From positions 4,260,946-4,324,945 of the forward strand of contig OZ253501.1 in assembly GCA_965262145.1 (NCBI GenBank): a stretch of DNA of 64,000 nucleotides. Reading direction: 5' to 3'. The DNA is from Candidatus Latescibacterota bacterium. GTDB taxonomy: Bacteria; Latescibacterota; UBA2968. Of this stretch, positions 1 through 64,000 are shown one piece after another (within the stretch, counting starts at the first letter, position 1; each line of letters begins with the position of its first letter). Made by a program: the position numbers and the translations under genes. The notes beneath the pieces were generated by a model that saw only the letters and a program-made list of their open reading frames with translations, made no database searches and was not told where the DNA came from.

Positions 1-2
1 TA

Positions 3-401
3 GGCGAATTTGGCAATCACCCCCTGTGGCATCCCAATGGTCGGGAAATTTTGACCAACAGCCCATTCGAAGGGTCGCAGGGCAATAAACTGGTACTGAC
101 CAATGTGGAAACAGGTGAAGAGCGTTTGGCTGCTACCTGTGTGAAAGGCGCGGGGCATCCCTCCTTTTCTCCAGACGGCAAATACATTGTGATAGATGGG
201 GTGAACCACACAACAAAAGAAGCCAAAATTTTGCTGGTAGATGTCGAAACCGATACCGTTGAAACGCTATTGGAACTCTCGGTCTTTGATCACTCCCATG
301 CCGGAACGCATCTGCACCCGGTATGGCGGCAAGATAGCTCGCAGATTCTATACGCCAGCGACGCATCCGAGATTTGCCAATTGTGTGTGATTGACGTGTA
401 A
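3..401 (+). CDS. C-terminal fragment of a PD40/TolB-like beta-propeller repeat protein; the 5' end lies outside the window
   Basis: The open frame runs from the window edge to a stop at 399-401. It contains the PD40-like repeat 'SPDGKYIVIDG' and has beta-propeller-like composition. Confidence 0.5.
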   Translation, partial: GEFGNHPLWHPNGREILTNSPFEGSQGNKLVLTNVETGEERLAATCVKGAGHPSFSPDGKYIVIDGVNHTTKEAKILLVDVETDTVETLLELSVFDHSHAGTHLHPVWRQDSSQILYASDASEICQLCVIDV

Positions 402-412
402 AGGAGAATCCC

Positions 413-1246
413 ATGCCCGTGAAATCCGTTTATATGATGACCGATTTGGAAGGCGCAGCCGGAGTAGATGACTGGGATCCGAGACACCGGGAAGATGCGA
501 CAACGGCAAAAGGCGTGTACGACCGCGCCGAGATGCAGCGATTATTGACAGGTGAAGTCAATGCCGCAGCCAAAGGATTATTTGCAGCAGGCGTAGAAAA
601 CATAATCATCAACGACGCACATGGAGCGGGGCGCACAATTTTGTCAGAAGAATTGATCTCAGGTGTGAAACTCGTACAGGGCGTCAACCGCCCCTGCTGG
701 TTGCCGGGACTATCGCCCAAATTTGACGCATTGATTCAAGTGGGCATGCATGCGATGACCGGCACGCCCAATGGATGTCTCGCACATTCGATGAGCCGCG
801 ATATGGTCTATCGCGTCAATGGTGCCGAAGTCGGCGAGATGGAAATGGCGGCTTATTTGTGTGGGCATCTGGGTATTCCCTGGGTCTTTACATCGGGCGA
901 TTTGCACGCATGTACCGAATCCGAGCGCTGGGTTAACCGCATTGTCACAGCACCAGTAAAAGAAGGTCTGGGAGAATTATGCGCTCTCCACCTGGCGCCC
1001 GTAGATGCTCGCGCCCTCATCAAGACGCGCGTTTATGAAGCCATGGAGCGCGTCGAAAATATCGAACCCCTCATTGCAGAAAGTCCTGTAGTGCTGGAGG
1101 TAACGCGCCCAGAACCCGGTCCTTCCTCAATACGAGAAGGGTGTGAGCGCGTGGATGACTTTACAGTTCGGTGTGAAGGCAAATCCTTCTGGCAGGTATT
1201 TCATCACTATGTTTATGGCAAGCCGGATTTTCCGGTTCCCGCGTAA
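413..1246 (+). CDS. D-aminopeptidase DppA-like (peptidase M55 family)
   Basis: A 277-aa ORF sits behind the RBS 'aggaga'. Its N-terminus, 'VYMMTDLEGAAGVDDWD', resembles the M55 'ISADIEGVAGV' start. The size also fits. Confidence 0.55.
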   Translation: MPVKSVYMMTDLEGAAGVDDWDPRHREDATTAKGVYDRAEMQRLLTGEVNAAAKGLFAAGVENIIINDAHGAGRTILSEELISGVKLVQGVNRPCWLPGLSPKFDALIQVGMHAMTGTPNGCLAHSMSRDMVYRVNGAEVGEMEMAAYLCGHLGIPWVFTSGDLHACTESERWVNRIVTAPVKEGLGELCALHLAPVDARALIKTRVYEAMERVENIEPLIAESPVVLEVTRPEPGPSSIREGCERVDDFTVRCEGKSFWQVFHHYVYGKPDFPVPA

Positions 1247-1270
1247 TTTCTTCGCATTATAGGAGGATGT

Positions 1271-1978
1271 ATGAAAGTCAAAATAGAGAATCAATTTCGA
1301 GCACCTTATGGTGTGCCAAACGGTTTGCAACTCACTGACGATGGTTTGTGGATTGTAGATCAGGTAACGGACCGGGTGGCGTTGATGAGTATGAAAGACG
1401 GTGATAAAGACGATTATTACGGCAATCGCCGCCTGTTGAAAGACATCCCATCGGAATCCTCAAATACCAGTGGCATGGCCGCAGGCGATGGATCCTTGTG
1501 GTTGGCCGCCAATGGACCGGGTCAGCGCTGGCGGCTGCCGCGCGAAAACGACGCCCCCCAGGGTGAAATTTTGCGCGTAGATCCCTGTAACGGAGAAACA
1601 CAGGGCCGCTGGGCACTGCCCACAGGTGGCGGCACGCACGGCGTGGAATACGATGTGATTGAACCGGGCACATTGTGGCTGACGACCTTAAAAGAACAGA
1701 CCATTACGCAGATGCGTATTGCAGATTGGTCCGCTATCCGAACATTAAAACTGCCTTTGCACCGCGCACACGGTGTGGTGCGAATGGAAGAAGATGCGAT
1801 TTGGGTGGTTCATACGGGTGATCGGGTAATTGTAAAACTGGACCTGGCGACAAATGCAGAACTCGACCGCATTGTGGTGCCCGAACCGCATCCCGAACCG
1901 CATGGGCTGTCCATCTGCGAGGGTGGATTTTTGTATTGCGATGCCACATCGGGGTGGGTCTCTAAAATTTCATGGTGA
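1271..1978 (+). CDS. Hypothetical protein, likely beta-propeller fold
   Basis: A 235-aa ORF sits behind the RBS 'aggagg'. It has repeated W/G-rich blade-like segments. I recognise no specific family. Confidence 0.4.
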   Translation: MKVKIENQFRAPYGVPNGLQLTDDGLWIVDQVTDRVALMSMKDGDKDDYYGNRRLLKDIPSESSNTSGMAAGDGSLWLAANGPGQRWRLPRENDAPQGEILRVDPCNGETQGRWALPTGGGTHGVEYDVIEPGTLWLTTLKEQTITQMRIADWSAIRTLKLPLHRAHGVVRMEEDAIWVVHTGDRVIVKLDLATNAELDRIVVPEPHPEPHGLSICEGGFLYCDATSGWVSKISW

Positions 1979-2012
1979 GATACATGTGGGACGCTTCTGT
2001 TATCTTTCAATT

Positions 2013-2040
2013 AGCCCCGGTTCTCCGGGGCTTTTCTTTC
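2013..2040 (+). terminator. Rho-independent terminator
   Basis: A GC hairpin agccccgg-ttct-ccggggct is followed by a T-rich tract 35 nt after the stop at 1978. Confidence 0.6.
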
Positions 2041-2056
2041 TGACAACTGAGGTAAT

Positions 2057-3646
2057 GTGATGAGCGATCGAGCAGTAATCGGCGTCGATGTGGGCACGGG
2101 CAGTGTGCGGGCAGGTGTATTTGACTTAGCCGGCACCATGCTGGGCACAGCATCCTCGCCCATTCTGGAATTTAATCCCAAACCCGATTTTTACGAACAA
2201 TCCTCGGAAAATATCTGGGCAGAAACCGGAAAAGTCGTTCGCCAGGCCATCGCCCAATCTGGCCTCTCGCCCGATGCAATAATCGGCATGAGTTTTGACG
2301 CAACCTGTTCTCTCGTCGTCTTAGATACTGCTGGACAGCCCCTGACCGTATCTGAAACAGGCGAAACCGAGCGCAACATCATTGTATGGCGAGATCACCG
2401 TGCAATTGATCAGACGAATCGCATCAATGCGGGTGGATATGATGTATTACAATATGTCGGCGGCACAATGTCGCCCGAGCAAGAACCGCCAAAACTATTG
2501 TGGATCAAAGAAAACCTACCTGCAACCTGGCAAAAAGCGGGCAAATTTTTTGATCTGGCAGATTTTATGGTGTACAAAGCAACGGGGACCGACCGCCGCA
2601 GTTTGTGTACCAACGTGTGCAAATGGACCTATCTGGGTCATGAATCGCGCTGGGATCGCACCTTTTTTGATGCCATTGGTCTGGGCGATTTATTTGACGG
2701 CGGGAAAGTAACAGAAGATGTCGCGCCCATGGGCGAAAACGCGGGTACCCTGAGTGCAGAGGCCGCCGACCTGATGGGATTGACAACACAAACAGCCGTG
2801 GGTGTAGGCATCATCGATGCACATGCGGGAGGCATCGGCGCTGGGGTCAGCGAACCGATTTTGGCATTGATCGGCGGCACATCATCGTGTCACATGGCCG
2901 TGTCAAAAGATGCGCGATTTATCCCCGGCGTATGGGGACCTTACTTCGGTGCGATGCTGCCGGGCTTGTGGCTCAGCGAAGGTGGGCAAAGTGCAACAGG
3001 CGCATTATTGGATCACACCATCGAGCGATTTGGCATGGTCAAAGAAGAAAATCACTACTGGCATGTGCTTACAGGGAAAGAAATCAATGCCATATACGCA
3101 GAACTCAACGCGTACATTGCCGCAAAAGGCGTACGCTCAGACTGGACAGAGCGGCTGCATATCTTGCCCGATCACCACGGCAACCGATCTCCCAAAGCCG
3201 ATCCCAACGCACGGGGAATGATGGATGGTTTGACCCTGGATATGTCGTACAATACGCTGGCGCAAATTTATCACGCAACCATCCAGGCAGTAGCTTATGG
3301 CACGCGCAATATTATCGACGAAATGGAAAAACAGGGCTACGCAATTGAACAGATCAATGCGTGTGGAGGCGGCACAAAAAACGCGCTGTGGATACGCGAA
3401 CACGCCGACGCCACGCAACGCCCCATTCATCTACCCAAAGAACCCGAAGCCGTATTACTCGGATCAGCCATCCTCGGTGCCGTCGCCGCGGGAGCTTATG
3501 TCTCAATCCAGGAAGCGATGGGCGCGATGTGTCACGCGGGTGAGGTCATCGAACCCAATCGAGACACAGCAGATTATCACGCATGGAAATACGAACAACA
3601 GTTGGCGATGTACGACCAGCATGTGAACCGACGCAACACCGACTGA
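2057..3646 (+). CDS. FGGY-family carbohydrate (pentulose/ribulo-) kinase
   Basis: The N-terminus 'AVIGVDVGTGSVRAGVFD' is an FGGY_N signature. The protein is 529 aa with the typical two-domain length. Confidence 0.8.
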   Translation: MMSDRAVIGVDVGTGSVRAGVFDLAGTMLGTASSPILEFNPKPDFYEQSSENIWAETGKVVRQAIAQSGLSPDAIIGMSFDATCSLVVLDTAGQPLTVSETGETERNIIVWRDHRAIDQTNRINAGGYDVLQYVGGTMSPEQEPPKLLWIKENLPATWQKAGKFFDLADFMVYKATGTDRRSLCTNVCKWTYLGHESRWDRTFFDAIGLGDLFDGGKVTEDVAPMGENAGTLSAEAADLMGLTTQTAVGVGIIDAHAGGIGAGVSEPILALIGGTSSCHMAVSKDARFIPGVWGPYFGAMLPGLWLSEGGQSATGALLDHTIERFGMVKEENHYWHVLTGKEINAIYAELNAYIAAKGVRSDWTERLHILPDHHGNRSPKADPNARGMMDGLTLDMSYNTLAQIYHATIQAVAYGTRNIIDEMEKQGYAIEQINACGGGTKNALWIREHADATQRPIHLPKEPEAVLLGSAILGAVAAGAYVSIQEAMGAMCHAGEVIEPNRDTADYHAWKYEQQLAMYDQHVNRRNTD

Positions 3647-3721
3647 TCAGAAATTCGGTTGTGTTTCGCGCCATATCGCATTAGCATGGAGTTGTTAATA
3701 ATCAACTGAAGGAGGCATATC

Positions 3722-4555
3722 GTGAAACTCGGATACGGCACTTATGCGATGCAAACGGAAAACATCCTCGACGCGCTCCCGCGCCTGCGCGACATGGGTT
3801 ACGAAGCCCTCGAAATCAACACGGGTGACGACTGGCATACCGCCCCGCACAAACTCGACGCCGCTGCCCGCGAAACACTCGCCAAAACCATTGAGGACCT
3901 CGGCTTTGAATCGCCCGTCACCATGGCCTTAATGCCCATCTGCACACAAGGCGATGGCCGCCCAGCCATCCTCGAAAAATTTGACGCCGCCTGTATCCTC
4001 GCCAGTGATCTCGCATTCGGCGATAGCCCCGGCATCATCGTCAGCACACTCGGCGGTCTGCACGGCGCGTGGGACGACGTCAAACACACCTATTGCGATC
4101 AGCTCGTCGAATTGGGAGACCGCGCCGCCAAACACAATGTCATCCTCGCGACCGAACCCCATGCGGGCCACCCACTCGACACCCCTCAAAAAGTCGATTG
4201 GCTCATGCGGCAAACCGATCACGACAACGTCAAAGTCAATTTCGACATGAGCCACTTTCACGTTGACGGCATCGACCTCCAGCCAAGCGTTGACCTGTGC
4301 GCTCCATACACCGTCTCCACCCACATCAAAGACGGCCACCGCGTCAACGGACAAGTGCGCTACCTCCTGCCCGGCGAAGGCGACTTCGACCTCGTCGCCT
4401 ATTTCAAAGCCGTCTCAGCCGCAGGCATCACTGTCCCAATTACCGTCGAAGTTACCGCACAAATCTGGAAACAACCCGACTACGCCCCCTGGCCCGTCGC
4501 CGAACAATGCTTCAAAGCACTCGGTAATGCGCGCACAGAAGCGGGTGTCACATAG
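3722..4555 (+). CDS. Sugar phosphate isomerase/epimerase (xylose-isomerase-like TIM barrel)
   Basis: A GTG start lies 7 nt after a strong SD 'gaaggagg'. The 277 aa have the composition and length of TIM-barrel isomerase/epimerase family proteins. Confidence 0.7.
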   Translation: MKLGYGTYAMQTENILDALPRLRDMGYEALEINTGDDWHTAPHKLDAAARETLAKTIEDLGFESPVTMALMPICTQGDGRPAILEKFDAACILASDLAFGDSPGIIVSTLGGLHGAWDDVKHTYCDQLVELGDRAAKHNVILATEPHAGHPLDTPQKVDWLMRQTDHDNVKVNFDMSHFHVDGIDLQPSVDLCAPYTVSTHIKDGHRVNGQVRYLLPGEGDFDLVAYFKAVSAAGITVPITVEVTAQIWKQPDYAPWPVAEQCFKALGNARTEAGVT

Positions 4556-4585
4556 ATACACAGAGACAAAAGATCAGAGTCTATC

Positions 4586-6028
4586 ATGCCCTACAACATC
4601 CTCCTCATCCTGACCGATCAACAGCGCTGGGACTCACTCGGTTGTTGCGGTGTAAGCGGCGTACACACGCCCAACCTCGACCGCCTTGCCAGTGAAGGCA
4701 CGCGCTATGACCAGTGCTATGTCAACAACCCGATATGCACGCCCAGTCGCGCCAGCCTCTGGACCGGCAAACACCTGCCCGGCCACGGCGTTTACCGCCT
4801 GCACGATGTTTTGCCCCAGGATGAAATCCTCTTTCCCCATCACCTGCGCGAAACCGGATACGACACCGCGCTATTTGGAAAACTCCACGTTGCCGGTCAC
4901 ATGTGGGAAATGCAATACCGCCACCGCTTCGACGGCTTCAACACCTACGAATGGGCGCCCGACCCCAATGGATATCGCGGCTGTGACACCGCGTACTTCC
5001 GCTGGCTTGCAGTACACCACCCCGACATCCGCCAGCGCTGGAAACGCGACGGCAACCGCATCGGCCATGTGCGCGCCGAGAGCCATTTCACCACCTGGGC
5101 CGCCGAACGCACCATCGACTATCTCCACCGCATGCAGGGCACGCATCAACCCTTCTTCTGTTGCATGAGCGTCTTTGATCCTCACAGTCCCTATACAAAT
5201 TATCCCAAAAAATACGCCGACTATCTCGACATCGACGCCCTGCCCGAACCCTTTGCCGTAGATGAATCCTTTGATCATCGCCCAATCGCACACTGGCGGG
5301 AGCGCAGCAGACGATCTTTTCCACCAACGGACGCCCTGCGCGAAAGCCGTATCGGCTACCACGCTGCCATCACCCTCATCGACGAACAGGTTGGGCGCGT
5401 CTTGCAAACACTCGACAATACGGACTTTGCGGACAATACCATCGTCATCTTTGCCAGCGACCACGGCGACATGCTCGGCGACCACGGCCTCACCGTCAAA
5501 GGCGCGTACATGTACGACGCCTGCACCCGAGTGCCCATGATTATCCGCGTTCCTGGCGAACCCGGCGGTCAAACCATCAACACGCCCTGCCAACTTCACG
5601 ACATTGCAGCAACCGCACTAACCGTCGCCGGATGCGAACAACCCGACCTCATGCCCAATGCCTGCGACCTCTTAAACTTCAACGCCTTGCAACAACGCGG
5701 CCATGCCGTCTGCATGCACCGCAACTCGAGCACCACCCGCGGGGGCTATCACAACCCGGAATTGCACATCACCATGTGGCGGGAAAACCGCTACAAACTC
5801 AGCATCTACCACGCACCACAACCCAGACCCGACGATTGCCCCGGCGAACTCTTTGATTTAGAAACAGACCCCGACGAAATGAACAACCTCTGGTTCGACG
5901 CCGACATACAAGACACACGCGACCAACTCATCCACAAACTCACGGCTTTTCTCGTGCAACAAGACGCCCAGGGACGCGCAAGAGGTAGCGAAGCCCTGCC
6001 GCCGGGATTTTGGAAAGATAGCTCATGA
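4586..6028 (+). CDS. Cys-type sulfatase (formylglycine-dependent arylsulfatase family)
   Basis: It has the N-terminal 'ILLILTDQQRWD' and the C-x-P-S-R motif in 'CTPSRASLWTG'. The C-terminal 'SDHGDMLGDHG' block is also present. Confidence 0.9.
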   Translation: MPYNILLILTDQQRWDSLGCCGVSGVHTPNLDRLASEGTRYDQCYVNNPICTPSRASLWTGKHLPGHGVYRLHDVLPQDEILFPHHLRETGYDTALFGKLHVAGHMWEMQYRHRFDGFNTYEWAPDPNGYRGCDTAYFRWLAVHHPDIRQRWKRDGNRIGHVRAESHFTTWAAERTIDYLHRMQGTHQPFFCCMSVFDPHSPYTNYPKKYADYLDIDALPEPFAVDESFDHRPIAHWRERSRRSFPPTDALRESRIGYHAAITLIDEQVGRVLQTLDNTDFADNTIVIFASDHGDMLGDHGLTVKGAYMYDACTRVPMIIRVPGEPGGQTINTPCQLHDIAATALTVAGCEQPDLMPNACDLLNFNALQQRGHAVCMHRNSSTTRGGYHNPELHITMWRENRYKLSIYHAPQPRPDDCPGELFDLETDPDEMNNLWFDADIQDTRDQLIHKLTAFLVQQDAQGRARGSEALPPGFWKDSS

Positions 6029-7191
6029 CAAAAACCATCATCATGCCCAAATACGGCCTGCAGCAAGACAACGGCACCGTCGTTGAATGGCGCGTCAAAG
6101 AAGGCGACCATGTCAACAAGGGCGACATCCTCCTCGACCTGGAAACAGACAAAGCCCTCTTTGAATACGAATCGCCCGAAAGCGGTTACGTCCGCAAACT
6201 CGTCGCCCAAAACGGCGATGAAGTGCCAGTGCTCTCGGTCATAGCCCTCATAACCGACGAAGCCGACGAACCCATTGAAGATCTAACACCTGTCAGCACT
6301 GCCCCACCTACAGAGGAAACGCGCCAATTATCGGACACCGCAGAGCGAAAACCCGAAGAAGCACCCACCCAGCGCCTCAAACGGTCTCCCGCTGCCCGCC
6401 ACCGCGCTCGCGAACTCAATATTGACCTCGCCACCATTGCAGGCACTGGCCCAGGTGGCCGCATCGTACTCACAGATGTCGAACGCGCGGCATCTGCGGC
6501 TCCATCCCCCGCATCGAGCGCACTGTCGCGCATGCGCCAGGCCATTGGCAAAACTATGGCCTATAGCAAAAGCACCATTCCGCACTTTTATGTCGCCACT
6601 GAAATCGACATGACCGACGCGGAAATCTGGCGCAAAAACCTCGCTGAAACCGATGCCATCAAGCTCTCGGTCACCGACCTCTTTGTCAAAGCCACCGCAG
6701 ATGCCCTCACCCAATACCCGGTACTCAACGCCAGCCTTGACGGAGATACCGCCGTTATCGTACACGACACAGTCAACATCGGCCTGGCCGTCGGCACAGA
6801 CGATGGCCTCGTCGTCCCGGTCATCCCAAATGTCGATCAGGCATTTCTGACCGACCTCGCCGACGAACGCAGCCAGCGCGTCGAAGAAGCCAGGCAAGGC
6901 AAATTGCGCGGCGATGCCAGTGCCACCTTCACCATCTCGAACCTGGGGATGTACGGCATCACATCCTTCACCGCCATTGTCAATCCCCCCGAAGCCGCCA
7001 TCTTAGCCGTCGGCGCAGCCATCGCCCGCGTTGTACCTATCGGCGATACCATGACCATCGCCGTTCGCCAAATCGCCGAAGTCACACTCTCCGCCGACCA
7101 CCGCCTCGTTGATGGCGTGGTTGCAGCTCAATTTTTACAGGCACTAAAACAAAATCTGGAAGACGTAAACAAATTGGAAAGCTGGTTGTGA
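6025..7191 (+). CDS. 2-oxoacid dehydrogenase E2 component (dihydrolipoamide acyltransferase)
   Basis: It has an N-terminal lipoyl domain with 'LETDKA' and a catalytic 'SADHRLVDG' motif. It overlaps the sulfatase stop by 4 nt. Confidence 0.9.
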   Translation: MTKTIIMPKYGLQQDNGTVVEWRVKEGDHVNKGDILLDLETDKALFEYESPESGYVRKLVAQNGDEVPVLSVIALITDEADEPIEDLTPVSTAPPTEETRQLSDTAERKPEEAPTQRLKRSPAARHRARELNIDLATIAGTGPGGRIVLTDVERAASAAPSPASSALSRMRQAIGKTMAYSKSTIPHFYVATEIDMTDAEIWRKNLAETDAIKLSVTDLFVKATADALTQYPVLNASLDGDTAVIVHDTVNIGLAVGTDDGLVVPVIPNVDQAFLTDLADERSQRVEEARQGKLRGDASATFTISNLGMYGITSFTAIVNPPEAAILAVGAAIARVVPIGDTMTIAVRQIAEVTLSADHRLVDGVVAAQFLQALKQNLEDVNKLESWL

Positions 7192-7203
7192 AAAGGAGCC
7201 TTT

Positions 7204-8166
7204 ATGTCTCTACCCTCTGAAATCCTGATCAAAATGTACCGCACCATGCTCCGCATCCGCCGTTTTGAAGAACAAATCTGGGAAGTCTATACCGGCGGCC
7301 TCATGCACGGACTGGCGCACCTCTACATCGGCGAAGAAGCCGTTGCCGTGGGCGTTTGCGCTGCGCTGCGCGACGACGACTTCATCACCAGCACCCATCG
7401 CGGGCACGGGCACTGCGTTGCCAAAGGCGGGAACCTCGAAGCCATGATGGCCGAAGTTATGGGACGCGTCACCGGGCACTGCCGCGGTAAAGGGGGGTCC
7501 ATGCACATCGCCGACATGTCCGTTGGCATCCTGGGCGCAAATGGCATTGTCGGCGGCGGATTTGGCATTGCCACAGGCGCGGCCCTCTCGGCCCAAAAAC
7601 GCGGCACCGATCAAGTTGCCGTCTGCTTCTTTGGCGACGGCGCCTCCAATCAGGGCATCTTCTTTGAAGTCATGAACTTCGCCGCAATATGGAAACTTCC
7701 GGTTATCTACGTCTGCGAAAACAACCACTACGGCGAATACACCCCCACTGGAAATGTCACCGCGGGCAAAAGCATCGCCGATCGCTCCCTTCCCTTTGGC
7801 ATTCCCAGCACCACCGTAGATGGCTGCGACGCCATTGCCGTGTACGAAGCCACTGCCAAAGCCGTCGAACGCGCCAGAAAGGGCGACGGTGCCACACTCA
7901 TCGAATGCGACACATACCGCTACCGCGGGCACCACGTTGGCGATCCGGGGGAAGACTATCGATCAAAAGAAGAAATTGAATCCTGGATGGCCAAAGATCC
8001 CATCCAGCAGCTTCGCAAAAAAATCATGGACGACAACATCGCCTCTGGAGCCGAACTCGATGCGGAAGAGCGCGAAGTCGAAAAAGAAATGGAAAATGCG
8101 CTCGAAGCCGCCAAAACCGCGCCTTATCCCGATGTTGCGGAGGTCAATCAACATGTCTATGCGTGA
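7204..8166 (+). CDS. Pyruvate/acetoin-type 2-oxoacid dehydrogenase E1 alpha subunit (TPP-dependent)
   Basis: It carries 'GDGASNQG' and the 'YRYRGH' TPP/phosphorylation-loop region typical of E1 alpha. Confidence 0.9.
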   Translation: MSLPSEILIKMYRTMLRIRRFEEQIWEVYTGGLMHGLAHLYIGEEAVAVGVCAALRDDDFITSTHRGHGHCVAKGGNLEAMMAEVMGRVTGHCRGKGGSMHIADMSVGILGANGIVGGGFGIATGAALSAQKRGTDQVAVCFFGDGASNQGIFFEVMNFAAIWKLPVIYVCENNHYGEYTPTGNVTAGKSIADRSLPFGIPSTTVDGCDAIAVYEATAKAVERARKGDGATLIECDTYRYRGHHVGDPGEDYRSKEEIESWMAKDPIQQLRKKIMDDNIASGAELDAEEREVEKEMENALEAAKTAPYPDVAEVNQHVYA

Positions 8167-9139
8167 AATGACTTATGGCGAAGCCGTCAAAGAAGCCATC
8201 GCCGAAGAAATGCGGCGCGATCCCACGGTATTCCTCATGGGCGAAGACGTCGGCAAAGCGGGCACCGTATTCAAAGTCCTCACGGGCTTGCACGACGAAT
8301 TCGGCGACGACCGCGTCATCGACACGCCCATTGCAGAAGCGGGTCTCGTCGGTCTTGGTGTTGGAGCTGCGCTTACCGGCTCGCGTCCCATTGTCGATAT
8401 CATGTTTGGCGACTTCATCACCCTGGCAATGGACCAAATCGTAAACCAGGCCGCCAAACTGCGCTATATGTCCGGCGGCCAGGCCATCGTGCCCATCACC
8501 ATCCGCTCCACAATGGGCGCGGGACGCTCCTCTGCCGCGCAGCATTCGCAGAGCTTGCACGCCTGGCTCGCGCACATCCCCGGCCTCAAAGTCGTCATTC
8601 CCTCCACACCTGCCGACGCCAAGGGCCTCTTCAAATCCGCTGTTAGAGACGACAACCCCGTCATCATTTACGAAGACAAAATGATGTACGCCCTCAAAGG
8701 CATGGTGCCCACCGAAGAAGACTACACCATACCCTTTGGACAGGCCCACATCAAACGCGAAGGCGACGATGTCACCCTCATCGCCACATCGAGCATGGTT
8801 CACGTTGCCCTCGATGCTGCCGACATCCTCGCCGAACAAGGCATCAGCGCAGAAGTCGTTGACCCGCGCACCCTCGTTCCACTCGACAGAGAAACCCTCA
8901 TCGAATCCGTGGTCAAAACCACCCGCGCTGTCATCATCGACGAAGGCTACAAAAGTTTTGGTGTTACAGGGGAAATCGCCTCCATCGTCTATAACGGTGC
9001 CTTTGACTACATCGACGCGCCCATTGTTCGCCTCGGCGCAATGGACGTACCCGTTCCGTTTAGCAAACCCCTCGAAGACGCCACAATCCCCACACCCGAA
9101 GATGTGATCAAAGCCGTACAGGACATGAAAATCAGATAG
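8153..9139 (+). CDS. 2-oxoacid dehydrogenase E1 beta subunit
   Basis: 'MSMREMTYGEAVKEAIAEEM...FLMGEDVG' is the canonical E1 beta start. The ORF track's 7820 start is an out-of-context extension. This gene overlaps the E1 alpha stop by 14 nt. Confidence 0.9.
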   Translation: MSMREMTYGEAVKEAIAEEMRRDPTVFLMGEDVGKAGTVFKVLTGLHDEFGDDRVIDTPIAEAGLVGLGVGAALTGSRPIVDIMFGDFITLAMDQIVNQAAKLRYMSGGQAIVPITIRSTMGAGRSSAAQHSQSLHAWLAHIPGLKVVIPSTPADAKGLFKSAVRDDNPVIIYEDKMMYALKGMVPTEEDYTIPFGQAHIKREGDDVTLIATSSMVHVALDAADILAEQGISAEVVDPRTLVPLDRETLIESVVKTTRAVIIDEGYKSFGVTGEIASIVYNGAFDYIDAPIVRLGAMDVPVPFSKPLEDATIPTPEDVIKAVQDMKIR

Positions 9140-9155
9140 CACTCGCAAAAAAAAT

Positions 9156-9186
9156 AAGCCCGGCGATCTGCCGGGCTTTTGTATTG
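9156..9186. terminator. Bidirectional rho-independent terminator
   Basis: The hairpin gcccggc-gatct-gccgggc carries an A-run upstream and a T-run downstream. It lies between convergent E1 beta and tRNA-Leu. Confidence 0.7.
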
Positions 9187-9199
9187 CATAAATAAAAAG

Positions 9200-9284
9200 T
9201 GCCGAAGACGGGACTCGAACCCGTACGGGCGATTAGCCCAAGGGATTTTAAGTCCCTCGTGTCTACCAGTTCCACCACTTCGGC
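9200..9284 (-). tRNA. tRNA-Leu (anticodon TAA)
   Basis: The reverse complement folds as a class II tRNA. It has a 7-bp acceptor GCCGAAG/CTTCGGC, anticodon loop CTTAAAA, a long variable arm and a TTCGAGTCC T-arm. CCA is not encoded. Confidence 0.85.
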
Positions 9285-9364
9285 ACAGCAAAAAAAATAG
9301 ATAAAGGTGTCCTACTTGTCAAACGCACAATTCTCTCTTTATCTCCAAAAATCTCATCACAGAA

Positions 9365-10270
9365 TTATCCATCCAACCGTTCGGCCAGCGCACAGGTGGC
9401 TGGCGTGCCATCTACCTCCGCAAACACTTTTCCAAATTCCTCCCGAGAAACCTGCCGCGTATTCTCTCCGCGATACTGAAATTGCAGTGCCCTGCGGCGG
9501 TGCGGACTGCGGTTGGGAGGCGTGTGATGGGGCAGCATCGCCGAAAAGATCATCGCCCCTCCCGCCTTCATTTCCAATGGAACCGCATCACTGTAATCCA
9601 ACCGACCTTCCACAATCTGACAATCAATCGTATGTACGTGTTTGAATGCCTCGCCCTTATGTCTGCCGGGCAACACATGCATGCACCCATTCTCCACCGT
9701 TGCATCGTCCAGCGTAATCCACGCCGTAGCAACCGCCTCTAAAGGCAACCAGTCAAAATAGGCATTGTCCTGATGCCAGGGCTTTTCCGATCCGATAAAC
9801 GGCGGCTTGGAAAGAGCCATCTCGTTTTTCAAAACCACCTTCTGCCCCAGAACGCGCTCCACAAATCCCTTGATACGCGGATGTTCGACCAGGGCTTGAA
9901 ACGTGGGATGCGCCTGATGATACCCGTGCAGCTTGCGAAATTTAAGCTCGGCTTCGGCATTTTCCAATGATAGAGGCTCCTCAACACCCGGCTCAAAATG
10001 GATCCCAAACGGGCCGTCCAATTCCTGCACCTGAGTCCCAGCATAGTTCCCTCTTGCCCCAGATTTTGCTTCCCAAACCCGCGCCCGTCCCCCGCGTGCC
10101 TCGTCCATCAACCACCCCGTGATCTCGCTCAAAGCTGTCAGAGCAGCCTCGACCTCTTCGGCAGTCAGTACATTTTCAAATGCGAGATACCCATTTCGGT
10201 GAAATTGCGCCACCAGGGCATCGTCCATGTCCTCTGGACAATCCGGTAAACGCGCTATCGACACAGACAT
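9365..10270 (-). CDS. Phytanoyl-CoA dioxygenase (PhyH) family Fe(II)/2OG oxygenase
   Basis: It contains the 'HQDNAYF' motif. The length (301 aa) and overall pattern are PhyH-like. Confidence 0.75.
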   Translation of the reverse strand: MSVSIARLPDCPEDMDDALVAQFHRNGYLAFENVLTAEEVEAALTALSEITGWLMDEARGGRARVWEAKSGARGNYAGTQVQELDGPFGIHFEPGVEEPLSLENAEAELKFRKLHGYHQAHPTFQALVEHPRIKGFVERVLGQKVVLKNEMALSKPPFIGSEKPWHQDNAYFDWLPLEAVATAWITLDDATVENGCMHVLPGRHKGEAFKHVHTIDCQIVEGRLDYSDAVPLEMKAGGAMIFSAMLPHHTPPNRSPHRRRALQFQYRGENTRQVSREEFGKVFAEVDGTPATCALAERLDG

Positions 10271-10403
10271 CCTACCCTCCTGTATTATATCGCAATATCA
10301 AACACCTATTTCCAAATAAATTTAAAGCATTTCAACACGGTTGACAAGTACATCGAAACAAATAACCGGTCAATCTCATCGTCGAGGTTAACCGGTTGGT
10401 TTT

Positions 10404-10477
10404 TGGAGGTGCCGGGCGGATTTGAACCGCCGATAAAGGCTTTGCAGGCCTCTGCCTTACCGCTTGGCCACGGCACC
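10404..10477 (-). tRNA. tRNA-Cys (anticodon GCA)
   Basis: The reverse complement is GGTGCCGTGGCCAAGCGGTAAGGCAGAGGCCTGCAAAGCCTT...GGTTCAAATCC...CGGCACCTCCA. It shows a cloverleaf with anticodon GCA and an encoded CCA. Confidence 0.85.
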
Positions 10478-10546
10478 CGATATGCTGTTTTGATATGCGA
10501 AGCGTTAAAATACCGTACTTTATGCCGAATGTCAAGGGGGGTATAT

Positions 10547-11206
10547 TTAACGCGCAGCCCAGTTAATGCCGCGTCGCTGGATCTCTTTTGCCTCTGGGAC
10601 ATCAAAATCTACGGCTTTGTGCCCCAAGGAAGAGTAAAACACGCGCCCCTGCCCCCACATGCGCTTCCAAACCACCGGCATAACACAGCCATTGACCCAG
10701 GGGGCCACATCGGTCTCAAACGTCGTTGTCACCAACACTTCATTACCCGGATCGGTGTGCATATAATACTGCTCGGAATGCATCGCAAAATCGCTCAGCC
10801 CCGCCACAATCGGATCGTCCGCTTTTTCCGGCACAATATTGACCTCATAATCGATCACCCCACCCGGATGCGACACCCATTGCCCGCCCGTCATCCACTG
10901 ATAGCCCGTATTATTGCGAAACGCATCGCACATCCCACCGTGCCAGCCAGCCAGCCCAACGCCGCCATTAATCGCCTTTTGAAGCCCCTGCTCCTGTTCT
11001 TTTTCTATGCTGCCCATCGTCCAGCACGGCACAACAACGCTTAGCTCCGACATATAATCCGCATCCGTATAAACATCCATGGAATCGCGAACATCCACGT
11101 CAAACCCATCCGCTTCCAGCAGCGGTGCGAAAACATCTACACATTCCTTTGGCTCATGCCCGGCCCAACCACCCCATACCATCAAAGCTTTCTTGCTCAT
11201 CTTCAT
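10547..11206 (-). CDS. ThuA-like (trehalose-utilisation, class-I glutamine-amidotransferase-like) protein
   Basis: It is 219 aa. 'GGWAGHEP...GWHGG' and the C-terminal 'RVFYSSLGH' region match the ThuA family. Confidence 0.7.
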
Positions 11207-11233
11207 CTCTCCTTTTGTGTTTTTGTAAATCTA

Positions 11234-12289
11234 TCAATCACCCAGCGCAAAGACCAGGCCTCTTTCTTCTGCTGTTTTCTTCAGGTCATTTAACGCAACG
11301 GCATTCAAGGGGATACCATGTGTGCGATACGCGTCGCGCCGCAGGGCTTCGGGTTCACCAGGAACAAATAGCCGATCCACCCCAGGTGCCCTTTTGCAAG
11401 CGTGAATCTGCTGAATCGCTTTGTCAACCCGCGCCTTGAATCGCGCCACATCTTCAAAAGCACTCACCCGAATAGCCGCCACAAAATGGCCATCTTCACC
11501 TGCATGTGGCCCCTCTTCCATATTGCCCAATTCAGTGCCATAGCTCGCGCCGGACAGCATGGAAGACAAAATCCCCATCACCATGGCCAAAGCGACGCCC
11601 TTGAATTGCCCAATCGGCATCAACAGGCCATCAATCGCCTTTACGGGATCGGTCGTCGGCACCCCGTCCGCATCCATGGCCCACCCTTCTGGCAAGGTCA
11701 GTCCTTTTTGTTCATATACGCGGAGTTTCCCATGTGCAGAGCCGGAAAATGCCGCGTCAAAAACAATGGGAAAATCTCCACCAGTGGGAATCGCCACGCT
11801 CAAAGGATTGATACCCAGAATCCGCTCGGCCCCTCCCCATGGGGCCATTGTGGGCAAAGCATTGGTCGTCACAATCCCAATCATATCGCAATCCAGCGCC
11901 ATACGCGCAAAATACCCCACCGCACCGCAGTGATTACTCCCCCGAATACCCGCGGCCGCCATGCCGATATCCCGAGCGCGTGCAATCACCTGCTGCATCG
12001 CAAACGCCGTCCCAATCTGCCCCATAGAATTGCCCCCATCCACCACGAGACACGCCCCATTATCCTTCACGACCTCGGGCTTGCCGTTTGGATCTACCCC
12101 TTCCACCGTCAACTTCCTCACGTATTCGGGCACGCGCAATACCCCGTGCGAATTCACCCCGCCGAGGTCCGCATCCACCAGCGAATCCGCCAACAGATGT
12201 GCATCTCCTGCACGCATCCCACACGTTTCAAAAATGGCCTGCACCAAATCCAACAGCGCCCCAGCAGCCACGCGCGTTTCGTTCTCCAT
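11234..12289 (-). CDS. Ldh_2 family (malate/L-lactate/ureidoglycolate dehydrogenase type 2) oxidoreductase
   Basis: It carries the 'GVNSHGVLRVPEYV' motif. I chose the start at the internal Met 'MENETRV' so the gene does not overlap the downstream PhyH gene. Confidence 0.7.
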   Translation of the reverse strand: MENETRVAAGALLDLVQAIFETCGMRAGDAHLLADSLVDADLGGVNSHGVLRVPEYVRKLTVEGVDPNGKPEVVKDNGACLVVDGGNSMGQIGTAFAMQQVIARARDIGMAAAGIRGSNHCGAVGYFARMALDCDMIGIVTTNALPTMAPWGGAERILGINPLSVAIPTGGDFPIVFDAAFSGSAHGKLRVYEQKGLTLPEGWAMDADGVPTTDPVKAIDGLLMPIGQFKGVALAMVMGILSSMLSGASYGTELGNMEEGPHAGEDGHFVAAIRVSAFEDVARFKARVDKAIQQIHACKRAPGVDRLFVPGEPEALRRDAYRTHGIPLNAVALNDLKKTAEERGLVFALGD

Positions 12290-12300
12290 TGCGCTATCCC

Positions 12301-13038
12301 TCAATGCTTGCACGCCACATGCCGATCTTCGTATATTCCCTTCACAAATTTTTCGGGATTGAGTGCTTCGGGCAAATAATGCCATGCCGTGCTATAGCGC
12401 GTGCGATTGCTGTGATTGTCATTGGAACCGTGCAGGAGATTGGCGGAAAACAGAACAACAGTACCCGCGGGAATGATCAAATCAACAGCCCGTGATTCTT
12501 CGACCTTTGTCCAACTGCCATGCCTGCCTGGGTTTCTGCGGTGCTCGACAATCTCACCCATCCGGTGACTGCCGGGCACCACCCGCAAACACCCATTCTC
12601 CACATCGGAATCTTCCAGATAAACACCGCAACTGATAATGCGATCCGTATCGGTCCCAAAATAATAATTGTCCTGATGCCAGCCCGTTGATGTGCCGCCA
12701 TTGGGCAACTTCGGAAAAAACTTGGTACCAAACAAATCGATATTTTCACCAATCAATGCCGCCACGCGGTCTAAAATCACCGGCTCGCGCGCCAGTTCCA
12801 ACACGCGGGCATCGACCACGCAAACGCCCTGAATTTTGTGCAACAAACCCGCCCGAGGTTCACCGCGCTCGTCTAACTCAAGCGTCCAGTGCGGCACCTC
12901 CTCGGTCAGTTCGCGACCCTCTGCAACCAGTTCATCAAACACCTGCTTGTAATAGGCCAATCGCTCGCCCTGGATCAGACTCTCAAAAACGAGATAGCCA
13001 TCTTCTCGAAACTGCTGCACCTGTTCCTCGGTCAACAT
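12301..13038 (-). CDS. Phytanoyl-CoA dioxygenase (PhyH) family protein, second copy
   Basis: It has 'WHQDNYYF' and a conserved C-terminal His. It is a paralog of 9365-10270. Confidence 0.75.
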   Translation of the reverse strand: MLTEEQVQQFREDGYLVFESLIQGERLAYYKQVFDELVAEGRELTEEVPHWTLELDERGEPRAGLLHKIQGVCVVDARVLELAREPVILDRVAALIGENIDLFGTKFFPKLPNGGTSTGWHQDNYYFGTDTDRIISCGVYLEDSDVENGCLRVVPGSHRMGEIVEHRRNPGRHGSWTKVEESRAVDLIIPAGTVVLFSANLLHGSNDNHSNRTRYSTAWHYLPEALNPEKFVKGIYEDRHVACKH

Positions 13039-13053
13039 AAAATCCTTCCTTTC

Positions 13054-14037
13054 TCATTTTTCACCGCGAATTTTCCGATTCAACCGCGCGGCCTTCACCA
13101 ACTCGCGCTCCAACAATTGATAATAGACCGCCGAATCCATCGTCGCTTTCTTTTTTACCAGAGCCTGCACCTCGTCAATAGCCTTGCCATAAGCAGCAAC
13201 AAGCGCGGGTTCCGTACCTTTGGGAACGCGAAAATTGAGTAAAAAACAACGGTCTGCCAACATCCCATCGCCCTCGGCAATATCGGACAGACGCGTACCC
13301 AAACCATCGCCGTTATCGTCCAAAATCGCGTTCTCTGTCGCAATCAGGCCCTCACTCAAAAACCACGCATCTGTCAGTGAAGATGCCTGTGTGCAAATCT
13401 CCAAAATCGAAATGCGATCATCGCGATTTTGATCGGCACTGCCATCCTCCAATGCCTGCACAAAAAACCGCATAAATTGCGTGGCATTGAGCTGATCCGT
13501 ACTGCGCGTACTCGCGCATATAATACGCCCATCTCGACTCAGAGCATTGACAAAAGGCGCGCTCATCGACGCACTATTAACAACGACTATCCGCCGCGCA
13601 GATATCGATTTCAAAAAGCCGTCCAAGCCTTCAATTGTCAAATCCGCACCGGGGATATTCAGCTTGCCAACCTGGCGCCGATAGCTCCCGTGTCCAATTA
13701 AAAAAATGAACACATCATCACTCGGCGTTACCCGCTCTGACAAACGGCGAAATGCATTGCGTATGCCTTCTATTGACGCCGCGCCATCGGCATTCTCACC
13801 CGTCTCATTTACCAATTGTACATTTGCTACGGGATGATCGCATCGCTCAATCAGCACCCGGCGCAGGCGCTTCCCCCACCCGTCAAACTGCTCGGCATAC
13901 ACATCCTCGCCACCACTACCACTAATAATCACATCGAAAATCGCAGCATCCACCCGCGCCAACATCAACACCCAAATGGGGAACACCCATAACGCGCTTT
14001 TTTTCACGGCTCTCCCCGCTTCCGTCTCAAATACCAT
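13054..14037 (-). CDS. Hypothetical secreted protein at the distal end of the MoxR/Bat-type operon
   Basis: It is 327 aa with an N-terminal hydrophobic segment. It has a weak legumain/caspase-like 'IGHGS...VVVNSASMS' arrangement, but no catalytic Cys. Confidence 0.5.
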   Translation of the reverse strand: MVFETEAGRAVKKSALWVFPIWVLMLARVDAAIFDVIISGSGGEDVYAEQFDGWGKRLRRVLIERCDHPVANVQLVNETGENADGAASIEGIRNAFRRLSERVTPSDDVFIFLIGHGSYRRQVGKLNIPGADLTIEGLDGFLKSISARRIVVVNSASMSAPFVNALSRDGRIICASTRSTDQLNATQFMRFFVQALEDGSADQNRDDRISILEICTQASSLTDAWFLSEGLIATENAILDDNGDGLGTRLSDIAEGDGMLADRCFLLNFRVPKGTEPALVAAYGKAIDEVQALVKKKATMDSAVYYQLLERELVKAARLNRKIRGEK

Positions 14038-16358
14038 TCAAGACAGAGCAACAACACAAGTAGAATATAAAAAGGTGGAAAATGCCACAACGGAAAACGA
14101 TCCAACCGCGCATGGGCCTGGTCGGTATATGGAATCTGCTCGGCCAATTGGTCCAGCGCATCCAACTCGATAAATTTGCCCCCTGTGTGTGCAGACAAGC
14201 GCCTTAAAAAATCGGGATTATAACGCGCAGACAAAAACTCGAGATGATCTGGACGCGCCAGCACAGCCCCTTCCAACTGCCCAACATCCGCGCCATCGGC
14301 ACGTGCAATAAGTCTTACGCGGTGCAATCCCGCTTCTGTAGCTTCAAAGGTCGCAGAATACGCACCCACCTCGGCAATGGATTCAGAAACTGGCAACCTA
14401 ATCGTCCCGCCATTCGGTATCTCGACCTGCACATCAACGGACAGCCCCTCACGGGGTTCAAACAGGGAATCGCGCACCACAAACTTCAATTCGCGCATGT
14501 CCCCCACCACAACATCCTCGCCGCTATCGATCATCGTCACAGGCTCGGGTACCCGCATCGCCAACAAACGCGCCAACTGCCGCCAAAAGCGTTCGTGGGC
14601 TGCATCGTCAACATTTTGCATCATCTGCCACTGCCATGTCTCGCCCGTACCCAGTGCCGCACTCAAACCCTCTCCATATCGCTGCCAGGCAAACAGCGGT
14701 TGCCCATCCACAGCTTCAGACTCAGTATCCACCGTCGCCATCACCGTTGCACCAGCGCGCACAGACACAAATGCATTGACCCCGTAAAGCGCGGATAAAT
14801 TTGCCCACTGCTCGGCATTGACTTCGGCATCTTCGCTTAAAGACCAGACCCCCGACAACAAGCCTTCAATCGTCGGCCTCGCGCGAAAAGCCACATCGTC
14901 GTAATCGCCAGCAGGCCCCAACACAACGGGCAACATCGGTTCAATTGTCGAATGTGCCCACCCACCTTCTGAGTATGCACGCGGACCGCCTAACATCAAA
15001 AAACTGCCCCCACGTTTGGACACAAATTCCCGCGTTAAATTGAGTTGGGCAAGAGAAAAGAAATCGCGCTCAATATCCCCCCAGATCACCAGGTGATAGC
15101 GAAAAAGCTCTGAAACATCTGAGGGATACCCACTCGCCAACTCCGATTTTGACACGCCAATCCGAATAAAAACCGCTTCATCATAACGCGGCGCATTCAG
15201 CGCCTGATCGTCAAAACCCTCAAAAAGGGGATTCGCCATCGTCGCATCGCGCCCCCGAAATACAAACTTGCGCTCGGCACCAGAAATGCGAACCAGACTC
15301 GACAGAGCCAGTTGCGGTGCCCCATCTAAAGCGCGCCGCAAAAACTTGCCCTCCCAATTGGGCCGCCCGCTAAAATACAAAATGCGAAAAATTCGCTCGC
15401 GATTATTCACCAGAATATCCCGAGCATTATTCTCAGCAATGCGGTCTTTTGTCGCAACGCCCGTAGTATCTGCCAAACGCACACGCACGCGGTGCGCCAG
15501 CCAGCCATCTTCTTGTGGATCAAAATGGAGCCGAACGTAATTCTCTTCTTGCGGCCCTACAATAGAAAGCGGTGACGACGCCACCACCCGCTTGCCATCC
15601 AATACATCGACCATCACCTCTTCACCACCCAACCCCTCGGCCACTACCCGCGCTTTAACCGCTACCTCGTCGGAGCGCACGCGCGACACAGACACATCGG
15701 CCAATGCGAGATCGCGCCATAGATCATCGCGTCCTATCCCCACCGTAAAAACGGGCACATCGCGGGGCAAATCCGTCAAAGGCGCGGGCGCGGCACTTTG
15801 CTGCACCCCATCGCTAAACACCACCACCGCCGACACCGCAGCCCCCGACATTTGCTTGAGCACCCCGCGCACTGCGCCGACAATATCTGATCGCCTCTGA
15901 TCAAACGCGAGGCCTTCAACCTCATTTACGCGCGCTGTTGTGCTGCCAAACCGAAACCGCGCCACCTGGTGGGACTGCGTCAACACGCGCTCAAAATCCG
16001 ACGCCTGATACGCCTGCACAAATCGTTCTGCTCGCGTCTGTCCACCATTTTCGGACACCGTCATACTGCGGGAATCATCGAACAAAACAGGCACAAAATG
16101 CGTGCCAGGCTCCAACTTCCGCGCCACCAGCGCAGGCCCCAATAACAAAAACAGCACCAACGTTAATGCCAGCGCGCGCAACCCAATCAACACCTTTGAA
16201 AGTGCGGGTCGTCGCCTGTGCCAGAACCCCACACCCGCACAAAAAACAACGCCGAGCAAGACCAGCGCCACAGGCCATGCGACATCCAGTGCAAACCGCA
16301 CATCGCGATACGCAACGGCGCGATCCCCGGCCAATAAGTGTAATAACCAGTCAGTCAT
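14004..16358 (-). CDS. Large membrane-anchored protein of a Bat/MoxR-type locus (vWA-like then GATase1-like architecture)
   Basis: It is 784 aa with two N-terminal TM helices. The family is typical of planctomycete-like Bat operons. It ends with a TM helix and a basic tail. Confidence 0.65.
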   Translation of the reverse strand: MTDWLLHLLAGDRAVAYRDVRFALDVAWPVALVLLGVVFCAGVGFWHRRRPALSKVLIGLRALALTLVLFLLLGPALVARKLEPGTHFVPVLFDDSRSMTVSENGGQTRAERFVQAYQASDFERVLTQSHQVARFRFGSTTARVNEVEGLAFDQRRSDIVGAVRGVLKQMSGAAVSAVVVFSDGVQQSAAPAPLTDLPRDVPVFTVGIGRDDLWRDLALADVSVSRVRSDEVAVKARVVAEGLGGEEVMVDVLDGKRVVASSPLSIVGPQEENYVRLHFDPQEDGWLAHRVRVRLADTTGVATKDRIAENNARDILVNNRERIFRILYFSGRPNWEGKFLRRALDGAPQLALSSLVRISGAERKFVFRGRDATMANPLFEGFDDQALNAPRYDEAVFIRIGVSKSELASGYPSDVSELFRYHLVIWGDIERDFFSLAQLNLTREFVSKRGGSFLMLGGPRAYSEGGWAHSTIEPMLPVVLGPAGDYDDVAFRARPTIEGLLSGVWSLSEDAEVNAEQWANLSALYGVNAFVSVRAGATVMATVDTESEAVDGQPLFAWQRYGEGLSAALGTGETWQWQMMQNVDDAAHERFWRQLARLLAMRVPEPVTMIDSGEDVVVGDMRELKFVVRDSLFEPREGLSVDVQVEIPNGGTIRLPVSESIAEVGAYSATFEATEAGLHRVRLIARADGADVGQLEGAVLARPDHLEFLSARYNPDFLRRLSAHTGGKFIELDALDQLAEQIPYTDQAHARLDRFPLWHFPPFYILLVLLLCLEWYLRRKRGEP

Positions 16359-16402
16359 AGAATGCGAGTAAACAGAGTTTTTGGACGACTTGGTTGGTAG
16401 TG

Positions 16403-17053
16403 TTAGCCATGGGGATATACCTTTCCGGGATCAAGCGATTGACCGAGAAACCGCAAGGCTCTTTCCAAGGTACCGAAGCACGGCACATCGGCGTCTCGCA
16501 AGCGGTCAAAGTCGAGCATCTGCGTCATCGGAAGTTGGTCGAGCGTTGGTTTGTAGCTTCTATTCGAGGGGTAGTGGTTAGACAGCCACTCTTTGACGCC
16601 CCTTCTCGCTTCCCACGATGTTCCCTCCCATGAAGTTCCCTCTTTCAGACCGGGACGATCTCGTCCTGCCTGATCTTTGACCGGTTTGCCTGCTATGAGA
16701 TCAAGGCACGGCAGGAAAAGCACTTCATATTCGGGGTGCAGCAAGACGACTGAGGACGGAAAGGGGAGGTTGAGTTGTCGCAGCCAGTTCGCCATCTCTG
16801 GTCCTCGTTCTTTCGGACAGTCATCGTCTTCGTCGCGGAGTATAAGGAGCGCGCGGACATTTACCCGTGTACGAATGTACTCTGCTCCTTTTCGCAGGCC
16901 CTCTTCCGAGTGTAGATTTTTCCAGCGAATAGGATTTGACCAGGGAAAATAGATGTCGAGATCAGCGGAAAGTCGCGTGAGAAGATTTCCTACTGCTTGG
17001 ACCTCGCCGTGTCCTTCCACCAAGGCGTAAGCTGTTCCCCCCGGGTTTATCAC
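16403..17053 (-). CDS. DUF4276-family protein, TOPRIM-like putative nuclease partner of the upstream ATPase
   Basis: It is 216 aa. An N-terminal 'LVEGHGE' Glu and a 'LILRDEDDDC' acidic DxD block resemble TOPRIM. Its start overlaps the ATPase stop (ATGA). Confidence 0.55.
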   Translation of the reverse strand: MINPGGTAYALVEGHGEVQAVGNLLTRLSADLDIYFPWSNPIRWKNLHSEEGLRKGAEYIRTRVNVRALLILRDEDDDCPKERGPEMANWLRQLNLPFPSSVVLLHPEYEVLFLPCLDLIAGKPVKDQAGRDRPGLKEGTSWEGTSWEARRGVKEWLSNHYPSNRSYKPTLDQLPMTQMLDFDRLRDADVPCFGTLERALRFLGQSLDPGKVYPHG

Positions 17054-18204
17054 TTGGCGGTCTCCTGTTCCTCTTGCCGCAGTCCCTCCATTGTCATCAG
17101 TTCACCCAACCTTAAAAGACGATCAGAGACCGCTTTGCGTTGGTATTGGGCCATAGGGTGGATGCTCGTCGCGCCATTTGTGCGTTCCACAACTTGGACT
17201 TCGTGTGGTTTTACCAAGTCCAAAAGTTCGGGGCTGTGGGTTGTGATGATTACTTGGCTTTGCTTGCTCGCCTGTCGCAGGTAGTCCATCAGAAGGGGTA
17301 ATGCGCCGGGGTGAACGGTCAGTTCAGGTTCTTCAATGCCAATAATTGGCAACGGTGGTTCTTGGAGCAGGGCTGTCAAGATTCCCGCGACGCGGAGTGT
17401 GCCATCGGATTCTTGATACATATTGAACCACTTATCCTCCTTTTTCGACCCGTGCCTGAATTGGGCCACGCGGTTACTTGGATCTCCGGTCACTCTGACA
17501 TCCCTAATATCCCCAGTGAGCCGGTTGAGTCCAGCTACGAGATCAGATTTCATTGAAGATTCCTGACTTTCCAAGACCGAGACCCAGTTGTCGCCATGTC
17601 TGTTCATTTGTTCGGAAAAGACGTGATTCTGGATCAACAGCATTTGGTTGGGATAAATTGAGTAAATCACCAAACGCGAGAGCAGGTCAAAAAGGGAGGT
17701 GAACCTTTTGTCGCCAGCGACCATTGGAAGCGCGAGGCTGATGGGGTTTATTTGTGGCACAAGTCCCGGCGGTCCGGCCCATGGACTACCCATTCCATCA
17801 TGATGATCAAGCGTGAAACTCACTTCTTCTCGGTCTATAGAAAGACGGGCCTCTTCCAATTTGACTCCGAACGCTTGTCTTTGATACGAAGCGATTTCGA
17901 ATGCGTAGGAGCCTGGGCCTGATTCCAGTTTAACGTCGAGCTTAATGGAAATGTTATGTGAATCGCTTGAACCCCGATGCCTGATCGCGTCAAAGCCTCC
18001 CCGAACGCTAAGTGCGTGTGAGAGGCCCATGTGCATGGCATCGCGGACGAAGGTAAGCACATCAACAACGTTGCTCTTGCCCGAACCGTTGGGGCCAACG
18101 AGGACGGTCAAGGGTCCCAAAGGAATGTGCTGCTCCCGTCCTATACTTTTGTAGTTCGAGACAGTGATTCCCGTGATTTTCGTACGCTGTTTGTTCATGT
18201 TCAA
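17050..18204 (-). CDS. AAA_21/ABC-type ATPase (OLD/AriA/PtuA-like)
   Basis: It has a Walker A 'GPNGSGKSN', a Q-loop and signature-like 'QESDGTLRVAGIL', and a Walker B/D-loop 'IGIEEPELTVHP'. The length is 384 aa. Confidence 0.85.
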   Translation of the reverse strand: MNMNKQRTKITGITVSNYKSIGREQHIPLGPLTVLVGPNGSGKSNVVDVLTFVRDAMHMGLSHALSVRGGFDAIRHRGSSDSHNISIKLDVKLESGPGSYAFEIASYQRQAFGVKLEEARLSIDREEVSFTLDHHDGMGSPWAGPPGLVPQINPISLALPMVAGDKRFTSLFDLLSRLVIYSIYPNQMLLIQNHVFSEQMNRHGDNWVSVLESQESSMKSDLVAGLNRLTGDIRDVRVTGDPSNRVAQFRHGSKKEDKWFNMYQESDGTLRVAGILTALLQEPPLPIIGIEEPELTVHPGALPLLMDYLRQASKQSQVIITTHSPELLDLVKPHEVQVVERTNGATSIHPMAQYQRKAVSDRLLRLGELMTMEGLRQEEQETAK

Positions 18205-18289
18205 CTCTCTTTCAGCAAAGCATTTAGAGTCTCTAACATTTTCCGAAAACGATCAAGAGTCGATTCGTCTAACTCTTTCTCAAGTGAAC

Positions 18290-18439
18290 TTATCTGATCG
18301 CTGAAGTAGCGAGCCGGGCGGTAATGTTTGATTCAATCCGCAACTTCTGCTCGATCCGCGCGATGACATCGGGCGGAAGCGGCCGGAGGTCGTCGAGCTC
18401 TCTCTTGAGGCGATCAACGGTTTCGATGATGTTGGGCAT
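18290..18439 (-). pseudogene. Truncated Fic-family N-terminal fragment (49 codons)
   Basis: 'MPNIIETVDRLKRELDDLRPLPPDVIARIEQKLRIESNIT' resembles the Fic N-terminal 'LRPLPPE..L..W.RIE.TY.SNAIEGNTL' motif. The frame then terminates with no catalytic domain. Confidence 0.3.
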
Positions 18440-18440
18440 A

Positions 18441-21400
18441 TCACTTCTCACGTTCCGTCAATGCCTTAAAATACTCGGCAACGCGGGTGCGGTATTGCTC
18501 GGGAATTTCATCCGCCTTGCCAGCGGAAAGGCCATAATCGCTTTTTTGCTCTCGAATCAGCTCCGACAATTCTTCGGCAGACAGCGTCAAAGGCTTGATC
18601 GCGCGATCAAAAATCAAATCGTATTGCGGCACCGCCCCCTCGCGATAATAATCGCGCCCAATACCCGCCAGATATTCGCGGATACCCATCAAACGCTGTC
18701 GCAGATCCAAATCGGCTGGCAAAAGCGACTCGGCCTCGCGCAACCGATCCATCCAATCGCGAAAACCGCTTTCTGCAAAGCGGCGCAACGCATCGGGGCT
18801 TTGCGGTCCCCATCCAAAACGCCCATCGCGACCATCCGATTCTCCACCCATCACATTCTCCAGACGCTCCTGCGCCCGCTCCAATGCCTCCAGATCGTCG
18901 CGCACCAGAAATTGCGCGACACCATCGAGTTTTTCAGCCGCCAGATCCAATTTATCCGCCACAGCGCGCTCGTGTTTTTCCGATCCCTGCCACGCCCCCA
19001 ATCTCACCAATCGCTCGCCCGCTTGCATATCTTCAAAAATACCCTCTCGGCTCGTCTCGCGCAGCCAGTCATTGAGCTTTTGCGCCATCAAACCCTGGCT
19101 TTCAGCGGCCTTTTCTGCCAACGCACTCGCCTCCTCCATCATATCGCGGAACTCATCGGCTGTGCGTTGCTTGCCCTCGAGCATCTCTCTCGACCCACGC
19201 TCCGAATCAGACAGCGTTCCGCGTCGCTCCTGCTGATCCTGTGCCTGCGCGACTAAACCGCGCTGTTGGGCACGCAAACTATCCATCTTTTCTTGCAACA
19301 TTTTCACGCGCTCAGCAGCCGCCCCACGCGATAAATTACCCAATTGCTCCCGCACATCGCGCAATGCGTCCAAAGCGCGATTGCCCGCAGCCCGCGCCCG
19401 TTGCAACTGATCGTTCTCCAGATTTTGCGCGCTGCGGCTCATTTGCCGCCGCGCACCTTCCAATTGCTCCCGCGCCCGCCTCGCCTGTTGCGGGTCCATA
19501 TCCCCAGACGCAATCTCGCCATTAACCGCATCGAGCGCGTCCATCGTCTGACGCTGCGCCTCGCGCAACTGCTCCAAGCGTCGTTTGGCTTCTTCGCGCG
19601 CTTCGCTCTCCAATTTTTCCGCTTCTGAAATCAACTGCGCCACATCTTCGTTAATCGCCGCCTGCCGCTTTGTCAATTCCTCAATTTTGTTTTTCGCCTC
19701 TGCCGTCTCGGCCAGTTGCTGTTGCAATGTAGATGCCTCTTCTCGAAAATCTCGCCGCTGCGCCAACTCCAGGCCATCCAACTCGCGTTGTTGTCCACCG
19801 CGCGCACCACCTCCGCGCTGTCGCCTACCTTGCACGACCTCAGATTCTCTCGGTTTCCTCTGCAAAAGGTATCGATAAGCGCGCTGTGCATGCCCCAAAG
19901 CCCTTGCCAATGCCGCATCGGGATCGTCAAAAGACGCCTCGCTCAGTGCCCCTATAACACCCGCAAACTCGGCTTCCAAATCCGCGGCACTATTCCTCAC
20001 AGAACCCTGAACATTTTCCTGTGCCTCAATAATGGCGCGCTTTTGCCCATCGTATTCTCCTCGATCCATCCCCGACGCGCCTTTACGCAAATTCCAGATC
20101 GCAATAATCACCTGTTTCTGCCCCTCCGCACCACCCTCCTGCCCCCTGCCCTGTCCCTGCTGACCGCCCTCGTTACTCACAGCCTGGCGATAGAGCCGTT
20201 CAAAAGGCCGAATCTCCAAAAAGTAGGGATCGCCCAGATTCTCCACCTCAGACCGTCCGGGCTTGCCATCTTCTGCCCAAACCGTCCAGGTGATAAAATC
20301 GCCCGCCGCGAGACCCAGATCTTCTAACGCCATCGGATACTCGCCCTCTGCACTTTCTATCCGCGTTGCCTCCGTCTTAAGAGAAATTCGCACGGGATCG
20401 CGCCCTGCCACCTCGTATTGCAAACCGTAATCCGTGAGTCTGTAATCGTCTTTAATGGAAAACCCAAAAGCCACTTCCTCAATTGCCGTGGCCTCGTCAT
20501 CCCCTCGTGGAAAACGCACCTGGATGCGCGGCGGCTGATCGACTTTGGCCGTAATTTTATACGCGCGCGCATACTCATTTTCCTCGCCATCGGCATCCCG
20601 CAACCCCACCTCGTACGAGCTATTCTCTGTAATCGACAGTATGCCTTCCCACACAGCATCATCTGAATTTTTCAACGCCATTTCTTCCCCACCATCCAAT
20701 ACCAGAGCTGCCTTCTCCAACACTTTATTCACTGTCACCGACACCACCACCTCCGTGCCTTCAGGAGCCGTAATATCGCCCCCATAAGGCACTTCGCGGT
20801 CTTCCATCTCCAAATAGTCGGGATAGCGATACAAAAGCCCAATCGACACAACTTCGGGCGGTGTCCACACCGAAAGTGTATAGACATCGGAACGATAAGC
20901 CCCAACCTGCACCTGGTATTCTGTATCGGCATACAAACCGCGCAATTGGTGGGCAAACACATCGCCAATCTCTCCAGGCTCTAAAGGCGCGGTTTGCCAG
21001 TCGCCCCCCGATATCCGCCACTGGATCGCTTTGCTCGCCCCTGTGAGATCTGTCGTCACCCACACCATCTGATGCGCCCCGCGCCGCACCCGCGCATCAC
21101 CCGGTTCAACAGTATAGGGCAATGGCAAAGTCGGTACAAAAAACAACCGTCCCGCAATATCGCCCAGATCAACCTGCCACAGTGCCACAATCAACACAAC
21201 AGCTCCCAATCCCCAAATCCCAACAACAGCACGGCGCACACGCTTCAAAACGCGCAAATCAATCACAGGAGGAGCCTGTATCGCCGACAATTCGCGCACC
21301 TGCTGAAACACTTGCTCGGTCATCCACTCGGAAACCGGCGTCGCCCCATGCAGCGACACACTGCTCACAATCAGATCCTCAAGCTCGGGATGATGTGCAT

Positions 21401-21674
21401 CGAGAAACAGCGCGATCTGTTCCCGTGTCACCACCGTCCGCTGCGGAACGTACAACCATTTATACCCCGCGCCAACGACCAAAATAAGAAATATTAGCAC
21501 CGGCGCAATCACAGGCACGCGATCGACAAAAGCCACCGTAGCGCACAATCCAATCAGCAAACTCAAAAACACAGTGCCAAATATTAACCGACCTTGCAAA
21601 CGTCGCCGCCGTTCAAACTGCGCGGCTACTTCGCGGATCGCGTGTTCCAATTTAAGCGGTAGCAATGGTATCAT
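18441..21674 (-). CDS. Large membrane protein (N-terminal TM helices, long Q/R/E-rich coiled coil, DUF4175-like) of the MoxR/BatA operon
   Basis: It is 1077 aa. It has N-terminal hydrophobic helices and a central ~350-aa heptad-rich coiled-coil region. It overlaps the BatA stop by 4 nt. Confidence 0.7.
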   Translation of the reverse strand: MIPLLPLKLEHAIREVAAQFERRRRLQGRLIFGTVFLSLLIGLCATVAFVDRVPVIAPVLIFLILVVGAGYKWLYVPQRTVVTREQIALFLDAHHPELEDLIVSSVSLHGATPVSEWMTEQVFQQVRELSAIQAPPVIDLRVLKRVRRAVVGIWGLGAVVLIVALWQVDLGDIAGRLFFVPTLPLPYTVEPGDARVRRGAHQMVWVTTDLTGASKAIQWRISGGDWQTAPLEPGEIGDVFAHQLRGLYADTEYQVQVGAYRSDVYTLSVWTPPEVVSIGLLYRYPDYLEMEDREVPYGGDITAPEGTEVVVSVTVNKVLEKAALVLDGGEEMALKNSDDAVWEGILSITENSSYEVGLRDADGEENEYARAYKITAKVDQPPRIQVRFPRGDDEATAIEEVAFGFSIKDDYRLTDYGLQYEVAGRDPVRISLKTEATRIESAEGEYPMALEDLGLAAGDFITWTVWAEDGKPGRSEVENLGDPYFLEIRPFERLYRQAVSNEGGQQGQGRGQEGGAEGQKQVIIAIWNLRKGASGMDRGEYDGQKRAIIEAQENVQGSVRNSAADLEAEFAGVIGALSEASFDDPDAALARALGHAQRAYRYLLQRKPRESEVVQGRRQRGGGARGGQQRELDGLELAQRRDFREEASTLQQQLAETAEAKNKIEELTKRQAAINEDVAQLISEAEKLESEAREEAKRRLEQLREAQRQTMDALDAVNGEIASGDMDPQQARRAREQLEGARRQMSRSAQNLENDQLQRARAAGNRALDALRDVREQLGNLSRGAAAERVKMLQEKMDSLRAQQRGLVAQAQDQQERRGTLSDSERGSREMLEGKQRTADEFRDMMEEASALAEKAAESQGLMAQKLNDWLRETSREGIFEDMQAGERLVRLGAWQGSEKHERAVADKLDLAAEKLDGVAQFLVRDDLEALERAQERLENVMGGESDGRDGRFGWGPQSPDALRRFAESGFRDWMDRLREAESLLPADLDLRQRLMGIREYLAGIGRDYYREGAVPQYDLIFDRAIKPLTLSAEELSELIREQKSDYGLSAGKADEIPEQYRTRVAEYFKALTEREK

Positions 21675-23587
21675 GCCCGTAATCCCCGCGCACTCAAATA
21701 AGCGGCGTAAAAATGTTCGATCAACAGCAAGGCGAGCAAAAATCCAAGTATCCAGCGACCGTATTCATACACAATCGAAAGATCTGCCGATTGTTCGCCA
21801 TCTTTTTGAAATAATACGGGCGCATCGCACAGCCGAATCTCAAATTCCGCCGGCGTTATCCGCGCCAGATCGCTCTCTCGATCTAAGACATTGACCGATG
21901 CGATTTCCGTCCCCCACTGATATACGCCGGGCACCTGGAATACACGCGCATCACCGACTGCAGAATCCGATCCCTCTGGTCCCATAACCCGTTTCACCTC
22001 ATCAGGAGCGCTTATGGCATCGCCTACCAGATAATCTGTCTCGATCTCCCGATCACCCGATAAATAGCGCAACGTCTCGTGCAACAAAGGCACAAACCGC
22101 GGCGTTCGCGCCAGATTTGACCGATCAAACCCCATCCCACCGGTCCAGACCACAATGCGACCTTCTCCCAGCTTACCCTCGACAATAGCGGGCATCAAAT
22201 TGTCGTATTTTGCCAGCACCACGGCTGAACTATCTGCTGTCAAAATGTGATAATTCTCATAGCGCACGGATGAAAAATCGTTAAACCGCGCCCCCCTGAA
22301 AGGACGAAAAATGGGGTGCTCCAAATCGACCCATGCCAGCGCGGCATACCCCGCATCCTCCACTCCAGAAATCCGGATATTCGCACGCGCGAGCAAAGCA
22401 TTCACAGACTGAACAGCGGCATCCGTGCGAAGCGGCAAAAACAGCGCACCGCCTTCTTCAACATAATCTGCAAACTCGCTTACAGAAGTCACATCTTCGG
22501 CAATCACCGCCGAACCCATAAGTTCTCCAGACCAGGTCAATCGCCAGTCCGCACCCTCGGGCACAGCAGCCTTAAGCATAAACCGCGTGTCCTCCGAGGC
22601 GTTCAACACCGCGATAGGATGTTGCGGTTTGGCAATCGACGCAAAAAAACGGCGGTCATCTCGCCTCAATCCATCGCCCCCGGCAAGCGCGACATATCCG
22701 TTTATCCCATCCTCCAAAGACACGGAGAAAGCCACCTGTGTGGCATTGCCCTGCAACACCGTCACATCGCGCGTTTCTACCACTTCTCCATCGACCACTA
22801 TTTGCACAGCAAACGCGCCTTGCCCAGACCAATTTCTCACGCGAGCGCGAACCCGCAATACATCGTCCTTTACAGCCCGAACAGCGAGCGCGTCAACCGA
22901 TGCATTGGACACAGAGTTTGCCCCCACATCCACAGCATTGAGTTTGATCGCGCCCGGCAAACGCCATCCCATATCGGACAGCGGCATGCCACTCGCCTGA
23001 AAATCGCTGATCACATGAACCACGCGCTGCACCTGCGCGGTATCGGCCGCAAAAACATGCTCAACCGCCTGAAGTGCCGAAGCATAATCGGTATGTGCCC
23101 ACGTCACATCGACATCGTCAATCGCGTGTCGCACATCTGCCATATCGCCAAGTGGCACATCGACCACAGGCTGTTGTGCAAATCGCACGAATCCAACTCG
23201 ATCCCCCGGCCCCAAAGTCTCCAGCACAGATTTCGCCCCTGTTTTCGCGCGCTCCCACACCCCGTCATATCCCATGCTCAGCGAAACATCCATCGCAATC
23301 ACATGATCTGTTCTCCCCGAAGACGCGGCCTCAGCATTCAACATCATATCGCGAAAAGGGCGCGCAAACGCAAGTGCCAGAGCAATCAACGCGGCCATTC
23401 GCAACAACATCAATACAATATGTTGAACGCGCCTGCGCTCAATCACTTCGCGCTTGACATCGGGCACAAACATCAAACTGCTAAACCGCACGGTCTCGCG
23501 CTCGGGGCGGCGAATGCGATGCACAAAATAGGGAATGCCAATCAGCGCAACACCCAGTGCAAATAGCGGAGCCAGCAACCCCATCAC
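21671..23587 (-). CDS. BatA-like protein (aerotolerance-regulator N-terminal double-TM domain plus vWA domain)
   Basis: The N-terminus 'LLAPLFALGVALIGIPYFVHRIRRPERETVRFSSLMFV' is a BatA_N signature. It has vWA 'DVSLSM' and ends with a TM helix. Confidence 0.75.
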   Translation of the reverse strand: MMGLLAPLFALGVALIGIPYFVHRIRRPERETVRFSSLMFVPDVKREVIERRRVQHIVLMLLRMAALIALALAFARPFRDMMLNAEAASSGRTDHVIAMDVSLSMGYDGVWERAKTGAKSVLETLGPGDRVGFVRFAQQPVVDVPLGDMADVRHAIDDVDVTWAHTDYASALQAVEHVFAADTAQVQRVVHVISDFQASGMPLSDMGWRLPGAIKLNAVDVGANSVSNASVDALAVRAVKDDVLRVRARVRNWSGQGAFAVQIVVDGEVVETRDVTVLQGNATQVAFSVSLEDGINGYVALAGGDGLRRDDRRFFASIAKPQHPIAVLNASEDTRFMLKAAVPEGADWRLTWSGELMGSAVIAEDVTSVSEFADYVEEGGALFLPLRTDAAVQSVNALLARANIRISGVEDAGYAALAWVDLEHPIFRPFRGARFNDFSSVRYENYHILTADSSAVVLAKYDNLMPAIVEGKLGEGRIVVWTGGMGFDRSNLARTPRFVPLLHETLRYLSGDREIETDYLVGDAISAPDEVKRVMGPEGSDSAVGDARVFQVPGVYQWGTEIASVNVLDRESDLARITPAEFEIRLCDAPVLFQKDGEQSADLSIVYEYGRWILGFLLALLLIEHFYAAYLSARGLRA

Positions 23588-24534
23588 GCACCTCCTTGCG
23601 ACCGCCTGCTCGGCGCGATCAACCCATCGTTGCGCCGATGTAAAAACCGGTGCAATGCCATATCCAATGGTTCAGAACACACAAACTCTTCAATATCGAT
23701 TTCCGCTGATAAACACGCTTCTCTTATCGCGTCAAAATGTCGCCTGCGATTTTCCAAATAGGCTTCTCGCACCTCCTCTGGCACGGCAAATTGCTCGCGG
23801 CTATCTTCGGCATCCACCAGCGTCACCGACCGATCAAAAGGAAACGTCTGCTCAGCCGGATCACTCACTTGCAGCACCAGCACATCGTGACGCTGCGCCC
23901 GCAGAGAACGCAAATGCACAATCATCTCATCTGCCGGATGCAACAAATCGCCAATCAACACCACCATGCCCCGCGAAGGCAACACATCGCCCATCACGCG
24001 CAACGTCCCCGCTGTATCTGTCTCTTCACCCGCGGGACTCAAATTGTCGATCTCCACCAAAATGCGATGGCGTTGCCCTTCTCGACGATGTGCTGGCACA
24101 TGCGTAATCAGTTCCCGATGATAAGCGGCAAAGCCTACGGCATCTCCCTGACTTGCAGCCAGCATCACCAGACACGCCGCCAGCATCTGTGCATACCGAA
24201 ACTTGCTCACCGGCCCCGAACCATAGTCCATAGACGCGCTGCAATCCAACAAAACAGTACACCGCAAATTGCGCTCATCCTGAAACTGCTTCACGTGCAG
24301 CCGATCACTTCGGCCGTATAGCCGCCAATCGACAAAGCGCAAATCATCGCCCTGCGCGTAAGGGCGATACTGGGCAAACTCGACCGACGCCCCGTGGTGA
24401 ATACTGCGATGCGATCCACCTTGCAACCCAGAAATAACCGTACGCGCCAAAAGTTCCAAATCCGCAATACGCGCCAGTTCGCCCGGATCGAGATATGTGT
24501 AAATAGAATTTTGCATGTTAGCGGTTAGCCCCAT
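23584..24534 (-). CDS. DUF58-family protein (MoxR partner)
   Basis: It carries the 'EFAQYRPYAQGDDLRFVDWRLYGRSDRLHVKQF' DUF58 hallmark. Confidence 0.8.
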   Translation of the reverse strand: MGLTANMQNSIYTYLDPGELARIADLELLARTVISGLQGGSHRSIHHGASVEFAQYRPYAQGDDLRFVDWRLYGRSDRLHVKQFQDERNLRCTVLLDCSASMDYGSGPVSKFRYAQMLAACLVMLAASQGDAVGFAAYHRELITHVPAHRREGQRHRILVEIDNLSPAGEETDTAGTLRVMGDVLPSRGMVVLIGDLLHPADEMIVHLRSLRAQRHDVLVLQVSDPAEQTFPFDRSVTLVDAEDSREQFAVPEEVREAYLENRRRHFDAIREACLSAEIDIEEFVCSEPLDMALHRFLHRRNDGLIAPSRRSQGGA

Positions 24535-24539
24535 TCACC

Positions 24540-25562
24540 CTACACCAGATCCGCCTCTGGCGGTTGAATGGTCTCCAGCAGTCGGTTGATAACATCCTCG
24601 GCATTGACGCGGTCGGCTTCGGCTCTAAAATTGGTCAAAATGCGGTGGCGCAACACATTGGGCGCAACCGCTTGAATATCGCCAAAAGAAACGTGGTATC
24701 GCCCCTTGAGCAGCGCCCGCGCCTTTGCCCCCAGCAACAACCCCTGCGCGCCCCTCGTACCCGCGCCCCAACTCACCCATGAAGTCACAAAATCCGGCGC
24801 CGTATCGCCTGGGCGGCTCGCCTGCACCAGTTGCACCGCATAACGCGCCACAGGCTCGGCCACGGGTACCAATCTCACCAGCCTGGCAAAATCGAGCATA
24901 TCTTCACCCGTAAAAACCGGCTCGACCTCTTCAGCCGCTATTGCCGTTGTGCGCGTAGCCACATCCAGCTCTTCATCTTCTGTCAAATAATCGATCCAAA
25001 TATTCATCATAAAGCGGTCCAACTGCGCCTCGGGCAAAGGATACGTACCCTCCAGCTCAATGGGATTCTGCGTTGCCAAAACGTAAAACGGTTGCTCCAG
25101 CTCGTGCAAATTGCCCCCTATTGTCACCTGCTTCTCCTCCATCGCCTCCAGCAATGCAGCCTGCGTCTTGGGCGGCGTGCGGTTAATCTCATCGGCCAGC
25201 AAAATATGCGTAAAAATAGGCCCCGGAATAAACCGCAACTCGCGGTGTCCGCCCACGCGATCCTCGTCGATAATCTCTGTACCCGTTATATCCGAAGGCA
25301 TCAGATCCGGCGTAAACTGAACGCGCTTAAAATCCAAATCCAAAATTTTCGCAATCGTACGCACCAGCAGCGTCTTCGCCAAACCCGGCGCCCCCGTCAA
25401 CAAACAATGACCGCCGCTAAACAACACAATCAACAGCGACTCAATAACCTCATCCTGCCCGACGATCACCTTGCGAATCTGCTCCATCATACGCGCTCTA
25501 CCCTCGCGCAACTTGCCTACCGCCTCGGCTTCAAATGGCGTTTCTCGTTCTTGAATTTCCAA
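24540..25562 (-). CDS. MoxR-family AAA+ ATPase
   Basis: It has a Walker A 'GAPGLAKT' and 'LLADEINR'. It is 340 aa with typical MoxR architecture. Confidence 0.9.
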   Translation of the reverse strand: MEIQERETPFEAEAVGKLREGRARMMEQIRKVIVGQDEVIESLLIVLFSGGHCLLTGAPGLAKTLLVRTIAKILDLDFKRVQFTPDLMPSDITGTEIIDEDRVGGHRELRFIPGPIFTHILLADEINRTPPKTQAALLEAMEEKQVTIGGNLHELEQPFYVLATQNPIELEGTYPLPEAQLDRFMMNIWIDYLTEDEELDVATRTTAIAAEEVEPVFTGEDMLDFARLVRLVPVAEPVARYAVQLVQASRPGDTAPDFVTSWVSWGAGTRGAQGLLLGAKARALLKGRYHVSFGDIQAVAPNVLRHRILTNFRAEADRVNAEDVINRLLETIQPPEADLV

Positions 25563-25637
25563 AAAGTACCTCAGTGTTTAGTAAATTAGTATTTAAGGTG
25601 ATCCTTTCACCTCTTAAGTCTCACCTCTTACCGCTCC

Positions 25638-26492
25638 TCAATGCGTCATCGCATACACCACGATATTAATACCCATCGGATACGCCTTGGGCGCGGAAAA
25701 ATTGCGGAAATACTCGTAATTCTCGCCCTCGCGCTCCCAGCCATCACCCAAATCCGTATTGTGCATCACCACGACCATCAACCGCCCATCCCGATCGAAA
25801 ATGCCCTTGCAGTGCGCCTCAGACCCGTATTCGGCATAGCGCCCGGCCCAACCCTCATACGTCAAACCAGTCGTTTGCCAGTCCCAAAAACTACCCAGAC
25901 CCGGCACTTGAGGCACCTCCTTAATATCAAACACAATGTGAAACAACTCGTGATCCAGCGGAATATCCACCAGGGGAAATTCATCGGGCGGCAACACTTG
26001 AGAAATCTCGTACTCCCAATTTCGCCACGCCTCATCCCCCCAGAAATCATCCACGAGCAAAAAACCACCGCGCAACAAATAATCGCGCAACCCCTCCTGC
26101 TCAGACACACTCAGAGCCATCCGCCCCACTTCGAGCATATAAACAAAAGGGTACTTAAACACCTCGGGATCATCGAGACGCACAACCACATGTTTAAACC
26201 GCCCATCCTCTGTCCGATTCACATTGAGCGTTGTAATTTGAGACAACCGCAAAGAAAAATTCTCATCCGACTCAGGATAATCCACCGACCAACTGCCCCG
26301 CCGCCGCCGATACCCCCAATCATCATCGCCCGTATAATTCGAATACTCGATGCGACAAAACGTAAACGTATTGCCCGGAAAAATATCGCGTGCCATCCGC
26401 TCGACAGGGCCTCGACGTCTGCGCCCAAACTGTGCATCGACATCCCATTCGGGCATCAACAGCACCAACAAACACGCCAGCAAAATCCGCAT
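25638..26492 (-). CDS. DUF4159-like secreted protein
   Basis: It has the signal peptide 'MRILLACLLVLLM'. I chose that start, which overlaps the stop of the upstream TPR gene by 1 nt. The body is W/Y/D-rich, as in DUF4159. Confidence 0.5.
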   Translation of the reverse strand: MRILLACLLVLLMPEWDVDAQFGRRRRGPVERMARDIFPGNTFTFCRIEYSNYTGDDDWGYRRRRGSWSVDYPESDENFSLRLSQITTLNVNRTEDGRFKHVVVRLDDPEVFKYPFVYMLEVGRMALSVSEQEGLRDYLLRGGFLLVDDFWGDEAWRNWEYEISQVLPPDEFPLVDIPLDHELFHIVFDIKEVPQVPGLGSFWDWQTTGLTYEGWAGRYAEYGSEAHCKGIFDRDGRLMVVVMHNTDLGDGWEREGENYEYFRNFSAPKAYPMGINIVVYAMTH

Positions 26493-28924
26493 CACTGCAC
26501 CTCCACCAATTGCAACAACAACTGTTGCGCGTCCCAAAAATGCGGCATTGTTTCCAACAGCGCGAGCACCTCGGCTTTTGCGGCTTTGACCTCGCCCTTT
26601 TTTGCCAGAACCTCCGCCAGATTGAGCCTATGCGCGGCGCGCCCCGGTACATCGAGATAAATCAGCCGCCGCCAATCGGCAATCGCCGCATCCCAGTTCG
26701 CCAGCATCTCGTGTACCTCTGCTCTTTGGCGCAGTATCTCAACCTGAAAAGGACGCACCGCCAATGCCCGATTCAGCACCGCACGCGCAGCCGCCCAATC
26801 TTTATCCTCCACATAGAACTCGCTCAACACCAGACAGGCTTCATGCGCTGTCGCATCCCATTCAACGAGCTTTTTTAAGGCTTTGCGGTGCCACCCGGGA
26901 TCCTCCCGCGCCATACCGGCATCCACCCAGAGCCGCAAGGGCGCATCTTTCGCTATATAGTCTGGATACAAAGCGTGCGCTTTCAGGAAAAATCGCTCTG
27001 CCTCCACCCAGTTCTTTGCCTCAACCGCCTCTTTCCCGGCATCTAACGCCTCGCGGAACTCCGAGTTTTTGGACAACGCCTTGAGGGGCGCGCATCGATT
27101 GCCCATATATTCCATAAACCGCTCATCCATAAGACGCGCAGAAACACCGCTCGCCGATATCAAAGCCTCAACAGCCGCCATGCCATCGCCAATGCGGTCG
27201 AGTGCCGTCACCAGAGCATCAAGGCCGTAATGATTCACATAAAAAGCCACAAACTCACCCGATACAAAATACCCATACATCAGATGCATCGGCGTTTCTG
27301 GATCAGCAAAAAACCGCCTGAGATCGCCTACAGCGGGAAACCCCTCGCCATCCACAATCTGCTTAAAATTCGGACTCAGACGCTGCCCCCACGACACATC
27401 CTTTTGCGTCTCTTCATAGACCGAAATCCCCTCCGACAACCAGCGCGGCATGCGATTGCTGGTCTTTTGCAGCGTAATCACATGTACAAACTCGTGCCAC
27501 AACACCTGTTGCCAGTTCATCGTACCGGGGGGCCGCGCCTGTGGGGAATCCATCGTGACCAACCGCCCAAAACAAATACCCAAATGCCCCGCATTGCCCG
27601 GCAGCCCAACTGACCGCACCATAAACACATCGTGATCGTCAAACACCTGCACCACCACGGGCGTGTGTAACTCAATATTGTATTTTCTCTGATAGTACAA
27701 TGCCGCTTCATTGAGCAACTTCAATAACCCATCGGACATCACCTCGGCTTCTCGCCCTGGCAATTGCAACTTGAAAATACCGCGCGATATCGTCTCAAAA
27801 CCATCAATCGCATCGGCAGCCTCGAGCAAATTATACGCCCGTACACTATATGGATCGGCAGCAAAAACCTGCTCCAACTCGCTCCGCGCCTCGGTATCTT
27901 TGCCCAGGCGCAACAAATCATACGCCAACAGCAAACGCGCCTCGACATCCTCCCCATCAATTTCCAACGCACGCCCTTGAAAAACACGCCCTTCTTCAAA
28001 CCGGTATTGCCGAGACGCAATGCGCCCGGGAATGCGAAAAGCCCCTGAAAAATACCCATTAAAAGCCAATGCCCGTTCCTGCATTTTTTTCTTCGCCTCT
28101 GGATCATCCAACAAAAAAAATGCCGCCGCCTTTAACCCCAGCGCTTTCAGGTGATTTGGATTAACAGATAGGATAGAATCCAGCACCGCAAGCGCGGCAT
28201 GTGCCTCATTGCGATCCAGCAATTGCTCGGCTTGCAACCGCTGGACTTCTAAATGATTCGGGTTGAGCGCGAGAAGTTGCGCCATCACTTCCAAAATCCG
28301 ATCATCGCCCGCGTGATAATAACACCACATCAACCCCGCCAAAGCCTCCTGATTTTCGGGATCCAACGCGAGCGCAGCGCCGTATTTTTCTGCCGCCACA
28401 TCAAAAGCGCGTTTATCCAGAGATAGCTTGCCCGCCGCAATAAATACAGGCACGCTATTGGGAAATGCCTGGGCCATCAAATTGTAAAAACGCAACAGCG
28501 ATTTTGGATCTTCGCCCTTTAACTCGCGCAGCCGCGCAGCCGCGAGAAAATCATCGATATCAGGGCGATATTCCGACAACAAGCGCACCTGATGCTCGGC
28601 CTTTATCAATGTCATGCCATAATCGCCCATCCGGCCGCGCATGCGATACAACTCGGCCAGGCGCACAGTCACATCGGGCGAACTTGCCGAAAGTCCTTCC
28701 AATTGCGCAATCGCCTCATCAACGCGACCTGTCAACACCAGCAATTCGGCATAATCCCTTCGCGTTGACCGCGGGTGATAAGACACGCGCTCGAGCACTT
28801 TCACCGCCTCGGCATAATCGCCCCGCGCCCACAGCGTGCGATAATCCGTCTCCTGCCCCCACGCGCTTTCCACAACAAGGCCAAGGAAGAATGCACAGAT
28901 TAAAGATGTGATTTGAGAACGCAT
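26492..28924 (-). CDS. Secreted TPR-repeat protein with an embedded gluzincin-like (HEXXH...E) metallopeptidase module
   Basis: It has a signal peptide and many TPR-like helical repeats. The motif is 'WHEFVHV', with 'LSEGISVYEE' 17 residues later. Confidence 0.65.
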   Translation of the reverse strand: MRSQITSLICAFFLGLVVESAWGQETDYRTLWARGDYAEAVKVLERVSYHPRSTRRDYAELLVLTGRVDEAIAQLEGLSASSPDVTVRLAELYRMRGRMGDYGMTLIKAEHQVRLLSEYRPDIDDFLAAARLRELKGEDPKSLLRFYNLMAQAFPNSVPVFIAAGKLSLDKRAFDVAAEKYGAALALDPENQEALAGLMWCYYHAGDDRILEVMAQLLALNPNHLEVQRLQAEQLLDRNEAHAALAVLDSILSVNPNHLKALGLKAAAFFLLDDPEAKKKMQERALAFNGYFSGAFRIPGRIASRQYRFEEGRVFQGRALEIDGEDVEARLLLAYDLLRLGKDTEARSELEQVFAADPYSVRAYNLLEAADAIDGFETISRGIFKLQLPGREAEVMSDGLLKLLNEAALYYQRKYNIELHTPVVVQVFDDHDVFMVRSVGLPGNAGHLGICFGRLVTMDSPQARPPGTMNWQQVLWHEFVHVITLQKTSNRMPRWLSEGISVYEETQKDVSWGQRLSPNFKQIVDGEGFPAVGDLRRFFADPETPMHLMYGYFVSGEFVAFYVNHYGLDALVTALDRIGDGMAAVEALISASGVSARLMDERFMEYMGNRCAPLKALSKNSEFREALDAGKEAVEAKNWVEAERFFLKAHALYPDYIAKDAPLRLWVDAGMAREDPGWHRKALKKLVEWDATAHEACLVLSEFYVEDKDWAAARAVLNRALAVRPFQVEILRQRAEVHEMLANWDAAIADWRRLIYLDVPGRAAHRLNLAEVLAKKGEVKAAKAEVLALLETMPHFWDAQQLLLQLVEVQ

Positions 28925-29004
28925 AAGAACGCTACACTTTGCATTTTAAGATTCGCATATCAATTTCGACCTCAATATCATCAGGTTTGTTCCCGTATCC
29001 CCCC

Positions 29005-29976
29005 TCACCTATTATACTGAAAATGTCCCCCGCGCACTTCGCGCCACACCGCATCGCAAGCTTTTAAGACATCCTCATCCAACCGCCCATCCGCGGCTTG
29101 AATATTGTGCGTCAGATATTCCAGCTTGCTCGCGCCCAAAATCATCGAATCGACAATCGACTGAGACATCAACCATTGCAAAGACAACTCAATCATCGTC
29201 TTACCCGCAGTATGTGCAATCTGCTTCAACACATCAAGCGCGTCAAAATTGCGGTCATGCCAGAACCTGCCGTAATAATCCCGATTCAAATCGAACCGCG
29301 TACCCGTTACGGGTGCGGCATCTCGCGTGTGTTTGCCCGTCAGCATGCCGGCAGCGAGCGGATTATATACGGCCATTCCTATATTCATTTCACGGCTAAA
29401 CGCAACGCACTCCTCATCGATACTCCGCGTAATCAAATTATAGGGCACCTGCAACACCACAGGCGGTGCCCAATTATTTACATCGCATTTCCAAAGCGCT
29501 TTCATCACCTGCCATGAAGCGAAATTCGACATCCCCACATAGACTATCTTTCCCTGTTGTACCAATGTGTCAAACGCCGCCATCGTCTCTTCAAGAGGCG
29601 TATTCCAATCGGGCTTGTGCAAATATAGAATATCCAGGCAATCGGTCTGCAACCGCTTCAAACACGCTTCCACACCCCGAATCACATGCCAGCGGTGCAA
29701 TCCCTGATCCTTAATCTCGTCCTGCCCAACAAAATTGGCTATCTTACTCGCCAAAATCACCCGATCGCGTTTGCCCTTTAGAGCCTTGCCCACAATTTCT
29801 TCGGACACGCCATTCACATACGTATCTGCCGTATCGATAAAATTCACACCTGCATCCAAAGCCGTATCCACCATGCGAATAGACGTGACCTCATCGGTCT
29901 GATCTCCAAATGTCATCGCTCCTAAACATATACGCGACACGCGAATACCCGTCCCTCTCAAAACGCGATACTCCAT
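29005..29976 (-). CDS. Aldo/keto reductase
   Basis: 'MEYRVLGTGIRVSRICLGAMTFG' and 'DTADTY' are AKR signatures. I took the start at the internal Met. Confidence 0.85.
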   Translation of the reverse strand: MEYRVLRGTGIRVSRICLGAMTFGDQTDEVTSIRMVDTALDAGVNFIDTADTYVNGVSEEIVGKALKGKRDRVILASKIANFVGQDEIKDQGLHRWHVIRGVEACLKRLQTDCLDILYLHKPDWNTPLEETMAAFDTLVQQGKIVYVGMSNFASWQVMKALWKCDVNNWAPPVVLQVPYNLITRSIDEECVAFSREMNIGMAVYNPLAAGMLTGKHTRDAAPVTGTRFDLNRDYYGRFWHDRNFDALDVLKQIAHTAGKTMIELSLQWLMSQSIVDSMILGASKLEYLTHNIQAADGRLDEDVLKACDAVWREVRGGHFQYNR

Positions 29977-30081
29977 CTTTCCTCCTTGAATTATGCACAA
30001 CACAATAGTTGCTTGTGCAATCTTTTTTCGTATCTTTACCACCATCGCTATAACATAACACCGTCTCGTGACTTTGCAATC

Positions 30082-30255
30082 ATGATCTGGCTCTTTATTT
30101 TTATATTTACCGCGTTTTGGGTCTATATGGGTATTGAACTCTACCTGTATTTTCGCAAACCCAAAAATCCCGCTAATTGGGACGACATGTCCGAATGGGC
30201 GTGGCGGCGCACCGTCCGCAAAGCCATTGACGAGATGCTAAAGGAGAAGCGGTAG
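30082..30255 (+). CDS. Small membrane protein (57 aa), hypothetical
   Basis: It has a single TM helix 'MIWLFIFIFTAFWVYMGIELYLYF' and a basic C-terminus. It lies just upstream of ctaA. Confidence 0.35.
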   Translation: MIWLFIFIFTAFWVYMGIELYLYFRKPKNPANWDDMSEWAWRRTVRKAIDEMLKEKR

Positions 30256-30269
30256 TCAGTAGATATTTT

Positions 30270-31211
30270 ATGAACGCATTTCAAAAAACCGCCATCACCA
30301 CCCTTGTTGCGATCCTCTTGCTTATCGGCGTTGGTAGTCTCGTGCGCGTTTCAGGCGCGGGCCTGGGATGTCCCGACTGGCCCCGGTGCTGGGGCTGCTG
30401 GTTCCCGCCCTCGAGTATTGACGACATTGACCGGGCCTATCTCGCCGAACGCGGGCTAAACATCGAAGACTTCAACGCGGTCAAAATGTGGATCGAATAC
30501 ATCAACCGCCTCATCGGCATAATCATCGGCCTCCTGGTCATCGCCACCTTTTTGCGCGCCATCCCGTATCGAAAAACACACCCCGCCATCTTCTACGGAT
30601 CGCTAATTGCCGTCTGCCTCGTCGGCTTTGAAGGCTGGCTCGGTGGACAAGTCGTCAAATCGGGCCTCAAACCCGGCATGATCACCCTGCACATGGCAGG
30701 TGCAATGATCCTCTTATGCCTGTTGCTCTACGTCACATTTCGCGCCGTTGACATTCGCATTCCCGCCACATTGCCCACCCCCAAATTACTCGCCCGCCTC
30801 TCGGCCTTGCTCTTTATCATCGTATGTCTTCAGATGCTACTCGGTACACAGGTACGCGAAGCTATTGATCCCTACATCAAAAACAGCGCGGGCGTCTCTC
30901 GCGGCGCGTGGATCGCCAATATTGGCCTTATGGATCACATCCATCGCTCCTTCACCTGGGTGGTCATTGTCGTTGCCGCTTATCTCGTCTATATCATACG
31001 CAAAAATGTAATAGGTGGCTTGCTCAAAGTGAGCAGCCACCTCGCATTTGCACTCATTCTGTGCCAGGCAGCCACTGGTATTGCTCTTGCTTATGGCGGG
31101 TTACCCCGCGTTTTTCAATTACTCCATCTCGTGATCGCTGCCATGCTAATCTGCGCGGTCTATACGCTTTGGCTCTCATTGAGAGCCACCAACACAAGGA
31201 GGTCTCCATGA
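30270..31211 (+). CDS. ctaA: Heme A synthase (COX15/CtaA)
   Basis: It has the 'GAGLGCPDWPRCWGC' motif, multiple TM helices and conserved His in TM segments. Confidence 0.85.
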   Translation: MNAFQKTAITTLVAILLLIGVGSLVRVSGAGLGCPDWPRCWGCWFPPSSIDDIDRAYLAERGLNIEDFNAVKMWIEYINRLIGIIIGLLVIATFLRAIPYRKTHPAIFYGSLIAVCLVGFEGWLGGQVVKSGLKPGMITLHMAGAMILLCLLLYVTFRAVDIRIPATLPTPKLLARLSALLFIIVCLQMLLGTQVREAIDPYIKNSAGVSRGAWIANIGLMDHIHRSFTWVVIVVAAYLVYIIRKNVIGGLLKVSSHLAFALILCQAATGIALAYGGLPRVFQLLHLVIAAMLICAVYTLWLSLRATNTRRSP

Positions 31212-32167
31212 AAATATCCGTCTGGCACCGCGAACTCTCCGATTCTTATCTGCGATTTGTCACCCAACTCGGCGCTGACTGCCTCGATTTTGGGACCGAT
31301 ACGGACTTTCCCGGCGTTGCAGAACAGGGGTATCCCGACCTGGATGAACTCTTGAAAATGAAGAAAAAAATCCAGTCCTGGGGCCTTTCGATCAACCGCA
31401 TCAGCCTGCCTAACATCACAGAAAAATTTATGACCGATCAACCCGGCGGGGAAAAAGAACTCGAAAATACCTGTCAGGCACTGCGCGTATTTGCCGAAGC
31501 AGGCGTACCCATTGCCCGACAGCGCTTCTGGGGCGACACCTTTAACGAACTCATGTTTCGCTACCAATCTGAACACCGCGGCGGATACCTCTCGCGCGGC
31601 GAAAGTCAGGCATTGACCAATCCCGTGCCCAAAACACCCGATTACGAAGCCCTGCAAGACTGGTGGAAACACTTTTGCACCGTCTATGAGCACCTCGTGC
31701 CCATTGCCGAAGAAACCGGGATTAAGATCGCCATTCACCCCTCCGACAGCCCCAACCCGGACACCCCATTTGGCGGCCTGGGATTTCACCGCGTCATCGA
31801 CGCCTTCCCCAGCGCACAAGTGGGCTACCTCTACTGCTGTGGCACCCGCGCCGAAGCGGGTGGTTCACCGCTTGTCCTCGACGAAATTAACAACTACGGC
31901 CGCAAAGGTCGCATCTTTATGGTACACTTCCGCAATGTGCGCGGCTCATTCGCCACAGCACGCGGCTTTGAAGAAACCCTACTCGACGACGGCGACATGA
32001 ACATGTTTAAGCTCTTGCTGGAACTCAACCGCGTGGGCTTTGATGGCTGTCTAAATCCCGACCACATTCCCGGGATCGAAGGCGACAATGCACCCATCAC
32101 TGGCGGTCTTGCCTACTCCGTGGGCTACATCAAAGCACTATTCGCCGCCCTCGCTGCCCTGCCATAA
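31208..32167 (+). CDS. Mannonate-dehydratase-like (UxuA family) TIM-barrel enzyme
   Basis: It starts at 'MKISVWHRELSDS' with an ATGA overlap onto ctaA. 'KIAIHPSDSP', 'MVHFRNV' and 'NPDHIP' align with UxuA blocks. Confidence 0.55.
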   Translation: MKISVWHRELSDSYLRFVTQLGADCLDFGTDTDFPGVAEQGYPDLDELLKMKKKIQSWGLSINRISLPNITEKFMTDQPGGEKELENTCQALRVFAEAGVPIARQRFWGDTFNELMFRYQSEHRGGYLSRGESQALTNPVPKTPDYEALQDWWKHFCTVYEHLVPIAEETGIKIAIHPSDSPNPDTPFGGLGFHRVIDAFPSAQVGYLYCCGTRAEAGGSPLVLDEINNYGRKGRIFMVHFRNVRGSFATARGFEETLLDDGDMNMFKLLLELNRVGFDGCLNPDHIPGIEGDNAPITGGLAYSVGYIKALFAALAALP

Positions 32168-32250
32168 TGCTGGGGCTCGTTGCGCGGCGCGCTCACCACC
32201 TTGACAACCTATAAGCGATTTGATATATTTGCCTTCGCACTGGATCAGGT

Positions 32251-32337
32251 GCCGAAGTGATGGAATTGGTAGACGTGCGGCGTTCAGGGCGCCGTGGGCT
32301 TAGGCCCGTGTGGGTTCGAATCCCACCTTCGGCACCA
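32251..32337 (+). tRNA. tRNA-Leu (anticodon CAG), CCA encoded
   Basis: The sequence is GCCGAAGTGATGGAATTGGTAGACG...TTCAGGG...long variable arm...GGTTCGAATCCCACCTTCGGCACCA. Confidence 0.9.
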
Positions 32338-32429
32338 TAAATAAGAAGATAATTTTCTCACAGAGAGACAAAAAGGATTATGCTGAACGGGCATAATCCT
32401 TTTACTTTTGACGTTAACGGAGCGCGCGG

Positions 32430-33317
32430 GTGATCAATTACGGCGAAGGTGTTGCACTCGGGGCGTCACTGGTTTGGGCATCTACCAGCCTCGTCTTAAG
32501 AACCCTATCCCAGCACCAGTCACCGGCACTCATCACGGCCATTCGCTGCGGGATATCCGGGCCTTTTTTTTGGATGTTATTGCCTTTTGGTCCTCCCCTA
32601 TCCACACTGGCTGACGTACCGATGCACGAATGGGGACTTTTAATCGGCTCCGTTTTCATCGGCATTGTCATTGGCGATCAACTCTTTTTACACGCCATGA
32701 AAGAAATTGGCGTGTCGCGCACAATGGCTCTGGTAGGCACGCTTCCAATTACCACGTTGATCTGGGAGCAATTGTTGCTCGATGTACCCATCACCCGCAC
32801 CTTTATTTTTGGATGTGTATTGGCTGCATCTGGCGTTATCTTACTCTCTCAACGACCGCGCCAAAAACGCCAGGATACGCAAGAACAACCCATTCGCCTC
32901 AAACGCGGGATAATCTTTGCGCTTATCACAGCCCTGCTCTGGGGATTGAGCACCACCATGCTCAAACCTGCGATGGCACATCTCACCAGTATTCAGGCCA
33001 ACAGCGTGCGAATGCCGCTCGTAGCCCTGGCATTATTTGGTATTTGGCGACTCAATCAGGGACGCGGCAACCTGCGCGATATCGGATGGCGCACATTTGC
33101 GCTTATTGCCGTGACCGGACTTGTAGGCATGGGCCTCGGGTCTTTCTTCTACGTCGAAGCCGTTCTGTTCATCGGACCGGCCAAAACAGCAACTCTGACA
33201 TCTGCAACCCCCGTCCTCTCACTTATTCTGGCCGTGATCTTTCTCAAAGAACAAATCACGCTCCGCATTCTCACAGGAGTTGCGCTCTGCGTGGCTGGCG
33301 TTCTGCTCGTGCTTTGA
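32430..33317 (+). CDS. DMT-superfamily (EamA-like) transporter
   Basis: It has ten predicted TM helices and two EamA-like halves. Confidence 0.75.
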   Translation: MINYGEGVALGASLVWASTSLVLRTLSQHQSPALITAIRCGISGPFFWMLLPFGPPLSTLADVPMHEWGLLIGSVFIGIVIGDQLFLHAMKEIGVSRTMALVGTLPITTLIWEQLLLDVPITRTFIFGCVLAASGVILLSQRPRQKRQDTQEQPIRLKRGIIFALITALLWGLSTTMLKPAMAHLTSIQANSVRMPLVALALFGIWRLNQGRGNLRDIGWRTFALIAVTGLVGMGLGSFFYVEAVLFIGPAKTATLTSATPVLSLILAVIFLKEQITLRILTGVALCVAGVLLVL

Positions 33318-33416
33318 TCCTTCCTCTTAGGAGATTGCACAGTTGACAAAATCTAAGTGAGAATTACATTATGGGGCCGGAAACCCAGTAAACAACAGCT
33401 AACCACAGGAGCAACC

Positions 33417-34088
33417 ATGGACGGCATTCACGACATGGGCGGAATGCACGGATTTGGTCCCATTGTCCGCGAAGAAAACGAACCTTTATTTCACCACTCC
33501 TGGGAGAGCCGGGTACTCGCCATATCCGTAGCCACGCCTGTACCGATCCCCGGAGGCTCCCGCAACAATATCGAAAACATGGACCCCGCGCACTACCTCT
33601 CGTCCAGCTATTACGAAAAATGGCTGTACTCCCGTATCAAAGGACTGATTGACGCTGGCGTCCTAACCCCGGAAGAGATGGAAACGCGGATGGCACTATT
33701 CAAGAACACCCCCAATGCCAAAACCCCGGAACATCCCGATCCCGATGCCGTCAGAGCGGAACTCGTGCGATCTCGCCCTGCCAATCCACCCCAACAGAAA
33801 ATGGATATCCAGCCGCAATTTTCCAATGGCGACCACGTAAAAGCACGCAATATCCATCCCGAAGGCCACACCCGGCTCCCCCGATACATACGGGGCAAAT
33901 ACGGCACAATCACCAATTACTACGGCATCTACAATCTCCAGGACGCCGAACTGCCCAAAGGGTGTGCAAATCGCCAGCAACCCTTATACGCCGTGCGCTT
34001 TGAAGCCTCGGAACTATGGGGTAACGCCGCCGAAACAAAAAGTGCCGTCTATCTGGACATGTGGGAAAGCTATCTGGAATCGGCTTAA
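33417..34088 (+). CDS. Nitrile hydratase beta subunit
   Basis: 'MDGIHDMGGMHGFGPI' and the C-terminal 'RYIRGKYGTITNYYGIY...LYAVRFEASELWG' match canonical NHase beta. An RBS 'aggag' lies 7 nt upstream. Confidence 0.85.
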   Translation: MDGIHDMGGMHGFGPIVREENEPLFHHSWESRVLAISVATPVPIPGGSRNNIENMDPAHYLSSSYYEKWLYSRIKGLIDAGVLTPEEMETRMALFKNTPNAKTPEHPDPDAVRAELVRSRPANPPQQKMDIQPQFSNGDHVKARNIHPEGHTRLPRYIRGKYGTITNYYGIYNLQDAELPKGCANRQQPLYAVRFEASELWGNAAETKSAVYLDMWESYLESA

Positions 34089-34248
34089 CCATCCCCAATC
34101 GGAAAAAGGAAGTAATTATTTAGGTTTTTGTGGTCGCGTAGGAGGGAAATCCTTTTCCCGACCTTGATCGCGGCAGGGATGCCGCTCCTACAGCATCCTT
34201 TCCCTCATCTTTCAGATGACCTAACCTAATAAAAAAGGGATACCTCTC

Positions 34249-34842
34249 ATGAACACAGTTGCCCAAACCGACACTGCCCTGCGCACCAGAGCGCTCGAAT
34301 CACTCCTGATCGAAAAGGGTTTGCTTACAACAGAGATTATAGACGAAATCGTAGAAAAATATGAAAAAGACGTAGGCCCACTCAACGGTGCCAAAGTGGT
34401 TGCCCGCGCCTGGACTGACCCGGACTATAAGCGACGGCTAATAGAAGATGGCAGAGCGGCTATTGCCGAACTGGGTTTTGACAGCGCGCACGGTGCCAAA
34501 ATCGTCGTACTTGAAAACACATCAAGCGTCCACTATGTCGTCGTCTGCACCCTTTGCTCCTGTTATCCCTGGTCCGTACTCGGCTTGCCCCCGAACTGGT
34601 ATAAATCCTATGCGTACCGCTCTCGAGTCGTGCGGGAGCCAAGAGCCGTCTTGCGAGAATTTGATCTCGATCTATCCGACTCCGTAGAAATCCGCGTCTG
34701 GGACAGCAACTCGGACCTCCGCTACATGGTCCTGCCCGAACGTCCTCCCGGCACAAAAGACTACACCGAAGAACAGCTTGTCCCACTTGTCACGCGCGAC
34801 TCGATGATCGGCGTGGCCATGATCGAATCTCCTTCAAAGTGA
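34249..34842 (+). CDS. Nitrile hydratase alpha subunit, cobalt-type
   Basis: It has the metal-binding '[11 protein letters not shown]' motif, where Thr indicates the Co type. It is 197 aa. Confidence 0.9.
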
Positions 34843-34849
34843 GGATAGG

Positions 34850-35191
34850 ATGGCGCAAAAAACCGACGGACAAATCGCCACCATGGAAGCAACAATCGCC
34901 CTACCCAGAGAAAATGGAGAACTCGTTTTTCAAGCCCCCTGGGAAGCGCGCGCATTCGGCCTTGCCGTTGCACTCAACGAAAAAGACCTCTACGAATGGC
35001 GGGAATTTAGCGCAGAACTCGCTACGAATATCGCGGCAGCAGAACAAAACAACGACCCATCGAGCTACTATGCCCGATGGGTCGCTTCTCTCGAAGAATT
35101 GGTCATTGATAGAGGCTTGATCAGCCGAGAACAACTGGACACCAAAACAGCGGAATACGCCTCTGGCATTCACGACCATCACGACCACTAA
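34850..35191 (+). CDS. Nitrile hydratase accessory (activator/metallochaperone) protein, beta-homologous
   Basis: 'ELVFQAPWEARAFGLAVAL' resembles the beta N-terminus. It is 113 aa. The C-terminal tail is His-rich, 'GIHDHHDH'. Confidence 0.7.
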   Translation: MAQKTDGQIATMEATIALPRENGELVFQAPWEARAFGLAVALNEKDLYEWREFSAELATNIAAAEQNNDPSSYYARWVASLEELVIDRGLISREQLDTKTAEYASGIHDHHDH

Positions 35192-35246
35192 AATTTACAT
35201 CCCGCAAACCAGAAAGGGTTACGCCATCTCGACGTAACCCTTTATA
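35163..35246. repeat. Left copy of an imperfect direct repeat (NHase accessory 3' end plus terminator) flanking the TA module
   Basis: It pairs with 36135-36243. The shared sequence is ggcattcacgac...cacgaccatca.cacga.cactaaaa...aaagggttacg...gacgtaaccctttt. Confidence 0.7.
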
Positions 35247-35248
35247 TA
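35216..35248 (+). terminator. Rho-independent terminator of the NHase operon
   Basis: The hairpin is gggttacg...cgtaaccc followed by tttatataatttt. Confidence 0.65.
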
Positions 35249-35366
35249 ATTTTAGCTGCCTGATATGACATTTTTTAGAATTACAAATGGGGACCTGAAT
35301 TGACTATCCATAGCGATTGTGGTATGTTTTTATTTATGGTACACACTACTAACAAAGGAATAAAAT

Positions 35367-35660
35367 ATGGCCCAAATGATACAGTTGCAGAACAGTGATG
35401 AAGCGTTACGCCGGATGGTCGAAACGTGCCGGAACCAAAATGAAGAATGCGTAATTGAGGATAATCAGAATCGTCCTGTAGCGGTTATGATGCCCATTGA
35501 ACGCTATGAATCCTATCAAGCTTATCTGAAGCAGAAGGAGAAAAATTTTGCGATTCTTGATACAGTAGCTGAAGATTTAAAAAATTATGAACCAGATTTT
35601 ATAGAGAGTCAGATCGAAAAAGCAGTACAAGAAGTGAAAGCTGAGGCTAAAAAACAATAA
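35367..35660 (+). CDS. Type II antitoxin, Phd/YefM-like
   Basis: It is 97 aa with 'RPVAVMMPIERYESYQ'. It lies 15 nt upstream of a PIN toxin gene in an AT-rich context. Confidence 0.5.
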   Translation: MAQMIQLQNSDEALRRMVETCRNQNEECVIEDNQNRPVAVMMPIERYESYQAYLKQKEKNFAILDTVAEDLKNYEPDFIESQIEKAVQEVKAEAKKQ

Positions 35661-35675
35661 TTGGTAAACTAATTT

Positions 35676-36128
35676 ATGCCCCGTGTTGTACTTGATGTAA
35701 ATGTTTTAGTGAGCAGTTTGATTAATCCCCGAGGTTCTACAGGTCAAATACAGGTCGCGTGGCGGCGAGATGAAATTAGTGTGATTACTTCAAAGGCTAT
35801 TATAACCAAAACTGAGGAAGTTTTACGTCGTCCTCATATTTTTGCGTTGTTTCCTATAGCTCGGGCAGAGGCGCGTATTCAGGGACTGCTCGCATTACTT
35901 CAAAACCAGACAATTCTAACTCCTCACTCCCTCAACCTGATGGTCATAGAAGATGATCCCGAGGATGATACCATTATCATAGCAGCAGTTGAAGGCAACG
36001 CGGATTGTATTGTTTCTGGTGATCGTCATCTTAGGAATTTGAAATCATATCGGGGTATTCCAATTCTATCACCTGCTGAATTTTTGGCACAGTATAAGAT
36101 CGAAAGCCCAAACATCCACGATAGCTAA
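35676..36128 (+). CDS. PIN-domain toxin (TIGR00305-type putative TA toxin)
   Basis: 'MPRVVLDVNVLVSSLINPRG' is the typical family start. It has conserved acidic residues (D7, E, D near 'SGDRHL'). Confidence 0.7.
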   Translation: MPRVVLDVNVLVSSLINPRGSTGQIQVAWRRDEISVITSKAIITKTEEVLRRPHIFALFPIARAEARIQGLLALLQNQTILTPHSLNLMVIEDDPEDDTIIIAAVEGNADCIVSGDRHLRNLKSYRGIPILSPAEFLAQYKIESPNIHDS

Positions 36129-36134
36129 ACACAA

Positions 36135-36243
36135 GAGCAACCATGGACGGCATTCACGACGGTCACGACCATCATCACGATCACTAAAAATCTACAACAA
36201 CAAAATAAAAAGGGTTACGTCGTGGTGACGTAACCCTTTTTTT
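36135..36243. repeat. Right copy of the direct repeat, with a chimeric 14-codon mini-ORF (36143-36187, MDGIHDGHDHHHDH) and a second terminator hairpin
   Basis: It starts with 26 nt identical to the nthB start region (33409-33434). It then continues with a diverged copy of the accessory-gene end. The hairpin gggttacgtc/gacgtaaccc is followed by a T-run. Confidence 0.7.
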
Positions 36244-36291
36244 GTTAGCCATCTGTTTTTAAACGCTGATTTCTGAACACTAAAATTTTTG

Positions 36292-37455
36292 TCAGTTGAT
36301 CATTCCGGCCTGAAATTGCTCGAATAAAATTTCTTCTAATCGACATTTTAAAGTTCTGGGTTTGAGAAATAGCTGTTTTTCTTCTTCGGGCGTACAGATA
36401 CCCAGAGGGACTGCATGTGCAAGCCGCGTGAATTTGTACTGCACGCCATCAAGTTGAAATTTGTAATTCTCAAGCTGGGCGTATAATGTGGGCAACTCAG
36501 GCCACTCGCGATAATTTTCTCCGTGTAGGTCAACGAAGAAGGGGTATTTGATATCCCGTTCCAGCTTCAAATGCCAATTGAATCCCCACGCGGGATTTTG
36601 AAGTAATACGCTCCATATAGCTTCCTGTTCAGAATACGAAAAGTACGTGTTCGTGTACCATATAAAGCCGAGCCAGCACATGCCACCACCCCGGGCATTG
36701 ATATCCACCCCTCCAGCCATCACCTTCCATTCTGGTCTGTGCGCTGCATTTTGGAGAAATAATTCAGATGCAAACGCATGGGTACGCGGAAACCAGCAAA
36801 ATCCCGAGAAGTCTGCATCTGTCCCAATAAATCCACCCTTATACGAATCTGAGAGCCAGCGAACGTGCTTACCTGTCTTAAGCCGTGTAAAGTTGATCCC
36901 TGTGTGAATAAAATTTCTAAAATTTGATTCTGTAAGATACGCATCTGTCCAGTTGGACATACTGCCATCGGCGCGAAAGAACGTGCAACCTTCAACGGTT
37001 GTCCTGGAAAAGTCTGCCCCCAGCATTTGGGCATGATCAAAGGTACAATCCAAAAATTTGGCTTCCCGAAAAATCGCTCTGGTGAGATTGGCCCTGCTAA
37101 AATTACAACGAGTGAAAACCGATTGTGAGTGATCTGAAAAGGATAGACTGAGGCCGGAATAATCCTGGTCCGTGTGCTCACAATTTTTCCCCTTTCTCGA
37201 TACCTCGGCGGAAAAACCATTCGCATTCAAAAGGTAATCTATCGATATCTTGCCCTTTGTTTCTTCTTTGATAAATTCGACCAACTTCGACGCTGTGCAG
37301 TGTTGAAGTTTAACATTTCCTTCCTTTGCACGATGCACTGTTGAACGCGGGACACCTGAACAACTTGTGACATACTCTAACGTAAGCCAATCATTCTGCT
37401 CGAATAGCCAACACAGTTCACGCGATATTCTCTGACTTAAACTTTCTTTCTGCAC
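36292..37455 (-). CDS. Pentapeptide-repeat protein with N-terminal HTH-like segment
   Basis: The tandem A(N/D)LXX pentapeptides are 'ANLTRAIFREAKFLDCTFDHAQMLGADFSRTTVEGCTFFR'. It is 387 aa. Confidence 0.65.
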   Translation of the reverse strand: MQKESLSQRISRELCWLFEQNDWLTLEYVTSCSGVPRSTVHRAKEGNVKLQHCTASKLVEFIKEETKGKISIDYLLNANGFSAEVSRKGKNCEHTDQDYSGLSLSFSDHSQSVFTRCNFSRANLTRAIFREAKFLDCTFDHAQMLGADFSRTTVEGCTFFRADGSMSNWTDAYLTESNFRNFIHTGINFTRLKTGKHVRWLSDSYKGGFIGTDADFSGFCWFPRTHAFASELFLQNAAHRPEWKVMAGGVDINARGGGMCWLGFIWYTNTYFSYSEQEAIWSVLLQNPAWGFNWHLKLERDIKYPFFVDLHGENYREWPELPTLYAQLENYKFQLDGVQYKFTRLAHAVPLGICTPEEEKQLFLKPRTLKCRLEEILFEQFQAGMIN

Positions 37456-37778
37456 TTATTTGCCCTCCTCAAAATGGAACAAAATGGAACAACAGTAACT
37501 TGCTTATTCGCTGGTTAAAATTACATTGCGAATTGTAGCTAAGCGATACTCGAGTACAGCATGGCAAAAAATCATTCACACACGATGTGGTTTACGTTGT
37601 GCATTTGGCTCAAGGAGACTGTCTGGCAGAACCTGTACCAATTCAGCTATTATTTTAAATTCTATATCGGCTCACGCATACGGTTGCATCAACTTACAAA
37701 AAAATCTCTTCTTACAAAACCAATTTTTGCACGACTGCGTAACATCGGTTATTTCAACTAAAAATAGGATTTGACCAT

Positions 37779-38987
37779 ATGGGCAGACTAAAAAGCCAGT
37801 TTCTATTTTATAGTCAACACAGTATTGGCGTCGGACATTATATGAGAATACGCCAAATATTAAAGGCGTTGGCAGGTGAAACAGTTCATTTTATTAATGG
37901 TGGCGCTGAGGTGGAGGCACTTGAGGATATTGCAGATGTAACGGTTACTCATTTACCTACGGTAAGATTTGATCCGCAAACAGGTGCTCTCAATGCCGAT
38001 GAAGATGAATTGAAAGTGCTGCTGAAGAAACGTGCTGAATTGGTAAGACAGACGTTTGAGCAGGTTCAGCCCAGTGTTATGGTTATTGAATTTTTTCCCT
38101 TTGGGCGCTGGAATTTAAGGTCTGAATTGCTTCCGATTTTAGAGACGACCAAATTATCAATACCTCGTAGGACACGGTTGGTTTGTTCGCTTCGGGATGT
38201 GCCTCAAGAGTCTTTTAAAGAAAGTTATGAAATGCGGTGCTGTGCCGTTTTAAATACATACTTTGATCATCTCCTCATACACTCTGATCCTGAATTTTTT
38301 CATCTGAAGGACAGTTTTCCATCTTGGAAAAAAATAAAAATCAGTACGCATTACACGGGATATGTTTCTATGAAGTATAAGAGTGGGGTATCAGACGAGG
38401 TGGATTGTGCAATAAGACCAGAAGATAAAATCATCCTCGTCACAGCAGGCAGTGGGGCTGATGCTTATGGCACATTTGATTATTTGAAGGCTTGCATACA
38501 AGCAAAGGTACTTCTTGGTCAGCATATAAAAGTAAAGATGTTGATTTATACCGGTTGTTTTTTTAGTGACGATAGATATGCCAAACTCAAAGCATTCTGT
38601 CAAGATCAAGATATTATCCTTAAAAGATTTACCTCTCAGATTTTATACTGGATGAAACGAGCGGAACTTTCTATCAGTCGAGGTGGCTATAATACATGCA
38701 TGAACATTCTTGAAACTGGGGTGCGTTCTGTGACTGTCCCTGTAGGATTGTCCAATGATCAGAATAATCGGGCAAAAAAAATGGCTGCTCTCAATCTGAC
38801 ACACAAACTCGATGAGGCAGATTTGACGCCTGAAAATCTCTGTAATACGATGCTTCAGGCATTAAAATCCCCCCCCGCAAAACATCAAATACGTCTCGAT
38901 GGTGCGTACCACACAGCCGAACTTTTAAAGAATCTGAAGCTTTATAGTAACCAAAATGCACACTGCCAAATGAAAGCCACAGCATGA
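37779..38987 (+). CDS. Glycosyltransferase, COG4671/GT28-C-like
   Basis: 'FYSQHSIGVGHYMRIRQILKAL' matches the predicted-glycosyltransferase family start. It is 402 aa. Confidence 0.6.
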   Translation: MGRLKSQFLFYSQHSIGVGHYMRIRQILKALAGETVHFINGGAEVEALEDIADVTVTHLPTVRFDPQTGALNADEDELKVLLKKRAELVRQTFEQVQPSVMVIEFFPFGRWNLRSELLPILETTKLSIPRRTRLVCSLRDVPQESFKESYEMRCCAVLNTYFDHLLIHSDPEFFHLKDSFPSWKKIKISTHYTGYVSMKYKSGVSDEVDCAIRPEDKIILVTAGSGADAYGTFDYLKACIQAKVLLGQHIKVKMLIYTGCFFSDDRYAKLKAFCQDQDIILKRFTSQILYWMKRAELSISRGGYNTCMNILETGVRSVTVPVGLSNDQNNRAKKMAALNLTHKLDEADLTPENLCNTMLQALKSPPAKHQIRLDGAYHTAELLKNLKLYSNQNAHCQMKATA

Positions 38988-40207
38988 ACGTGTGTCTCAT
39001 TACATTTCAATATCCACCCATGATTCGCGGTGGTGTGGGAAGTGCGACCCATAGAATTGCAAAAAATCTGGCAACCGTTGGAGTTTCTGTTCATGTAATT
39101 GCTCCCGGTCCTCATTCTTTGGGAACAATAATAGAACCAAATTTTGAATCGGGTTGTGTCGTACACAGGACATATCCCGCGCTGGGATCTTATAGCACTA
39201 ACAACCCAGATCAGTTAAAGGCCGTAGGAGATTATATTGCAAGCCTCCATGAGGAAATAGAATTCGATTTGTTTCACGGGATGTTCCTGATTCCTTCAGG
39301 TCTTGTCGCTACTATCGTCGCACGAGAGGTTGGGAGACCACTCATCATAAGTATTCGCGGTAATGATGTGGAAGTTTTGCGGTATAGTTTGATACATGGC
39401 GGCTCTGTAAAGTGGGTTTTAGAGTCCGCTGATCTTGTGACTTCGGTTACTCCCGATTTGTTAGACAAGGCAAAGAGTATTGCATCTATTTCTCAGGGCC
39501 AACCCATCGTCAATGCTTTTGATACGTCTCTGTTTCCAGAGGGGAGATTAACCGATTTAGCAAAAGAATTGCCCTGGAAATTGAGCTTGTTTGCCAAACG
39601 TTTTCTAAAGGCAAAGTCTCGGGGCAGTCCAGTGATCGGGACAACGGGCTTGATGCGCTACAAAAAAGGATTTCATCTGCTGCTTCAGGCATTTCGTGAA
39701 TTTTTGGATCAGCATCCCAAGGCTTTATTATTGCTGGTAGGTGACTTTTTAGGGGTAAGTCAGAGAAAGCAAATGTTGAAAATGATTAAATCTTTGGGTA
39801 TCAAACGCCAGGTGTTTATTACTGGACCAGCACCGCATTCTCATGTGCCCATGTGGATGCGCGAGATAGATATCTTTGCATTTCCATCTCTTTATGAAGG
39901 TTCGCCAAATGCGTTGATTGAGGCAATGGGCCTTGGTCTGCCAATTGTCGCTTCGGATATCTGTGGCGTGAACGATGTAATATCCGACGGTATAAATGGT
40001 TTGCTCGTTGAACCCAATTCGGTTGATGCACTGTTAAATAAACTGCTGTTTTTGAGTGAAGATAAGGCACTACAGACACAGTTAAGTGAATCTGCTAAGA
40101 AGACAATCGAAACCCAATTTTCTCCAATTGATGAAGTGGAAACCTGGCTGGATATGTACCTCTCGGTTTGTAGAACACGTTTTTCAAACACGCAAACCAC
40201 TGAATAA
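38984..40207 (+). CDS. Glycosyltransferase family 4 (GT4, group 1)
   Basis: 'ITFQYPPMIRGGVGSATHRIAKNLATVGVSVHVIAP' is a GT4 N-terminal domain. The C-terminus has the 'EGSPNALIEAMGLGLPIVASD' E-x7-E region. It overlaps the preceding GT gene by 4 nt. Confidence 0.85.
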   Translation: MNVCLITFQYPPMIRGGVGSATHRIAKNLATVGVSVHVIAPGPHSLGTIIEPNFESGCVVHRTYPALGSYSTNNPDQLKAVGDYIASLHEEIEFDLFHGMFLIPSGLVATIVAREVGRPLIISIRGNDVEVLRYSLIHGGSVKWVLESADLVTSVTPDLLDKAKSIASISQGQPIVNAFDTSLFPEGRLTDLAKELPWKLSLFAKRFLKAKSRGSPVIGTTGLMRYKKGFHLLLQAFREFLDQHPKALLLLVGDFLGVSQRKQMLKMIKSLGIKRQVFITGPAPHSHVPMWMREIDIFAFPSLYEGSPNALIEAMGLGLPIVASDICGVNDVISDGINGLLVEPNSVDALLNKLLFLSEDKALQTQLSESAKKTIETQFSPIDEVETWLDMYLSVCRTRFSNTQTTE

Positions 40208-40244
40208 AAATGTCGGTTGTGAATCTTTTGGTGTTGAACTGGAA

Positions 40245-40344
40245 TGAGGGAATTCTTCAGAAGGGGCGGTTCCATTATCTATGCATAGCATCAAAAAGAA
40301 GAACACCCTTTTCCGGTTTTATTTTTTTGAAAGGAGGTGATATT
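40245..40344 (+). promoter_or_regulatory. Conserved 5' leader/promoter region of the small Cys-rich protein gene (copy A)
   Basis: About 95% identical to 50143-50238. It contains the perfect palindrome CTATGCATAG and the SD GAAAGGAGGTGATATT ahead of the ATG. Confidence 0.6.
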
Positions 40345-40698
40345 ATGACTAAAAGACGGAAAATTCTGACGTTTTGTGCCGCTCAGGTTTCAATGATTGC
40401 TCTCGCTCTTGGATTTGGCGGCAATCAGCAAGCCCAGGGTCCTTATGCCAAACTGTTTAATCAGGCTTTTGGTGTGAAGAATGCAGAGGCTTTTTACCAT
40501 TATGAAGCTTGTGGAGAAGTGTGTGTCTGGGAGGACCCGAATCATTCGTTCTGTTCTGATGCCCTAGCCGTATCAAGCGACTGGTGTGGAATAGAATTCG
40601 GACCTGCCGGACCTGAGTGTAGTGATGGTTACAGTGAAGACTGTGACCCAGCCCTCAATGAAACGCCTGGAGGAGAAGAAGAAGATGACGAGTCTTAA
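40345..40698 (+). CDS. Small secreted 6-Cys acidic protein, paralog A (117 aa)
   Basis: It starts at MTKRRKIL behind a strong SD. It has a signal-peptide-like N-terminus, six Cys in the mature part and an acidic tail EEEDDES. The N-terminal 48 aa are about 90% identical to paralog B. Confidence 0.6.
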   Translation: MTKRRKILTFCAAQVSMIALALGFGGNQQAQGPYAKLFNQAFGVKNAEAFYHYEACGEVCVWEDPNHSFCSDALAVSSDWCGIEFGPAGPECSDGYSEDCDPALNETPGGEEEDDES

Positions 40699-40822
40699 GA
40701 TATCGTCTTCAAAGCGTTTTTAACTCGCCCCTTGATATTATACCGTCTAATGGGGTGAAAAAACTCTCCACTCCATTAGCTAACTCTGCCTATCAGAATC
40801 GTATCATCCAAAGGAATGCACT

Positions 40823-43177
40823 ATGAAAAAGCAATTCATAATTCGCATGGGATTGATTATGCTGACGTGCTTCTTTGGTACTAGTGTGTCCAAAGGTGAA
40901 ACAACAACAGATGCACTGTTTCAGGCCGCCGTGGAACAAGTTGGAAAGGTGACGAGTGAGGAAAGCATCAAAGCGTTTGAGGAGATCATTTCTCAAGACA
41001 GAGATTACGCACCTACGTACAACGAATTAGCGAAATTGCATCTGCTGGATTACAGCGTGAATGGCAGGCAACGTGCCGCACAGATGATTCACAAAGCGAT
41101 TGTGATTGATCCTGACAACCCTGAATATCAACTGACGCGAGGAAAAATCTGGTGGGCACAGGGCTTTCGCTTTCGGGCGTTAACCCAATACGAAAACGTG
41201 AACGAAAAACATTCGGACAATACGGAAGCCCTCAATAGTGCGGGTATGTATTGGGTATATGATTTCCTGGCACAAACTGATAGAAGAAGTCAACATCATT
41301 CAAAAGATTTCAAGCTATTTGCCCAGGAAGCCAAACGAGAAGCAGAACAAACTCTGCGAAAAAGCATTCAGTTGGATGCGACCAATCAGAAACCTTATTA
41401 TTTGCTGGGCATACTCTACTTTGAAGATGAGGATTGGAGCACCTTTCAAGCCTTGATGCAAGACCTCCACGCACAATATCCAGATGACAAAAATGCATTG
41501 TTATTTTCTGGCCTTGCTCACTATCAGCTTGGTGAATACAATAAATCGCATGAATACTATCAACGCGCTTATGACTTGATGAGTCTTGAAGAACGCGAGT
41601 TGCTCGAATCTATTGATCTGCTTATGCCAGAAAAAGATCATGCATCCCGCGATACAACGCAGACAATTGATGAATTATTAGAACGCGAGATGTTTTGGAA
41701 GAGCCAGGATCCGCTCTATTTATCTGATTTCAATGAAAGGAAAATGGAACACTTTGGCCGCATGGCATACTCGAATTTGCGGTTCAGGCGATTTTCTGAT
41801 AATGTCGAGGGTTGGCAGACAGATATGGGAAAGACCTATATCAAATTCGGAAGATATAGACGTAGAATGTTAATGTACAAATTCGCAGAAGGAATGACAG
41901 AGTTCTGGTATTACGAAAAATTCCAGTTCAAATTTTGTGGCAGTGGTGCTGATCGTTGGGGTTTTTGTGGTGGTTCATGGTATGGTATTACTCAGCGCCG
42001 GTCAGGGGTAAGTGCCTTCGAAGAATACCGAGAAGGGATTGATTTTGCGATGAGACGAACCAATTTTGCCCTTCTGCTAAGTACACTTAAAGAAGCCTCG
42101 CATCATATATTTAAAAAAACAGCACAGCGGTTTGTAGATCCGTATTTGAAACGAAAATACACCCTTCCCTATCAAATCGCGGCCTTTGAAGAACAAGACA
42201 GCGTGCGGATTGAACTCAGTTATATGATTCCAAAAGACCGATTAGAAGCCAATCCCGAAACTGATGAAGTGAGCTTTTGGGATGGTGTGTTCTTATTCGA
42301 TGAGCACTGGAATGATGTGTATAACTATCGCAAATCTGTGAGCTTCGCACTACCACCTCCCATGCCAGCCGAAAACGCAGCCGCGCAGCATCGTAACGAT
42401 CACCTGCTGGTCTCGCGCATGTTGTCTGTGCCGCAAGGCAACTATCATTTTTCGGTGGAATTACTGGATCAGACATCCGGCGCAATTGGTATCGTCCGCA
42501 ATGAGGAGCAGTACGTATATGATGATGAGAGCTTTCACCTGAGTGATCTTTTGGTTGGAAGCAATATTCAAGCGCGGAATGCGTTGCCAGAAGGCCGCAA
42601 CGACCTGATCATCACCCCCAATCCTGTCCGTACATTTTCACAGTCTGAACCGGTCTTTATCTATCTGGAACTGTATGATCTCCAACGCGACGATTTTGGC
42701 AGCACGAAGTATGAGATCTCCTACACCATTGGCAAGCCAGAGGTAGGTACGCTTTCACCCACATTATTTGCGTCTCAAAATGTGATTGAAATGATGGGCA
42801 AAACAGAGATTGATCTACGTAGTGGCATAGCAGATCACATAGCCGCCGAGGGCTTGCCGGGCGGGCGGTCACAGGATAGTGATGAGATCAGCATATTTGC
42901 CGACAGCGATATATGGGGCGAGACGAAGGTTTATACCAGTGGCGGGCAGGTCCAGCACATCGCTGCTGAGGGCTTGAAAATCAAGCGATCAAAAGATGGT
43001 GATTTGACGCGAACCGTGACAGCCAATTACGAAGGTAATCGAGAAGATGATTTCACGTATTTGCAGATCGATGTGAACCAGGTGCCTGAAGGGATTTATC
43101 AATTGACGATATTGGCGAGGGACAAGCGGACTGAGCAGACGGATAGGAAATACGTTTATTTTCGCATTATTAATTAA
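40823..43177 (+). CDS. TPR plus GWxTD-domain protein, paralog A (784 aa)
   Basis: It has a signal peptide and N-terminal TPR-like repeats. The motif 'VEGWQTDMGKTYIKFGRY' matches GWxTD. It is about 75-80% identical to 50755-53169. Confidence 0.75.
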   Translation: MKKQFIIRMGLIMLTCFFGTSVSKGETTTDALFQAAVEQVGKVTSEESIKAFEEIISQDRDYAPTYNELAKLHLLDYSVNGRQRAAQMIHKAIVIDPDNPEYQLTRGKIWWAQGFRFRALTQYENVNEKHSDNTEALNSAGMYWVYDFLAQTDRRSQHHSKDFKLFAQEAKREAEQTLRKSIQLDATNQKPYYLLGILYFEDEDWSTFQALMQDLHAQYPDDKNALLFSGLAHYQLGEYNKSHEYYQRAYDLMSLEERELLESIDLLMPEKDHASRDTTQTIDELLEREMFWKSQDPLYLSDFNERKMEHFGRMAYSNLRFRRFSDNVEGWQTDMGKTYIKFGRYRRRMLMYKFAEGMTEFWYYEKFQFKFCGSGADRWGFCGGSWYGITQRRSGVSAFEEYREGIDFAMRRTNFALLLSTLKEASHHIFKKTAQRFVDPYLKRKYTLPYQIAAFEEQDSVRIELSYMIPKDRLEANPETDEVSFWDGVFLFDEHWNDVYNYRKSVSFALPPPMPAENAAAQHRNDHLLVSRMLSVPQGNYHFSVELLDQTSGAIGIVRNEEQYVYDDESFHLSDLLVGSNIQARNALPEGRNDLIITPNPVRTFSQSEPVFIYLELYDLQRDDFGSTKYEISYTIGKPEVGTLSPTLFASQNVIEMMGKTEIDLRSGIADHIAAEGLPGGRSQDSDEISIFADSDIWGETKVYTSGGQVQHIAAEGLKIKRSKDGDLTRTVTANYEGNREDDFTYLQIDVNQVPEGIYQLTILARDKRTEQTDRKYVYFRIIN

Positions 43178-44569
43178 CAATACTTCGGACAGTTTTTATG
43201 ATCTAAAGGATTGACAAAAAAGTGCCGTTCACTCAGATTAGATGTCAAAGATATTCCAAATCACTGACAACCCAAACGAGTGAGACGGCACAATGGCAAT
43301 CGCAGAAAAGATACTCAATCGGCTCAACATTTCCAAGCCCCAAAAAAAGTTTCTCATGACCCTATTTACTACCATACTGATTGCACGGGGTAAAATCAAT
43401 TTTCGCAACCTGTCACGGTATTCTCACCTTTGCGAACGCACATACACCCGTCAGTTTGACAAGCCCTTTCGATTTATGGATTTCAACCGTGCCATCATCA
43501 ATGAAAGCAGAGACCAAGACCAAGCACATGGGCGTATTCTGGTCTTAGATGCCTCCTTTGTGCCCAAGTCAGGCAAAAAGACCTATGGCCTAGATCACTT
43601 TTGGAATGGCTGCCAGTCACGTCGAGAAAAAGGCTTAGAAATCTTGGGGGTTGCGCTTGTGGATGTGGATAAAAACACAGGCTTTACCCTATCGGTTTGT
43701 CAAACCGTACCCAAAACGGACACCGCGAAGGGGAAAAAAACCACTGCCACAAAGACGAATAAGAACGCCCAAACAGAGGATGAAACCCGAATAGACCAGT
43801 ATTTAGCGCACCTGCGAGAGGTCCACCCTTGCCTCGAAGCCGATGAAACATATCTCGCGGTGGATGGCTATTTTAGCAAGAAGAAATTCATTGATGGCGT
43901 CGCCAACCTCAAGCTACACCAAATCGGCAAACTGCGATGCGATGCCAACATGCGCTATCTTTACACAGGCCCCAAGCGTGAGAAAGGCAGTGGCAACCAA
44001 AAGACGTACGATGGAAAAGTCGACTGGCAAGACTTATCGCGCTTCACCTATCATCACACACAAGATGGGATCGCGCTTTACAGCTTGGTGCTGAATCATC
44101 AATGCTTCAAGCGCAATGTTAAAGTCGTCGTCCTGGTCAATGAGAAGATCAAAGAGACGAAAAAGAAAAATTATGCCCTCTTGTTTTCTACCGATAAGAA
44201 CTTGGATGCAAAAACAATCGTCACGTATTACAAAGCGCGATTCCAGATTGAATTTATTTTTCGAGATGCCAAACAGTTTACAGGCTTGTCTGACGCTCAG
44301 ACAAGAGATAAGAAACGCCTTGATTTCCATTTCAATGCATCTCTTTCAACCCTCAATTTAGCCAAAGTAGAGCACATAAAAGCCGATTGCGATACCCTGC
44401 CAAACCCTTTTTCTATGGCAAGCATTAAAGCCTGTTATTTCAACACATTTTTCCTCGAAAAGATTTTTTCAATGTTTGATCTCGACCTTAATTGCATAAA
44501 AAAATCGTCTCAATATCAATATCTACTCAATTATGGCAATATCGCCGCTTAAAACTGTCCGAACCATTG
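43178..44569 (+). mobile_element. IS4-family insertion sequence (~1.39 kb) with 19-bp terminal IRs CAAT(AC/GG)TTCGGACAGTTTT
   Basis: IRs lie at 43178-43196 and 44551-44569. It is flanked by AATTAA on both sides. It is inserted exactly at the stop codon of the GWxTD gene. Confidence 0.75.
43293..44552 (+). CDS. IS4-family DDE transposase
   Basis: The Y(2)R(3)E(6)K signature appears in 'YYKARFQIEFIFRDAK'. It is 419 aa. Confidence 0.85.
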   Translation: MAIAEKILNRLNISKPQKKFLMTLFTTILIARGKINFRNLSRYSHLCERTYTRQFDKPFRFMDFNRAIINESRDQDQAHGRILVLDASFVPKSGKKTYGLDHFWNGCQSRREKGLEILGVALVDVDKNTGFTLSVCQTVPKTDTAKGKKTTATKTNKNAQTEDETRIDQYLAHLREVHPCLEADETYLAVDGYFSKKKFIDGVANLKLHQIGKLRCDANMRYLYTGPKREKGSGNQKTYDGKVDWQDLSRFTYHHTQDGIALYSLVLNHQCFKRNVKVVVLVNEKIKETKKKNYALLFSTDKNLDAKTIVTYYKARFQIEFIFRDAKQFTGLSDAQTRDKKRLDFHFNASLSTLNLAKVEHIKADCDTLPNPFSMASIKACYFNTFFLEKIFSMFDLDLNCIKKSSQYQYLLNYGNIAA

Positions 44570-44658
44570 AATTAAGCGCCCATTCCTCAGTCAATGGACC
44601 GATCAAAGGTCACATATCTAAAGCTATGCTGTCTGTCATAAAAAGGTAGAGACTGAAC

Positions 44659-45561
44659 ATGGATAATAGGCAAGTTGTTTTTGTAATGGGAGCCGGTCAT
44701 TGCGGCTCAACGTTACTCGATTTGATATTGGGAAGTCATTCTGAATGTTTCTCTTTGGGCGAATTATTCGCACTTCCACGGTTTTTCGATCCTAAGAGTG
44801 ATAATTATAAGCATATATGTAGTGTATGTGATTCTGATTGTCAAATCTGGCATGATCAGTTCTCAATCAAAGGATTCGAGCACCATTTTTATAGACCAAA
44901 ATCAGGGCGGGGCTATCCAAATGCTAATTTTTTTGTTCATAATTTTTATGATTACCTGTCCGACTATACTGGCCGATCTGTTCTCATTGATTCTAGCAAA
45001 AATCCAAATTGGATACGGCACCAATGGAGATTGATACATCTCTCCTCTAAAATAAAACCGCGTGTGATTTATTTGTGGCGAGATGGTCGCGCTATTGTAA
45101 ACTCGTTTCTAAAAAAATATCCAGAGCGTGGGATGGCGAGGGTATCCAGACATTGGAAAAAGCGAACTCATACCATGAATGAACTTTTTGAGCGTCTCCC
45201 CTATCGTGCCAAAATGATGGTGCGGTATGAAAAATTAGCAGAATCGCCCGAGAAGACAATACGTAAAATTTGTGATTTTTTGCAATTAGATTTTGAGCCT
45301 GAGATACTACGCTACTGGCAGTTTGATCACCACCCCATAGCAGGTAATCTGGGTACGCGATCGCTTATTTTTAGATTCCAAAACAAATTTGATCAGGTTT
45401 TTGCAGATCATCGAAAAAAAATCAATAAAAGCAAGGCGTATTGGGATTATTATCGGCAAATTGGATTAGCCATTCAACCTGATTATCGCTGGAAGGAAGA
45501 ATTGACAGAGGCGCAACTTGCTGAATTCGATGCGATAGCTGGTGAAGAAAATAGAAATTAA
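44659..45561 (+). CDS. Sulfotransferase family protein (Stf0-like)
   Basis: It has an N-terminal P-loop-like PAPS-binding 'VVFVMGAGHCGSTLL' and a C-terminal 'RYEKLAESPEKTIRKICDFLQLDF' sulfotransferase block. Confidence 0.65.
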   Translation: MDNRQVVFVMGAGHCGSTLLDLILGSHSECFSLGELFALPRFFDPKSDNYKHICSVCDSDCQIWHDQFSIKGFEHHFYRPKSGRGYPNANFFVHNFYDYLSDYTGRSVLIDSSKNPNWIRHQWRLIHLSSKIKPRVIYLWRDGRAIVNSFLKKYPERGMARVSRHWKKRTHTMNELFERLPYRAKMMVRYEKLAESPEKTIRKICDFLQLDFEPEILRYWQFDHHPIAGNLGTRSLIFRFQNKFDQVFADHRKKINKSKAYWDYYRQIGLAIQPDYRWKEELTEAQLAEFDAIAGEENRN

Positions 45562-45591
45562 TCGACTGTCTTCACATGTGAGTAGATACAC

Positions 45592-47277
45592 ATGAACATC
45601 TTGTCAAACATAGAGTTTTTTAAAAGAAATTACGTTGCGGTAGAAATATTGAGTGTGCTCTTTGCCTTTTCCTTTGGACTATCTTACGGATTTGGCGACC
45701 AGGCGATTTATTTGCTACCCGGCATGCAGTTATACGATCCCACTTTTTTGGCGCGCGATTGGTATGTGTCCGAGGTTGTGCATTATCATGTCGTGTTTAA
45801 GTATCTCGTTTATCTGTTGATGTACCTGGGCGCGTTAGAGTGGTCAAGCTCGATTTTGAATCTGGGATTGATGGTTTGGGTAGGTTTCAGCATTTATCGC
45901 TTGCTTAGTGGGCTTTATCAACAAACACTGGTACCGTTTTTATTAACACTTGCTCTCCTGCATCTGATGGTTAATACCGATATTCTCACACATCGTTTTT
46001 TACCTAACTGGCTGATTCCTAATGGTATCGCGACAGTTTGCTTTTTGGGAGCACTTGCTGAGCTGGTTGATTTGGATAGACGACGAGAATTGCACCTGTT
46101 CTTAAGTGGCCTGTTTTTTGGCCTGAGTGTCGTAATTCACAGTGCGTTTCTGTTTTTTTTAGTGCCATTTTTTGTGGGAATTTCAATCTGTTTACGCCGA
46201 AGCTTTAATCGCAATGATGTTTTTATTTTTTTATTGCCTTTTTGTTTGCTGGCTTTGCTGAGTATGAAAATACATGCTCAGTTTATATTTTCCACAGTAG
46301 GCGAGATAGATCGTTTAGATGAGATAGCGCGATTACGTATTCCGCATCATTACTTACCCCAGAATTGGGGTCAGGAAATTGTGTTGCCTTTTTTTCTCCA
46401 TTTGGCTTTGGGGATATGCGGACTACTGCTGCATTGGCCCAAGGGACGCCAAGCTGTTCTTATCTTGTATTCAGCAGCTTTGATACTGATCGGTTTGATA
46501 TTTGTCTGTCTGACTACAGTTCTGATTTTTATTCCACAAATTGCTTTGCTTCAAGGTTATCGGTTCAGCGGGTTACTGTCCTTTTTGTGTTTTTTATTTT
46601 TTTCTGGCGGCATGGGACAAGTTTTGATTGATAGATGTTTTGATTCACGGCGTTTGATTCTTTTATGTATCAGTGTTGGATTGGTTTATCTATTGGATTT
46701 CTATTTTGCTATTGGACTCCTGTTATTTTTGAATGTATGCTTTATTCTCGACTTGATGAGCAGTTCTCAGGTGTATGAAAGGGTCTATAAGAGATTCGTT
46801 CTTGTGACATCGGTATGTTTTTTAGCTGTCTGTTTAAAAGGCAATTTCCCAATTTCTCGAGTCGAGCTTCTGCATCAAGATCAAAAGGCGCCTTTATATG
46901 AATGGGTTCGTACACATACAGACAAAGATGCACTATTTGTCGTGCCTGTAGATAGAGTGACACAATTCCGCCTGTTTGCACAACGGGCGATTTTGATCGA
47001 TTGGAAAGGATGTCCATATTTCCCGAGCGAATACGATGTCTGGCTTAAACGCCTGCAAGATGTTACCGCATCAACTGAACTCAGTGCCCGAAGGATGCGT
47101 GACCAGGGCTATCGAAAAATGGATGCTGCGCGTGCTAAATTCTTGTCAGATACATACAATGTCCAATATATCGTGATGTCGCTTGGAAAATCAAATAATA
47201 AGCTCTCTCTTCGGCCTTTTGATCTGGTCTATGCCAAAGATGGATATGCAGTTTATCGTCTGCAGAGTAAACTTTGA
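45592..47277 (+). CDS. Polytopic membrane protein with C-terminal soluble domain, possible GT-C-fold glycosyltransferase
   Basis: It has at least 12 predicted TM helices. An Asp-containing first loop 'FGDQAIY' follows TM1. The C-terminal ~170-aa hydrophilic domain follows the last TM. Confidence 0.5.
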   Translation: MNILSNIEFFKRNYVAVEILSVLFAFSFGLSYGFGDQAIYLLPGMQLYDPTFLARDWYVSEVVHYHVVFKYLVYLLMYLGALEWSSSILNLGLMVWVGFSIYRLLSGLYQQTLVPFLLTLALLHLMVNTDILTHRFLPNWLIPNGIATVCFLGALAELVDLDRRRELHLFLSGLFFGLSVVIHSAFLFFLVPFFVGISICLRRSFNRNDVFIFLLPFCLLALLSMKIHAQFIFSTVGEIDRLDEIARLRIPHHYLPQNWGQEIVLPFFLHLALGICGLLLHWPKGRQAVLILYSAALILIGLIFVCLTTVLIFIPQIALLQGYRFSGLLSFLCFLFFSGGMGQVLIDRCFDSRRLILLCISVGLVYLLDFYFAIGLLLFLNVCFILDLMSSSQVYERVYKRFVLVTSVCFLAVCLKGNFPISRVELLHQDQKAPLYEWVRTHTDKDALFVVPVDRVTQFRLFAQRAILIDWKGCPYFPSEYDVWLKRLQDVTASTELSARRMRDQGYRKMDAARAKFLSDTYNVQYIVMSLGKSNNKLSLRPFDLVYAKDGYAVYRLQSKL

Positions 47278-47332
47278 TATGGCTGTCCTTTATTTTTCTC
47301 TCCTATTAATGCTTTGTCGTCAGGATTGAGAT

Positions 47333-50122
47333 ATGAGAACACTAATCGGGATAATATGTCTATTTTTTATTGGGTGTAGATATTTTAATCCATCTATAGA
47401 TGTGGATTATACGGTCAAAGTGATTGATCCTGAAAATCAAATTTTTGAGATTGAAATGGCGATTCAAAACACGCCTACAGGCGATGTTATTTTGCAACAA
47501 CACGCTTATGCAGAATTTGTACCGATAAAAAAAATGGATGCTCTCCATGCCGATGGATCTCAAGTTGAGATTATTTCCCACAAAAGGAGAAAGAGTGGCA
47601 ATGGACCCCGCCTGACAGAAGTGCAGTATATTCTCAAGAATCCAAAGCAAGGCTCTGTTTTGTTGAGGTATCATATCCAAGTTGGAAAAGAAATATATGC
47701 CGAGCATGGGAGACAATCTTTTCATACCTATGGTTATATGAATGATCAATTTGCACTCATTTCGAGCCGCAATTTATTCCTACTGCCAGAGTTAAATATA
47801 AATCAAATAAGAGCAAAATTTGAGCTGCCTTCAGGATGGGTACTAGGCGAACAATGGATAAAAAAAGAAGGGTGGTTAGTCCCTTCAGCAGAATCCAAGT
47901 ATCTAAAAGAGGAATTTATTAATGCCAATTTTGTGATGGGGTTGCTCGACCATAAAAGCAGAAAAATTGGTGATACTGAGATCAGCGTTTTTGTCTTGCA
48001 AGAATGGAACCAGAATCGAAAAGAAAAATTATATGAAACAGCTTTTACTCTATACAAAGAAGCCGCCTCTATATTTAATGCAGAAGGTGGGGGGAAGTAC
48101 ATCTTTGGTTTTGTGCCCGAAACGAACGAAGGACTTGAGATTTTCACAACTGAAAATTCTTTTTCCCAGGGTTTAGCAATGAGTCCGCCAACTCCAGAAC
48201 GTTGGTTGTTATGTGCAGAGAGTCTTTTAAATCGCTGGTTGATTTATCCTACATTTCGCATGGAATACGAAGATAGAGATGATTTTTGGTTGCTTGATGG
48301 TATTCCGGCTTATTATGCGATCCGAGTATGCGATAAAATTGGGGTTTTGGATGGCGACGCATATTTAAGGGCAGAAAAAGACAAATTTGTCACGGGTATG
48401 GTGCAACGAAGCTTCAGGCGTCTTATCCACGCTTTAGCCAATGATTCAAGTGCCGTGACAGTTTATCATCCTTTGACTGATGTGCGTCATTTGCAGACTA
48501 AAGGGACGTATGCAGAGCATCGCAAACGGGTTGCGCCATATCTCGTTGCATTTATGGACGAGGAATTGAAACGGCAATCAAATAGCAAATACGATTTTAC
48601 TCACATTCTTCAGTATGAGTATGCAAAACGTAGAAATTTGAACTTGCAGGCAGACTTAACGCATGTGGTTGGTAAAGAAATTTCTAATTTAGTAATGAAT
48701 TATTTGCACAACGGAAAAAAAATCGTGCGAAGAATTAATGCCGTTGCAGACAGGCCGCCTTCTTTTCCTCAAAATAAACCGACAGGTATCACGCAGAGCC
48801 AAGGCGATACGCTTCAAATACTACTGACTTCTCATACACGCGGATTTCTGGAGCATTGTGGCTGCAAAGTCAATCAAAGTGGCGGTGTTGCTCGACGGGC
48901 AAAATATATCAAAGAATTACGGCATCAAAATCCAGACCTTTTGCTGATTGATGCAGGAAACTTTTTTTCCTGGGATAAACAGACTTTTCGCATCACGGAG
49001 TTTACAAATAGAGAATTAGATTTGTATTTATCTACAATGGATATGATGGATTACGATCTGGCTACGATATCCTATGCAGAGCTTTTCTATGGCGACAAAC
49101 TTTTGAAAGCAAAAGCCGAGAATATAAAATTTCCATTTGTCTGTGCAAACATAACCCAGGACGGTGTTCCAATTGCGAAGCCTTATGTTGTCTTGACGAG
49201 TGGTACATACAAGGTCGGGTTTTTGGGTCTTTTTCAACCCCCGATCCAACGCGGCGATAAACAGTTTCAAATTTACCAAAAACAGATCCAGAATTTAACG
49301 ATTTTAGATCCTATCGAGACCGCGCAACAATACCTACCTGATTTGAGCAAAAAATGTGACGTTGTTTTTATTGTTGGAAACCTGGACCCTATCCTAATTC
49401 GAGAGCAATTAATTAATATTCAAGGAATTGATGCTGTTATTTCTATTACCAGCAGTCAAGCTTTTGTCTATAAAAAAGATGAACAGTTCGTACACATTAA
49501 GCAAGATGAGTCTGGATTCCGTAATCGTATGCTTGTTATATATCCTTATCTTGAACTCTATGGCATCGAAGACTTGAAGATTGCTATCGATAAAAATAAT
49601 CAAATCATCGGCGGTAGGAGAACACCTGTTTTTTTAAGAGAAGAAATCGGAGAAGATTTTGAAGTCAAAAAAGAGATAGATGCTTTTTATACGAAAAATT
49701 TTGCTGAAGAATCAAAGATTGATCCTATAACGGAATGGAATCAGTATTTTGAACAAATAGATTTTGTCGGAAGTGCAACCTGCCAAACATGTCACCCTCA
49801 ACAATTTGCCCAATGGAAAACGACAAAACACGCGTTTGCGATGAATACATTGCTCGACAAAAAAAGACAATACCAGCCTAAATGTGTTATTTGTCATGTA
49901 ACCGGTGCAGGGTACGAAACAGGCTATAAAATGGGAGACCTACAGCATCCATTGATCAATGTTCAATGTGAGGCTTGCCATGGCCCGGGGAAACGTCACA
50001 GTCAAAATCCAACACAGCACCGTCTTATAAAAACGATACCTGAGCAACTTTGTACAACTTGCCACGACTCAGAGCACTCCGACTTTGATTTTGCCACTTA
50101 TTACCCTAAGGTTAAGCATTAG
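47333..50122 (+). CDS. Lipoprotein with metallophosphoesterase (5'-nucleotidase-like) domain fused to a C-terminal tetraheme cytochrome c
   Basis: It has the lipobox-like 'LFFIGC'. The central 'LLTSHTRGFLEHCGC...LLIDAGNFF' is calcineurin-like. Four CxxCH motifs are present (CQTCH, CVICH, CEACH, CTTCH). It is 929 aa. Confidence 0.7.
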   Translation: MRTLIGIICLFFIGCRYFNPSIDVDYTVKVIDPENQIFEIEMAIQNTPTGDVILQQHAYAEFVPIKKMDALHADGSQVEIISHKRRKSGNGPRLTEVQYILKNPKQGSVLLRYHIQVGKEIYAEHGRQSFHTYGYMNDQFALISSRNLFLLPELNINQIRAKFELPSGWVLGEQWIKKEGWLVPSAESKYLKEEFINANFVMGLLDHKSRKIGDTEISVFVLQEWNQNRKEKLYETAFTLYKEAASIFNAEGGGKYIFGFVPETNEGLEIFTTENSFSQGLAMSPPTPERWLLCAESLLNRWLIYPTFRMEYEDRDDFWLLDGIPAYYAIRVCDKIGVLDGDAYLRAEKDKFVTGMVQRSFRRLIHALANDSSAVTVYHPLTDVRHLQTKGTYAEHRKRVAPYLVAFMDEELKRQSNSKYDFTHILQYEYAKRRNLNLQADLTHVVGKEISNLVMNYLHNGKKIVRRINAVADRPPSFPQNKPTGITQSQGDTLQILLTSHTRGFLEHCGCKVNQSGGVARRAKYIKELRHQNPDLLLIDAGNFFSWDKQTFRITEFTNRELDLYLSTMDMMDYDLATISYAELFYGDKLLKAKAENIKFPFVCANITQDGVPIAKPYVVLTSGTYKVGFLGLFQPPIQRGDKQFQIYQKQIQNLTILDPIETAQQYLPDLSKKCDVVFIVGNLDPILIREQLINIQGIDAVISITSSQAFVYKKDEQFVHIKQDESGFRNRMLVIYPYLELYGIEDLKIAIDKNNQIIGGRRTPVFLREEIGEDFEVKKEIDAFYTKNFAEESKIDPITEWNQYFEQIDFVGSATCQTCHPQQFAQWKTTKHAFAMNTLLDKKRQYQPKCVICHVTGAGYETGYKMGDLQHPLINVQCEACHGPGKRHSQNPTQHRLIKTIPEQLCTTCHDSEHSDFDFATYYPKVKH

Positions 50123-50142
50123 AGAAATTCGAACTGAAATAA

Positions 50143-50238
50143 GCGGGTTCTTCAGAAGGGACGGTTCCATTATCTATGCATAGCATGAATATAGAAGAAC
50201 ACCCTTTTCCACTTTATTTTTTTGAAAGGAGGTGATAT
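50143..50238 (+). promoter_or_regulatory. Conserved 5' leader/promoter region (copy B) with CTATGCATAG palindrome
   Basis: About 95% identical to 40245-40344. It includes the SD GAAAGGAGGTGATATT. Confidence 0.6.
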
Positions 50239-50629
50239 TATGACCAAAAGACGGAAAATCCTGACATTTTGTGCTACTCAGGTTTCAATGATTGCCCTCG
50301 CTCTTGGTTTTGGCGGCAATCAACAAGCCCAAGGCCCTTATGCCAAACTGTTTAATAATGCTTTTGGTGTGAAGGATGCAGAAGCACAAGTGGCTTGGGA
50401 TGAAATACAGTGTGGGGTATGCATGGAGGAGGAATGGGTATATACGAACGAGAAGGGGGAAGAATTGAATGGGTATGCTTCTTGGTGTTCTGATGCCCAA
50501 GCGGAACCAGGTGACTGGTGTGAGTATGATGTAGTTACAGGGCATTGTACTGGTGGTGGCGGAGAAGAAGCATGCGGTTATGATGAGTACGGCGATGGTG
50601 GTGAGCATGATGATGACGACGAGTCGTAA
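50239..50629 (+). CDS. Small secreted 6-Cys acidic protein, paralog B (129 aa)
   Basis: It starts at MTKRRKIL behind the same SD. It has a conserved signal/leader, a divergent core with six Cys, and an acidic tail 'EHDDDDES'. Confidence 0.6.
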
Positions 50630-50754
50630 AGTGAACATCTCACAACTTTTTTAGCTGCTCCTTGATGTTATGCTATCTAATGGGAGGGGAAAAATTTTCC
50701 CTCCCATTAGCTCACTTCCGCCTGTCAGTGTCGTATAAGCAAAAGGAATGCGCT

Positions 50755-53169
50755 ATGAAGAAGCGATTCGTCATTCATATCGTACTGATTACGTTGACCA
50801 GTCTCTTTGGTTCTAGTTCGTCTAGAGGCGAAACAACAATAGACTCGCTATTTCAGGTGGCAGAGCAGAAAGTTGGACAGGTGGGTCGGAAGGAAAGCAT
50901 TGCGGCATTTCAGGCTATTCTATCACGCGACGACGAGTATGCCCCTGCATATAACGCATTGGCCAAACTGTATTTACAAGCCAATACCGTGAATGACCGC
51001 CAGCGTGCTGCTCAGATGATTCTCAAAGCAATTATGATTGACCCAAATGACGCTGAATATCGCCTGATGCGCGGGAAAATCTGGTGGGCACAGGGCTTTC
51101 GATTTCGGGCATTGAGCCAATACGAGAATGTGCTCAAGAAAGATTCGAATAATACGGACGCCCTGTATGGTACGGGTATATTTTGGCTGTATGATTTTTT
51201 AGCACTGAAAGATGAACCCCGAAATTTTAGGAAATATGCTCAAGAAGCCAAACAAGAAGCGGAGCAGGCTCTGCGAACAAGCATCCAATTGGATGCGACA
51301 AATCAGATGCCGTATTATTTGTTGGGTATGTTTTATTTTGAAGATGAGGATTGGAGGGCTTTTCAAACATTGGTGCAAGACCTACACGCGCATTATCCAA
51401 ATGACAAGAATGCGCTGTTGTTCTGCGGGCTTGCCGCCTATCATCTTGGCGAGTTCAATGAATCGCATGACTATTATCAACGCGCCCTTGACTTGATGAG
51501 TGTTGAAGAACGAGAGTTGCTCGAATCTACCGACCTGCTTGTGCCACAAGAAGATCATGCATCCCGCGATACGACGCAGATGATTGATGCGCTATTGGCG
51601 AAGGAGATGTTCTGGAAACGCCAGGATCCGCTCTATTTATCTGATTTCAATGAAAGAAAAATGGAACACTTTGGCCGCATGGCTTATGCTAATCTGAGGT
51701 TCAAGCGATTTTCGGATGATGTCGAAGGGTGGCAGACAGACATGGGGAAGACCTATATCAAATTCGGAAGATATAGACATAGAAGATCCAGTTATCTTGG
51801 ACGGGGCGAGACCTGGTTTTATGAAACATTCAAGGTAGCATTTTGCGGCAACGGGGGTGACCGTTGGCGTTTTTGCGGTGGTTATGAAGGAGGCGGTGTC
51901 AGTTTCTACTCATCTACGAGTAGCGCGGAAAGCGGTGGAATTTTCAACTCAAATACGGAAGCTTTTCTTTCTAAGCTCTTCGGTAGTCGAGATGGTCCAA
52001 GGGATGAATATACGGATGCAGGCGAAGTGAGGCGTCATTTTCGACGAAGACGTTTGAGTTTTAGAACACCACTGGCCCTCGAAGAACCCTCACATCATAC
52101 CTTCAAAAAAATGGCCCAACGCTTTGTCGATCCGTATTTGAAACGAAAATACACCCTCCCCTATCAAATCGCGGCCTTTGAAGAACGAGATAGCGTACGC
52201 GTGGAACTTAGTTATATGATTCCGAAAGACCGCTTAGAATCAAAACCCGAGACTGGCGAAGTGGGTTTTTGGGATGGAGTATTCTTATTTGATGAGCAGT
52301 GGAATGACGTGTATAACTATCGCAAATCTGTGAGCTTCGCACTACCGCCTCCCCTACCAGCCGAAAACGCCGCCGCGAGGCATCGCAACGATCACCTGTT
52401 GGTCTCGCGTATGTTATCCGTCCCTCAAGGCAACTATCATCTTTCCGTGGAATTGTTGGATCAAACATCCGGTGCGATAGGCATTGCCCGCGATGAAGAG
52501 CAGTATGTCTATGACGTTGAGAGCTTTCACCTGAGTGATCTACTGGTCGGAAGTAATATCCAAACGCGACACTCTTTCCCCCAAGGTCGTGATGACCTGA
52601 TCATCACCCCTAATCCTGTCCGAACGTTTTCACAGTCTGAATCAGTTTTTATCTATTTGGAATTGTACGATCTCAAACGCGATGATTTTGGCAACACAGC
52701 TTATGAGATTTCCTACACCATCGGCAAGCCAGAGGTAGATACGCTATCGCCCACATTATTCACATCTCAAAATGTGATTGATACAATGGGCAAAACAGAA
52801 ATCGATCTGCACAGTGGACAAGCAGATCACATAGCCGCCGAGGGCTTGCCGGGCGGGCGGTCACAGGATAGTGATAAGATCAGCATATTTGCCGATAGTG
52901 ATATATGGGGCGAGACAAAGGTTTATACAAGTGGAGGGCAGGTCCATCACATCGCCGCTGAGGGCTTAAAGATCAAGAGATCAAAAGATGGCGATTTGAC
53001 CCGCACAGTAACAGCCGATTACGAAGGTAATCGAGAAGATGATTTCACGTATTTGCAGATCGATGTGAATCAGGTGCCTGAAGGGATTTATCAATTGACG
53101 GTATTGGCGAGGGACAAGCGGACTGAACAGACGGATAGGAAATACGTTTATTTTCGCATTATTAATTAA
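50755..53169 (+). CDS. TPR plus GWxTD-domain protein, paralog B (804 aa)
   Basis: It starts at MKKRFVIH, with the same upstream 'aaaggaatgc.ctatga' context as copy A. The motif is 'VEGWQTDMGKTYIKFGRY'. Confidence 0.75.
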   Translation: MKKRFVIHIVLITLTSLFGSSSSRGETTIDSLFQVAEQKVGQVGRKESIAAFQAILSRDDEYAPAYNALAKLYLQANTVNDRQRAAQMILKAIMIDPNDAEYRLMRGKIWWAQGFRFRALSQYENVLKKDSNNTDALYGTGIFWLYDFLALKDEPRNFRKYAQEAKQEAEQALRTSIQLDATNQMPYYLLGMFYFEDEDWRAFQTLVQDLHAHYPNDKNALLFCGLAAYHLGEFNESHDYYQRALDLMSVEERELLESTDLLVPQEDHASRDTTQMIDALLAKEMFWKRQDPLYLSDFNERKMEHFGRMAYANLRFKRFSDDVEGWQTDMGKTYIKFGRYRHRRSSYLGRGETWFYETFKVAFCGNGGDRWRFCGGYEGGGVSFYSSTSSAESGGIFNSNTEAFLSKLFGSRDGPRDEYTDAGEVRRHFRRRRLSFRTPLALEEPSHHTFKKMAQRFVDPYLKRKYTLPYQIAAFEERDSVRVELSYMIPKDRLESKPETGEVGFWDGVFLFDEQWNDVYNYRKSVSFALPPPLPAENAAARHRNDHLLVSRMLSVPQGNYHLSVELLDQTSGAIGIARDEEQYVYDVESFHLSDLLVGSNIQTRHSFPQGRDDLIITPNPVRTFSQSESVFIYLELYDLKRDDFGNTAYEISYTIGKPEVDTLSPTLFTSQNVIDTMGKTEIDLHSGQADHIAAEGLPGGRSQDSDKISIFADSDIWGETKVYTSGGQVHHIAAEGLKIKRSKDGDLTRTVTADYEGNREDDFTYLQIDVNQVPEGIYQLTVLARDKRTEQTDRKYVYFRIIN

Positions 53170-53322
53170 ACGATCAGTCCTCAGCCGATGGACCGGTCAA
53201 AGGTCACACAGCCTAAAGCTACGCTGTCTGTTATAAAACGGTCAGCATTCAGACGTACAGAGCAGCAACCGCTGATCCGGTTCAAATACTCCGACACAAA
53301 TGAACTCTGTGGTTGCTTTTCC

Positions 53323-54009
53323 TCAACGCTCTCGCCCTGACACAAACAAATCGTAAGAATTTGACTGCCAGCCGCCATCATTTACAATTCCATCATTTGT
53401 ATCTCTCAGCCATTTAACCATACGATCCTTCATGCGCCTGAGCACATGTTTGTATCCCAACTTCGGAGCCAAATTGTGCAATTCCCCTGGATCGCTCTCC
53501 AGATCGTAAAGTTCATCCTCGCTACACGGATTGTAGATATACTTCCACTTTCTGGTCTGCACCATCCGAATCGTACACAGCGCAGGCTCGTACCCGTGAT
53601 GCTCTGCAAAAATATCCTCACGCCAGTCCGGCGGCGTCTCCCCGTGCAGTAAAGGCAACAGAGAACACCCATCGACCTTATTGGGAATATCCACACCCGC
53701 CATATCGAGAAACGTCGGCATAATATCGACCAAACTCACAAAATCATCGCACACACGATTGGGTTCAACAACACCCGGCCAACGGATCGCCAATGGAACC
53801 TGGTGCGTCTCGTTGTACATATTCATCATCTTATTAAACAAATGGTGACTCCCCAACATATCGCCGTGATCCGAACTGTAGATAATCACCGTATTATCCA
53901 ACTGACCGGCTCGTTCCAAAGCATATAGAACGCGCTTCACCTGATCATCAATAAACGTGCAGTACCCCCAATAGGTCGCGATCACCTTCTGCCAATCGGG
54001 CCATGTCAA
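53323..54009 (-). pseudogene. Sulfatase gene fragment, C-terminal part, separated from its N-terminus by an IS5 insertion
   Basis: 'SSDHGDMLGSHH' and the C-terminal sulfatase blocks are present. It continues the reading frame of fragments at 54916-55418 across the IS. Confidence 0.75.
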
Positions 54010-54025
54010 ATGACTGGCATTCCAC

Positions 54026-54960
54026 CTGAGAAGCTGTTTTAAAACCCCTCGCTTAAGCGAGTCTGTTGATTAAGAGGTAAATCATAACGATGTAAATAAA
54101 GGCTTCACTACTGTCGGTCAAGTCTTCATAATCCTTTGATAGTCGGCGAAAATTAAATAACCAAGCAAAGGTGCGCTCGACGACCCACCGGCGTTTGACG
54201 AGTTGAAAGCCTTTGCCTTTTGGGGTGACAACCTCAAGATCAATCTTATGCGTCTGCTTCTTAGCAGCGACCCATTTCTTGAGGTCTTCACCTCGATAGC
54301 CGCCATCAACCCATAGCTTGCGTAAGCGTGTCTCTCCCGTGTCAAAATACTGATTGAGCACCTGCTTTAAGCCATCACGGTCTTGGAGATCAGCAGGCGA
54401 GACATAGGTGCTGATGACGAGTCCGAGGGTATCAACGAGAAGATGGCGTTTGCGTCCATTGACCTTTTTGCCAGCATCATAACCTTTTGATTTTCCTTGT
54501 GTTGCTGTCTTGACACTTTGGCTGTCAATGCAGCCTGCTGATGCGGTAGGCTTACGTCCCTGCCGTTTTCTTTCTCGCCGCGTGAGTGCCTGTTGCACCT
54601 GCTCAAAGATGCCTTGCTCGCGCCATTTATTGAAATAGCCATACACGGTCTGCCAGCAGCCGAAGGTATGGGGTAGCATGCGCCATTGGCTGCCGGTCTT
54701 CGTCAGATACAGGATGCCATTGAACACTTGGCGCAAATTGGCAGGAGGGCGTCCGGGACCTCCTTTTCGCCATTTGCGTTTGGGCAGCAAGGGGATCAGC
54801 AGTTGCCATTGCGCTTGGGTGACATTTGTCGGATATTCTCTTTGCGTATTCATCTTTGTCCTTTCGTTTCAGGGTGATTTGCATAACCTGAATTTGGACA
54901 GATGAATACGCTTTTTCAACCCTTTTCTTCACTCACAATAGTTTTAAAACAGCTTCTGAG
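54026..54960 (-). mobile_element. IS5-family insertion sequence (~0.93 kb) with ~20-bp terminal IRs CT(G/C)AGAAGCTGTTTTAAAAC
   Basis: The IRs contain the self-complementary GTTTTAAAAC. A possible 3-bp TSD is TGA. The element sits inside a sulfatase ORF. Confidence 0.75.
54053..54853 (-). CDS. IS5-family DDE transposase
   Basis: It has an N-terminal DUF4096-like 'LTKTGSQWRMLP' and a C-terminal 'VVERTFAWLFNFRRLSKDYE'. Confidence 0.85.
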   Translation of the reverse strand: MNTQREYPTNVTQAQWQLLIPLLPKRKWRKGGPGRPPANLRQVFNGILYLTKTGSQWRMLPHTFGCWQTVYGYFNKWREQGIFEQVQQALTRRERKRQGRKPTASAGCIDSQSVKTATQGKSKGYDAGKKVNGRKRHLLVDTLGLVISTYVSPADLQDRDGLKQVLNQYFDTGETRLRKLWVDGGYRGEDLKKWVAAKKQTHKIDLEVVTPKGKGFQLVKRRWVVERTFAWLFNFRRLSKDYEDLTDSSEAFIYIVMIYLLINRLA

Positions 54961-55418
54961 CATCTCCTTTTGCTGAATACTGGGCTTATCGACAAACTGC
55001 TCGTCGAAATTGATCCAGCGTTCCACAGTCTCGGGATCGTACATCTCATCGTAAAGCTCGGGCACACAATAGGGAAAATGCGGTCCAAAAAAACTGCTAC
55101 AAATCATAAAGGGTTTATCGCCCTCACAAAATCCTTCAATCAGATCAATCGTCCTATCGGCAGTCCAGTGCTCCTGCATATACTCGGCAGGCAACTGCGA
55201 CCGACCGCAAAAAGGCGCGTCACCCCCCCATTCCACGCGCTGAACTTCCTGTGCATACCCCCAATCAAAACCCGCATCGCGCACACTCTGGTTCCAATCA
55301 CGCGCCGTATGCCATTAAATCCCAGGGCATCGTAGCGCTGCATATCGGTAAGCAAAAAAAGGATATTGGGTCTATCGCGTTCCGTGTTCATCGCATAAAC
55401 CTCCTGATCATTTGTCAA
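54916..55418 (-). pseudogene. Sulfatase gene fragment, N-terminal and middle parts, frameshifted and lacking the C-x-P-x-R segment
   Basis: 'RPNILFLLTDMQRYDALG' sits in one frame. The middle part 'FGPHFPY...' is in another frame. No CxPxR motif lies between them. Confidence 0.7.
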
Positions 55419-56656
55419 TCTTTATCTCTCCGAAAACAAATCCAAAACAGAAACGCCCCTATCCCCGTGAGCACTGCCCCGGTGAGAAAAAGACTTGAAT
55501 ATCCCGCAACCGGAATCATATACCCACCGCCCAAAGCCATTGCCGAATAGCCCATCCCCGACATCATAGCAGTCGCACCCGACATAGCCGTACGCCAGCG
55601 CACGGGCACCAATTCCTGATGAAAAATAGCAAAAGCCGAGCGTCGAAGCGAAGCCATCGCCATAATCCCCACCAGGCAAAGACCCGCAACAATCCAGTGT
55701 GAAACCAGTGACATAAAAAAAAGAAAAAGGGCCGTAATAATCGTTACCAAAACCACCGTACGGCGAATGCCAAAACGCGCAGAGAAAAACGGAAGAGCCA
55801 GCGCAGCCGGAACAGCGAGCAACTGTCCCGCAGCGAGTTGCACACTGATAAGAGAAAGGCTGATATTGAGTCCCTTATCCATATAAACATTAAAAAATGT
55901 TCGCGCAGCCGCTTCGCCTGCAACGTGAAGAACGGAAATCAGTGAGGTGATAACAATAGCGGCCAGTGGAAGCGCAGGCGCGTTGGACACACCACTATTG
56001 TCCCCCGCTTCCCGCTTGCGTCCAACCTGAACATCCTGCGTGGCAAGCAGCGCGAAAATCGCCGGAATCAGACAGAGCACCCCAATAAACAACGTATAGC
56101 GATAAACAACGGGCTCCGCGAGTGAAACATTGAGCACATCTGCCAAATAATCCGGAACAATGCCCCCCAACATACTCCCGACAAAACCCGAAAATGGCAT
56201 CAGCGCGGCCTGCATGGCAAAAACCGGAGCGCGCTCAACCGAACTCGTAATACCCATCAAATAAGGCGTGCCATTCACAATAAACAGCGCAATGCCCATC
56301 ACGCCGAACGAATAAGTTATCAAAATAAAATATTCGCGTGTGCCGGTAGAAATTAACTCCGCCTGTGAAAGCAATCCAAAACCCGCCACAGCCATACAAA
56401 TCCCAACAACCATCGTAAACCGACTGCCCCAGCGCCCACCCAGCATCCCACTGGGCAAACTAAACAAGGCAAAACAAAGTGCCCCCGTCGCATTGGCCAA
56501 CCCCACAAATTGGGTATTATACCCCAGGCGCAACAAATAGAGATTGTACAAAAGGGGATAAATACCACCAAAAAGGACAAAACCAAACAGCGCATTAGCC
56601 ATTAAATAGAGGCGTACATCGCGGGAAAAATGCACATTTGAAAAAAGGATAGGCAT
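55415..56656 (-). CDS. MFS transporter
   Basis: It is 413 aa with about 12 TM helices in two six-helix halves. Confidence 0.75.
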   Translation of the reverse strand: MPILFSNVHFSRDVRLYLMANALFGFVLFGGIYPLLYNLYLLRLGYNTQFVGLANATGALCFALFSLPSGMLGGRWGSRFTMVVGICMAVAGFGLLSQAELISTGTREYFILITYSFGVMGIALFIVNGTPYLMGITSSVERAPVFAMQAALMPFSGFVGSMLGGIVPDYLADVLNVSLAEPVVYRYTLFIGVLCLIPAIFALLATQDVQVGRKREAGDNSGVSNAPALPLAAIVITSLISVLHVAGEAAARTFFNVYMDKGLNISLSLISVQLAAGQLLAVPAALALPFFSARFGIRRTVVLVTIITALFLFFMSLVSHWIVAGLCLVGIMAMASLRRSAFAIFHQELVPVRWRTAMSGATAMMSGMGYSAMALGGGYMIPVAGYSSLFLTGAVLTGIGAFLFWICFRRDKD

Positions 56657-56662
56657 CTGCGA

Positions 56663-57928
56663 TCACCTGTTTCTGCCCAAACCGAGCTTTTGCCATGCCG
56701 CGGGTAGATTGCCTTGCAAGAGTTCGCTTTTCATGCGGATATGTGCGGTATCCCGGTCCGCTGTGTGTACAGCCCAAAAAGTGCTATCTCGCTTAGTTGC
56801 CTCTGGCAGAATCACAATTTCCGGCGCCTCAAAAATGGCGGGGGGCAAATCCGTATTGAGATCATAGCGATAGCAACGCGTTGTTGCTTGCGCAGTATAA
56901 TCGCGTGTCTTAATTGTGAAAACTTGACGCGCGGGCAACCAGTACTCATTGAGATATCGCGTATTTTGCTGATAAACCTGCCAGTGATCTATGCCGCGCA
57001 ATTGCAAGAGCGCGGAAAAATTAAGACGCAGGTCATAGCCCACAAGCGAAAAGTCATCGCGGGCGATCCACAAATCGCCAAGCAGGCCCGGCTCGTTCCC
57101 GTGCCGCGGCGAAACACCAATGCGCGAAACGTGAAGATCGCCCACCTGCACCGTGGAAATGCGTTCATAGTGGTAGTGTTCAAGCGCGTCGGGCGATAGG
57201 GGATGCGGCGCGATTTCAAAGGATTTATCCCCCACAGTGCCCCGCGCAGGGGTTTGCGTGAGACCTGGGGAAACACTCAACCGCCACTTACCCCAATTGC
57301 GTATGCCCGTAATATGCTGCGTGAGGCTGTCGGGGGATTGATAATAGCCTTGAACCGTGTATTCAATACCCGCAACAACCTCTTCCGTTTTGCGATTGAT
57401 CACCTTCTGATTACTGTACGCATTAAATGCGTAAGTGTGCATATTCGCGTGATATGTGTGGAGATATTCGAATCGGGTGCTCGCGATCAAGCGGCGGATC
57501 AGATCGGTCGCAGAGAGATCCTGCACTGGGATTTCCTCGCGCAGGAGTATAGGGGCGGGTAAAAGTGAAAGATGCAGGGTGGTGATCAGGCCGCGCGAAA
57601 GCACGAGCGTTGTATCTGCTGAGTTATAACCATAGTGCCGCGCCTGAACGTGTACGGTCCCCGGCGCAAGTCCCTCTATCTCAATACGCCCGTGTAGATC
57701 GGTAATGTGAACGCGGGGCAATTCGCCCCGTCGGCGGAGAACAACGGTGACATAAGGCAGGCTTGCATCAGTATCGGCATCGCGGCACTGCGCGTGAAGA
57801 ACAGATGTTGAGTCTGTCTGGGCAAGTGAGATTGAAGGCCAGAGGAGAGCGAAAAAAAAAAGGGCAAAAAGCGGATCATTGTTTTTTGCCGCGCGCGAGA
57901 ATATCCCACACGACTTCGACGCGATCAT
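56663..57928 (-). CDS. Secreted hypothetical protein with carboxypeptidase-regulatory-like N-terminal beta-sandwich (DUF5686-like)
   Basis: It has a signal peptide. 'VTVVLRRRGELPRVHITDLHGRIEIEGLAPGTVHVQARHYGY' is CarboxypepD_reg-like. Confidence 0.45.
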   Translation of the reverse strand: MIASKSCGIFSRAAKNNDPLFALFFFALLWPSISLAQTDSTSVLHAQCRDADTDASLPYVTVVLRRRGELPRVHITDLHGRIEIEGLAPGTVHVQARHYGYNSADTTLVLSRGLITTLHLSLLPAPILLREEIPVQDLSATDLIRRLIASTRFEYLHTYHANMHTYAFNAYSNQKVINRKTEEVVAGIEYTVQGYYQSPDSLTQHITGIRNWGKWRLSVSPGLTQTPARGTVGDKSFEIAPHPLSPDALEHYHYERISTVQVGDLHVSRIGVSPRHGNEPGLLGDLWIARDDFSLVGYDLRLNFSALLQLRGIDHWQVYQQNTRYLNEYWLPARQVFTIKTRDYTAQATTRCYRYDLNTDLPPAIFEAPEIVILPEATKRDSTFWAVHTADRDTAHIRMKSELLQGNLPAAWQKLGLGRNR

Positions 57929-58967
57929 TCCGCGTACCGTAGATTTGATCGTGCAAAAATACGGTCATGTCGGAATAACCGGAAATAAATTGAATTTTAT
58001 CGCCAATCTTCAGATCGCTATTCGTCAGACGAAGTAAGGCGTGTTCTGCCGACAGGCCGGTTACGACAACATCTGTTCGGTCTTTGATCTCGGGCAATGA
58101 AGGATGACTGCTCGTTGTCTTACGCCCTGCATCGGCGACTGCGCGGTCGGGAGCCGCGCGACTGATAACCGTGGTAAGCACCGAAAGCGCGTGTTCCAAA
58201 CCGCGGACATGGAGTCCATCGCGATAATAAGTATCCATAAAAATGCCCCCGCCGGCCTGTATCTCAGTAATACCGGAAAAATCGGGGGTAAACGCGAGCG
58301 TACCCGTGCCACCCGCACTGACAATACCGACGCACAACCCCGCATCCTCGATTAAATTGCGCGTCTTTGACAACTCTCCCACCGCCTTTCTACATGCTAC
58401 TTCTTTGGCGGAATCATCCAGAGCCATCGCGTGACCCTCATAGCCCATAATCCCCGCAAAAATCACACCGGGCGCCGCGTGTGCCTGCTGGACCAACGCG
58501 AGGGTTGGGGCACCCGGCGGCACGCCACAGCGTTTCATGCCAACATCTACCTCGATAAGCACGCGCACATCAACGCCTACTTCTGTGGCCGCATCGCTTA
58601 TCGCGCGGATGTGAACGGGATCGTCAACCGCCACCATAACATCTGCGCGACGGCACAGATTGACCAGACGCGCAATTTTTTGTTGTCCAACAACTTGATT
58701 GGCGATAAGTATGTCCGAAATACCGGCATCGGCCAGCACTTCGGCTTCACCGAGTTTGGCACAAGTAATGCCAATCGCACCTGCGCGCAATTGTTTGTGG
58801 GCAATAGCAGGGGTTTTATGGCCCTTGGCATGGGGCCGCCAGTGCAACCCGCTGTCTCGACATCGCGCCGCCATCTTCTGGATATTATTTTCCATCTTAT
58901 CCAGATCGACGAGCAGCGCGGGTGTGTCGAGCATCTGTATGGATTGACCAATAGGAGAATAGGGCAT
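57876..58967 (-). CDS. PLP-dependent alanine-racemase-domain enzyme (D-serine deaminase / D-threonine aldolase-like, DSD1 family)
   Basis: 'PALLVDLDKMENNIQKMAARCRDSGLHWRPHAKGHKTPAIAHKQL' matches the family N-terminus, with the PLP Lys in HAKGHK. I chose the start at 'MPYSPIG'. Confidence 0.7.
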   Translation of the reverse strand: MPYSPIGQSIQMLDTPALLVDLDKMENNIQKMAARCRDSGLHWRPHAKGHKTPAIAHKQLRAGAIGITCAKLGEAEVLADAGISDILIANQVVGQQKIARLVNLCRRADVMVAVDDPVHIRAISDAATEVGVDVRVLIEVDVGMKRCGVPPGAPTLALVQQAHAAPGVIFAGIMGYEGHAMALDDSAKEVACRKAVGELSKTRNLIEDAGLCVGIVSAGGTGTLAFTPDFSGITEIQAGGGIFMDTYYRDGLHVRGLEHALSVLTTVISRAAPDRAVADAGRKTTSSHPSLPEIKDRTDVVVTGLSAEHALLRLTNSDLKIGDKIQFISGYSDMTVFLHDQIYGTRNDRVEVVWDILARGKKQ

Positions 58968-58993
58968 TATAAACCTTTCAACTTTCTCACCTC

Positions 58994-60004
58994 TCACCCG
59001 AGATGAACATTGCTATCGTGCCAGTCAGCAAGCGGAGGCAAAATGCCGTCATCAATAGTCTGGTCTCGCAGCGCGGTCAGATGGGTATAGGATTCGCGTA
59101 GGGCATTGATATCGTCTTCGGTACCTTCGGGCATGGCCCAACTCACGCCCGACGCAGACAGAGTCGCAGGCATAGCCATCATGATATTGTCAAATCCCTC
59201 GGCATTGAGATATGCACCGCAGGGCCAGTCATAGGATTCGCCCAAAACGCCGCGCAGCATAAAAACACTTTGTTGTGCCGGCGATTGAAACGAAGAACGC
59301 CCGCGCAGATCGATAATGCGGGCACCGCCCCCGCGTACATGTTCTTGAACGCCTGCCCATTCATCGGCACTCATACCAACGCCATTGACGGTTTGTCCAT
59401 TGAGAATATCGGTGAGGGGCGTACCACCAATCTGAATACCGCCGATAAACACGGCCATCTGTTCGCCATGCCCCCCATACGTACGGCAACCGGTGACTTT
59501 GCTTTGCAAAATATCGAAGTGTTGCGCCAATCGGGTTTGCAAGCGCGTGCTGTCGAGCGCTGCGAGGGTAGTCACACGACCGGGTTCGAGGCCCGAATGT
59601 ACCAGCGTGGTCAGCCCCGTGATATCGGCGGGATTAAAAATAATGACGACAAACTTGCAGTTTGGACAATACTGTTTGATATCGAGGCCGAGTTGTTTGG
59701 CAATTTCTGCATTGTCGCGCCGCAAGTCTTCGCGGGTCATGCCCTCTTTGCGTGGCGCGCCCCCCGAGCTGATAACATAAGATGCGCCTTCAAGTGCTTC
59801 GGCAACATCGGTTGTCCACGTCACATCGGCATTGGGGAAACCGCAGTGATAGACCTCCTCGGCAGCGCCTTCAAGCCCCGGCGCAAAAGGATCGTACATA
59901 GCCACGCGAGACGCCGTGCCCGAAGACAGAAGCGTTTGTGCAAGGTTGGAACCAATGGCGCCTGCTGCGCCCATTACGGCAACTTTTTCATCTGTCAAAT
60001 ACAT
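58994..60004 (-). CDS. LDH/MDH-family NAD-dependent dehydrogenase (malate dehydrogenase-like)
   Basis: It has the Rossmann 'KVAVMGAAGAIGSNLA'. I chose the start at 'MYLTDEK'. Confidence 0.7.
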   Translation of the reverse strand: MYLTDEKVAVMGAAGAIGSNLAQTLLSSGTASRVAMYDPFAPGLEGAAEEVYHCGFPNADVTWTTDVAEALEGASYVISSGGAPRKEGMTREDLRRDNAEIAKQLGLDIKQYCPNCKFVVIIFNPADITGLTTLVHSGLEPGRVTTLAALDSTRLQTRLAQHFDILQSKVTGCRTYGGHGEQMAVFIGGIQIGGTPLTDILNGQTVNGVGMSADEWAGVQEHVRGGGARIIDLRGRSSFQSPAQQSVFMLRGVLGESYDWPCGAYLNAEGFDNIMMAMPATLSASGVSWAMPEGTEDDINALRESYTHLTALRDQTIDDGILPPLADWHDSNVHLG

Positions 60005-60113
60005 CGATACTCCTCTTTCATGTGATAGAAAACCCCGCACTTTTGTACGGGGTTTCCGGGTTTGAATTGTCTTTTAATTACCCACTGTGGTGAGCCGAGA
60101 TGCGATGGATCAT

Positions 60114-61301
60114 TTACTCTGGCTTCTGACTCTGAAGGGCTTCGTACATCTGAAATGCTTCATTTGCTTTTTTTACACACTCCGCCGCAACATCACCTTC
60201 CGCAGTTTCGGACTTGCGCGCATAAACGCGAGACAAGGCAGCCCATGCTCTGGCATTGTCGGCTTGCAGTTCGGTGACTTTGGTGAAGGCTTCAATTGCT
60301 TTGTCAAAAGCATCTAATTTGTCTGCCAGCAGACCAAGCTGGTACCACGAATCGACATCGGTTGGATTTGCTTCAACGCTTTTTCCAAACAGGTCAAGTG
60401 CTTTATCGCCTTTGTCGAGTTGCTTATAGGCAATTGCGAGGTTGAACAGCGCGTCCATATTATCGGGTTGTATCTCAACCACTTTTTCGAGAATCTCGGC
60501 AGACTTTTCAAAATTCTCGGCCTGCAAATAAATAGTTGCGGCAATATTCAAAATTTTTGGATCGTCACCTGCGATAGCCAGTGCTTTTTCCGCTGATTCC
60601 GCCGCGCCTTCTTTGTCGCCCAGTCGATATTGGGCAATCGCCATATGCTGCAAAATATTGATTTCTTCGGGATCAATTGCGTGGCCTTTTTTAAACATAT
60701 CAAGTGCTTCTTCAACCCGTTCGACATTCATAAGCGCGCCGCCCAGATTAAAAAAGGACTCGGCTTTTTTGGGATTGAGTTCAACTGCTTTCTGGTACAT
60801 CTCGATGCCTTCTTCGGAATTGCCCGTATTGAGATGCGTAATAGCCAATCCCTCATAAGCGTCGGCTTCATTGGGGTTAACCGTAATGGCGAGATCGAAT
60901 TGCTCCATTGCAAAGTCAAACCTTTGGGCATTCATCCCCTTGACGGCCATATTGTAATACCGCGTCCAGAGTTCTTTGCGATCTGTATCGACTTTCTTTT
61001 TCCACTTTTTGTTTGTTGCCAGATCATAGTGCTCATTCATCTCTTCAAAAAGCTCTTTCTGGCTGTAAAGCCAGCCCAAATAATACTGGACTTCGGAATC
61101 GCCGGGGTTTCCTTCCGCCGCGATCATATACTGCTCCAGTGCCTTATCGTATTGGCGTTGGTTGATATACAATTTGCCCGAGCGTTTGGCTACAGAAGCC
61201 TGCCCTTTGGTCACTTTTGCCTCAGCGACCTGTACGAACAGTGAAGTCGCAGCAAAGGCCAGTGTAAGGGCAACAATAAGTCCGCGCTTACAAAATGTCA
61301 T
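60114..61301 (-). CDS. TPR-repeat protein with signal peptide
   Basis: It has an N-terminal signal sequence and consecutive 34-aa TPR units of the 'AxxxYxxALxxxP' type. Confidence 0.7.
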   Translation of the reverse strand: MTFCKRGLIVALTLAFAATSLFVQVAEAKVTKGQASVAKRSGKLYINQRQYDKALEQYMIAAEGNPGDSEVQYYLGWLYSQKELFEEMNEHYDLATNKKWKKKVDTDRKELWTRYYNMAVKGMNAQRFDFAMEQFDLAITVNPNEADAYEGLAITHLNTGNSEEGIEMYQKAVELNPKKAESFFNLGGALMNVERVEEALDMFKKGHAIDPEEINILQHMAIAQYRLGDKEGAAESAEKALAIAGDDPKILNIAATIYLQAENFEKSAEILEKVVEIQPDNMDALFNLAIAYKQLDKGDKALDLFGKSVEANPTDVDSWYQLGLLADKLDAFDKAIEAFTKVTELQADNARAWAALSRVYARKSETAEGDVAAECVKKANEAFQMYEALQSQKPE

Positions 61302-61427
61302 GGGAATCTTCCTTTCTCAACGCAACCGACGCGTTCCGGCAGCAGGTTAAATGACAATGCACACCGCCAATATATGCAGTGTGCAAAATCCTGTCAAGTC
61401 TCTGTGAACCTCACGCCGCTATTGCCT

Positions 61428-61613
61428 TTATTGTTCCGAAAGAAGGGTGCCACCTCTCGCCCAGTGATCGCGGGGAATATCTTCGATAACGACCATCGTG
61501 CCATCGGCTTTGGCATTGCAAATATTGACCATCGCATCGGTAATGGCTCTGGCGAGTTCGCGTTTTTGCTCGTGCGTGCGGCCTTCGAGCATTTTGACAT
61601 TGATGAAAGGCAT
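61428..61613 (-). CDS. 4-oxalocrotonate tautomerase family protein
   Basis: It is 61 aa and begins 'MPFINVKMLEGRT.EQK', with the catalytic Pro1. Confidence 0.7.
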   Translation of the reverse strand: MPFINVKMLEGRTHEQKRELARAITDAMVNICNAKADGTMVVIEDIPRDHWARGGTLLSEQ

Positions 61614-61625
61614 GGATATCTCCTT

Positions 61626-62951
61626 TTAAAAGATAACGAGTTCTGGACTTTGCAACCTGGGTATTGCGGGTTTGGATGCGCCAAAGGAAAAAGCAATCGG
61701 CAAACTAAATCCGCGGATGGTACCCAGGGTTCTATTATTTTCAAGATCGACAATAAAGACCTGCACATTACCATCAAAAGCATCGAGTCTTTCGATCCCG
61801 ACGACATACACGGTTTTACCGTCGGGAGTGAGGCCGATACTGGCCACACTTTCACCGACAAAAATTTCGGCTGTTTGCTCCCATGTTTGTGTATCGATGA
61901 CCGCAATACCTCCCCAGCGCGCGGACACTGAATTGCCCGACGCATCAAACCCCAAAAAGCGGCGATTGAGAGATGCGACAAGGCGCGTGCCATCGGCGGA
62001 AAGCGCGATATCTTGAATTTCAATACCCAGATCATTGACCTGACCGAGCGTGAGGCTATCCGCAATCGCTTTGGTACTGGTATTGACTTTGAGCACGCGG
62101 TCCGCATAGGGGGTATTGAGATAAAGGGTTTGTCCGTCGGGCGAGATAGCCAATCGACTGATGGTTTGGCCCACAGAGATGCTGTCAATCAGGGCTGGAA
62201 TACCCGTATCAATAACAGACACAGCATTGGTCTCAAAGCCATGCCCAACGTAGAGGCGCGTGCCATCGGGTGAAATGGCAATGCCACTGGGCGTGGGCGG
62301 GACATCAATGATGTCCAGAGACTGGCCTGCAAGTACATCGAAGACCTCGACTGCCGCACCGGATTCTTCGGTGACATAAGCAAACTGGTGATTGGGAGAA
62401 AGCACAACGCGAAACCCGCCCCGACTCGCGAATGGTGTGCCGGGTGCGGCTGGGGTTTCGAGTGAGAGTTGAAATTCGGGGGTGCCATCTTCGGCAAATG
62501 CGTGGAAGGTATCGGTCGCTGCCACATAAAGCCGCTTGTTGATATTGGAAAACGCGATACCCCGTGGAAAAGAGACGGAAAGCACTCGGTTGGGATCGAG
62601 CAAATTGGTCGAGGTATCGATAACCTGGATACTGCTGCCAATAAAATCACTGATATAGAGCAAACGGTATTCGGATTCTGCAGGTGGGGTGGGCGTGCTC
62701 GAAGACCCACCAAAAGCACTGACAAAAAGGAGAAAGTCTGGAAAGTCGATTGTGCCATTGCCGTCGAGGTCGAGCTTTGCGTTGAAATCAGCCTGACCGG
62801 CAGACTTGCCAAAACCCTGAGCAAACGTCAGAAAGTCGGTAAAATCGACAGTGCCATTGCCATCAAAATCAGCCGACTTTGTCTCCTGGGCATTGAGCAA
62901 TGGGACTGCCAAAAACAGTGTGAGGGATAACACAATCGCGGTATATTTCAT
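61626..62951 (-). CDS. Secreted protein with N-terminal dockerin-like Ca-binding repeats and YVTN-type beta-propeller repeats
   Basis: It has a signal peptide and two 'D.DGNGT.DF.DF' dockerin-like repeats. It also has repeated 'ISPDG..LYV' blades. Confidence 0.65.
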   Translation of the reverse strand: MKYTAIVLSLTLFLAVPLLNAQETKSADFDGNGTVDFTDFLTFAQGFGKSAGQADFNAKLDLDGNGTIDFPDFLLFVSAFGGSSSTPTPPAESEYRLLYISDFIGSSIQVIDTSTNLLDPNRVLSVSFPRGIAFSNINKRLYVAATDTFHAFAEDGTPEFQLSLETPAAPGTPFASRGGFRVVLSPNHQFAYVTEESGAAVEVFDVLAGQSLDIIDVPPTPSGIAISPDGTRLYVGHGFETNAVSVIDTGIPALIDSISVGQTISRLAISPDGQTLYLNTPYADRVLKVNTSTKAIADSLTLGQVNDLGIEIQDIALSADGTRLVASLNRRFLGFDASGNSVSARWGGIAVIDTQTWEQTAEIFVGESVASIGLTPDGKTVYVVGIERLDAFDGNVQVFIVDLENNRTLGTIRGFSLPIAFSFGASKPAIPRLQSPELVIF

Positions 62952-63079
62952 GATATTTCCTTTTTGTAAGAATACTTATGATACCATTGACCGTTCAGGC
63001 TGTCAACCTGATTTGATTACATTTTGGGACGCTTTCCATTTGCTTATGGTTCCAAGTTCCAAGTAAAATAGGAGATATT

Positions 63080-63865
63080 GTGTTACCTGATTACCCGACG
63101 GTTTTCTGGTTTTTGGCTGCCATTTCTGTAATTTTTGTCGGTATAGCCAAAGCCGGGTTTGGCGGAGGCGTCGGCATTTTGGCGACGCCTCTCATGGCAC
63201 TTGTCATTCCCGTAGCAGATTCAGCGGCGATTTTGTTACCGCTCTTAATTGTTTGCGACGTATTTGCCGTTGCACACTACCGCAAGAATTTTCATCGGCG
63301 TAGCGTAAAACTGCTCTTACCAGGTGCAGCAATTGGGATCGGCATAGGAGCATTGTTCTTTGGATATTTCAGCGCGAATGAGCGCGTGTTGCAACTCGGC
63401 TTGGGAATTTTGAGTTTGTTCTTTGTAATATTCCAGGCTTTGCGTGCGGTGATTACGGGCGCACTTACAAAACGGCATCCACACAGCGCAGAAGGCGTTT
63501 TTATGGGCGCAGTAGCGGGCTTTACATCGACCATCGCACACGCTGGCGGTCCCCCCACAACCATCTATTTGCTTCCCCAACAATTGCCCCGCAACCTCTT
63601 TGTGGGAACGACTGTGATTCTTTTTGCAGCGATCAATCAGATGAAATTGATTCCCTATTTGGGTTTGGATATTTTGCGAGCAGAACATCTCATCGCAATT
63701 GCAATCCTGGCCCCCTTGAGTTATGTGGGCGTGCGACTGGGTATTTTTTTCAACAAGCGTTTTACGGACCGCTGGTTTAATCTAATCGTCTATTCAATTC
63801 TATTTGTCGCAGGCGTACAGTTGATTCTGGGCAAAAACCTGATTCAGTTGTTAGGGATTGTGTAA
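63080..63865 (+). CDS. TauE/SafE-family sulfite/anion exporter
   Basis: It is 261 aa with 7-8 TM helices. The two halves carry the 'G.GGG' motifs typical of TauE/SafE. Confidence 0.8.
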   Translation: MLPDYPTVFWFLAAISVIFVGIAKAGFGGGVGILATPLMALVIPVADSAAILLPLLIVCDVFAVAHYRKNFHRRSVKLLLPGAAIGIGIGALFFGYFSANERVLQLGLGILSLFFVIFQALRAVITGALTKRHPHSAEGVFMGAVAGFTSTIAHAGGPPTTIYLLPQQLPRNLFVGTTVILFAAINQMKLIPYLGLDILRAEHLIAIAILAPLSYVGVRLGIFFNKRFTDRWFNLIVYSILFVAGVQLILGKNLIQLLGIV

Positions 63866-64000
63866 ACTGTAAAATTGCCCTATTTTTTACAAAGAAGGGT
63901 CTGGGGACAAGGGCTGGGGCTGGTATGGCTTTCTCACCTCTGGAGGTTGCTATGGTATCGCGCATCTGCATTATACTGACCTGTCTCATCACCTGTGCCG

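Follow-up and report, generated by a model that had tools for sequence, protein, structure and literature searches.

[quoted passage not shown] The proposal gained support from the profile matches of the two proteins to HEC-01A and HEC-01B, and from the position of the pair as an insert within a conserved operon. We regard it as reasonably probable that the pair is a HEC-01 two-gene candidate anti-phage cassette, composed of an SMC/Rad50-like ABC ATPase and a Toprim-fold DUF4276 nuclease, and carried as an accessory insert in a core operon of a Latescibacterota genome.

An accessory insert within a conserved operon

The gene pair announced at 16403-18204 consists of two whole ORFs, both on the minus strand, and the reported interruption of the MoxR/DUF58/BatA operon was borne out, since 13 of 15 related genomes show a direct overlap of the 1077-aa gene with the 784-aa gene. 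The 2083-bp block between these two genes is therefore an accessory insert, with presence/absence polymorphism. The insert and its surroundings comprise the following features:

18441..21674, minus strand: flanking host gene, 1077 aa, DUF4175, upstream member of the MoxR/DUF58/BatA-type operon
16358..18440, minus strand: whole accessory insert, 2083 bp, bounded by the TGA stop (18441-18443) that ends the 1077-aa gene and by the TGA inside the ATG-A with which the 784-aa gene newly starts
18199..18440, minus strand: leader of the insert, with a 49-codon Fic-like ORF and a shared upstream stretch
18293-18439, minus strand: 49-codon ORF, candidate Fic-like N-terminal remnant, beginning 1 nt past the stop of the 1077-aa gene
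16359..16402, minus strand: spacer of 44 nt separating the DUF4276 stop from the 784-aa gene
14004..16358, minus strand: host gene bordering the insert downstream, 784 aa, GATase1_like, from the MoxR/DUF58/BatA-type operon

A 3-bp TGA/TGA repeat flanks the insert; apart from this and from short repeats at chance level, no terminal inverted repeats or long direct repeats were found around it, and neither an integrase nor a transposase was found within the window's insert. The 784-aa gene, 83-95% identical in 15 Latescibacterota genomes, begins in the empty sites at a GTG overlapping the upstream stop, and in the window at a new ATG whose A comes from the insert. The empty junction reads GAGAAGTGACTGACTGG in 13 related genomes, and the filled junction of the window and L001 has TATGCCC...CATTCTA between GAGAAGTGA and TGACTGACTGG. 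The four filled alleles at this junction (window, L001, L016, and L017) have the right junction in common and differ in their left parts, and one of them adjoins a PDC-S60-like gene and an IS256 transposase. On the host tree, which carries no bootstrap support values, filled and empty alleles are interleaved. A single recent insertion was rejected as an explanation, because the filled alleles fall in two host clades amid empty ones, and cassette and flanking gene have equal dS between the clades (about 0.3).

The operon has a second junction of this kind, between MoxR and DUF58, which is occupied in relatives by VapBC, a Schlafen/AlbA_2 gene or a second HEC-01 pair; nucleotidyltransferase genes are also taken up at the operon junctions, which are thus general hotspots. 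Coding-strand GC skew is about 0 within the insert vs. +0.19 to +0.34 across 12 flanking genes, and the strand skew of the surroundings has a magnitude of about 0.25; the composition of the insert is foreign. Elsewhere in the window, a low-GC block at 34-53 kb was considered as a defense island and rejected, its contents being glycosyl-/sulfotransferase, TPR and transposase genes.

These observations bear on a housekeeping or operon-linked role, in which the pair would be a DNA-repair accessory resembling RecF/RecR (ABC ATPase plus Toprim) or would serve the MoxR/vWA operon. RecF and RecN do occur among the structural and sequence matches of the ATPase, and L017 holds two different HEC-01 pairs inside one operon. 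However, the pair is missing from 13 of 15 close relatives in which the operon is intact, its close homologues stand in unrelated contexts from which Bat/MoxR genes are absent, the junctions also accept the VapBC, Schlafen/AlbA_2 and nucleotidyltransferase genes, and the composition of the insert is foreign, as described above. We consider such a role very improbable.

The pair had been described as lying next to the remnant of a Fic gene, a claim to which the present searches lend weak support: tblastn of the 49-aa ORF against plasmids returned annotated Fic family N-termini at E-values of 0.2-2, with 33-36 aa aligned at about 40-45% identity, while a Pfam search gave no match at E ≤ 1, and no full-length copy was found in any fetched locus. 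A leader stretch of about 85 nt (approximately 18199-18285) is common to the window, L001 and L016. Scanning of the insert and leader detected no sigma-70-like promoter on the minus strand and no Rfam RNA family match. Given the lack of a detectable promoter and the orientation of the ATPase and DUF4276 genes, which lie on the minus strand like the surrounding operon, the cassette is probably transcribed together with its host operon.

The two proteins and a swapped ATPase segment

The features of the two genes are as follows:

17050..18198, minus strand: HEC-01A-type ABC ATPase, 382 aa from ATG (the ORF list starts at TTG, 18204)
18073-18096, minus strand: ATPase Walker A, GPNGSGKS
17392-17409, minus strand: ATPase signature-like motif, SDGTLR
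17323-17346, minus strand: ATPase Walker B, IIGIEEPE
16403..17053, minus strand: HEC-01B-type DUF4276 protein, 216 aa, predicted Toprim-like nuclease, whose GTG start overlaps the ATPase stop
17015-17017, minus strand: DUF4276 E13
16820-16834, minus strand: DUF4276 D74-D78

The ATPase is an ABC-type protein, as first described, with Walker A, signature-like and Walker B motifs all present and TTHS as its H-loop; the length of 384 aa given for it was counted from the TTG, and the ATG two codons downstream, which fits the N-termini of homologues, yields 382 aa. Pfam searches had been recommended for both proteins, and in them the ATPase matched AAA_21 (6.2e-36) and AAA_15 (8.6e-19), while its partner matched DUF4276 above the cut-off (1.4e-7, 32.3 bits vs. 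a gathering cut-off of 30.2). The predicted structure of the ATPase is that of an ABC ATPase near SMC/Rad50, PtuA and AriA. The overlap between the genes is a 4-nt GTGA (AAG TGA / GTG ATA), with DUF4276 starting at GTG, and not the ATGA previously read; the two genes are tightly translationally coupled.

The acidic residues of the DUF4276 protein are E13 and R-D74-E-D76-D-D78, and the TOPRIM-like arrangement of an N-terminal Glu and an acidic cluster was confirmed, E13, D74 and D76 being invariant in 45 homologues. The protein has the Toprim fold with the conserved metal-binding Glu and DxD, in line with the assignment of DUF4276 to the Toprim superfamily (PMC12065111). When the DUF4276 alignment was used as a profile to search PDB sequences, nothing was returned, so that no relative of solved structure is detectable by sequence.

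Among PADLOC profiles, PDLC04178 (HEC-01A) matched the ATPase at 5.7e-95 and 316.7 bits, with residues 1-380 of 382 aligned to profile positions 1-387 of 399, and PDLC04196 (HEC-01B) matched residues 10-199 of the DUF4276 protein at 1e-29, both counting as full-length matches; the genes are adjacent and co-oriented, in the HEC-01 order. As judged by these profiles, the pair is a member of HEC-01, a cassette type already catalogued, and no new kind of system. HEC-01 is the "Hma-embedded candidate 01" of PADLOC, described as an ABC ATPase with a TOPRIM protein that has a conserved metal site (Payne et al., bioRxiv 10.1101/2024.01.29.577857).

Comparison of the filled alleles located a region of exchange within the ATPase:

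17407..17652, minus strand: ATPase segment swapped between alleles, aa 183-264, extending from the Q-loop region until shortly ahead of the signature motif
17391-17840, minus strand: broader variable zone of the ATPase

Between the ATPases of the window and L001, nucleotide identity is 61-69% in the swapped segment and 92-100% elsewhere, and dS reaches 1.73 in aa 183-264 vs. 0.13-0.17 in the neighboring segments. This segment, of ancient divergence, was swapped into the ATPase, and the alleles are mosaic. Two allele classes of the segment exist among Latescibacterota ATPases, and these two old classes of the lobe are paired with a nearly identical DUF4276 nuclease. A frameshift was rejected as the cause of the divergence, since the sequences truly differ at the nucleotide level and the other frames do not recover the consensus; recent positive selection on the segment was likewise rejected, dS being saturated at 1.7 and dN/dS being 0.24.

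The divergence of this segment could also be read as a sign that the pair is decaying and non-functional, left over from an old insertion. Residues 183-200 of the window ATPase depart from the family consensus PDTLRxPQK and are modeled with low confidence (low pLDDT over residues 183-203), the leader contains the truncated Fic-like ORF, and the Asp of Walker B is replaced by Glu. Nonetheless, both ORFs are intact and retain every catalytic motif, dN/dS ranges from 0.03 to 0.5 across the four alleles, the divergent class of the segment shows conservation in at least six alleles, and the Walker B Glu (GIEEPE) is a trait of the whole ATPase subfamily. Both genes are under purifying selection, and decay has very little chance of being the correct explanation.

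Proposed function and genomic contexts

On the model of OLD, PARIS and Gabija, a dimer of the ATPase would act as sensor and scaffold, keeping the DUF4276 nuclease inactive until it is released or activated, either by a trigger of phage origin or by an altered nucleotide state; the active nuclease would then cut DNA or RNA, and the infection would be aborted. The nuclease activity of the pair, its complex, its trigger and its substrate are predictions drawn from these analogues. The lobe between Q-loop and signature (aa 183-264), which varies independently of the DUF4276 partner, would be the likeliest determinant of what is sensed.

The DUF4276 variant was believed to be experimentally uncharacterized, but HEC-01 has been assayed twice with mixed results (10.1101/2024.01.29.577857; PMC12881386). 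A representative expressed in E. coli gave no protection against any phage used (Payne et al., bioRxiv 10.1101/2024.01.29.577857), while a HEC-01 from a cold seep conferred protection on E. coli B against one or more of T7, T5, and T4, in a report that gives neither effect size nor mutants (PMC12881386). The unprotective representative of Payne et al. and the missing magnitude and mutants in PMC12881386 speak against the anti-phage reading, as do the housekeeping neighborhoods, the lack of copies on viral contigs and the Walker B Glu.

In seven other contexts, close homologues stand mostly among metabolic or housekeeping genes and not in defense islands; the ATPase gene lies directly upstream of DUF4276 in all seven, overlapping it or at most 30 nt away. 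Defense-island enrichment of homologue neighborhoods had been set beforehand as a test of the anti-phage claim, and on this point the claim partly failed. Most of the candidates shortlisted by Payne et al. likewise lie outside defense islands (bioRxiv 10.1101/2024.01.29.577857). A scan for the DUF4276 subfamily on viral contigs found none. As HEC-01 cassettes sit inside ordinary operons and outside defense islands, searches based on such islands would miss them.

The position of the cassette, a solitary two-gene unit amid housekeeping genes, would also suit a selfish addiction cassette, in which the Toprim nuclease would be a toxin restrained by the ATPase, leading to post-segregational or post-deletion killing and offering the host no phage protection. 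The VapBC-type toxin-antitoxin pairs at the other hotspot of the operon and the one published assay without phage protection point the same way. On the other hand, the clean empty site in 13 of 15 related genomes and the interleaving of filled and empty alleles on the host tree indicate that loss or replacement of the cassette is tolerated, phage protection has been reported in one study (PMC12881386), and the ancient swap of the ATPase lobe resembles a recognition polymorphism more than a simple antidote. We therefore hold addiction to be unlikely. The lack of protection in one coliphage panel would equally be expected if the pair targeted plasmids, transposons or incoming DNA instead of lytic phages, following the SMC-type logic of Wadjet and Lamassu, in which the ATPase would recognize the ends or the topology of DNA and cleavage would fall to the Toprim protein; HEC-01 is indeed listed in a study of plasmid-borne defense systems. 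Nevertheless, the ATPase is a compact model of 382 aa from which a long coiled coil is absent, kleisin-like or other partner genes are absent, and a positive phage result has been published (PMC12881386), all of which make this target range quite unlikely.

Within the anti-phage reading, which we prefer, a broader proposal may be advanced tentatively and with considerable doubt: cassettes of this HEC-01 subfamily could be promoter-less "operon hitch-hikers", inserted in sense at junctions of unrelated constitutive operons, beyond defense systems such as Hma; the two Latescibacterota operon junctions would be miniature, recombining defense/toxin-antitoxin hotspots, and old allele classes would trade the lobe from Q-loop to signature, which would determine specificity. 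Besides the Bat/MoxR operon, HEC-01 cassettes occur within a CoxMSL/xanthine-dehydrogenase-like operon (L027) and within a glycosyltransferase cluster (L025). In a bolder variant, which reverses "guilt by embedding", the MoxR-vWA/Bat operon may itself be a conflict system.

HEC-01 is reported to be among the most abundant candidate defense types in some environments (PMC12881386), yet the two published assays disagree. The locus described here is a natural comparison set, with isogenic-like empty and filled sites and four differently built filled alleles, and the two old lobe classes with their near-identical nuclease invite a lobe-swap comparison for specificity.

Comparison with known systems

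The resemblance to OLD and PARIS initially put forward holds, while membership in PARIS, OLD, Gabija, MADS, and Menshen does not. PARIS combines an AAA_15/21 ABC ATPase (AriA) with a separate Toprim effector (AriB), as the window does, and DUF4276 pairs have been placed on the same ATPase tree as PARIS (PMC11464382). However, AriB is a DUF4435 protein, whereas the window partner matches only DUF4276 (Pfam) and HEC-01B (PADLOC), with no AriB or DUF4435 match at E ≤ 0.01 in either collection, and the AriA profile matches the ATPase at 2.4e-37 against 5.7e-95 for HEC-01A. [quoted passage not shown] In contrast to Gabija, no UvrD-like GajB stands beside the window pair, whose neighbors are DUF4175 and GATase1_like genes and no helicase.

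In MADS, Mad4 is a DUF4276 protein (PMC12065111), and MAD3 is the best NCBIfam match of the ATPase (PADLOC mad3, 1.8e-22). Nonetheless, NF047739 (MAD3) scores the window ATPase at 84.9 bits vs. a cut-off of 420, and the methyltransferase and other mad genes are absent near the pair, the neighbors being operon genes. The ATPase is also weakly similar to NsnB of Menshen (NsnABC; 1.9e-25), some variants of which use DUF4276 as a predicted nuclease effector (PMC12065111); there, however, DUF4276 is the C-terminal domain of NsnC, while it is a stand-alone protein in the window, and genes resembling NsnA and NsnC are absent beside the pair.

Compared with HEC-01 as described, the window pair differs in its host, a core MoxR/DUF58/BatA-type operon and not an Hma, BREX or RM defense system. 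Sub-clusters can be told apart, the window pair falling in PDLC04178/04196 and the second pair of L006 and L017 in PDLC04175/04188. In both HEC-01 and the window, an ABC ATPase is followed by a small co-oriented TOPRIM-like protein, the conserved metal site of the Toprim protein and its comparison to BpOLD (6NK8) agree with Payne et al., and the cassette is embedded in the same orientation between genes of a larger operon.

The two genes and their products

The pair lies on the minus strand, inside an accessory insert placed between the 1077-aa gene (DUF4175) and the 784-aa gene (GATase1_like) of a MoxR/DUF58/BatA-type operon:

16358-18440: insert, 2083 bp, flanked by TGA/TGA (one TGA per side), giving the 784-aa gene a new ATG start
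17050-18204, minus strand: ATPase ORF, read from TTG
16403-17053, minus strand: DUF4276 ORF, 216 aa, GTG start

The two-gene observation of the initial annotation was essentially right and its interpretation right in kind, with small corrections. An ATG at 18198, two codons inside the ATPase ORF, gives a protein of 382 aa (MNKQRTKIT) in agreement with the N-termini of close homologues, and the genes are coupled through a GTGA overlap (AAG TGA / GTG ATA), not the ATGA previously reported. The proposed Pfam searches assigned the ATPase to AAA_21 (6.2e-36), AAA_15 (8.6e-19) and SMC_N, and its partner to DUF4276 (1.4e-7, barely over the gathering score). In PADLOC-DB the ATPase matched HEC-01A over its full length (5.7e-95), the AriA, AbiLi, NsnB, mad3, Old and GajA models being far weaker, and the partner matched HEC-01B (1e-29) and no other model.

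The ABC-type motifs described for the ATPase are present (Walker A GPNGSGKS, signature-like SDGTLR, Walker B IIGIEEPE, together with the H-loop TTHS) and invariant or almost so across 43 homologues. In the Walker B motif (17323-17346) Glu replaces the usual Asp throughout this HEC-01A sub-cluster, unlike a second HEC-01 pair found in a relative (L017), which has the canonical LDEPE. In an alignment of 45 DUF4276 homologues (58-89% identity, full-protein numbering) E13, R73, D74, D76, E108 and E110 are invariant, and D78, the fifth acidic residue of the window protein, is Ala in most. The AlphaFold2 model built from this alignment (pLDDT 92.1, pTM 0.89) puts E13 where strand 1 ends, D74/D76 where the third core strand ends and E108/E110 directly behind the next strand, a predicted placement corresponding to the canonical Toprim arrangement. 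A Foldseek search with the model returned nothing significant and the PDB holds no detectably related sequence; fold and motif positions combined are consistent with the Toprim-like reading first proposed. Cys79 and Cys116 are also invariant and Cys192 nearly so (motifs DDxCP, FLPC, VPCFGTLE), and could together make up a structural or metal-binding site of a kind not known from canonical Toprim domains.

Junctions and history of the insert

Relatives retrieved with the 784-aa flanking protein comprised 15 loci, all from Latescibacterota MAGs (83-95% identity). In 13 of them the stop of the 1077-aa gene directly overlaps the start of the 784-aa gene (GAGAAGTGACTGACTGG, a GTGA overlap). Of the 15, L001 alone has the pair at this junction, which bears out the earlier statement that it interrupts an otherwise syntenic operon. 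The window junctions read GAGAAGTGA/TATGCCC and CATTCTA/TGACTGACTGG, and no inverted repeats, integrase or transposase were found at the insert. The most distant relative, L014, has a non-coding 190-bp spacer at the junction (9813-10000) ending in TTCTATGACTGACTGG, eight bases that lead up to and take in the start codon and that the filled alleles share; the match may be a coincidence or the trace of an older state.

Plus-strand GC skew is about -0.25 (about -0.14 to -0.30) over roughly 4-30 kb, independently of gene orientation; across positions 4000-30000 it points to a replication-strand rather than a coding-strand bias, broken only by the 2.1-kb insert, whose skew is close to 0. Measured per gene, the coding-strand skew of 12 flanking genes ranges from +0.19 to +0.34; the ATPase gene has -0.03 and the DUF4276 gene -0.01. 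A 49-codon ORF, also present in L001, begins 1 nt past the stop of the 1077-aa gene. Of the Fic-gene remnant suggested here, a weak similarity of this ORF to the N-termini of annotated Fic family proteins (E 0.2-2) stood, and a Pfam match was not obtained. A conserved stretch of ~85 nt before the ATPase start resembles the C-terminal end of an upstream gene that has been lost, and the Fic-like leader material could plausibly be left over from the donor context.

Following close homologues of DUF4276 led to two further filled Latescibacterota alleles, L016 and L017. In L016 (6098-8661) a DUF4062 gene matching the PADLOC candidate PDC-S60 (1.3e-50) and a split IS256-type transposase lie upstream of the HEC-01 pair at the same junction, forming with it a mini defence islet, and in L017 only ~55 bp precede the pair. 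The right junction is common to all four filled alleles and the left parts differ. The left junction of L017 (8800-8856) holds a perfect hairpin (TTTGCGGTTTCAAACCGCAAA) flanked by duplicated AGTGAGAAGT, a copy of the end of the 1077-aa gene. In neighbour-joining trees of the flanking genes, built without bootstrap, the filled alleles belong to two host clades and are interleaved with empty ones. Between-clade dS is ~0.29 for DUF4276 and ~0.33 for the flanking 784-aa gene, taken as equal. On these values and the trees a recent single insertion was rejected, and the cassette is an old presence/absence polymorphism kept with recombination or repeated loss.

The MoxR-DUF58 junction of the operon is empty in the window (24535-24539, 5 bp) and variable in relatives, where it holds a MazE/PIN (VapBC-like) pair, a Schlafen/AlbA_2 gene, a nucleotidyltransferase or unannotated ORFs. 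In L006 and L017 it carries a second ATPase-DUF4276 pair, whose ATPase is 26% identical to that of the window and which also belongs to HEC-01 (HEC-01A 2.3e-135, HEC-01B 2.8e-78). The variable regions are:

L001: 1-1846
L002: 737-3940
L004: 3121-3925
L006: 1850-3922
L010: 1919-3748
L012 and L015: 1-3940
L017: 760-2640

The inserts of the window and L001 share 92-100% nucleotide identity, except at 17391-17840 (61-84%). Over the ATPase residues 183-264 dS is 1.73, against 0.13-0.17 in neighbouring segments, with dN/dS of 0.24; a frameshift was rejected as the cause. Two ATPase allele classes exist at the locus, one being the family consensus (PDTLRxPQKYSPxKPM...) and the other, that of the window (PNQMLLIQNHVFSEQMNR...), being common to L016, L017 and several metagenomic alleles. 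The divergent segment runs from the Q-loop region to just short of the signature motif, a lobe that in ABC ATPases generally couples to partners or substrates. DUF4276 is nearly alike between the classes (93% identity, dS 0.09), and we therefore infer that the swapped lobe faces the trigger, not the effector. With dN/dS of 0.03-0.18 in the ATPase C-terminal core and 0.16-0.48 in DUF4276, both genes are under purifying selection.

A low-GC block (0.40-0.47 vs. 0.53-0.58 elsewhere) of plus-strand genes spans 34000-53000 of the window, is probably an acquired surface-polysaccharide island, and contains TPR proteins as well as:

37779-40207, plus strand: glycosyltransferases
43293-44552, plus strand: DDE transposase
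44659-45561, plus strand: sulfotransferase
47333-50122, plus strand: 929-aa protein with cytochrome c554/c7 domains

Neighbourhoods elsewhere and possible role

In seven more distinct contexts (homologues at 58-69% identity) the ATPase gene is always directly upstream of DUF4276, overlapping or at most 30 nt apart. Most of the surrounding genes are metabolic or housekeeping ones, so that the defence-island enrichment proposed as a check on DUF4276 neighbourhoods did not show in this sample. Departing from this pattern are an additional AAA_15/21 ATPase, a single NYN protein, HicB- and VapBC-type genes (L026) and some transposases. No member was found in viral contigs. In L027 (6872-8639) and L028 (1790-3557) the pair sits in the same orientation as its neighbours within a molybdoenzyme operon (CoxM/CoxS/amidase/AllF/AllG/cyclase/CoxL-like), with spacers of 18 and 10 nt, and in L025 a pair closes a co-oriented glycosyltransferase array. 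For this subfamily, a place inside operons unrelated to defence may be the typical one.

The analysis shows that the pair belongs to HEC-01, and also its coupling, its conserved catalytic residues, the selection on it and its accessory status. We consider it fairly probable that this cassette has OLD/PARIS-like action and that read-through from the host operon expresses it, the insert leader having yielded neither a promoter-like site nor an RNA family. An ABC ATPase dimer would sense infection and, presumably in complex with its partner, govern a Toprim nuclease that would degrade nucleic acid as in the OLD/PARIS group, possibly leading to abortive infection. Less probable alternatives are a selfish module of the addiction type, a role against plasmids or other MGEs, an operon-linked or repair role, and decay of the cassette. 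What makes the locus useful is that empty and filled sites can be compared cleanly, that one operon has two hotspots and that a lobe of the ATPase has been swapped.

Relation to catalogued systems

The belief that the DUF4276 variant was uncharacterised is out of date, because HEC-01 and DUF4276 have already been described. HEC-01 comes from the set of "Hma-embedded candidates" put forward by Payne et al. (bioRxiv 10.1101/2024.01.29.577857) and was presented there as an ABC ATPase plus a TOPRIM protein with a metal site like that of B. pseudomallei OLD, and its representative in E. coli protected against 0 of the tested phages. A later study of cold-seep genomes counted HEC-01 with the most abundant candidate types and reported, without magnitude or mutants, that E. 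coli B carrying one representative was protected against at least one of the phages T7, T5 and T4 (PMC12881386; also a preprint). The Menshen study (PMC12065111) formally assigned DUF4276 to the Toprim superfamily and pointed out that the MADS protein Mad4 belongs to DUF4276; the PARIS paper (PMC11464382) has DUF4276 as a partner class on its tree of AAA_15/21 ATPases. The window pair is not a member of PARIS, having no DUF4435 AriB, nor of OLD or Gabija, its ATPase and Toprim being unfused and GajB absent, nor of MADS (MAD3 84.9 bits vs. a cut-off of 420, no methylase), nor of Menshen; it is an additional member of the already catalogued candidate family HEC-01.

Follow-up and report, generated by a model that had tools for sequence, protein, structure and literature searches.

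Probable collapse of a toxin–antitoxin-headed second nitrile hydratase operon at a Latescibacterota locus

Introduction

Cobalt-type nitrile hydratase (NHase) operons can encode a beta-like accessory or activator protein, examples being Rhodococcus NhlE and the P14K-type activators. Deletion of redundant, duplicated DNA between short direct repeats, that is, at microhomology, is well established in bacteria. In the T6SS effector–immunity and Rhs displacement arrays, orphan immunity genes are found together with remnants of displaced toxin genes, and homology-facilitated illegitimate recombination, with one homologous anchor and one illegitimate joint, has been proposed for such arrays (PMC5361080).

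The locus studied here lies in a 64,000-nucleotide stretch of contig OZ253501.1 (the window, to which all coordinates refer) from a Candidatus Latescibacterota bacterium. In it, an NHase operon is followed by a putative toxin–antitoxin (TA) pair, which an earlier note had described as bracketed by imperfect direct repeats of the end of the operon's accessory gene, and by a very short open reading frame, the mini-ORF. Comparison with other Latescibacterota NHase loci (given L numbers below) suggests, with a probability that we put at roughly 0.8, that the right-hand repeat and the mini-ORF are the shell of a second NHase operon that carried the TA cassette in its leader.

Results

The locus can be described as two tandem copies of one unit, which would comprise nthB promoter and leader, nthB, nthA, an accessory gene, and a terminator. 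Unit 1 (33335-35254) appears to be complete and TA-less. All of its genes lie on the plus strand: nthB, encoding the NHase beta subunit (33417..34088, with the start codon corrected to 33417; 223 aa; Pfam NHase_beta_N and NHase_beta_C, PF21006 and PF02211); nthA, encoding the alpha subunit (34249..34842; 197 aa; Pfam NHase_alpha PF02979, E = 1.7e-85); and the accessory gene (34850..35191; 113 aa; TIGR03889, 74.3 bits against a cut-off of 46). Alpha, beta, and accessory proteins of this cobalt-type operon thus each match their own family in profile searches. The nthA translation contains VCTLCSC, the cobalt-type motif, and for the metal of the alpha subunit we presume what is established for CTLCSC. 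A 135-bp insert in the nthB–nthA spacer was set aside as a player in the events described below: it occurs only once in the window and bears no relation to the repeats. The promoter and nthB leader of unit 1 (33335..33416, plus strand) are of the TA-less type, with a promoter, TTGACA-16-TACATT at 33343-33370, identified by promoter scan, and a Shine–Dalgarno (SD) sequence, AGGAG. At its other end, the unit closes with the left repeat (35165..35254, plus strand; alignments and fold), which consists of the accessory tail, a hairpin, and 11 nt of the sequence that natively follows the terminator, ATTTTAGCTGC, kept before the switch to unit 2; the junction between the units lies at about 35254 (GCC). 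The accessory protein ends in ...ASGIHDHHDH, and it is this His/Asp-rich tail whose sequence is reused in the mini-ORF.

The TA cassette occupies 802 bp on the plus strand (35299..36100). As the earlier note had remarked, the region is AT-rich, with 39.8% GC in the cassette vs 52-54.5% in the NHase genes. Its boundaries are given by a copy at an unrelated locus (L093, 4624-5425), flanked there by a heparinase-like and a DUF4926 gene, to which the cassette is 91% identical (731/801) and where the similarity stops exactly at both ends; GC content, profile matches, and a promoter scan complete the delineation. The heparinase/DUF4926 locus carries the cassette in L092, L108, and L112 as well. Within the cassette, a sigma-70-like promoter of its own (TTGACT-17-TGnTATGTT, 35300-35328, plus strand; promoter scan) precedes a putative antitoxin gene (35367-35660, plus strand; 97 aa), recognized as the ORF directly upstream of that for a PIN-domain protein. 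The antitoxin matches Phd/YefM PF02604 at 23.2 bits (E = 6e-5), under the Pfam cut-off of 29.8 and over residues 15-54 only. The putative PIN toxin gene begins at 35676 on the same strand, its native part running to 36100 and its stop codon lying at 36126-36128, and its product matches PIN_3 PF13470 (61.7 bits, cut-off 27) and TIGR00305 (59.6 bits, cut-off 29.15). An alignment of 14 sequences shows no variation at the PIN acidic residues D7, D94, D97, and D116 and almost none at E96 and D98. The antitoxin gene ends 15 nt before the PIN gene, and the pair is kept together at two unrelated loci. No defence-system model in PADLOC was matched by the TA proteins.

The flanking sequences place the cassette within a second nthB promoter and leader, a copy that has decayed. 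PIN homologues elsewhere are 143 aa long and end at ...YKIx; the PIN protein of the window has seven extra, leader-encoded residues, and its last nine codons (ESPNIHDS and the stop at 36126-36128) are supplied by the nthB leader at 36101-36142, the PIN-tail/leader junction reading GAAAGCCCRAACAWCCACRAYAGCTAA. This right flank (36101..36142, plus strand; leader alignment) is the distal leader of unit 2 and has a weakened SD, AAGAG, at 36133-36137. The left flank (35255..35298, plus strand) would be the promoter and proximal leader. Within the window alone its likeness to the nthB promoter is weak (z = 4.1, with some shuffles scoring higher); it does, however, run colinearly with the sequence next to EamA in L019 and L013 and, after removal of the cassette, with TA-less leaders, and it is through this chain that we identify it as a copy of the nthB promoter. 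When the cassette is excised, 35250-35298 joined to 36101-36160 is colinear with an nthB promoter and leader of the TA-less type, as found in unit 1, L014, and L007. The leader motif GGAAACCCA..CACxACAGCTAA..AGGAG was found in every Latescibacterota NHase locus examined, the change from AGGAG to AAGAG being seen in mini-ORF loci only. The unit 1 leader, which is kept in all TA-less Latescibacterota loci and shows a colinear alignment to the two cassette flanks once these are joined, accordingly resembles an “empty site” for the cassette, and 33335..33416 is read as such here. The opposite possibility, that an ancient TA loss left the nthB leader behind as a scar, was discarded: at other loci the PIN homologues stop seven residues short of this point, so that the shared sequence is part of the leader rather than of PIN.

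Downstream of the cassette, formal alignment, for which the earlier note had called, upheld its description of the right-hand repeat as the nthB start region followed by a diverged accessory end, with similarity far above chance for both parts. Positions 36123-36160 match the ribosome-binding site and start of nthB (33397-33434) at 36/38 positions, 26 nt of them uninterrupted, with a local score of 66 vs 15.5 +/- 2.3 for shuffled sequence (z = 22). In the repeat search this match widens to 43 nt at 91% identity (33392-33434 vs 36118-36160) and, since it begins at 36118, reaches back into the last PIN codons and the PIN stop. Positions 36163-36239 in turn match the accessory tail and hairpin at 35170-35243 (score 62, z = 19). 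The mini-ORF that the same note had read from these letters, MDGIHDGHDHHHDH, is present (36143..36187, plus strand), with an ATG at 36143, 14 codons, and a stop at 36185-36187; translation and alignments resolve it into nthB codons 1-6 fused to an accessory-type tail, in agreement with the suggestion that a beta/accessory-type gene had been deleted except for its two ends. Both halves are found within intact genes of relatives, the nthB half in L013 and L019 and the tail half in accessory genes of L014, L016, L019, and L023, and the tail resembles the accessory tails of other species, such as GIHDDHDHHDH in L016. The second terminator is also the better one, as had been claimed: the left hairpin (35213-35243) folds at -15.4 kcal/mol and has a poor U-tract, whereas the right hairpin (36202..36246), which has an A-tract before it and a U-tract (U7) after it, folds at -23.9 kcal/mol on the plus strand and -24.9 kcal/mol on the minus strand (z about -6.4). 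Each of the two was stronger than 200/200 shuffles. On the strength of the predicted fold and the terminator scan, the right hairpin is a strong two-way terminator, acting in both directions between the TA/mini-ORF region and a convergent pentapeptide-repeat gene (36292-37455, minus strand).

A feature overlooked by the earlier note joins these parts. The repeat search returned a 12-nt direct repeat, GGCATTCACGAC, in three copies: in nthB codons 3-6 (33423-33434), in the accessory tail (35165-35176), and in the mini-ORF (36149-36160). The GIHD motif that it encodes is shared by the beta subunit, at its N terminus, and the paralogous accessory protein, in its C-terminal tail. Both predicted deletion end-points thus carry the repeat in unit 1, and only one copy stands at 36149-36160, the deletion junction within the mini-ORF; 10 nt of the 12 are present in L013 and L019.

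The relatives preserve the parental arrangement. In the sister species represented by L013, antitoxin, PIN, and leader are followed by intact nthB, nthA, and accessory genes, with the cassette at the same position in the leader; L019 has the same TA-headed arrangement with PIN deleted, and the presence of the TA pair in the nthB leader is a state common to four species-level lineages. Because L013 and L019 hold the cassette before an intact operon, the right-hand repeat can be read as a TA-headed operon minus the stretch from nthB codon 7 to the accessory tail, and the remnant is colinear with both ends of that parental unit (z = 22 for the leader and nthB codons 1-6, z = 19 for the accessory tail and terminator). 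Such a deletion would be expected to yield MDGIHDEHDHHNH from L013 and MDGIHDDHHHDH from L019; the observed forms are MDGIHD[G/D]HDHH(H)[D/G]H, with lengths of 11, 13, or 14 codons. It is also the right copy, and not the left, that occupies the ancestral position beside the pentapeptide-repeat gene. The single-operon species L014, L019, and L023 have one accessory tail and terminator followed by that gene; the window copies up to 35243 and from 36147 both map to this one segment, and the right hairpin is orthologous to its single terminator.

These observations suggest the following history. The cassette would have entered the nthB leader at an earlier stage and lost the last two codons and the stop of PIN, whose reading frame now continues through nine codons of leader sequence. 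Later, the body of unit 2 (about 1.75 kb, beginning with nthB codon 7 and reaching the accessory tail) would have been deleted, probably by recombination or slippage between 10-12-nt repeats, (GG)CATTCACGAC, one at the start of nthB and one within the accessory tail, with the mini-ORF as a by-product. Unit 2 (35255-36250) would then be a shell: a decayed promoter and leader with the 802-bp PIN/antitoxin cassette inside, followed by the nthB ribosome-binding site and codons 1-6, the His/Asp tail of accessory type, and the terminator. The TA pair may have survived the deletion because its loss is counter-selected, as expected of an addiction module, and is today probably autonomous, with its own promoter and a transcript predicted to end at the retained unit 2 hairpin. 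As to how the units came to be in tandem, the most economical route would be that the TA-headed operon collapsed first and that a TA-less operon was then re-acquired from a relative, with EamA as the homology anchor and an illegitimate joint at the GCC near 35254; tandem duplication followed by allele replacement is an alternative route. About 60 Latescibacterota NHase loci yielded no intermediate, neither two intact operons flanking the TA pair nor EamA–TA–mini-ORF without unit 1, so that the order of events is inferred. A scan of metagenome contigs with the PIN protein for intermediates gave three distant matches (37-49% identity) and no close relatives. The PIN variants P0009, P0011, and P0013 were considered as intermediates and discarded; they lie at the heparinase/DUF4926 locus or in unrelated contexts.

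It is unlikely that the TA pair is instead a mobile insertion at the accessory-gene end, with the repeats of ~90 bp as a target-site duplication or as the crossover scar of its delivery. The window does look, when set against L014, L019, and L023, like an insertion of ~1 kb flanked by duplicated accessory-tail/terminator sequence, and the earlier note had taken the repeats for the footprint of TA arrival. That part of its account is not supported, nor do the repeats bracket the pair directly: they end at about 35254 and begin at 36149, the DNA that separates them from the cassette copies the nthB promoter and leader, and the cassette ends (35299/36100) lie 45-55 nt inside them, leaving ~45 nt of nthB promoter on the left and ~60 nt of leader and nthB start on the right. 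Such repeats are also far too long for a target-site duplication, 90 bp being far above the size of any known to us, and none that is convincing was seen at the cassette's own ends (35298/35299 and 36100/36101), where at most one or two bases are ambiguous. In the ORF list and Pfam search the two TA ORFs stand alone between the repeats, with no transposase, integrase, or other recombinase, and the repeat search found no inverted repeats at the cassette ends. The same cassette moreover lies in the nthB leader of the intact L013 and L019 operons. A pre-formed module of leader, TA, mini-ORF, and terminator could have entered a TA-less chromosome by homologous recombination at the 90-bp segment, but the mini-ORF must still have arisen first, by collapse of a TA-headed operon. 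The repeats would record a later event than TA arrival, namely the tandem placement of a complete TA-less operon and a TA-headed operon whose body was deleted. An assembly artefact, in which strain variants were chimerically joined across a short repeat, has a negligible chance of being correct. The window is a mosaic, its NHase half being 99-100% identical to L001 and its TA/right-repeat half 100% identical to L007; this concerns the combination of alleles, however, and not the architecture. The same order of operon, left repeat, TA, mini-ORF, and hairpin recurs in >20 contigs, independently assembled from at least 10 samples with several assemblers, some of them megabase-scale contigs at 80-220x coverage, and in the species-level relative L022.

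The mini-ORF is most likely a by-product of the deletion and without function. That it is a selected micro-gene, encoding a His/Asp-rich metal-binding peptide tied to NHase cobalt loading or serving as the His-rich leader peptide of an attenuator, seems quite improbable. Its start, frame, and stop are kept in 23/23 mini-ORF loci, with seven alleles in two species-level lineages, it retains the nthB translation start region, and its tail is like the His-rich tail of the accessory protein. Yet none of its His (CAY), Asp (GAY), Gly (GGY), and Ile (ATT) codons is one substitution from a stop, and its indels gain or lose triplets in CAY/GAY runs, so intactness is expected under neutrality, and the intact frame as proof of selection is ruled out on genetic-code grounds. 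Replacements (G7D, D13G, and G3A) are at least as frequent as silent changes, the length varies among 11, 13, and 14 codons, the SD is weakened to AAGAG, and divergence between strains is 9-11% in the right repeat as against about 1% (0.4-1.6%) in the adjacent TA cassettes. A point against the history proposed above is that in L022 codon 3 is Ala (GCC, the accessory type) vs Gly (GGC) in the window, which would need a second independent deletion or later gene conversion. The attenuator form draws on an Rfam Thr_leader match over 36141-36244 (E = 0.07), which at 25.6 bits falls well under the gathering score of 55, and the next gene downstream is convergent, leaving no same-strand gene to attenuate. 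Rfam searches over 33200-36400 gave sub-threshold matches only (Thr_leader, MIR405, and ctRNA), all on the right hairpin, and the attenuator form was discarded. Slightly more doubtful still is the specific proposal that a peptide of 11-14 His/Asp-rich residues is translated from the TA transcript through the kept nthB start and acts as a micro-protein, for example in Co/Ni binding. If this were true, it could influence NHase maturation or metal buffering, and a gene would have been born by operon collapse and kept beside an addiction module.

Discussion

The locus belongs to uncultured, sponge-type Latescibacterota and documents bacterial locus evolution with unusual clarity, although it reveals no new molecular mechanism and no new kind of system. 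Two unrelated loci share a minimal TA cassette that lacks a recombinase; in the NHase case, the cassette lies in the leader of a metabolic operon, uses a borrowed stop codon, and would have outlived the operon it headed after a collapse between 12-nt repeats. Such a history fits the idea that addiction modules skew which deletions are retained. The locus also offers a caution for annotators, for whom a short His-rich ORF and a “repeat-bracketed island” might suggest a new element when both are more probably scars.

Most parts of the locus have familiar counterparts. As in other cobalt-type NHase operons, a beta and an alpha subunit with CTLCSC in alpha are accompanied by a small accessory protein that is a homologue of the beta N-domain; the difference here lies in the variable, His/Asp-rich C-terminal tail of that protein (HHDH to DHDHHHGH). 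The deletion is in keeping with microhomology deletion and shows nothing unusual beside it: a 10-12-nt repeat stands at both parental end-points, one copy is left at the junction, and the fusion product is in frame, as predicted. The TA pair resembles type II systems with a PIN_3/TIGR00305 toxin in that the antitoxin gene precedes the toxin gene, with 15 nt between them, and a sigma-70-like promoter lies ahead of both, and the putative toxin, judged by its sequence, scores above both family cut-offs and keeps the acidic residues. It differs from them in an antitoxin that scores under the Phd/YefM cut-off, in a toxin gene whose own last two codons and stop are missing and whose frame is completed by nine codons, stop included, taken from the nthB leader, and in heading a metabolic operon in sister species. 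With the his and thr leader-peptide attenuators (RF00506) the mini-ORF shares a very short, His-rich frame with an intrinsic terminator close behind; in contrast to these, it scores 25.6 against 55 in Rfam, yielded no alternative antiterminator pairing, is not followed by a gene on its own strand, and can be traced back to a gene fusion.

The closest parallel in organization is to the displacement arrays (PMC5361080). Here the displaced module is a metabolic operon rather than a toxin, only one round is evident, the retained element is an addiction module in a leader rather than a cognate partner, and the mechanism is one that we infer. In both, however, a new allele of the module has been placed in front and the body of the old one lost, while a gene that is harmful to lose, there the immunity gene and here presumably the TA pair, is kept together with gene-end remnants.

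Organization of the locus

The locus begins with an EamA-family transporter gene (32430-33317, + strand), after which come, on the same strand, the genes of a cobalt-type nitrile hydratase (NHase) operon, namely nthB (33417-34088), nthA (34249-34842), which encodes the motif VCTLCSC, and a small accessory gene (34850-35191) followed by a hairpin. Still on the + strand lie a 97-aa ORF (35367-35660), a gene for a 150-aa PIN_3 protein (35676-36128), and a 14-codon mini-ORF (36143-36187) with a second hairpin behind it; a pentapeptide-repeat gene (36292-37455, − strand) converges on them. In profile searches, the PIN protein exceeded the cut-offs of both PF13470 and TIGR00305, and the Phd/YefM match of the 97-aa protein was sub-threshold (23.2 bits; cut-off, 29.8). 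The GC content of the toxin–antitoxin (TA) region is 39.8%, compared with 52-54.5% for the NHase genes. More than 20 contigs from at least 10 samples share the order operon, left repeat, TA, mini-ORF, and hairpin, several of them megabase-scale with coverage of 80-220x, and an assembly artefact is therefore ruled out. Exact protein matches and a genome scan assign the window to Candidatus Latescibacterota. The same metagenome-assembled genomes occur in sponge-associated data sets, and the presence of NHase genes in genomes of this kind has been described (PMC12993501).

Within the operon, a 135-bp insert with inverted ends (TTAGGTT...AACCTAA; 34101-34235) lengthens the nthB–nthA spacer from ~30 to 160 nt. 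Among the comparison loci, which carry L-numbers, it is present in L001, L004, L005, L007, and L009-L011, partial in L012, and absent from L002, L003, L006, L008, L100, L102, and L014. The insert has a single copy in the window, L012 has fragments of it at another site (507-568), and it may be a small non-autonomous element. Downstream of the right hairpin (36247 onward), the window, L001-L011, and L098-L105 diverge immediately in sequence and gene content, the variants being pentapeptide-repeat and glycosyltransferase genes, sulfatase and MFS genes, or a DDE_3 transposase with Hypoth_Ymh/DUF5343 genes; the right terminator forms the boundary of a variable region.

The right-hand repeat is a composite

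Positions 36123-36160 match the nthB ribosome-binding site and start (33397-33434) at 36 of 38 positions (z = 22 against shuffles), and 36163-36239 align with the accessory tail and hairpin at 35170-35243 (z = 19). The similarity to the region upstream of nthB extends back past the PIN stop codon (43 nt, 91%), and a 12-nt direct repeat, GGCATTCACGAC, found in nthB codons 3-6 and in the accessory tail, is present as a single copy in the mini-ORF. For the left hairpin the folding energy is −15.4 kcal/mol, and the U-tract is poor. The right hairpin, preceded by an A-tract and provided with a U7 tract, reaches −23.9 kcal/mol and forms just as well from the opposite strand; it can still serve as a terminator in both directions. 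These matches, folds, and GC values bear out the description in the earlier note of the repeats, the mini-ORF, the hairpins, and an AT-rich TA pair.

In L001-L005, L008, and L011 the right hairpin (GGGTTACGCCATCTCGACGTAACCC) is exactly the left hairpin, with differing spacers before it, and in the window, L006, L007, L009, and L010 the copies differ at 5 positions, a distribution that suggests gene conversion between them in some lineages. In the sister species L022 (6925-6965), the left terminator and the accessory stop codon are deleted, and the gene runs directly into the TA promoter region, giving the C-terminus ...HHHDHKLQ*.

The TA cassette lies within a second nthB leader

Across 23 Latescibacterota loci, the 130 nt 5′ of nthB hold a common promoter, TTGACA ... 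TAcATT, and a conserved leader, GGAAACCCA..AACAT.CAC.ACAGCTAA..AGGAGCAACC-ATG. The right flank of the cassette (36101-36142) is this leader, the PIN stop codon being that of its conserved AGCTAA. The left flank (35255-35298) repeats the promoter and proximal leader in decayed form, a similarity that within the window alone is weak (z = 4.1); its counterpart in the sister species L019 directly follows the EamA stop codon. When joined, the flanks are colinear with TA-less leaders, namely that of the window's own operon and those of L014 and L007. The nthB promoter and leader are therefore present a second time, with the cassette inside them. Of the readings in the earlier note, that of the right-hand sequence as the two joined ends of a deleted gene holds, and that of the repeats as brackets left by the arrival of the TA pair is rejected: the cassette is flanked by nthB promoter and leader sequence and not by two accessory-gene ends.

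A ~45-nt stretch of the leader (33372-33416; same position in L012-L048), GGAAACCCA..AACATNCACNACAGCTAA..AGGAG, is conserved across Latescibacterota lineages with beta subunits of only 64-70% identity. It matches no Rfam family and may be regulatory.

The limits of the cassette came from a PIN homologue, P0003 (143 aa, 94% identical), whose gene, paired with the same antitoxin, is found at an unrelated locus with a heparinase-like gene on one side and a DUF4926 gene on the other (L092 and L093; also L108 and L112). The DNA match between the window and L093 (91%, 731/801) starts precisely at 35299, at the −35 box of the TA promoter, and stops precisely at 36100; outside these limits nothing matches. 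PIN homologues generally end in ...YKIx, and the window protein goes on with ESPNIHDS. From these limits and ends, the cassette is 802 bp; the native final two codons and stop of its PIN gene are gone, and the gene ends in flanking DNA.

The pair varies further elsewhere. The toxin has been deleted between short repeats, with the antitoxin kept, in L019 (5250-5300) and L022 (7340-7415), which looks like the typical decay of chromosomal TA. In L005 (5127-6000; same contig as L099 7310-8183), ~870 bp with an oppositely oriented ORF of 160 aa are inserted between antitoxin and PIN, and the first 30 PIN codons are duplicated. In L094 (690-770; JGI 3300009933), the leader-derived stop is mutated (AGCTAA to AGCTGT), and the resulting 172-aa PIN reads through the mini-ORF region in another frame; the mini-ORF allele there is MDGIHDHHHHHDH.

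Sister species and the parental state

In the sister species L013, the series antitoxin, PIN, leader, and ribosome-binding site leads into an intact nthB (223 aa), with nthA and the accessory gene behind it; L019 has this arrangement apart from its PIN deletion. L022 resembles the window, with a complete operon, antitoxin, PIN remnant, the mini-ORF MDAIHDHHHDH, hairpin, and pentapeptide gene, and ten further close species each contain one operon, which lacks the TA pair. Deletion between the CATTCACGAC repeats is predicted to yield MDGIHDEHDHHNH from L013 and MDGIHDDHHHDH from L019; the alleles seen are MDGIHD[G/D]HDHH(H)[D/G]H, and their tails match ordinary accessory tails elsewhere (e.g., L016, ...GIHDDHDHHDH). 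In blast comparisons with the single-operon loci L014, L019, and L023, one accessory tail and terminator, with the pentapeptide gene next, matches both window copies, and the right copy thus occupies the ancestral chromosomal position. Behind the left copy, native post-terminator sequence continues for 11 nt (ATTTTAGCTGC) before the promoter copy takes over at ~35254.

The mini-ORF

The mini-ORF is in frame in 23/23 loci, in seven alleles of 11, 13, or 14 codons. Its codons apart from ATG (GAY, GGY, ATT, and CAY) are never one substitution from a stop. Length changes fall in CAY/GAY runs, where slippage is by triplets; silent changes are no more frequent than replacements (G7D, D13G, and G3A); and among strains with 0.4-1.6% divergence in the TA cassette, the right repeat diverges by 9-11%. 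As Shine-Dalgarno sequence, AGGAG or TGGAG precedes every real nthB and AAGAG every mini-ORF, the Rfam match to Thr_leader is sub-threshold (25.6 vs 55 bits), and there is no same-strand gene 3′ of the mini-ORF, the pentapeptide-repeat gene being convergent. For these reasons the intact frames carry little weight, and from sequence comparison we conclude that the mini-ORF is probably a by-product.

Origin of the tandem arrangement

Two novel joints need explanation: post-terminator sequence to promoter copy at ~35254, and nthB codon 6 to accessory tail inside 36149-36160. The most economical route appears to be collapse followed by re-acquisition. A TA-headed operon of the L013/L019 type would have collapsed between short repeats, and a TA-less operon would then have been re-acquired from a relative, with EamA homology as anchor and an illegitimate joint at GCC. 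It is also possible that a tandem duplication was followed by deletion and allele replacement, or that a pre-formed TA/mini-ORF module was imported through recombination at the accessory tail. No evolutionary intermediate was found among ~60 loci, and a metagenome scan gave nothing useful.

Between strains (32430-36250 vs L001-L011, L100, and L102), nthB is 92-96%, nthA 92-99%, and the TA cassette 98.4-100% identical, and alleles are mosaic: the NHase half of the window resembles L001 (99-100%) and the TA/right-repeat half L007 (100%). Judged from these alleles, frequent exchange at the locus is evident, with putative recombination breakpoints near the left repeat. The adjacent 1.75-kb deletion, which spares the TA pair, would fit counter-selection of TA loss.

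The locus is a clean evolutionary record of modest biological novelty, a new instance of known processes: illegitimate recombination that inserted a TA cassette, deletion between short repeats, and displacement of alleles. Collapse and re-acquisition would be of the same kind as the process proposed for the orphan immunity arrays of T6SS and Rhs loci (PMC5361080).

Follow-up and report, generated by a model that had tools for sequence, protein, structure and literature searches.

Published metagenomic islands are low in GC, rich in pseudogenes and carry genes for cell-surface glycans (PMC2800850). Replacement-type islands for surface glycans are described in Salinibacter ruber, Alteromonas, the SAR11 HVR and Haloquadratum (PMC2800850, PMC3542563, PMC4535781). 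The locus considered here lies in a window (the whole 64,000-nucleotide stretch of DNA that was analysed) from an uncultivated Candidatus Latescibacterota bacterium, and it matches the published low-GC surface-glycan pattern (PMC2800850). The core of the island, a putative cell-surface glycosylation/sulfation cassette of seven genes, also occurs at other chromosomal sites in relatives, and the island is therefore a flexible genomic island of a well-documented and fairly ordinary type.

Extent and edges of the island

The 18-kb stretch is indeed an accessory island, and it varies between strains as well as between species. It is a composite of a toxin-antitoxin (TA) pair, a nitrile hydratase (NHase) scar, a pentapeptide anchor, the seven-gene cassette and an appended second gene pair, and Pfam and NCBIfam bear out the gene content listed in the original prediction. 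The features are as follows, in window positions.

33417-35191, plus strand, Co-type NHase operon, left flank (Pfam NHase_alpha E = 1.7e-85, NHase_beta_N)
33417-34088, plus strand, NHase β of this operon
34249-34842, plus strand, NHase α of this operon, with CTLCSC motif
34850-35191, plus strand, NHase accessory/activator gene of this operon, His-rich tail
35205-35243, plus strand, terminator hairpin 1 of the NHase operon (repeat families D9, I1)
35252-53306, no strand, accessory island by synteny (18,055 bp, mean GC about 0.43)
35367-35660, plus strand, Phd/YefM-like antitoxin, 97 aa (Pfam PhdYeFM_antitox E = 6e-5, 23.2 bits, gathering score of 29.8 not reached)
35676-36128, plus strand, PIN_3-domain toxin, 150 aa (Pfam PIN_3 E = 1.4e-16, 61.7 bits, cutoff 27)
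36118-36187, plus strand, scar of a deleted second NHase operon (repeats D6, D7; sequence read directly)
36207-36241, no strand, terminator hairpin 2, bidirectional, diverged copy of hairpin 1 (D9, I1, I4; terminator scan, 15-pair stem)
36292-37455, minus strand, pentapeptide-repeat protein, 387 aa (Pfam Pentapeptide E = 5.7e-13)
37777-50140, plus strand, seven-gene cassette, about 10.9 kb without the IS (Pfam, NCBIfam; one strand, tight spacing)
37779-38987, plus strand, GT28_C-like glycosyltransferase (Pfam/NCBIfam)
38984-40207, plus strand, GT4 glycosyltransferase (Pfam/NCBIfam)
40345-40698, plus strand, small acidic Cys-rich secreted protein, cassette gene 3
40823-43177, plus strand, TPR+GWxTD secreted protein, cassette gene 4
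43178-44569, plus strand, IS701-family (IS4-related) element, 1392 bp (repeat I6; 19-nt inverted repeats)
44659-45561, plus strand, sulfotransferase (Pfam/NCBIfam)
45592-47277, plus strand, DUF6798 membrane protein, predicted GT-C fold (Pfam/NCBIfam; structure model)
47333-50122, plus strand, lipoprotein, 929 aa: uncharacterised N-terminal half, then 5'-nucleotidase-like and cytochrome c554-like domains
50131-53225, plus strand, second small-protein/GWxTD pair (repeats D1-D5, D8)
50240-50629, plus strand, small2 of the second pair
about 50755-53169, plus strand, GWxTD2 of the second pair
53323-55314, minus strand, sulfatase pseudogene, right flank (Pfam Sulfatase, SGSH_C)
54031-54955, IS5-family element inside the sulfatase (CTGAG target duplication; NCBIfam IS5_3 243 bits, cutoff 110)

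Alignment with the closest sister genome, L003, pairs its positions 10726-11722 with window 34264-35251 and 11793-12516 with 53307-54030, and about 70 nt in L003 replaces the whole island. The match to empty-site sisters (L003, L009 and L015) stops at about 35251. The synteny limits fall within 15 bp of the predicted 35250-53320.

The sliding-window GC plot is non-uniform. In 1-kb windows GC is 0.536 in the flanks (sd 0.027, n = 42) and 0.427 at 35-53 kb (sd 0.029, n = 18; Mann-Whitney p = 1.7e-9), and an unbiased fit of two change-points gave 35176-54175. The refined left change-point, 35189, is sharp and lies 2 nt short of the end of the NHase accessory-gene stop codon (35191). The predicted drop at this gene is real, but its size, judged by eye as 17 points (57% to 40%), measures about 11 (54% to 43%). 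Recovery near the 53.3-kb sulfatase also holds, but as a gradual rise instead of an abrupt return: the right change-point is diffuse (51.4 to 54.2 kb) and GC climbs stepwise through copy 2 of the gene pair (0.463), the sulfatase plus IS5 (0.488) and the right core (0.529). Island genes have a GC3 of 0.34-0.51 compared with 0.53-0.70 in flank genes. The GC-independent tetranucleotide signature sets the island apart weakly, with an island-flank z-score correlation of about 0.5 against 0.78 between the halves of the left flank and likewise just 0.57 for the right flank.

The NHase operon and its upstream genes are kept in 13 sister species. In sister species the TA pair or a decayed remnant of it is found on either side of the operon. 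The antitoxin also falls in a PHROG antitoxin family and lies 16 nt upstream of the PIN gene. The repeats flanking the TA pair had been taken as the left boundary. They are not att-like; they comprise two copies, now diverged, of the NHase operon 3' end/terminator and one copy of the β start, and together make up the scar left by deletion of a second NHase operon. At the scar, 25 nt 5' of β and β codons 1-6 run in frame into the final accessory-gene codons, joined at the 12-nt repeat GGCATTCACGAC. A mini-ORF across it (36143-36187) encodes MDGIHDGHDHHHDH followed by a stop. Repeat D6 pairs 36118-36160 with 33392-33434 and D7 pairs 36149-36171 with 35165-35187, both at 91% identity. The junction of the PIN stop with the β ATG is the same in L008 and L004, where the TA pair stands upstream of an intact NHase operon. 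Hairpin 2 is common to the scar (plus strand) and the pentapeptide gene (minus strand).

The right boundary is intergenic DNA just beyond the sulfatase 3' end. The IS5-family element does split the sulfatase as predicted, but it is not the boundary: it sits 700 bp inside the gene and is missing in all sisters and in the island-bearing conspecific L086. About 300 bp are also missing from the 5' part of the sulfatase, whose ORF is about 354 aa once the IS is removed in silico, compared with 478-487 aa in L008 and L014.

Anchor gene and cargo

The pentapeptide gene is transcribed divergently from the cargo and encodes a protein whose pentapeptide repeats, about 100 aa, lie between an N-terminal region and an uncharacterised C-terminal domain, a full-length architecture that is rare (about 10 of 1.84e9 representatives). 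Orthologues occupy the same site in L004, L006, L011 and L013 (84-87% nt), L008 has a 3' fragment, and the gene has a dN/dS of 0.15-0.21 and an orthologue dS of 0.37-0.45. The pentapeptide gene is the older, genus-wide anchor of the variable locus, and the cassette is separately mobile.

The cassette is a discrete unit with the same order at other chromosomal sites in relatives: in L095 at 87.6-91.3% nt with other neighbours, and in L094 at 88-92% nt adjoining a rib operon. Its homology limits against both are sharp (37777 and 50140), and the pentapeptide gene, NHase and sulfatase are absent nearby. It is AT-rich at these sites too. With a dN/dS of 0.15-0.23 (0.57 for the small protein), the cassette is under purifying selection. 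The other cassette-bearing contigs are placed in the same lineage indirectly, by a BlaI-like neighbour that matches Latescibacterota loci at 82-84% nt and by the name that P0127 has at NCBI.

The DUF6798 structure model has a pTM of 0.73 and its best 32 Foldseek PDB matches are all GT-C; the DUF6798 match and this predicted fold agree with the proposed GT-C-like membrane protein. A distant DUF6798 homologue elsewhere also adjoins a GT4. The 929-aa lipoprotein, for which PDB sequence matches were obtained, carries the 5'-nucleotidase-like and cytochrome c554-like parts of the expected cytochrome fusion, and its full-length form has two homologous clusters in 5.8e9. The predicted genes suggest a sulfated glycoconjugate of the envelope as the product of the cassette. 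Its two cytoplasmic GT-B enzymes, together with the PAPS-type sulfotransferase, would build a lipid-linked glycan, and the GT-C-fold DUF6798 protein would move it, at the periplasmic face, onto an acceptor that is either a lipid or a protein; the secreted proteins encoded alongside are possible candidates. An accessory role may fall to the periplasmic phosphoesterase/cytochrome lipoprotein. Neither an initiating phosphoglycosyltransferase nor a flippase is recognisable in the cassette.

The duplication of the secreted-protein genes is confirmed. The small-protein and TPR/GWxTD pair occurs twice at 70-87% nt identity, and the copies are further apart than cross-species orthologues (dS 0.79 between GWxTD1 and GWxTD2, 0.55 between the window and L095). 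GWxTD is a native multi-copy family whose core-location paralogues have a GC of 0.46, and none of these has a small2 counterpart.

The predicted IS4 element is a DDE transposase whose best NCBIfam match is the IS4-related family IS701 (IS701_3, E = 2.4e-27, under the curated cutoff; Pfam DDE_5 and DDE_Tnp_1 exceed theirs). It sits exactly at the GWxTD stop codon with an AATTAA target duplication read directly, divides the cassette, and is missing in L086, L083, L094 and L095. In L086 (96-99.8% nt) the island occupies the same chromosomal position, with a different IS in GT4 and an IS3-associated 5-kb deletion; the island is remodelled by insertion sequences within the species.

Occupancy of the site and origin of the island

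In seven of the 13 sister species (L003, L005, L007, L009, L010, L012 and L015) the flanks are identical and the sulfatase follows about 70-150 nt past the NHase accessory gene; the site is therefore empty. In two others the site holds about 2 kb of unrelated inserted DNA. The remaining four (L004, L006, L011 and L013) carry other AT-rich cargo (GC 0.37-0.47) that is non-homologous and lacks the seven-gene cassette, the pentapeptide gene being the sole shared part. Presence in an identical context in all relatives is thus not what the sister genomes show. Species that carry an island are dispersed over the flank tree, and the closest relative, L003, is empty. Gain and loss both fit the locus as a whole because insertion and deletion leave the same junction.

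We estimate a probability of about 75% that this is a flexible, replacement-type island in a recombination-prone intergenic site between the NHase operon and the sulfatase of sponge-type Candidatus Latescibacterota. Cargo would be swapped where the conserved flanks and anchor recombine homologously, and also through illegitimate or IS-assisted joins, and the exchange partners would be members of this lineage and not a distant donor. The low GC is a stable property of the locus and is no proof of a distant donor, because the nearest homologues are all in the lineage and the core GWxTD paralogues have the same GC. It probably reflects the long-term composition of the accessory gene pool and not a recent foreign origin.

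It is unlikely, though conceivable, that the whole 18 kb is ancestral to the genus and vertically inherited, with low GC intrinsic to its genes and the empty sites arising by independent deletion. The pentapeptide 3' fragment left in L008 means that loss has occurred, the divergence of pentapeptide orthologues is about that of the flanks, cassette dS against L095 is comparable to core-gene dS between sister species, and low GC is stable in diverged copies. However, pure vertical descent needs at least seven independent complete losses and wholesale cargo replacement in the four other island-bearing species, and the cassette stands in other contexts in L094 and L095.

That the island was recently imported from a distant low-GC donor, a classic horizontal transfer seen by composition, is improbable. 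The sharp GC fall at the left edge, the large GC3 shift and the very few homologues anywhere of the UshA/cytochrome and DUF6798 proteins would fit it, but close homologues (85-99%) all come from the Latescibacterota-type gene pool and the sole distant ones are on high-GC contigs (L085, 0.58; L097, about 0.68). The GWxTD genes are native at the same GC, and cassette copies at a dS of 0.2-0.5 are all still AT-rich, therefore giving no sign of amelioration.

A degraded integrative element (ICE, prophage or integrase-type island) that entered through tRNA-Leu or another att site is effectively refuted. A TA pair and transposases are present and tRNA-Leu(CAG) lies 3 kb leftward (32251-32337), but EamA and the NHase operon, kept in all sisters, separate it from the island and its 3' end has no second copy with three mismatches allowed. 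As predicted, the island has no integrase, and recombinase (Pfam, NCBIfam) as well as excisionase, conjugation and phage genes (Pfam, NCBIfam, PHROGs) are also lacking; no tRNA-derived repeat, defence gene, Rfam match or att site was found for it. A chimeric join with DNA of a lower-GC organism is a negligible prospect even for a metagenome assembly, as L001 and L086, two further independent assemblies of this species, show the same junctions and the pentapeptide gene abuts the NHase terminator on the chromosomes of four other species.

Comparison with known systems

The TA pair resembles type II Phd/YefM-PIN (VapBC-like) modules in its two small adjoining genes, antitoxin first, its PIN_3 match above cutoff, its patchy occurrence and its position at the edge of variable DNA. 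It differs in an antitoxin that scores under the Pfam gathering score and in the NHase-operon-derived repeats at its borders.

DUF6798 shares a predicted polytopic fold with GT-C enzymes (ArnT, the PglB/STT3/AglB oligosaccharyltransferases, DPY19 and the Emb/Aft arabinosyltransferases; Foldseek E as low as 6e-6, TM 0.45-0.54). Its acidic residues D36 and D56, near the first periplasmic loop, are invariant, and its gene adjoins GT-B genes. It differs from the GT-C enzymes in having no detectable sequence similarity to them (no PDB match by sequence), a tiny family (12 clusters in 5.8e9) and an uncharacterised C-terminal DUF6798 domain. The C-terminal ~440 aa of the lipoprotein match the NF041198 UshA-like (seleno)protein family, a metallophosphoesterase with a multihaem c554-type tail (E = 1.2e-65), and have CGC where the family has CGU/CGC, plus c554-like haem sites. 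The lipoprotein scores 222 bits against a curated cutoff of 275, and its extra N-terminal ~490 aa have no detectable relatives.

The cargo differs from O-antigen and capsule clusters in lacking Wzx/Wzy/Wzz, an initiating transferase and sugar-nucleotide genes. Classical replacement islands are normally always occupied, and the 7/13 empty sites count against a classical replacement-island reading. With replacement-type islands the locus shares a fixed position between conserved flanks, cargo that is non-homologous from genome to genome, atypically low GC, glycosyltransferase and envelope genes, IS elements, pseudogenes and the lack of an integrase. It differs from them in that about half of the sister species have a wholly empty site, and in that the occupied versions are anchored by a conserved pentapeptide-repeat gene.

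Base composition, gene content and limits of the island

Up to 35 kb, 1-kb windows have a GC content of 0.52-0.58; it falls to 0.38-0.48 across 35-53 kb and to the right of the island rises through 0.48-0.51 to 0.53-0.55 by 57 kb. The flank windows have a mean GC of 0.536 (sd 0.027) and the island windows a mean of 0.427 (sd 0.029), a difference with a Mann-Whitney p = 1.7e-9. The original prediction, made by eye, was of a sharp 57% to 40% drop. The drop is real but smaller, about 54% to 43%, and the left edge is sharp whereas the right edge is gradual. A two-change-point likelihood fit gives 35176-54175. Refinement places the left change-point at 35189, 2 nt short of the end of the stop codon of the nitrile hydratase (NHase) accessory gene, and the right change-point is ill-defined (51.4-54.2 kb). 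GC3 is 0.53-0.70 in flank genes and 0.34-0.51 in island genes, and GC1 is also lower in the island. The 4-mer frequencies split the island from its flanks mainly through GC. A GC-independent tetranucleotide signature was rejected as proof of foreign origin because it is weakly discriminating on such short segments; the GC-normalised z-score correlation is ~0.5 between island and flanks and only 0.57 between the right and left flanks.

Composition also varies outside the island. A 395-aa hypothetical gene (60114-61301) that is kept in all sister species (88-92% amino acid identity) has a GC of 0.467, well under its neighbours, and AT-rich core genes are therefore possible in this genome. The plus-strand gene block at 3700-9100 has a GC of 0.57-0.58 and a GC3 of 0.64-0.70, above the remaining left flank, and is a further sign of compositional heterogeneity. 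The ribosomal-protein region on the related contigs L092 and L093 has a GC of 0.43-0.51.

Pfam and NCBIfam searches bear out the gene list read from the sequence.

Features of the island and its borders (window coordinates, strand, description)
33417-35191, +, Co-type NHase β, α (CTLCSC motif) and accessory protein (Pfam/NCBIfam)
35367-35660, +, Phd/YefM-like antitoxin, sub-threshold match
35676-36128, +, PIN_3 toxin
36292-37455, -, pentapeptide-repeat protein, 387 aa
37779-38987, +, GT28_C-like glycosyltransferase
38984-40207, +, GT4 glycosyltransferase
40345-40698, +, acidic Cys-rich secreted protein, 117 aa
40823-43177, +, TPR and GWxTD secreted protein, 784 aa
43178-44569, +, IS701-family (IS4-related) element
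44659-45561, +, sulfotransferase
45592-47277, +, DUF6798 membrane protein, 561 aa
47333-50122, +, probable lipoprotein, 929 aa
50131-53225, +, second small-protein/GWxTD pair
from 53323, -, sulfatase remnants, split by an IS5-family element at 54031-54955

The toxin-antitoxin (TA) pair has the type II arrangement of a small antitoxin gene followed by a PIN-domain toxin. The PIN_3 match scores 61.7 bits against a Pfam cutoff of 27, and the 97-aa antitoxin gene ends 16 nt upstream. The PhdYeFM_antitox match of the antitoxin (23.2 bits) lies under the gathering score of 29.8, and its PHROG antitoxin match is weak. The element at 54031-54955 has the transposase (NCBIfam IS5_3, 243 bits against a cutoff of 110), inverted repeats (20 nt at 95%) and target duplication (CTGAG) of the IS5 family, and its empty site is present in all sister species and in L086, another chromosome of the same species. 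The transposase at 43178-44569 has IS701_3 as its best NCBIfam match, at 95.8 bits under the cutoff of 170, and its Pfam DDE_5 and DDE_Tnp_1 matches exceed their cutoffs; the element has 19-nt inverted repeats, an AATTAA target duplication and an empty site in L086. Deleting the IS5 element in silico from the sulfatase gene (53323-55314) leaves a 5'-truncated product of ~354 aa, compared with 478-487 aa in the sisters. The gene is a pseudogene twice over, through the assembly-specific IS5 insertion and a ~300-bp 5' deletion that takes the N-terminal catalytic part. The closest relative, L003, carries a different and bigger deletion in the same gene.

Variation at the site and the nitrile hydratase scar

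The source of the window is a 7.1-Mb chromosome assembled from a metagenome, and the same region is present in a second assembly. Species-representative genomes were scanned with NHase β, which placed the host in a Candidatus Latescibacterota lineage for which many closed chromosomes exist. The scan yielded 13 sister species with NHase β 90-94% identical, and several relatives are from sponge metagenomes. The left flank (DUF4159–TPR/peptidase–AKR–COX15–AP-endonuclease-like–tRNA-Leu–EamA–NHase) is common to all 13, and the right flank consists of the sulfatase followed by MFS–DUF5686–D-Ser-dehydratase-like–MDH. The site is empty in 7/13 sisters (L003, L005, L007, L009, L010, L012 and L015), where the accessory gene and terminator are followed by ~70-150 nt and then by an intact or nearly intact sulfatase and a right flank of the window type. 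In L003 (JC distance 0.063) homology to the window stops at 35251 and restarts at 53307, and the island is therefore 35252-53306. Two sisters carry unrelated ~2-kb inserts at the site, encoding an NHL-repeat protein in L008 and an AhpC-DUF3738 protein in L014. The remaining four hold other AT-rich cargo (GC 0.37-0.47) that opens with a pentapeptide-gene orthologue (84-87% nucleotide identity) and is otherwise non-homologous: GT28C-GT2-GT4-S8/DUF1611-AraC in L011 and L013, GT4-thioredoxin-like-IS256-peptidase_A24-like in L004, and IS256-MacB/FtsX-AhpC in L006. A scan of JGI metagenomes with the pentapeptide protein returned repeat-level matches only and no new cargo variants. Island-bearers are scattered in a neighbour-joining tree of ~7 kb of flanking genes, each with empty-site neighbours. 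At least one loss has taken place, as L008 still has a 3' fragment of this gene, the pentapeptide gene. This sister-genome comparison supports the accessory nature proposed for the region.

The island also varies within the species. In L086, a 5.68-Mb chromosome with 96-99.8% identity to the window, the island occupies the same site but is in another state. Its GT4 gene is split by a different IS (CTAA duplication), its small-protein gene is frameshifted, and an IS3 element stands in place of window 45595-50634, with the DUF6798 protein, the lipoprotein and the small protein of the second pair gone. L086 has neither the IS701 nor the IS5 element, and its clean empty sites define the AATTAA and CTGAG duplications. 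The GT4 break of the L086 type is also found on several short contigs from other samples. The 7,108,786-bp L002 and the 5,677,935-bp L086 chromosomes are 1.4 Mb apart in size, yet 96-99.8% identical across the locus; the gap reflects either a large strain difference in flexible-genome and IS content or an assembly issue.

The left border of the island had been placed at repeats flanking the TA genes. Repeats are present there, but they derive from the NHase operon and are not att repeats. Three diverged repeats directly follow the PIN stop codon. The first (36118-36160) copies, at 91% identity, the first 18 nt of NHase β together with the 25 nt that precede them. This copy is joined, at the 12-nt GGCATTCACGAC, to a copy of the last codons of the accessory gene, and a terminator copy completes the scar (36118-36246). 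GGCATTCACGAC is present both in β codons 3-6 and near the 3' end of the accessory gene, and the fusion yields a 14-codon ORF (36143-36187, MDGIHDGHDHHHDH). In L008 and L004 the TA genes immediately precede an NHase operon that is intact, and the PIN-stop to β-ATG junction is the one seen in the scar, which identifies the scar as the remnant of an NHase operon once downstream of TA. That operon was deleted by recombination across the 12-nt repeat. In TA-less genomes and at the intact operon of the window, this position holds a σ70-like promoter, and the ~45 nt after it show homology to the 3' end of PIN. L006 has the same order as the window: NHase, TA remnant, scar, terminator and pentapeptide gene. 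The intact operon upstream of TA could reflect either an ancestral tandem NHase duplication flanking TA or a re-acquisition anchored one-sidedly by homology. Several two- and three-step TA/NHase scenarios fit equally, including deletion followed by homology-facilitated re-acquisition. As a record of the loss of a duplicated NHase operon across a 12-nt repeat, the scar is among the parts of the locus most worth follow-up.

Species differ in the length of the His-rich tail at the C-terminus of the NHase accessory protein (…IHDHHDH, …IHDDHDHHDH and others); the scar has the long form and the intact accessory gene of the window (35165-35191) the short form. A functional link between island and NHase, for example through NHase-leader RiPPs, was considered and rejected: the NHase is a regular Co-type enzyme kept in all sisters with or without the island. 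L008 has an 878-aa TPR protein and a complete Phd/PIN pair inserted between EamA and the NHase operon (L008 6458-9987), displacing the promoter region, and the upstream side of the operon is therefore likewise a variable spot.

Distribution and proposed function of the seven-gene cassette

The seven genes from the GT28_C-like glycosyltransferase to the 929-aa lipoprotein recur at other chromosomal sites. L095 has all seven in the same order between a response-regulator/AraC gene and a BlaI-like/TPP-enzyme region. L094 has them beside a SPOUT methyltransferase and the riboflavin operon, with the lipoprotein internally deleted, and three short contigs (L083, L084 and L096) hold a partial cassette. 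The pentapeptide gene, NHase and sulfatase are all absent from the vicinity of the cassette on these five contigs. Nucleotide homology to the window spans 37777, at the GT28-like start codon, to 50140 at 87.6-92% identity, and cassette GC is 0.38-0.47 in every context with flanks at 0.48-0.56. Between the window and L095, dN/dS is 0.15-0.23 for six genes and 0.57 for the small protein, and dS is 0.22-0.55, like core genes between sister species. The cassette is therefore a functional unit, one that has relocated between sites on the chromosome in this lineage.

In the species of the window, the cassette has gained a second small-protein/GWxTD pair that starts precisely where it ends, with a dS of 0.79 that is above cross-species orthologues. 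The two small proteins (40345-40698 and 50240-50629) share a near-identical 50-aa N-terminus (signal peptide plus QGPYAKLFN-AFGVK) and end in a D/E-rich …DDES; the Cys-rich part between these ends is highly diverged, with a dN/dS of about 0.5. Homologues of the small secreted proteins were found nowhere outside the cassette; they accompany cassette-type GWxTD genes and not the core paralogues. GWxTD proteins form a large multi-copy family native to these genomes, with at least 4 paralogues on the L003 chromosome. The closest paralogues are found next to the ribosomal-protein operon, in arrays that also contain BlaI/BlaR1-like genes, and their GC of 0.46 equals that of the island copies. On L092 (1-12352) and L093 (1-12373) the GWxTD-TPR genes of these arrays are organised in tandem modules that also encode BlaI-like repressors and BlaR1(M56)–CarboxypepD_reg–thioredoxin fusion proteins of very large size, and the arrays adjoin galK/galET, greA and the rplQ–rpoA–secY ribosomal cluster.

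Relatives of the DUF6798 protein are few (12 clusters), and the lipoprotein is a near-orphan (2 clusters in 5.8e9). The AF2 model of DUF6798 (pLDDT 71, pTM 0.73) has the polytopic fold of the GT-C superfamily. Its top 32 Foldseek PDB matches are all GT-C enzymes (E 6e-6 to 0.4, TM up to 0.54), namely STT3, PglB, AglB, DPY19, ArnT, AftA, Emb and AftD. Enzymes of this superfamily have catalytic acidic residue(s) in the first extracytoplasmic loop and use a polyprenyl-phosphate sugar donor. D36 and D56 are invariant in 11 DUF6798 homologues and lie just after the first predicted transmembrane helix, and a distant homologue likewise adjoins a GT4 gene. The C-terminal half of the lipoprotein resembles UshA-like/5'-nucleotidase enzymes and cytochrome c554. 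Its match to the UshA-like (seleno)protein family NF041198 covers this half only and falls short of the cutoff (222 against 275 bits). The structure model of the GWxTD protein, made as a test for an exopolysaccharide-export β-barrel, is of low confidence (pLDDT 44, pTM 0.26). The cassette encodes no recognisable initiating transferase or flippase.

The most economical reading is a cassette for a sulfated envelope glycoconjugate. Two GT-B enzymes and a cytoplasmic PAPS-type sulfotransferase would assemble the glycoconjugate on a lipid carrier for transfer on the periplasmic face; a periplasmic phosphoesterase/cytochrome lipoprotein and two secreted proteins are also encoded. Candidate acceptors are a lipid, a polysaccharide or the co-encoded proteins. 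The divergent pentapeptide gene may regulate whichever cargo adjoins it; an HTH domain in its product does not reach significance. A more elaborate scheme, which we consider improbable, would be a self-contained, horizontally shuffled periplasmic glycosylation and sulfation system. In it, the DUF6798 GT-C would place a sulfated glycan on secreted proteins that the cassette itself encodes and that evolve fast (the small acidic Cys-rich and/or GWxTD proteins), giving sponge-associated Latescibacterota a variable, host-matrix-like coat, with the pentapeptide/HTH-like anchor as the resident cargo regulator. In the portable cassette, a GT-C family still to be characterised stands beside a sulfotransferase and secreted or periplasmic proteins that are near-orphans. 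The cassette is worth follow-up and may be relevant to the way in which sponge symbionts shape their surface.

A response-regulator/AraC-type gene adjoins the cassette in L095 (2387-3067), and a response-regulator/AraC-type or AraC-type gene adjoins the only distant homologue of the 929-aa lipoprotein (L085 1531-2220). An AraC-type regulator also lies within the alternative islands of L011 (19570-20433) and L013, and such genes may be a recurring regulatory partner.

Origin of the island and relation to known islands

Strictly vertical inheritance with loss gives a reasonable account of the pentapeptide anchor but leaves the multiple contexts of the cassette unexplained. A distant low-GC donor is not supported: close homologues are all within the same lineage, the sole remote homologues sit in high-GC contigs, and diverged copies are equally AT-rich. 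The locus shows that a striking GC drop need not imply a foreign donor. An integrative element is very unlikely, with integrase, att repeat, phage, defence and RNA-family signals all lacking. Pfam, NCBIfam and PHROGs detect no recombinase domain in any island ORF. The recombination enzymes found are DDE transposases, and the tyrosine or serine integrase of an integrase-type island, ICE or prophage is absent; the lack of an integrase had been noted from the sequence. There are no direct att repeats such as a duplicated tRNA 3' end, and tRNA-Leu was rejected as an attachment site because its 25-nt 3' end is single-copy even with 3 mismatches allowed. A phage-derived origin and an anti-phage defence island were likewise rejected on generic PHROGs matches (antitoxin, GT, pentapeptide) and zero PADLOC matches among island proteins, respectively. 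Rfam detects tRNA only, and promoter and terminator consensus scans give counts not above shuffles and are uninformative on operon structure. An assembly chimera is excluded by junctions common to three independent assemblies and four other species.

The locus resembles replacement-type islands in its fixed site, with flanks conserved in 13 sister species, and in the non-homologous cargo found there in different genomes, the seven-gene cassette in the case of the window. It also resembles them in low GC (0.37-0.47 in all versions, flanks 0.50-0.56) and in envelope glycan genes (GT-B, GT-C-fold and sulfotransferase in this island). It differs in that the site is not always occupied, with the 7/13 sisters empty. 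The 'metagenomic' or flexible islands of Salinibacter, Alteromonas, SAR11 and Haloquadratum are low in GC, rich in IS elements and pseudogenes, and encode cell-surface glycans (PMC2800850). The locus shares the low GC, IS elements, pseudogenes and surface-glycan genes of these islands; unlike them, it is dispensable (empty in about half of the species) and its cargo is unusual. None of these findings overturns current understanding. The locus is a flexible genomic island of a kind already known and is solidly documented, a clean, base-resolved example in a phylum known only from metagenomes that comes with empty sites, alternative cargos and IS-driven decay within a species.
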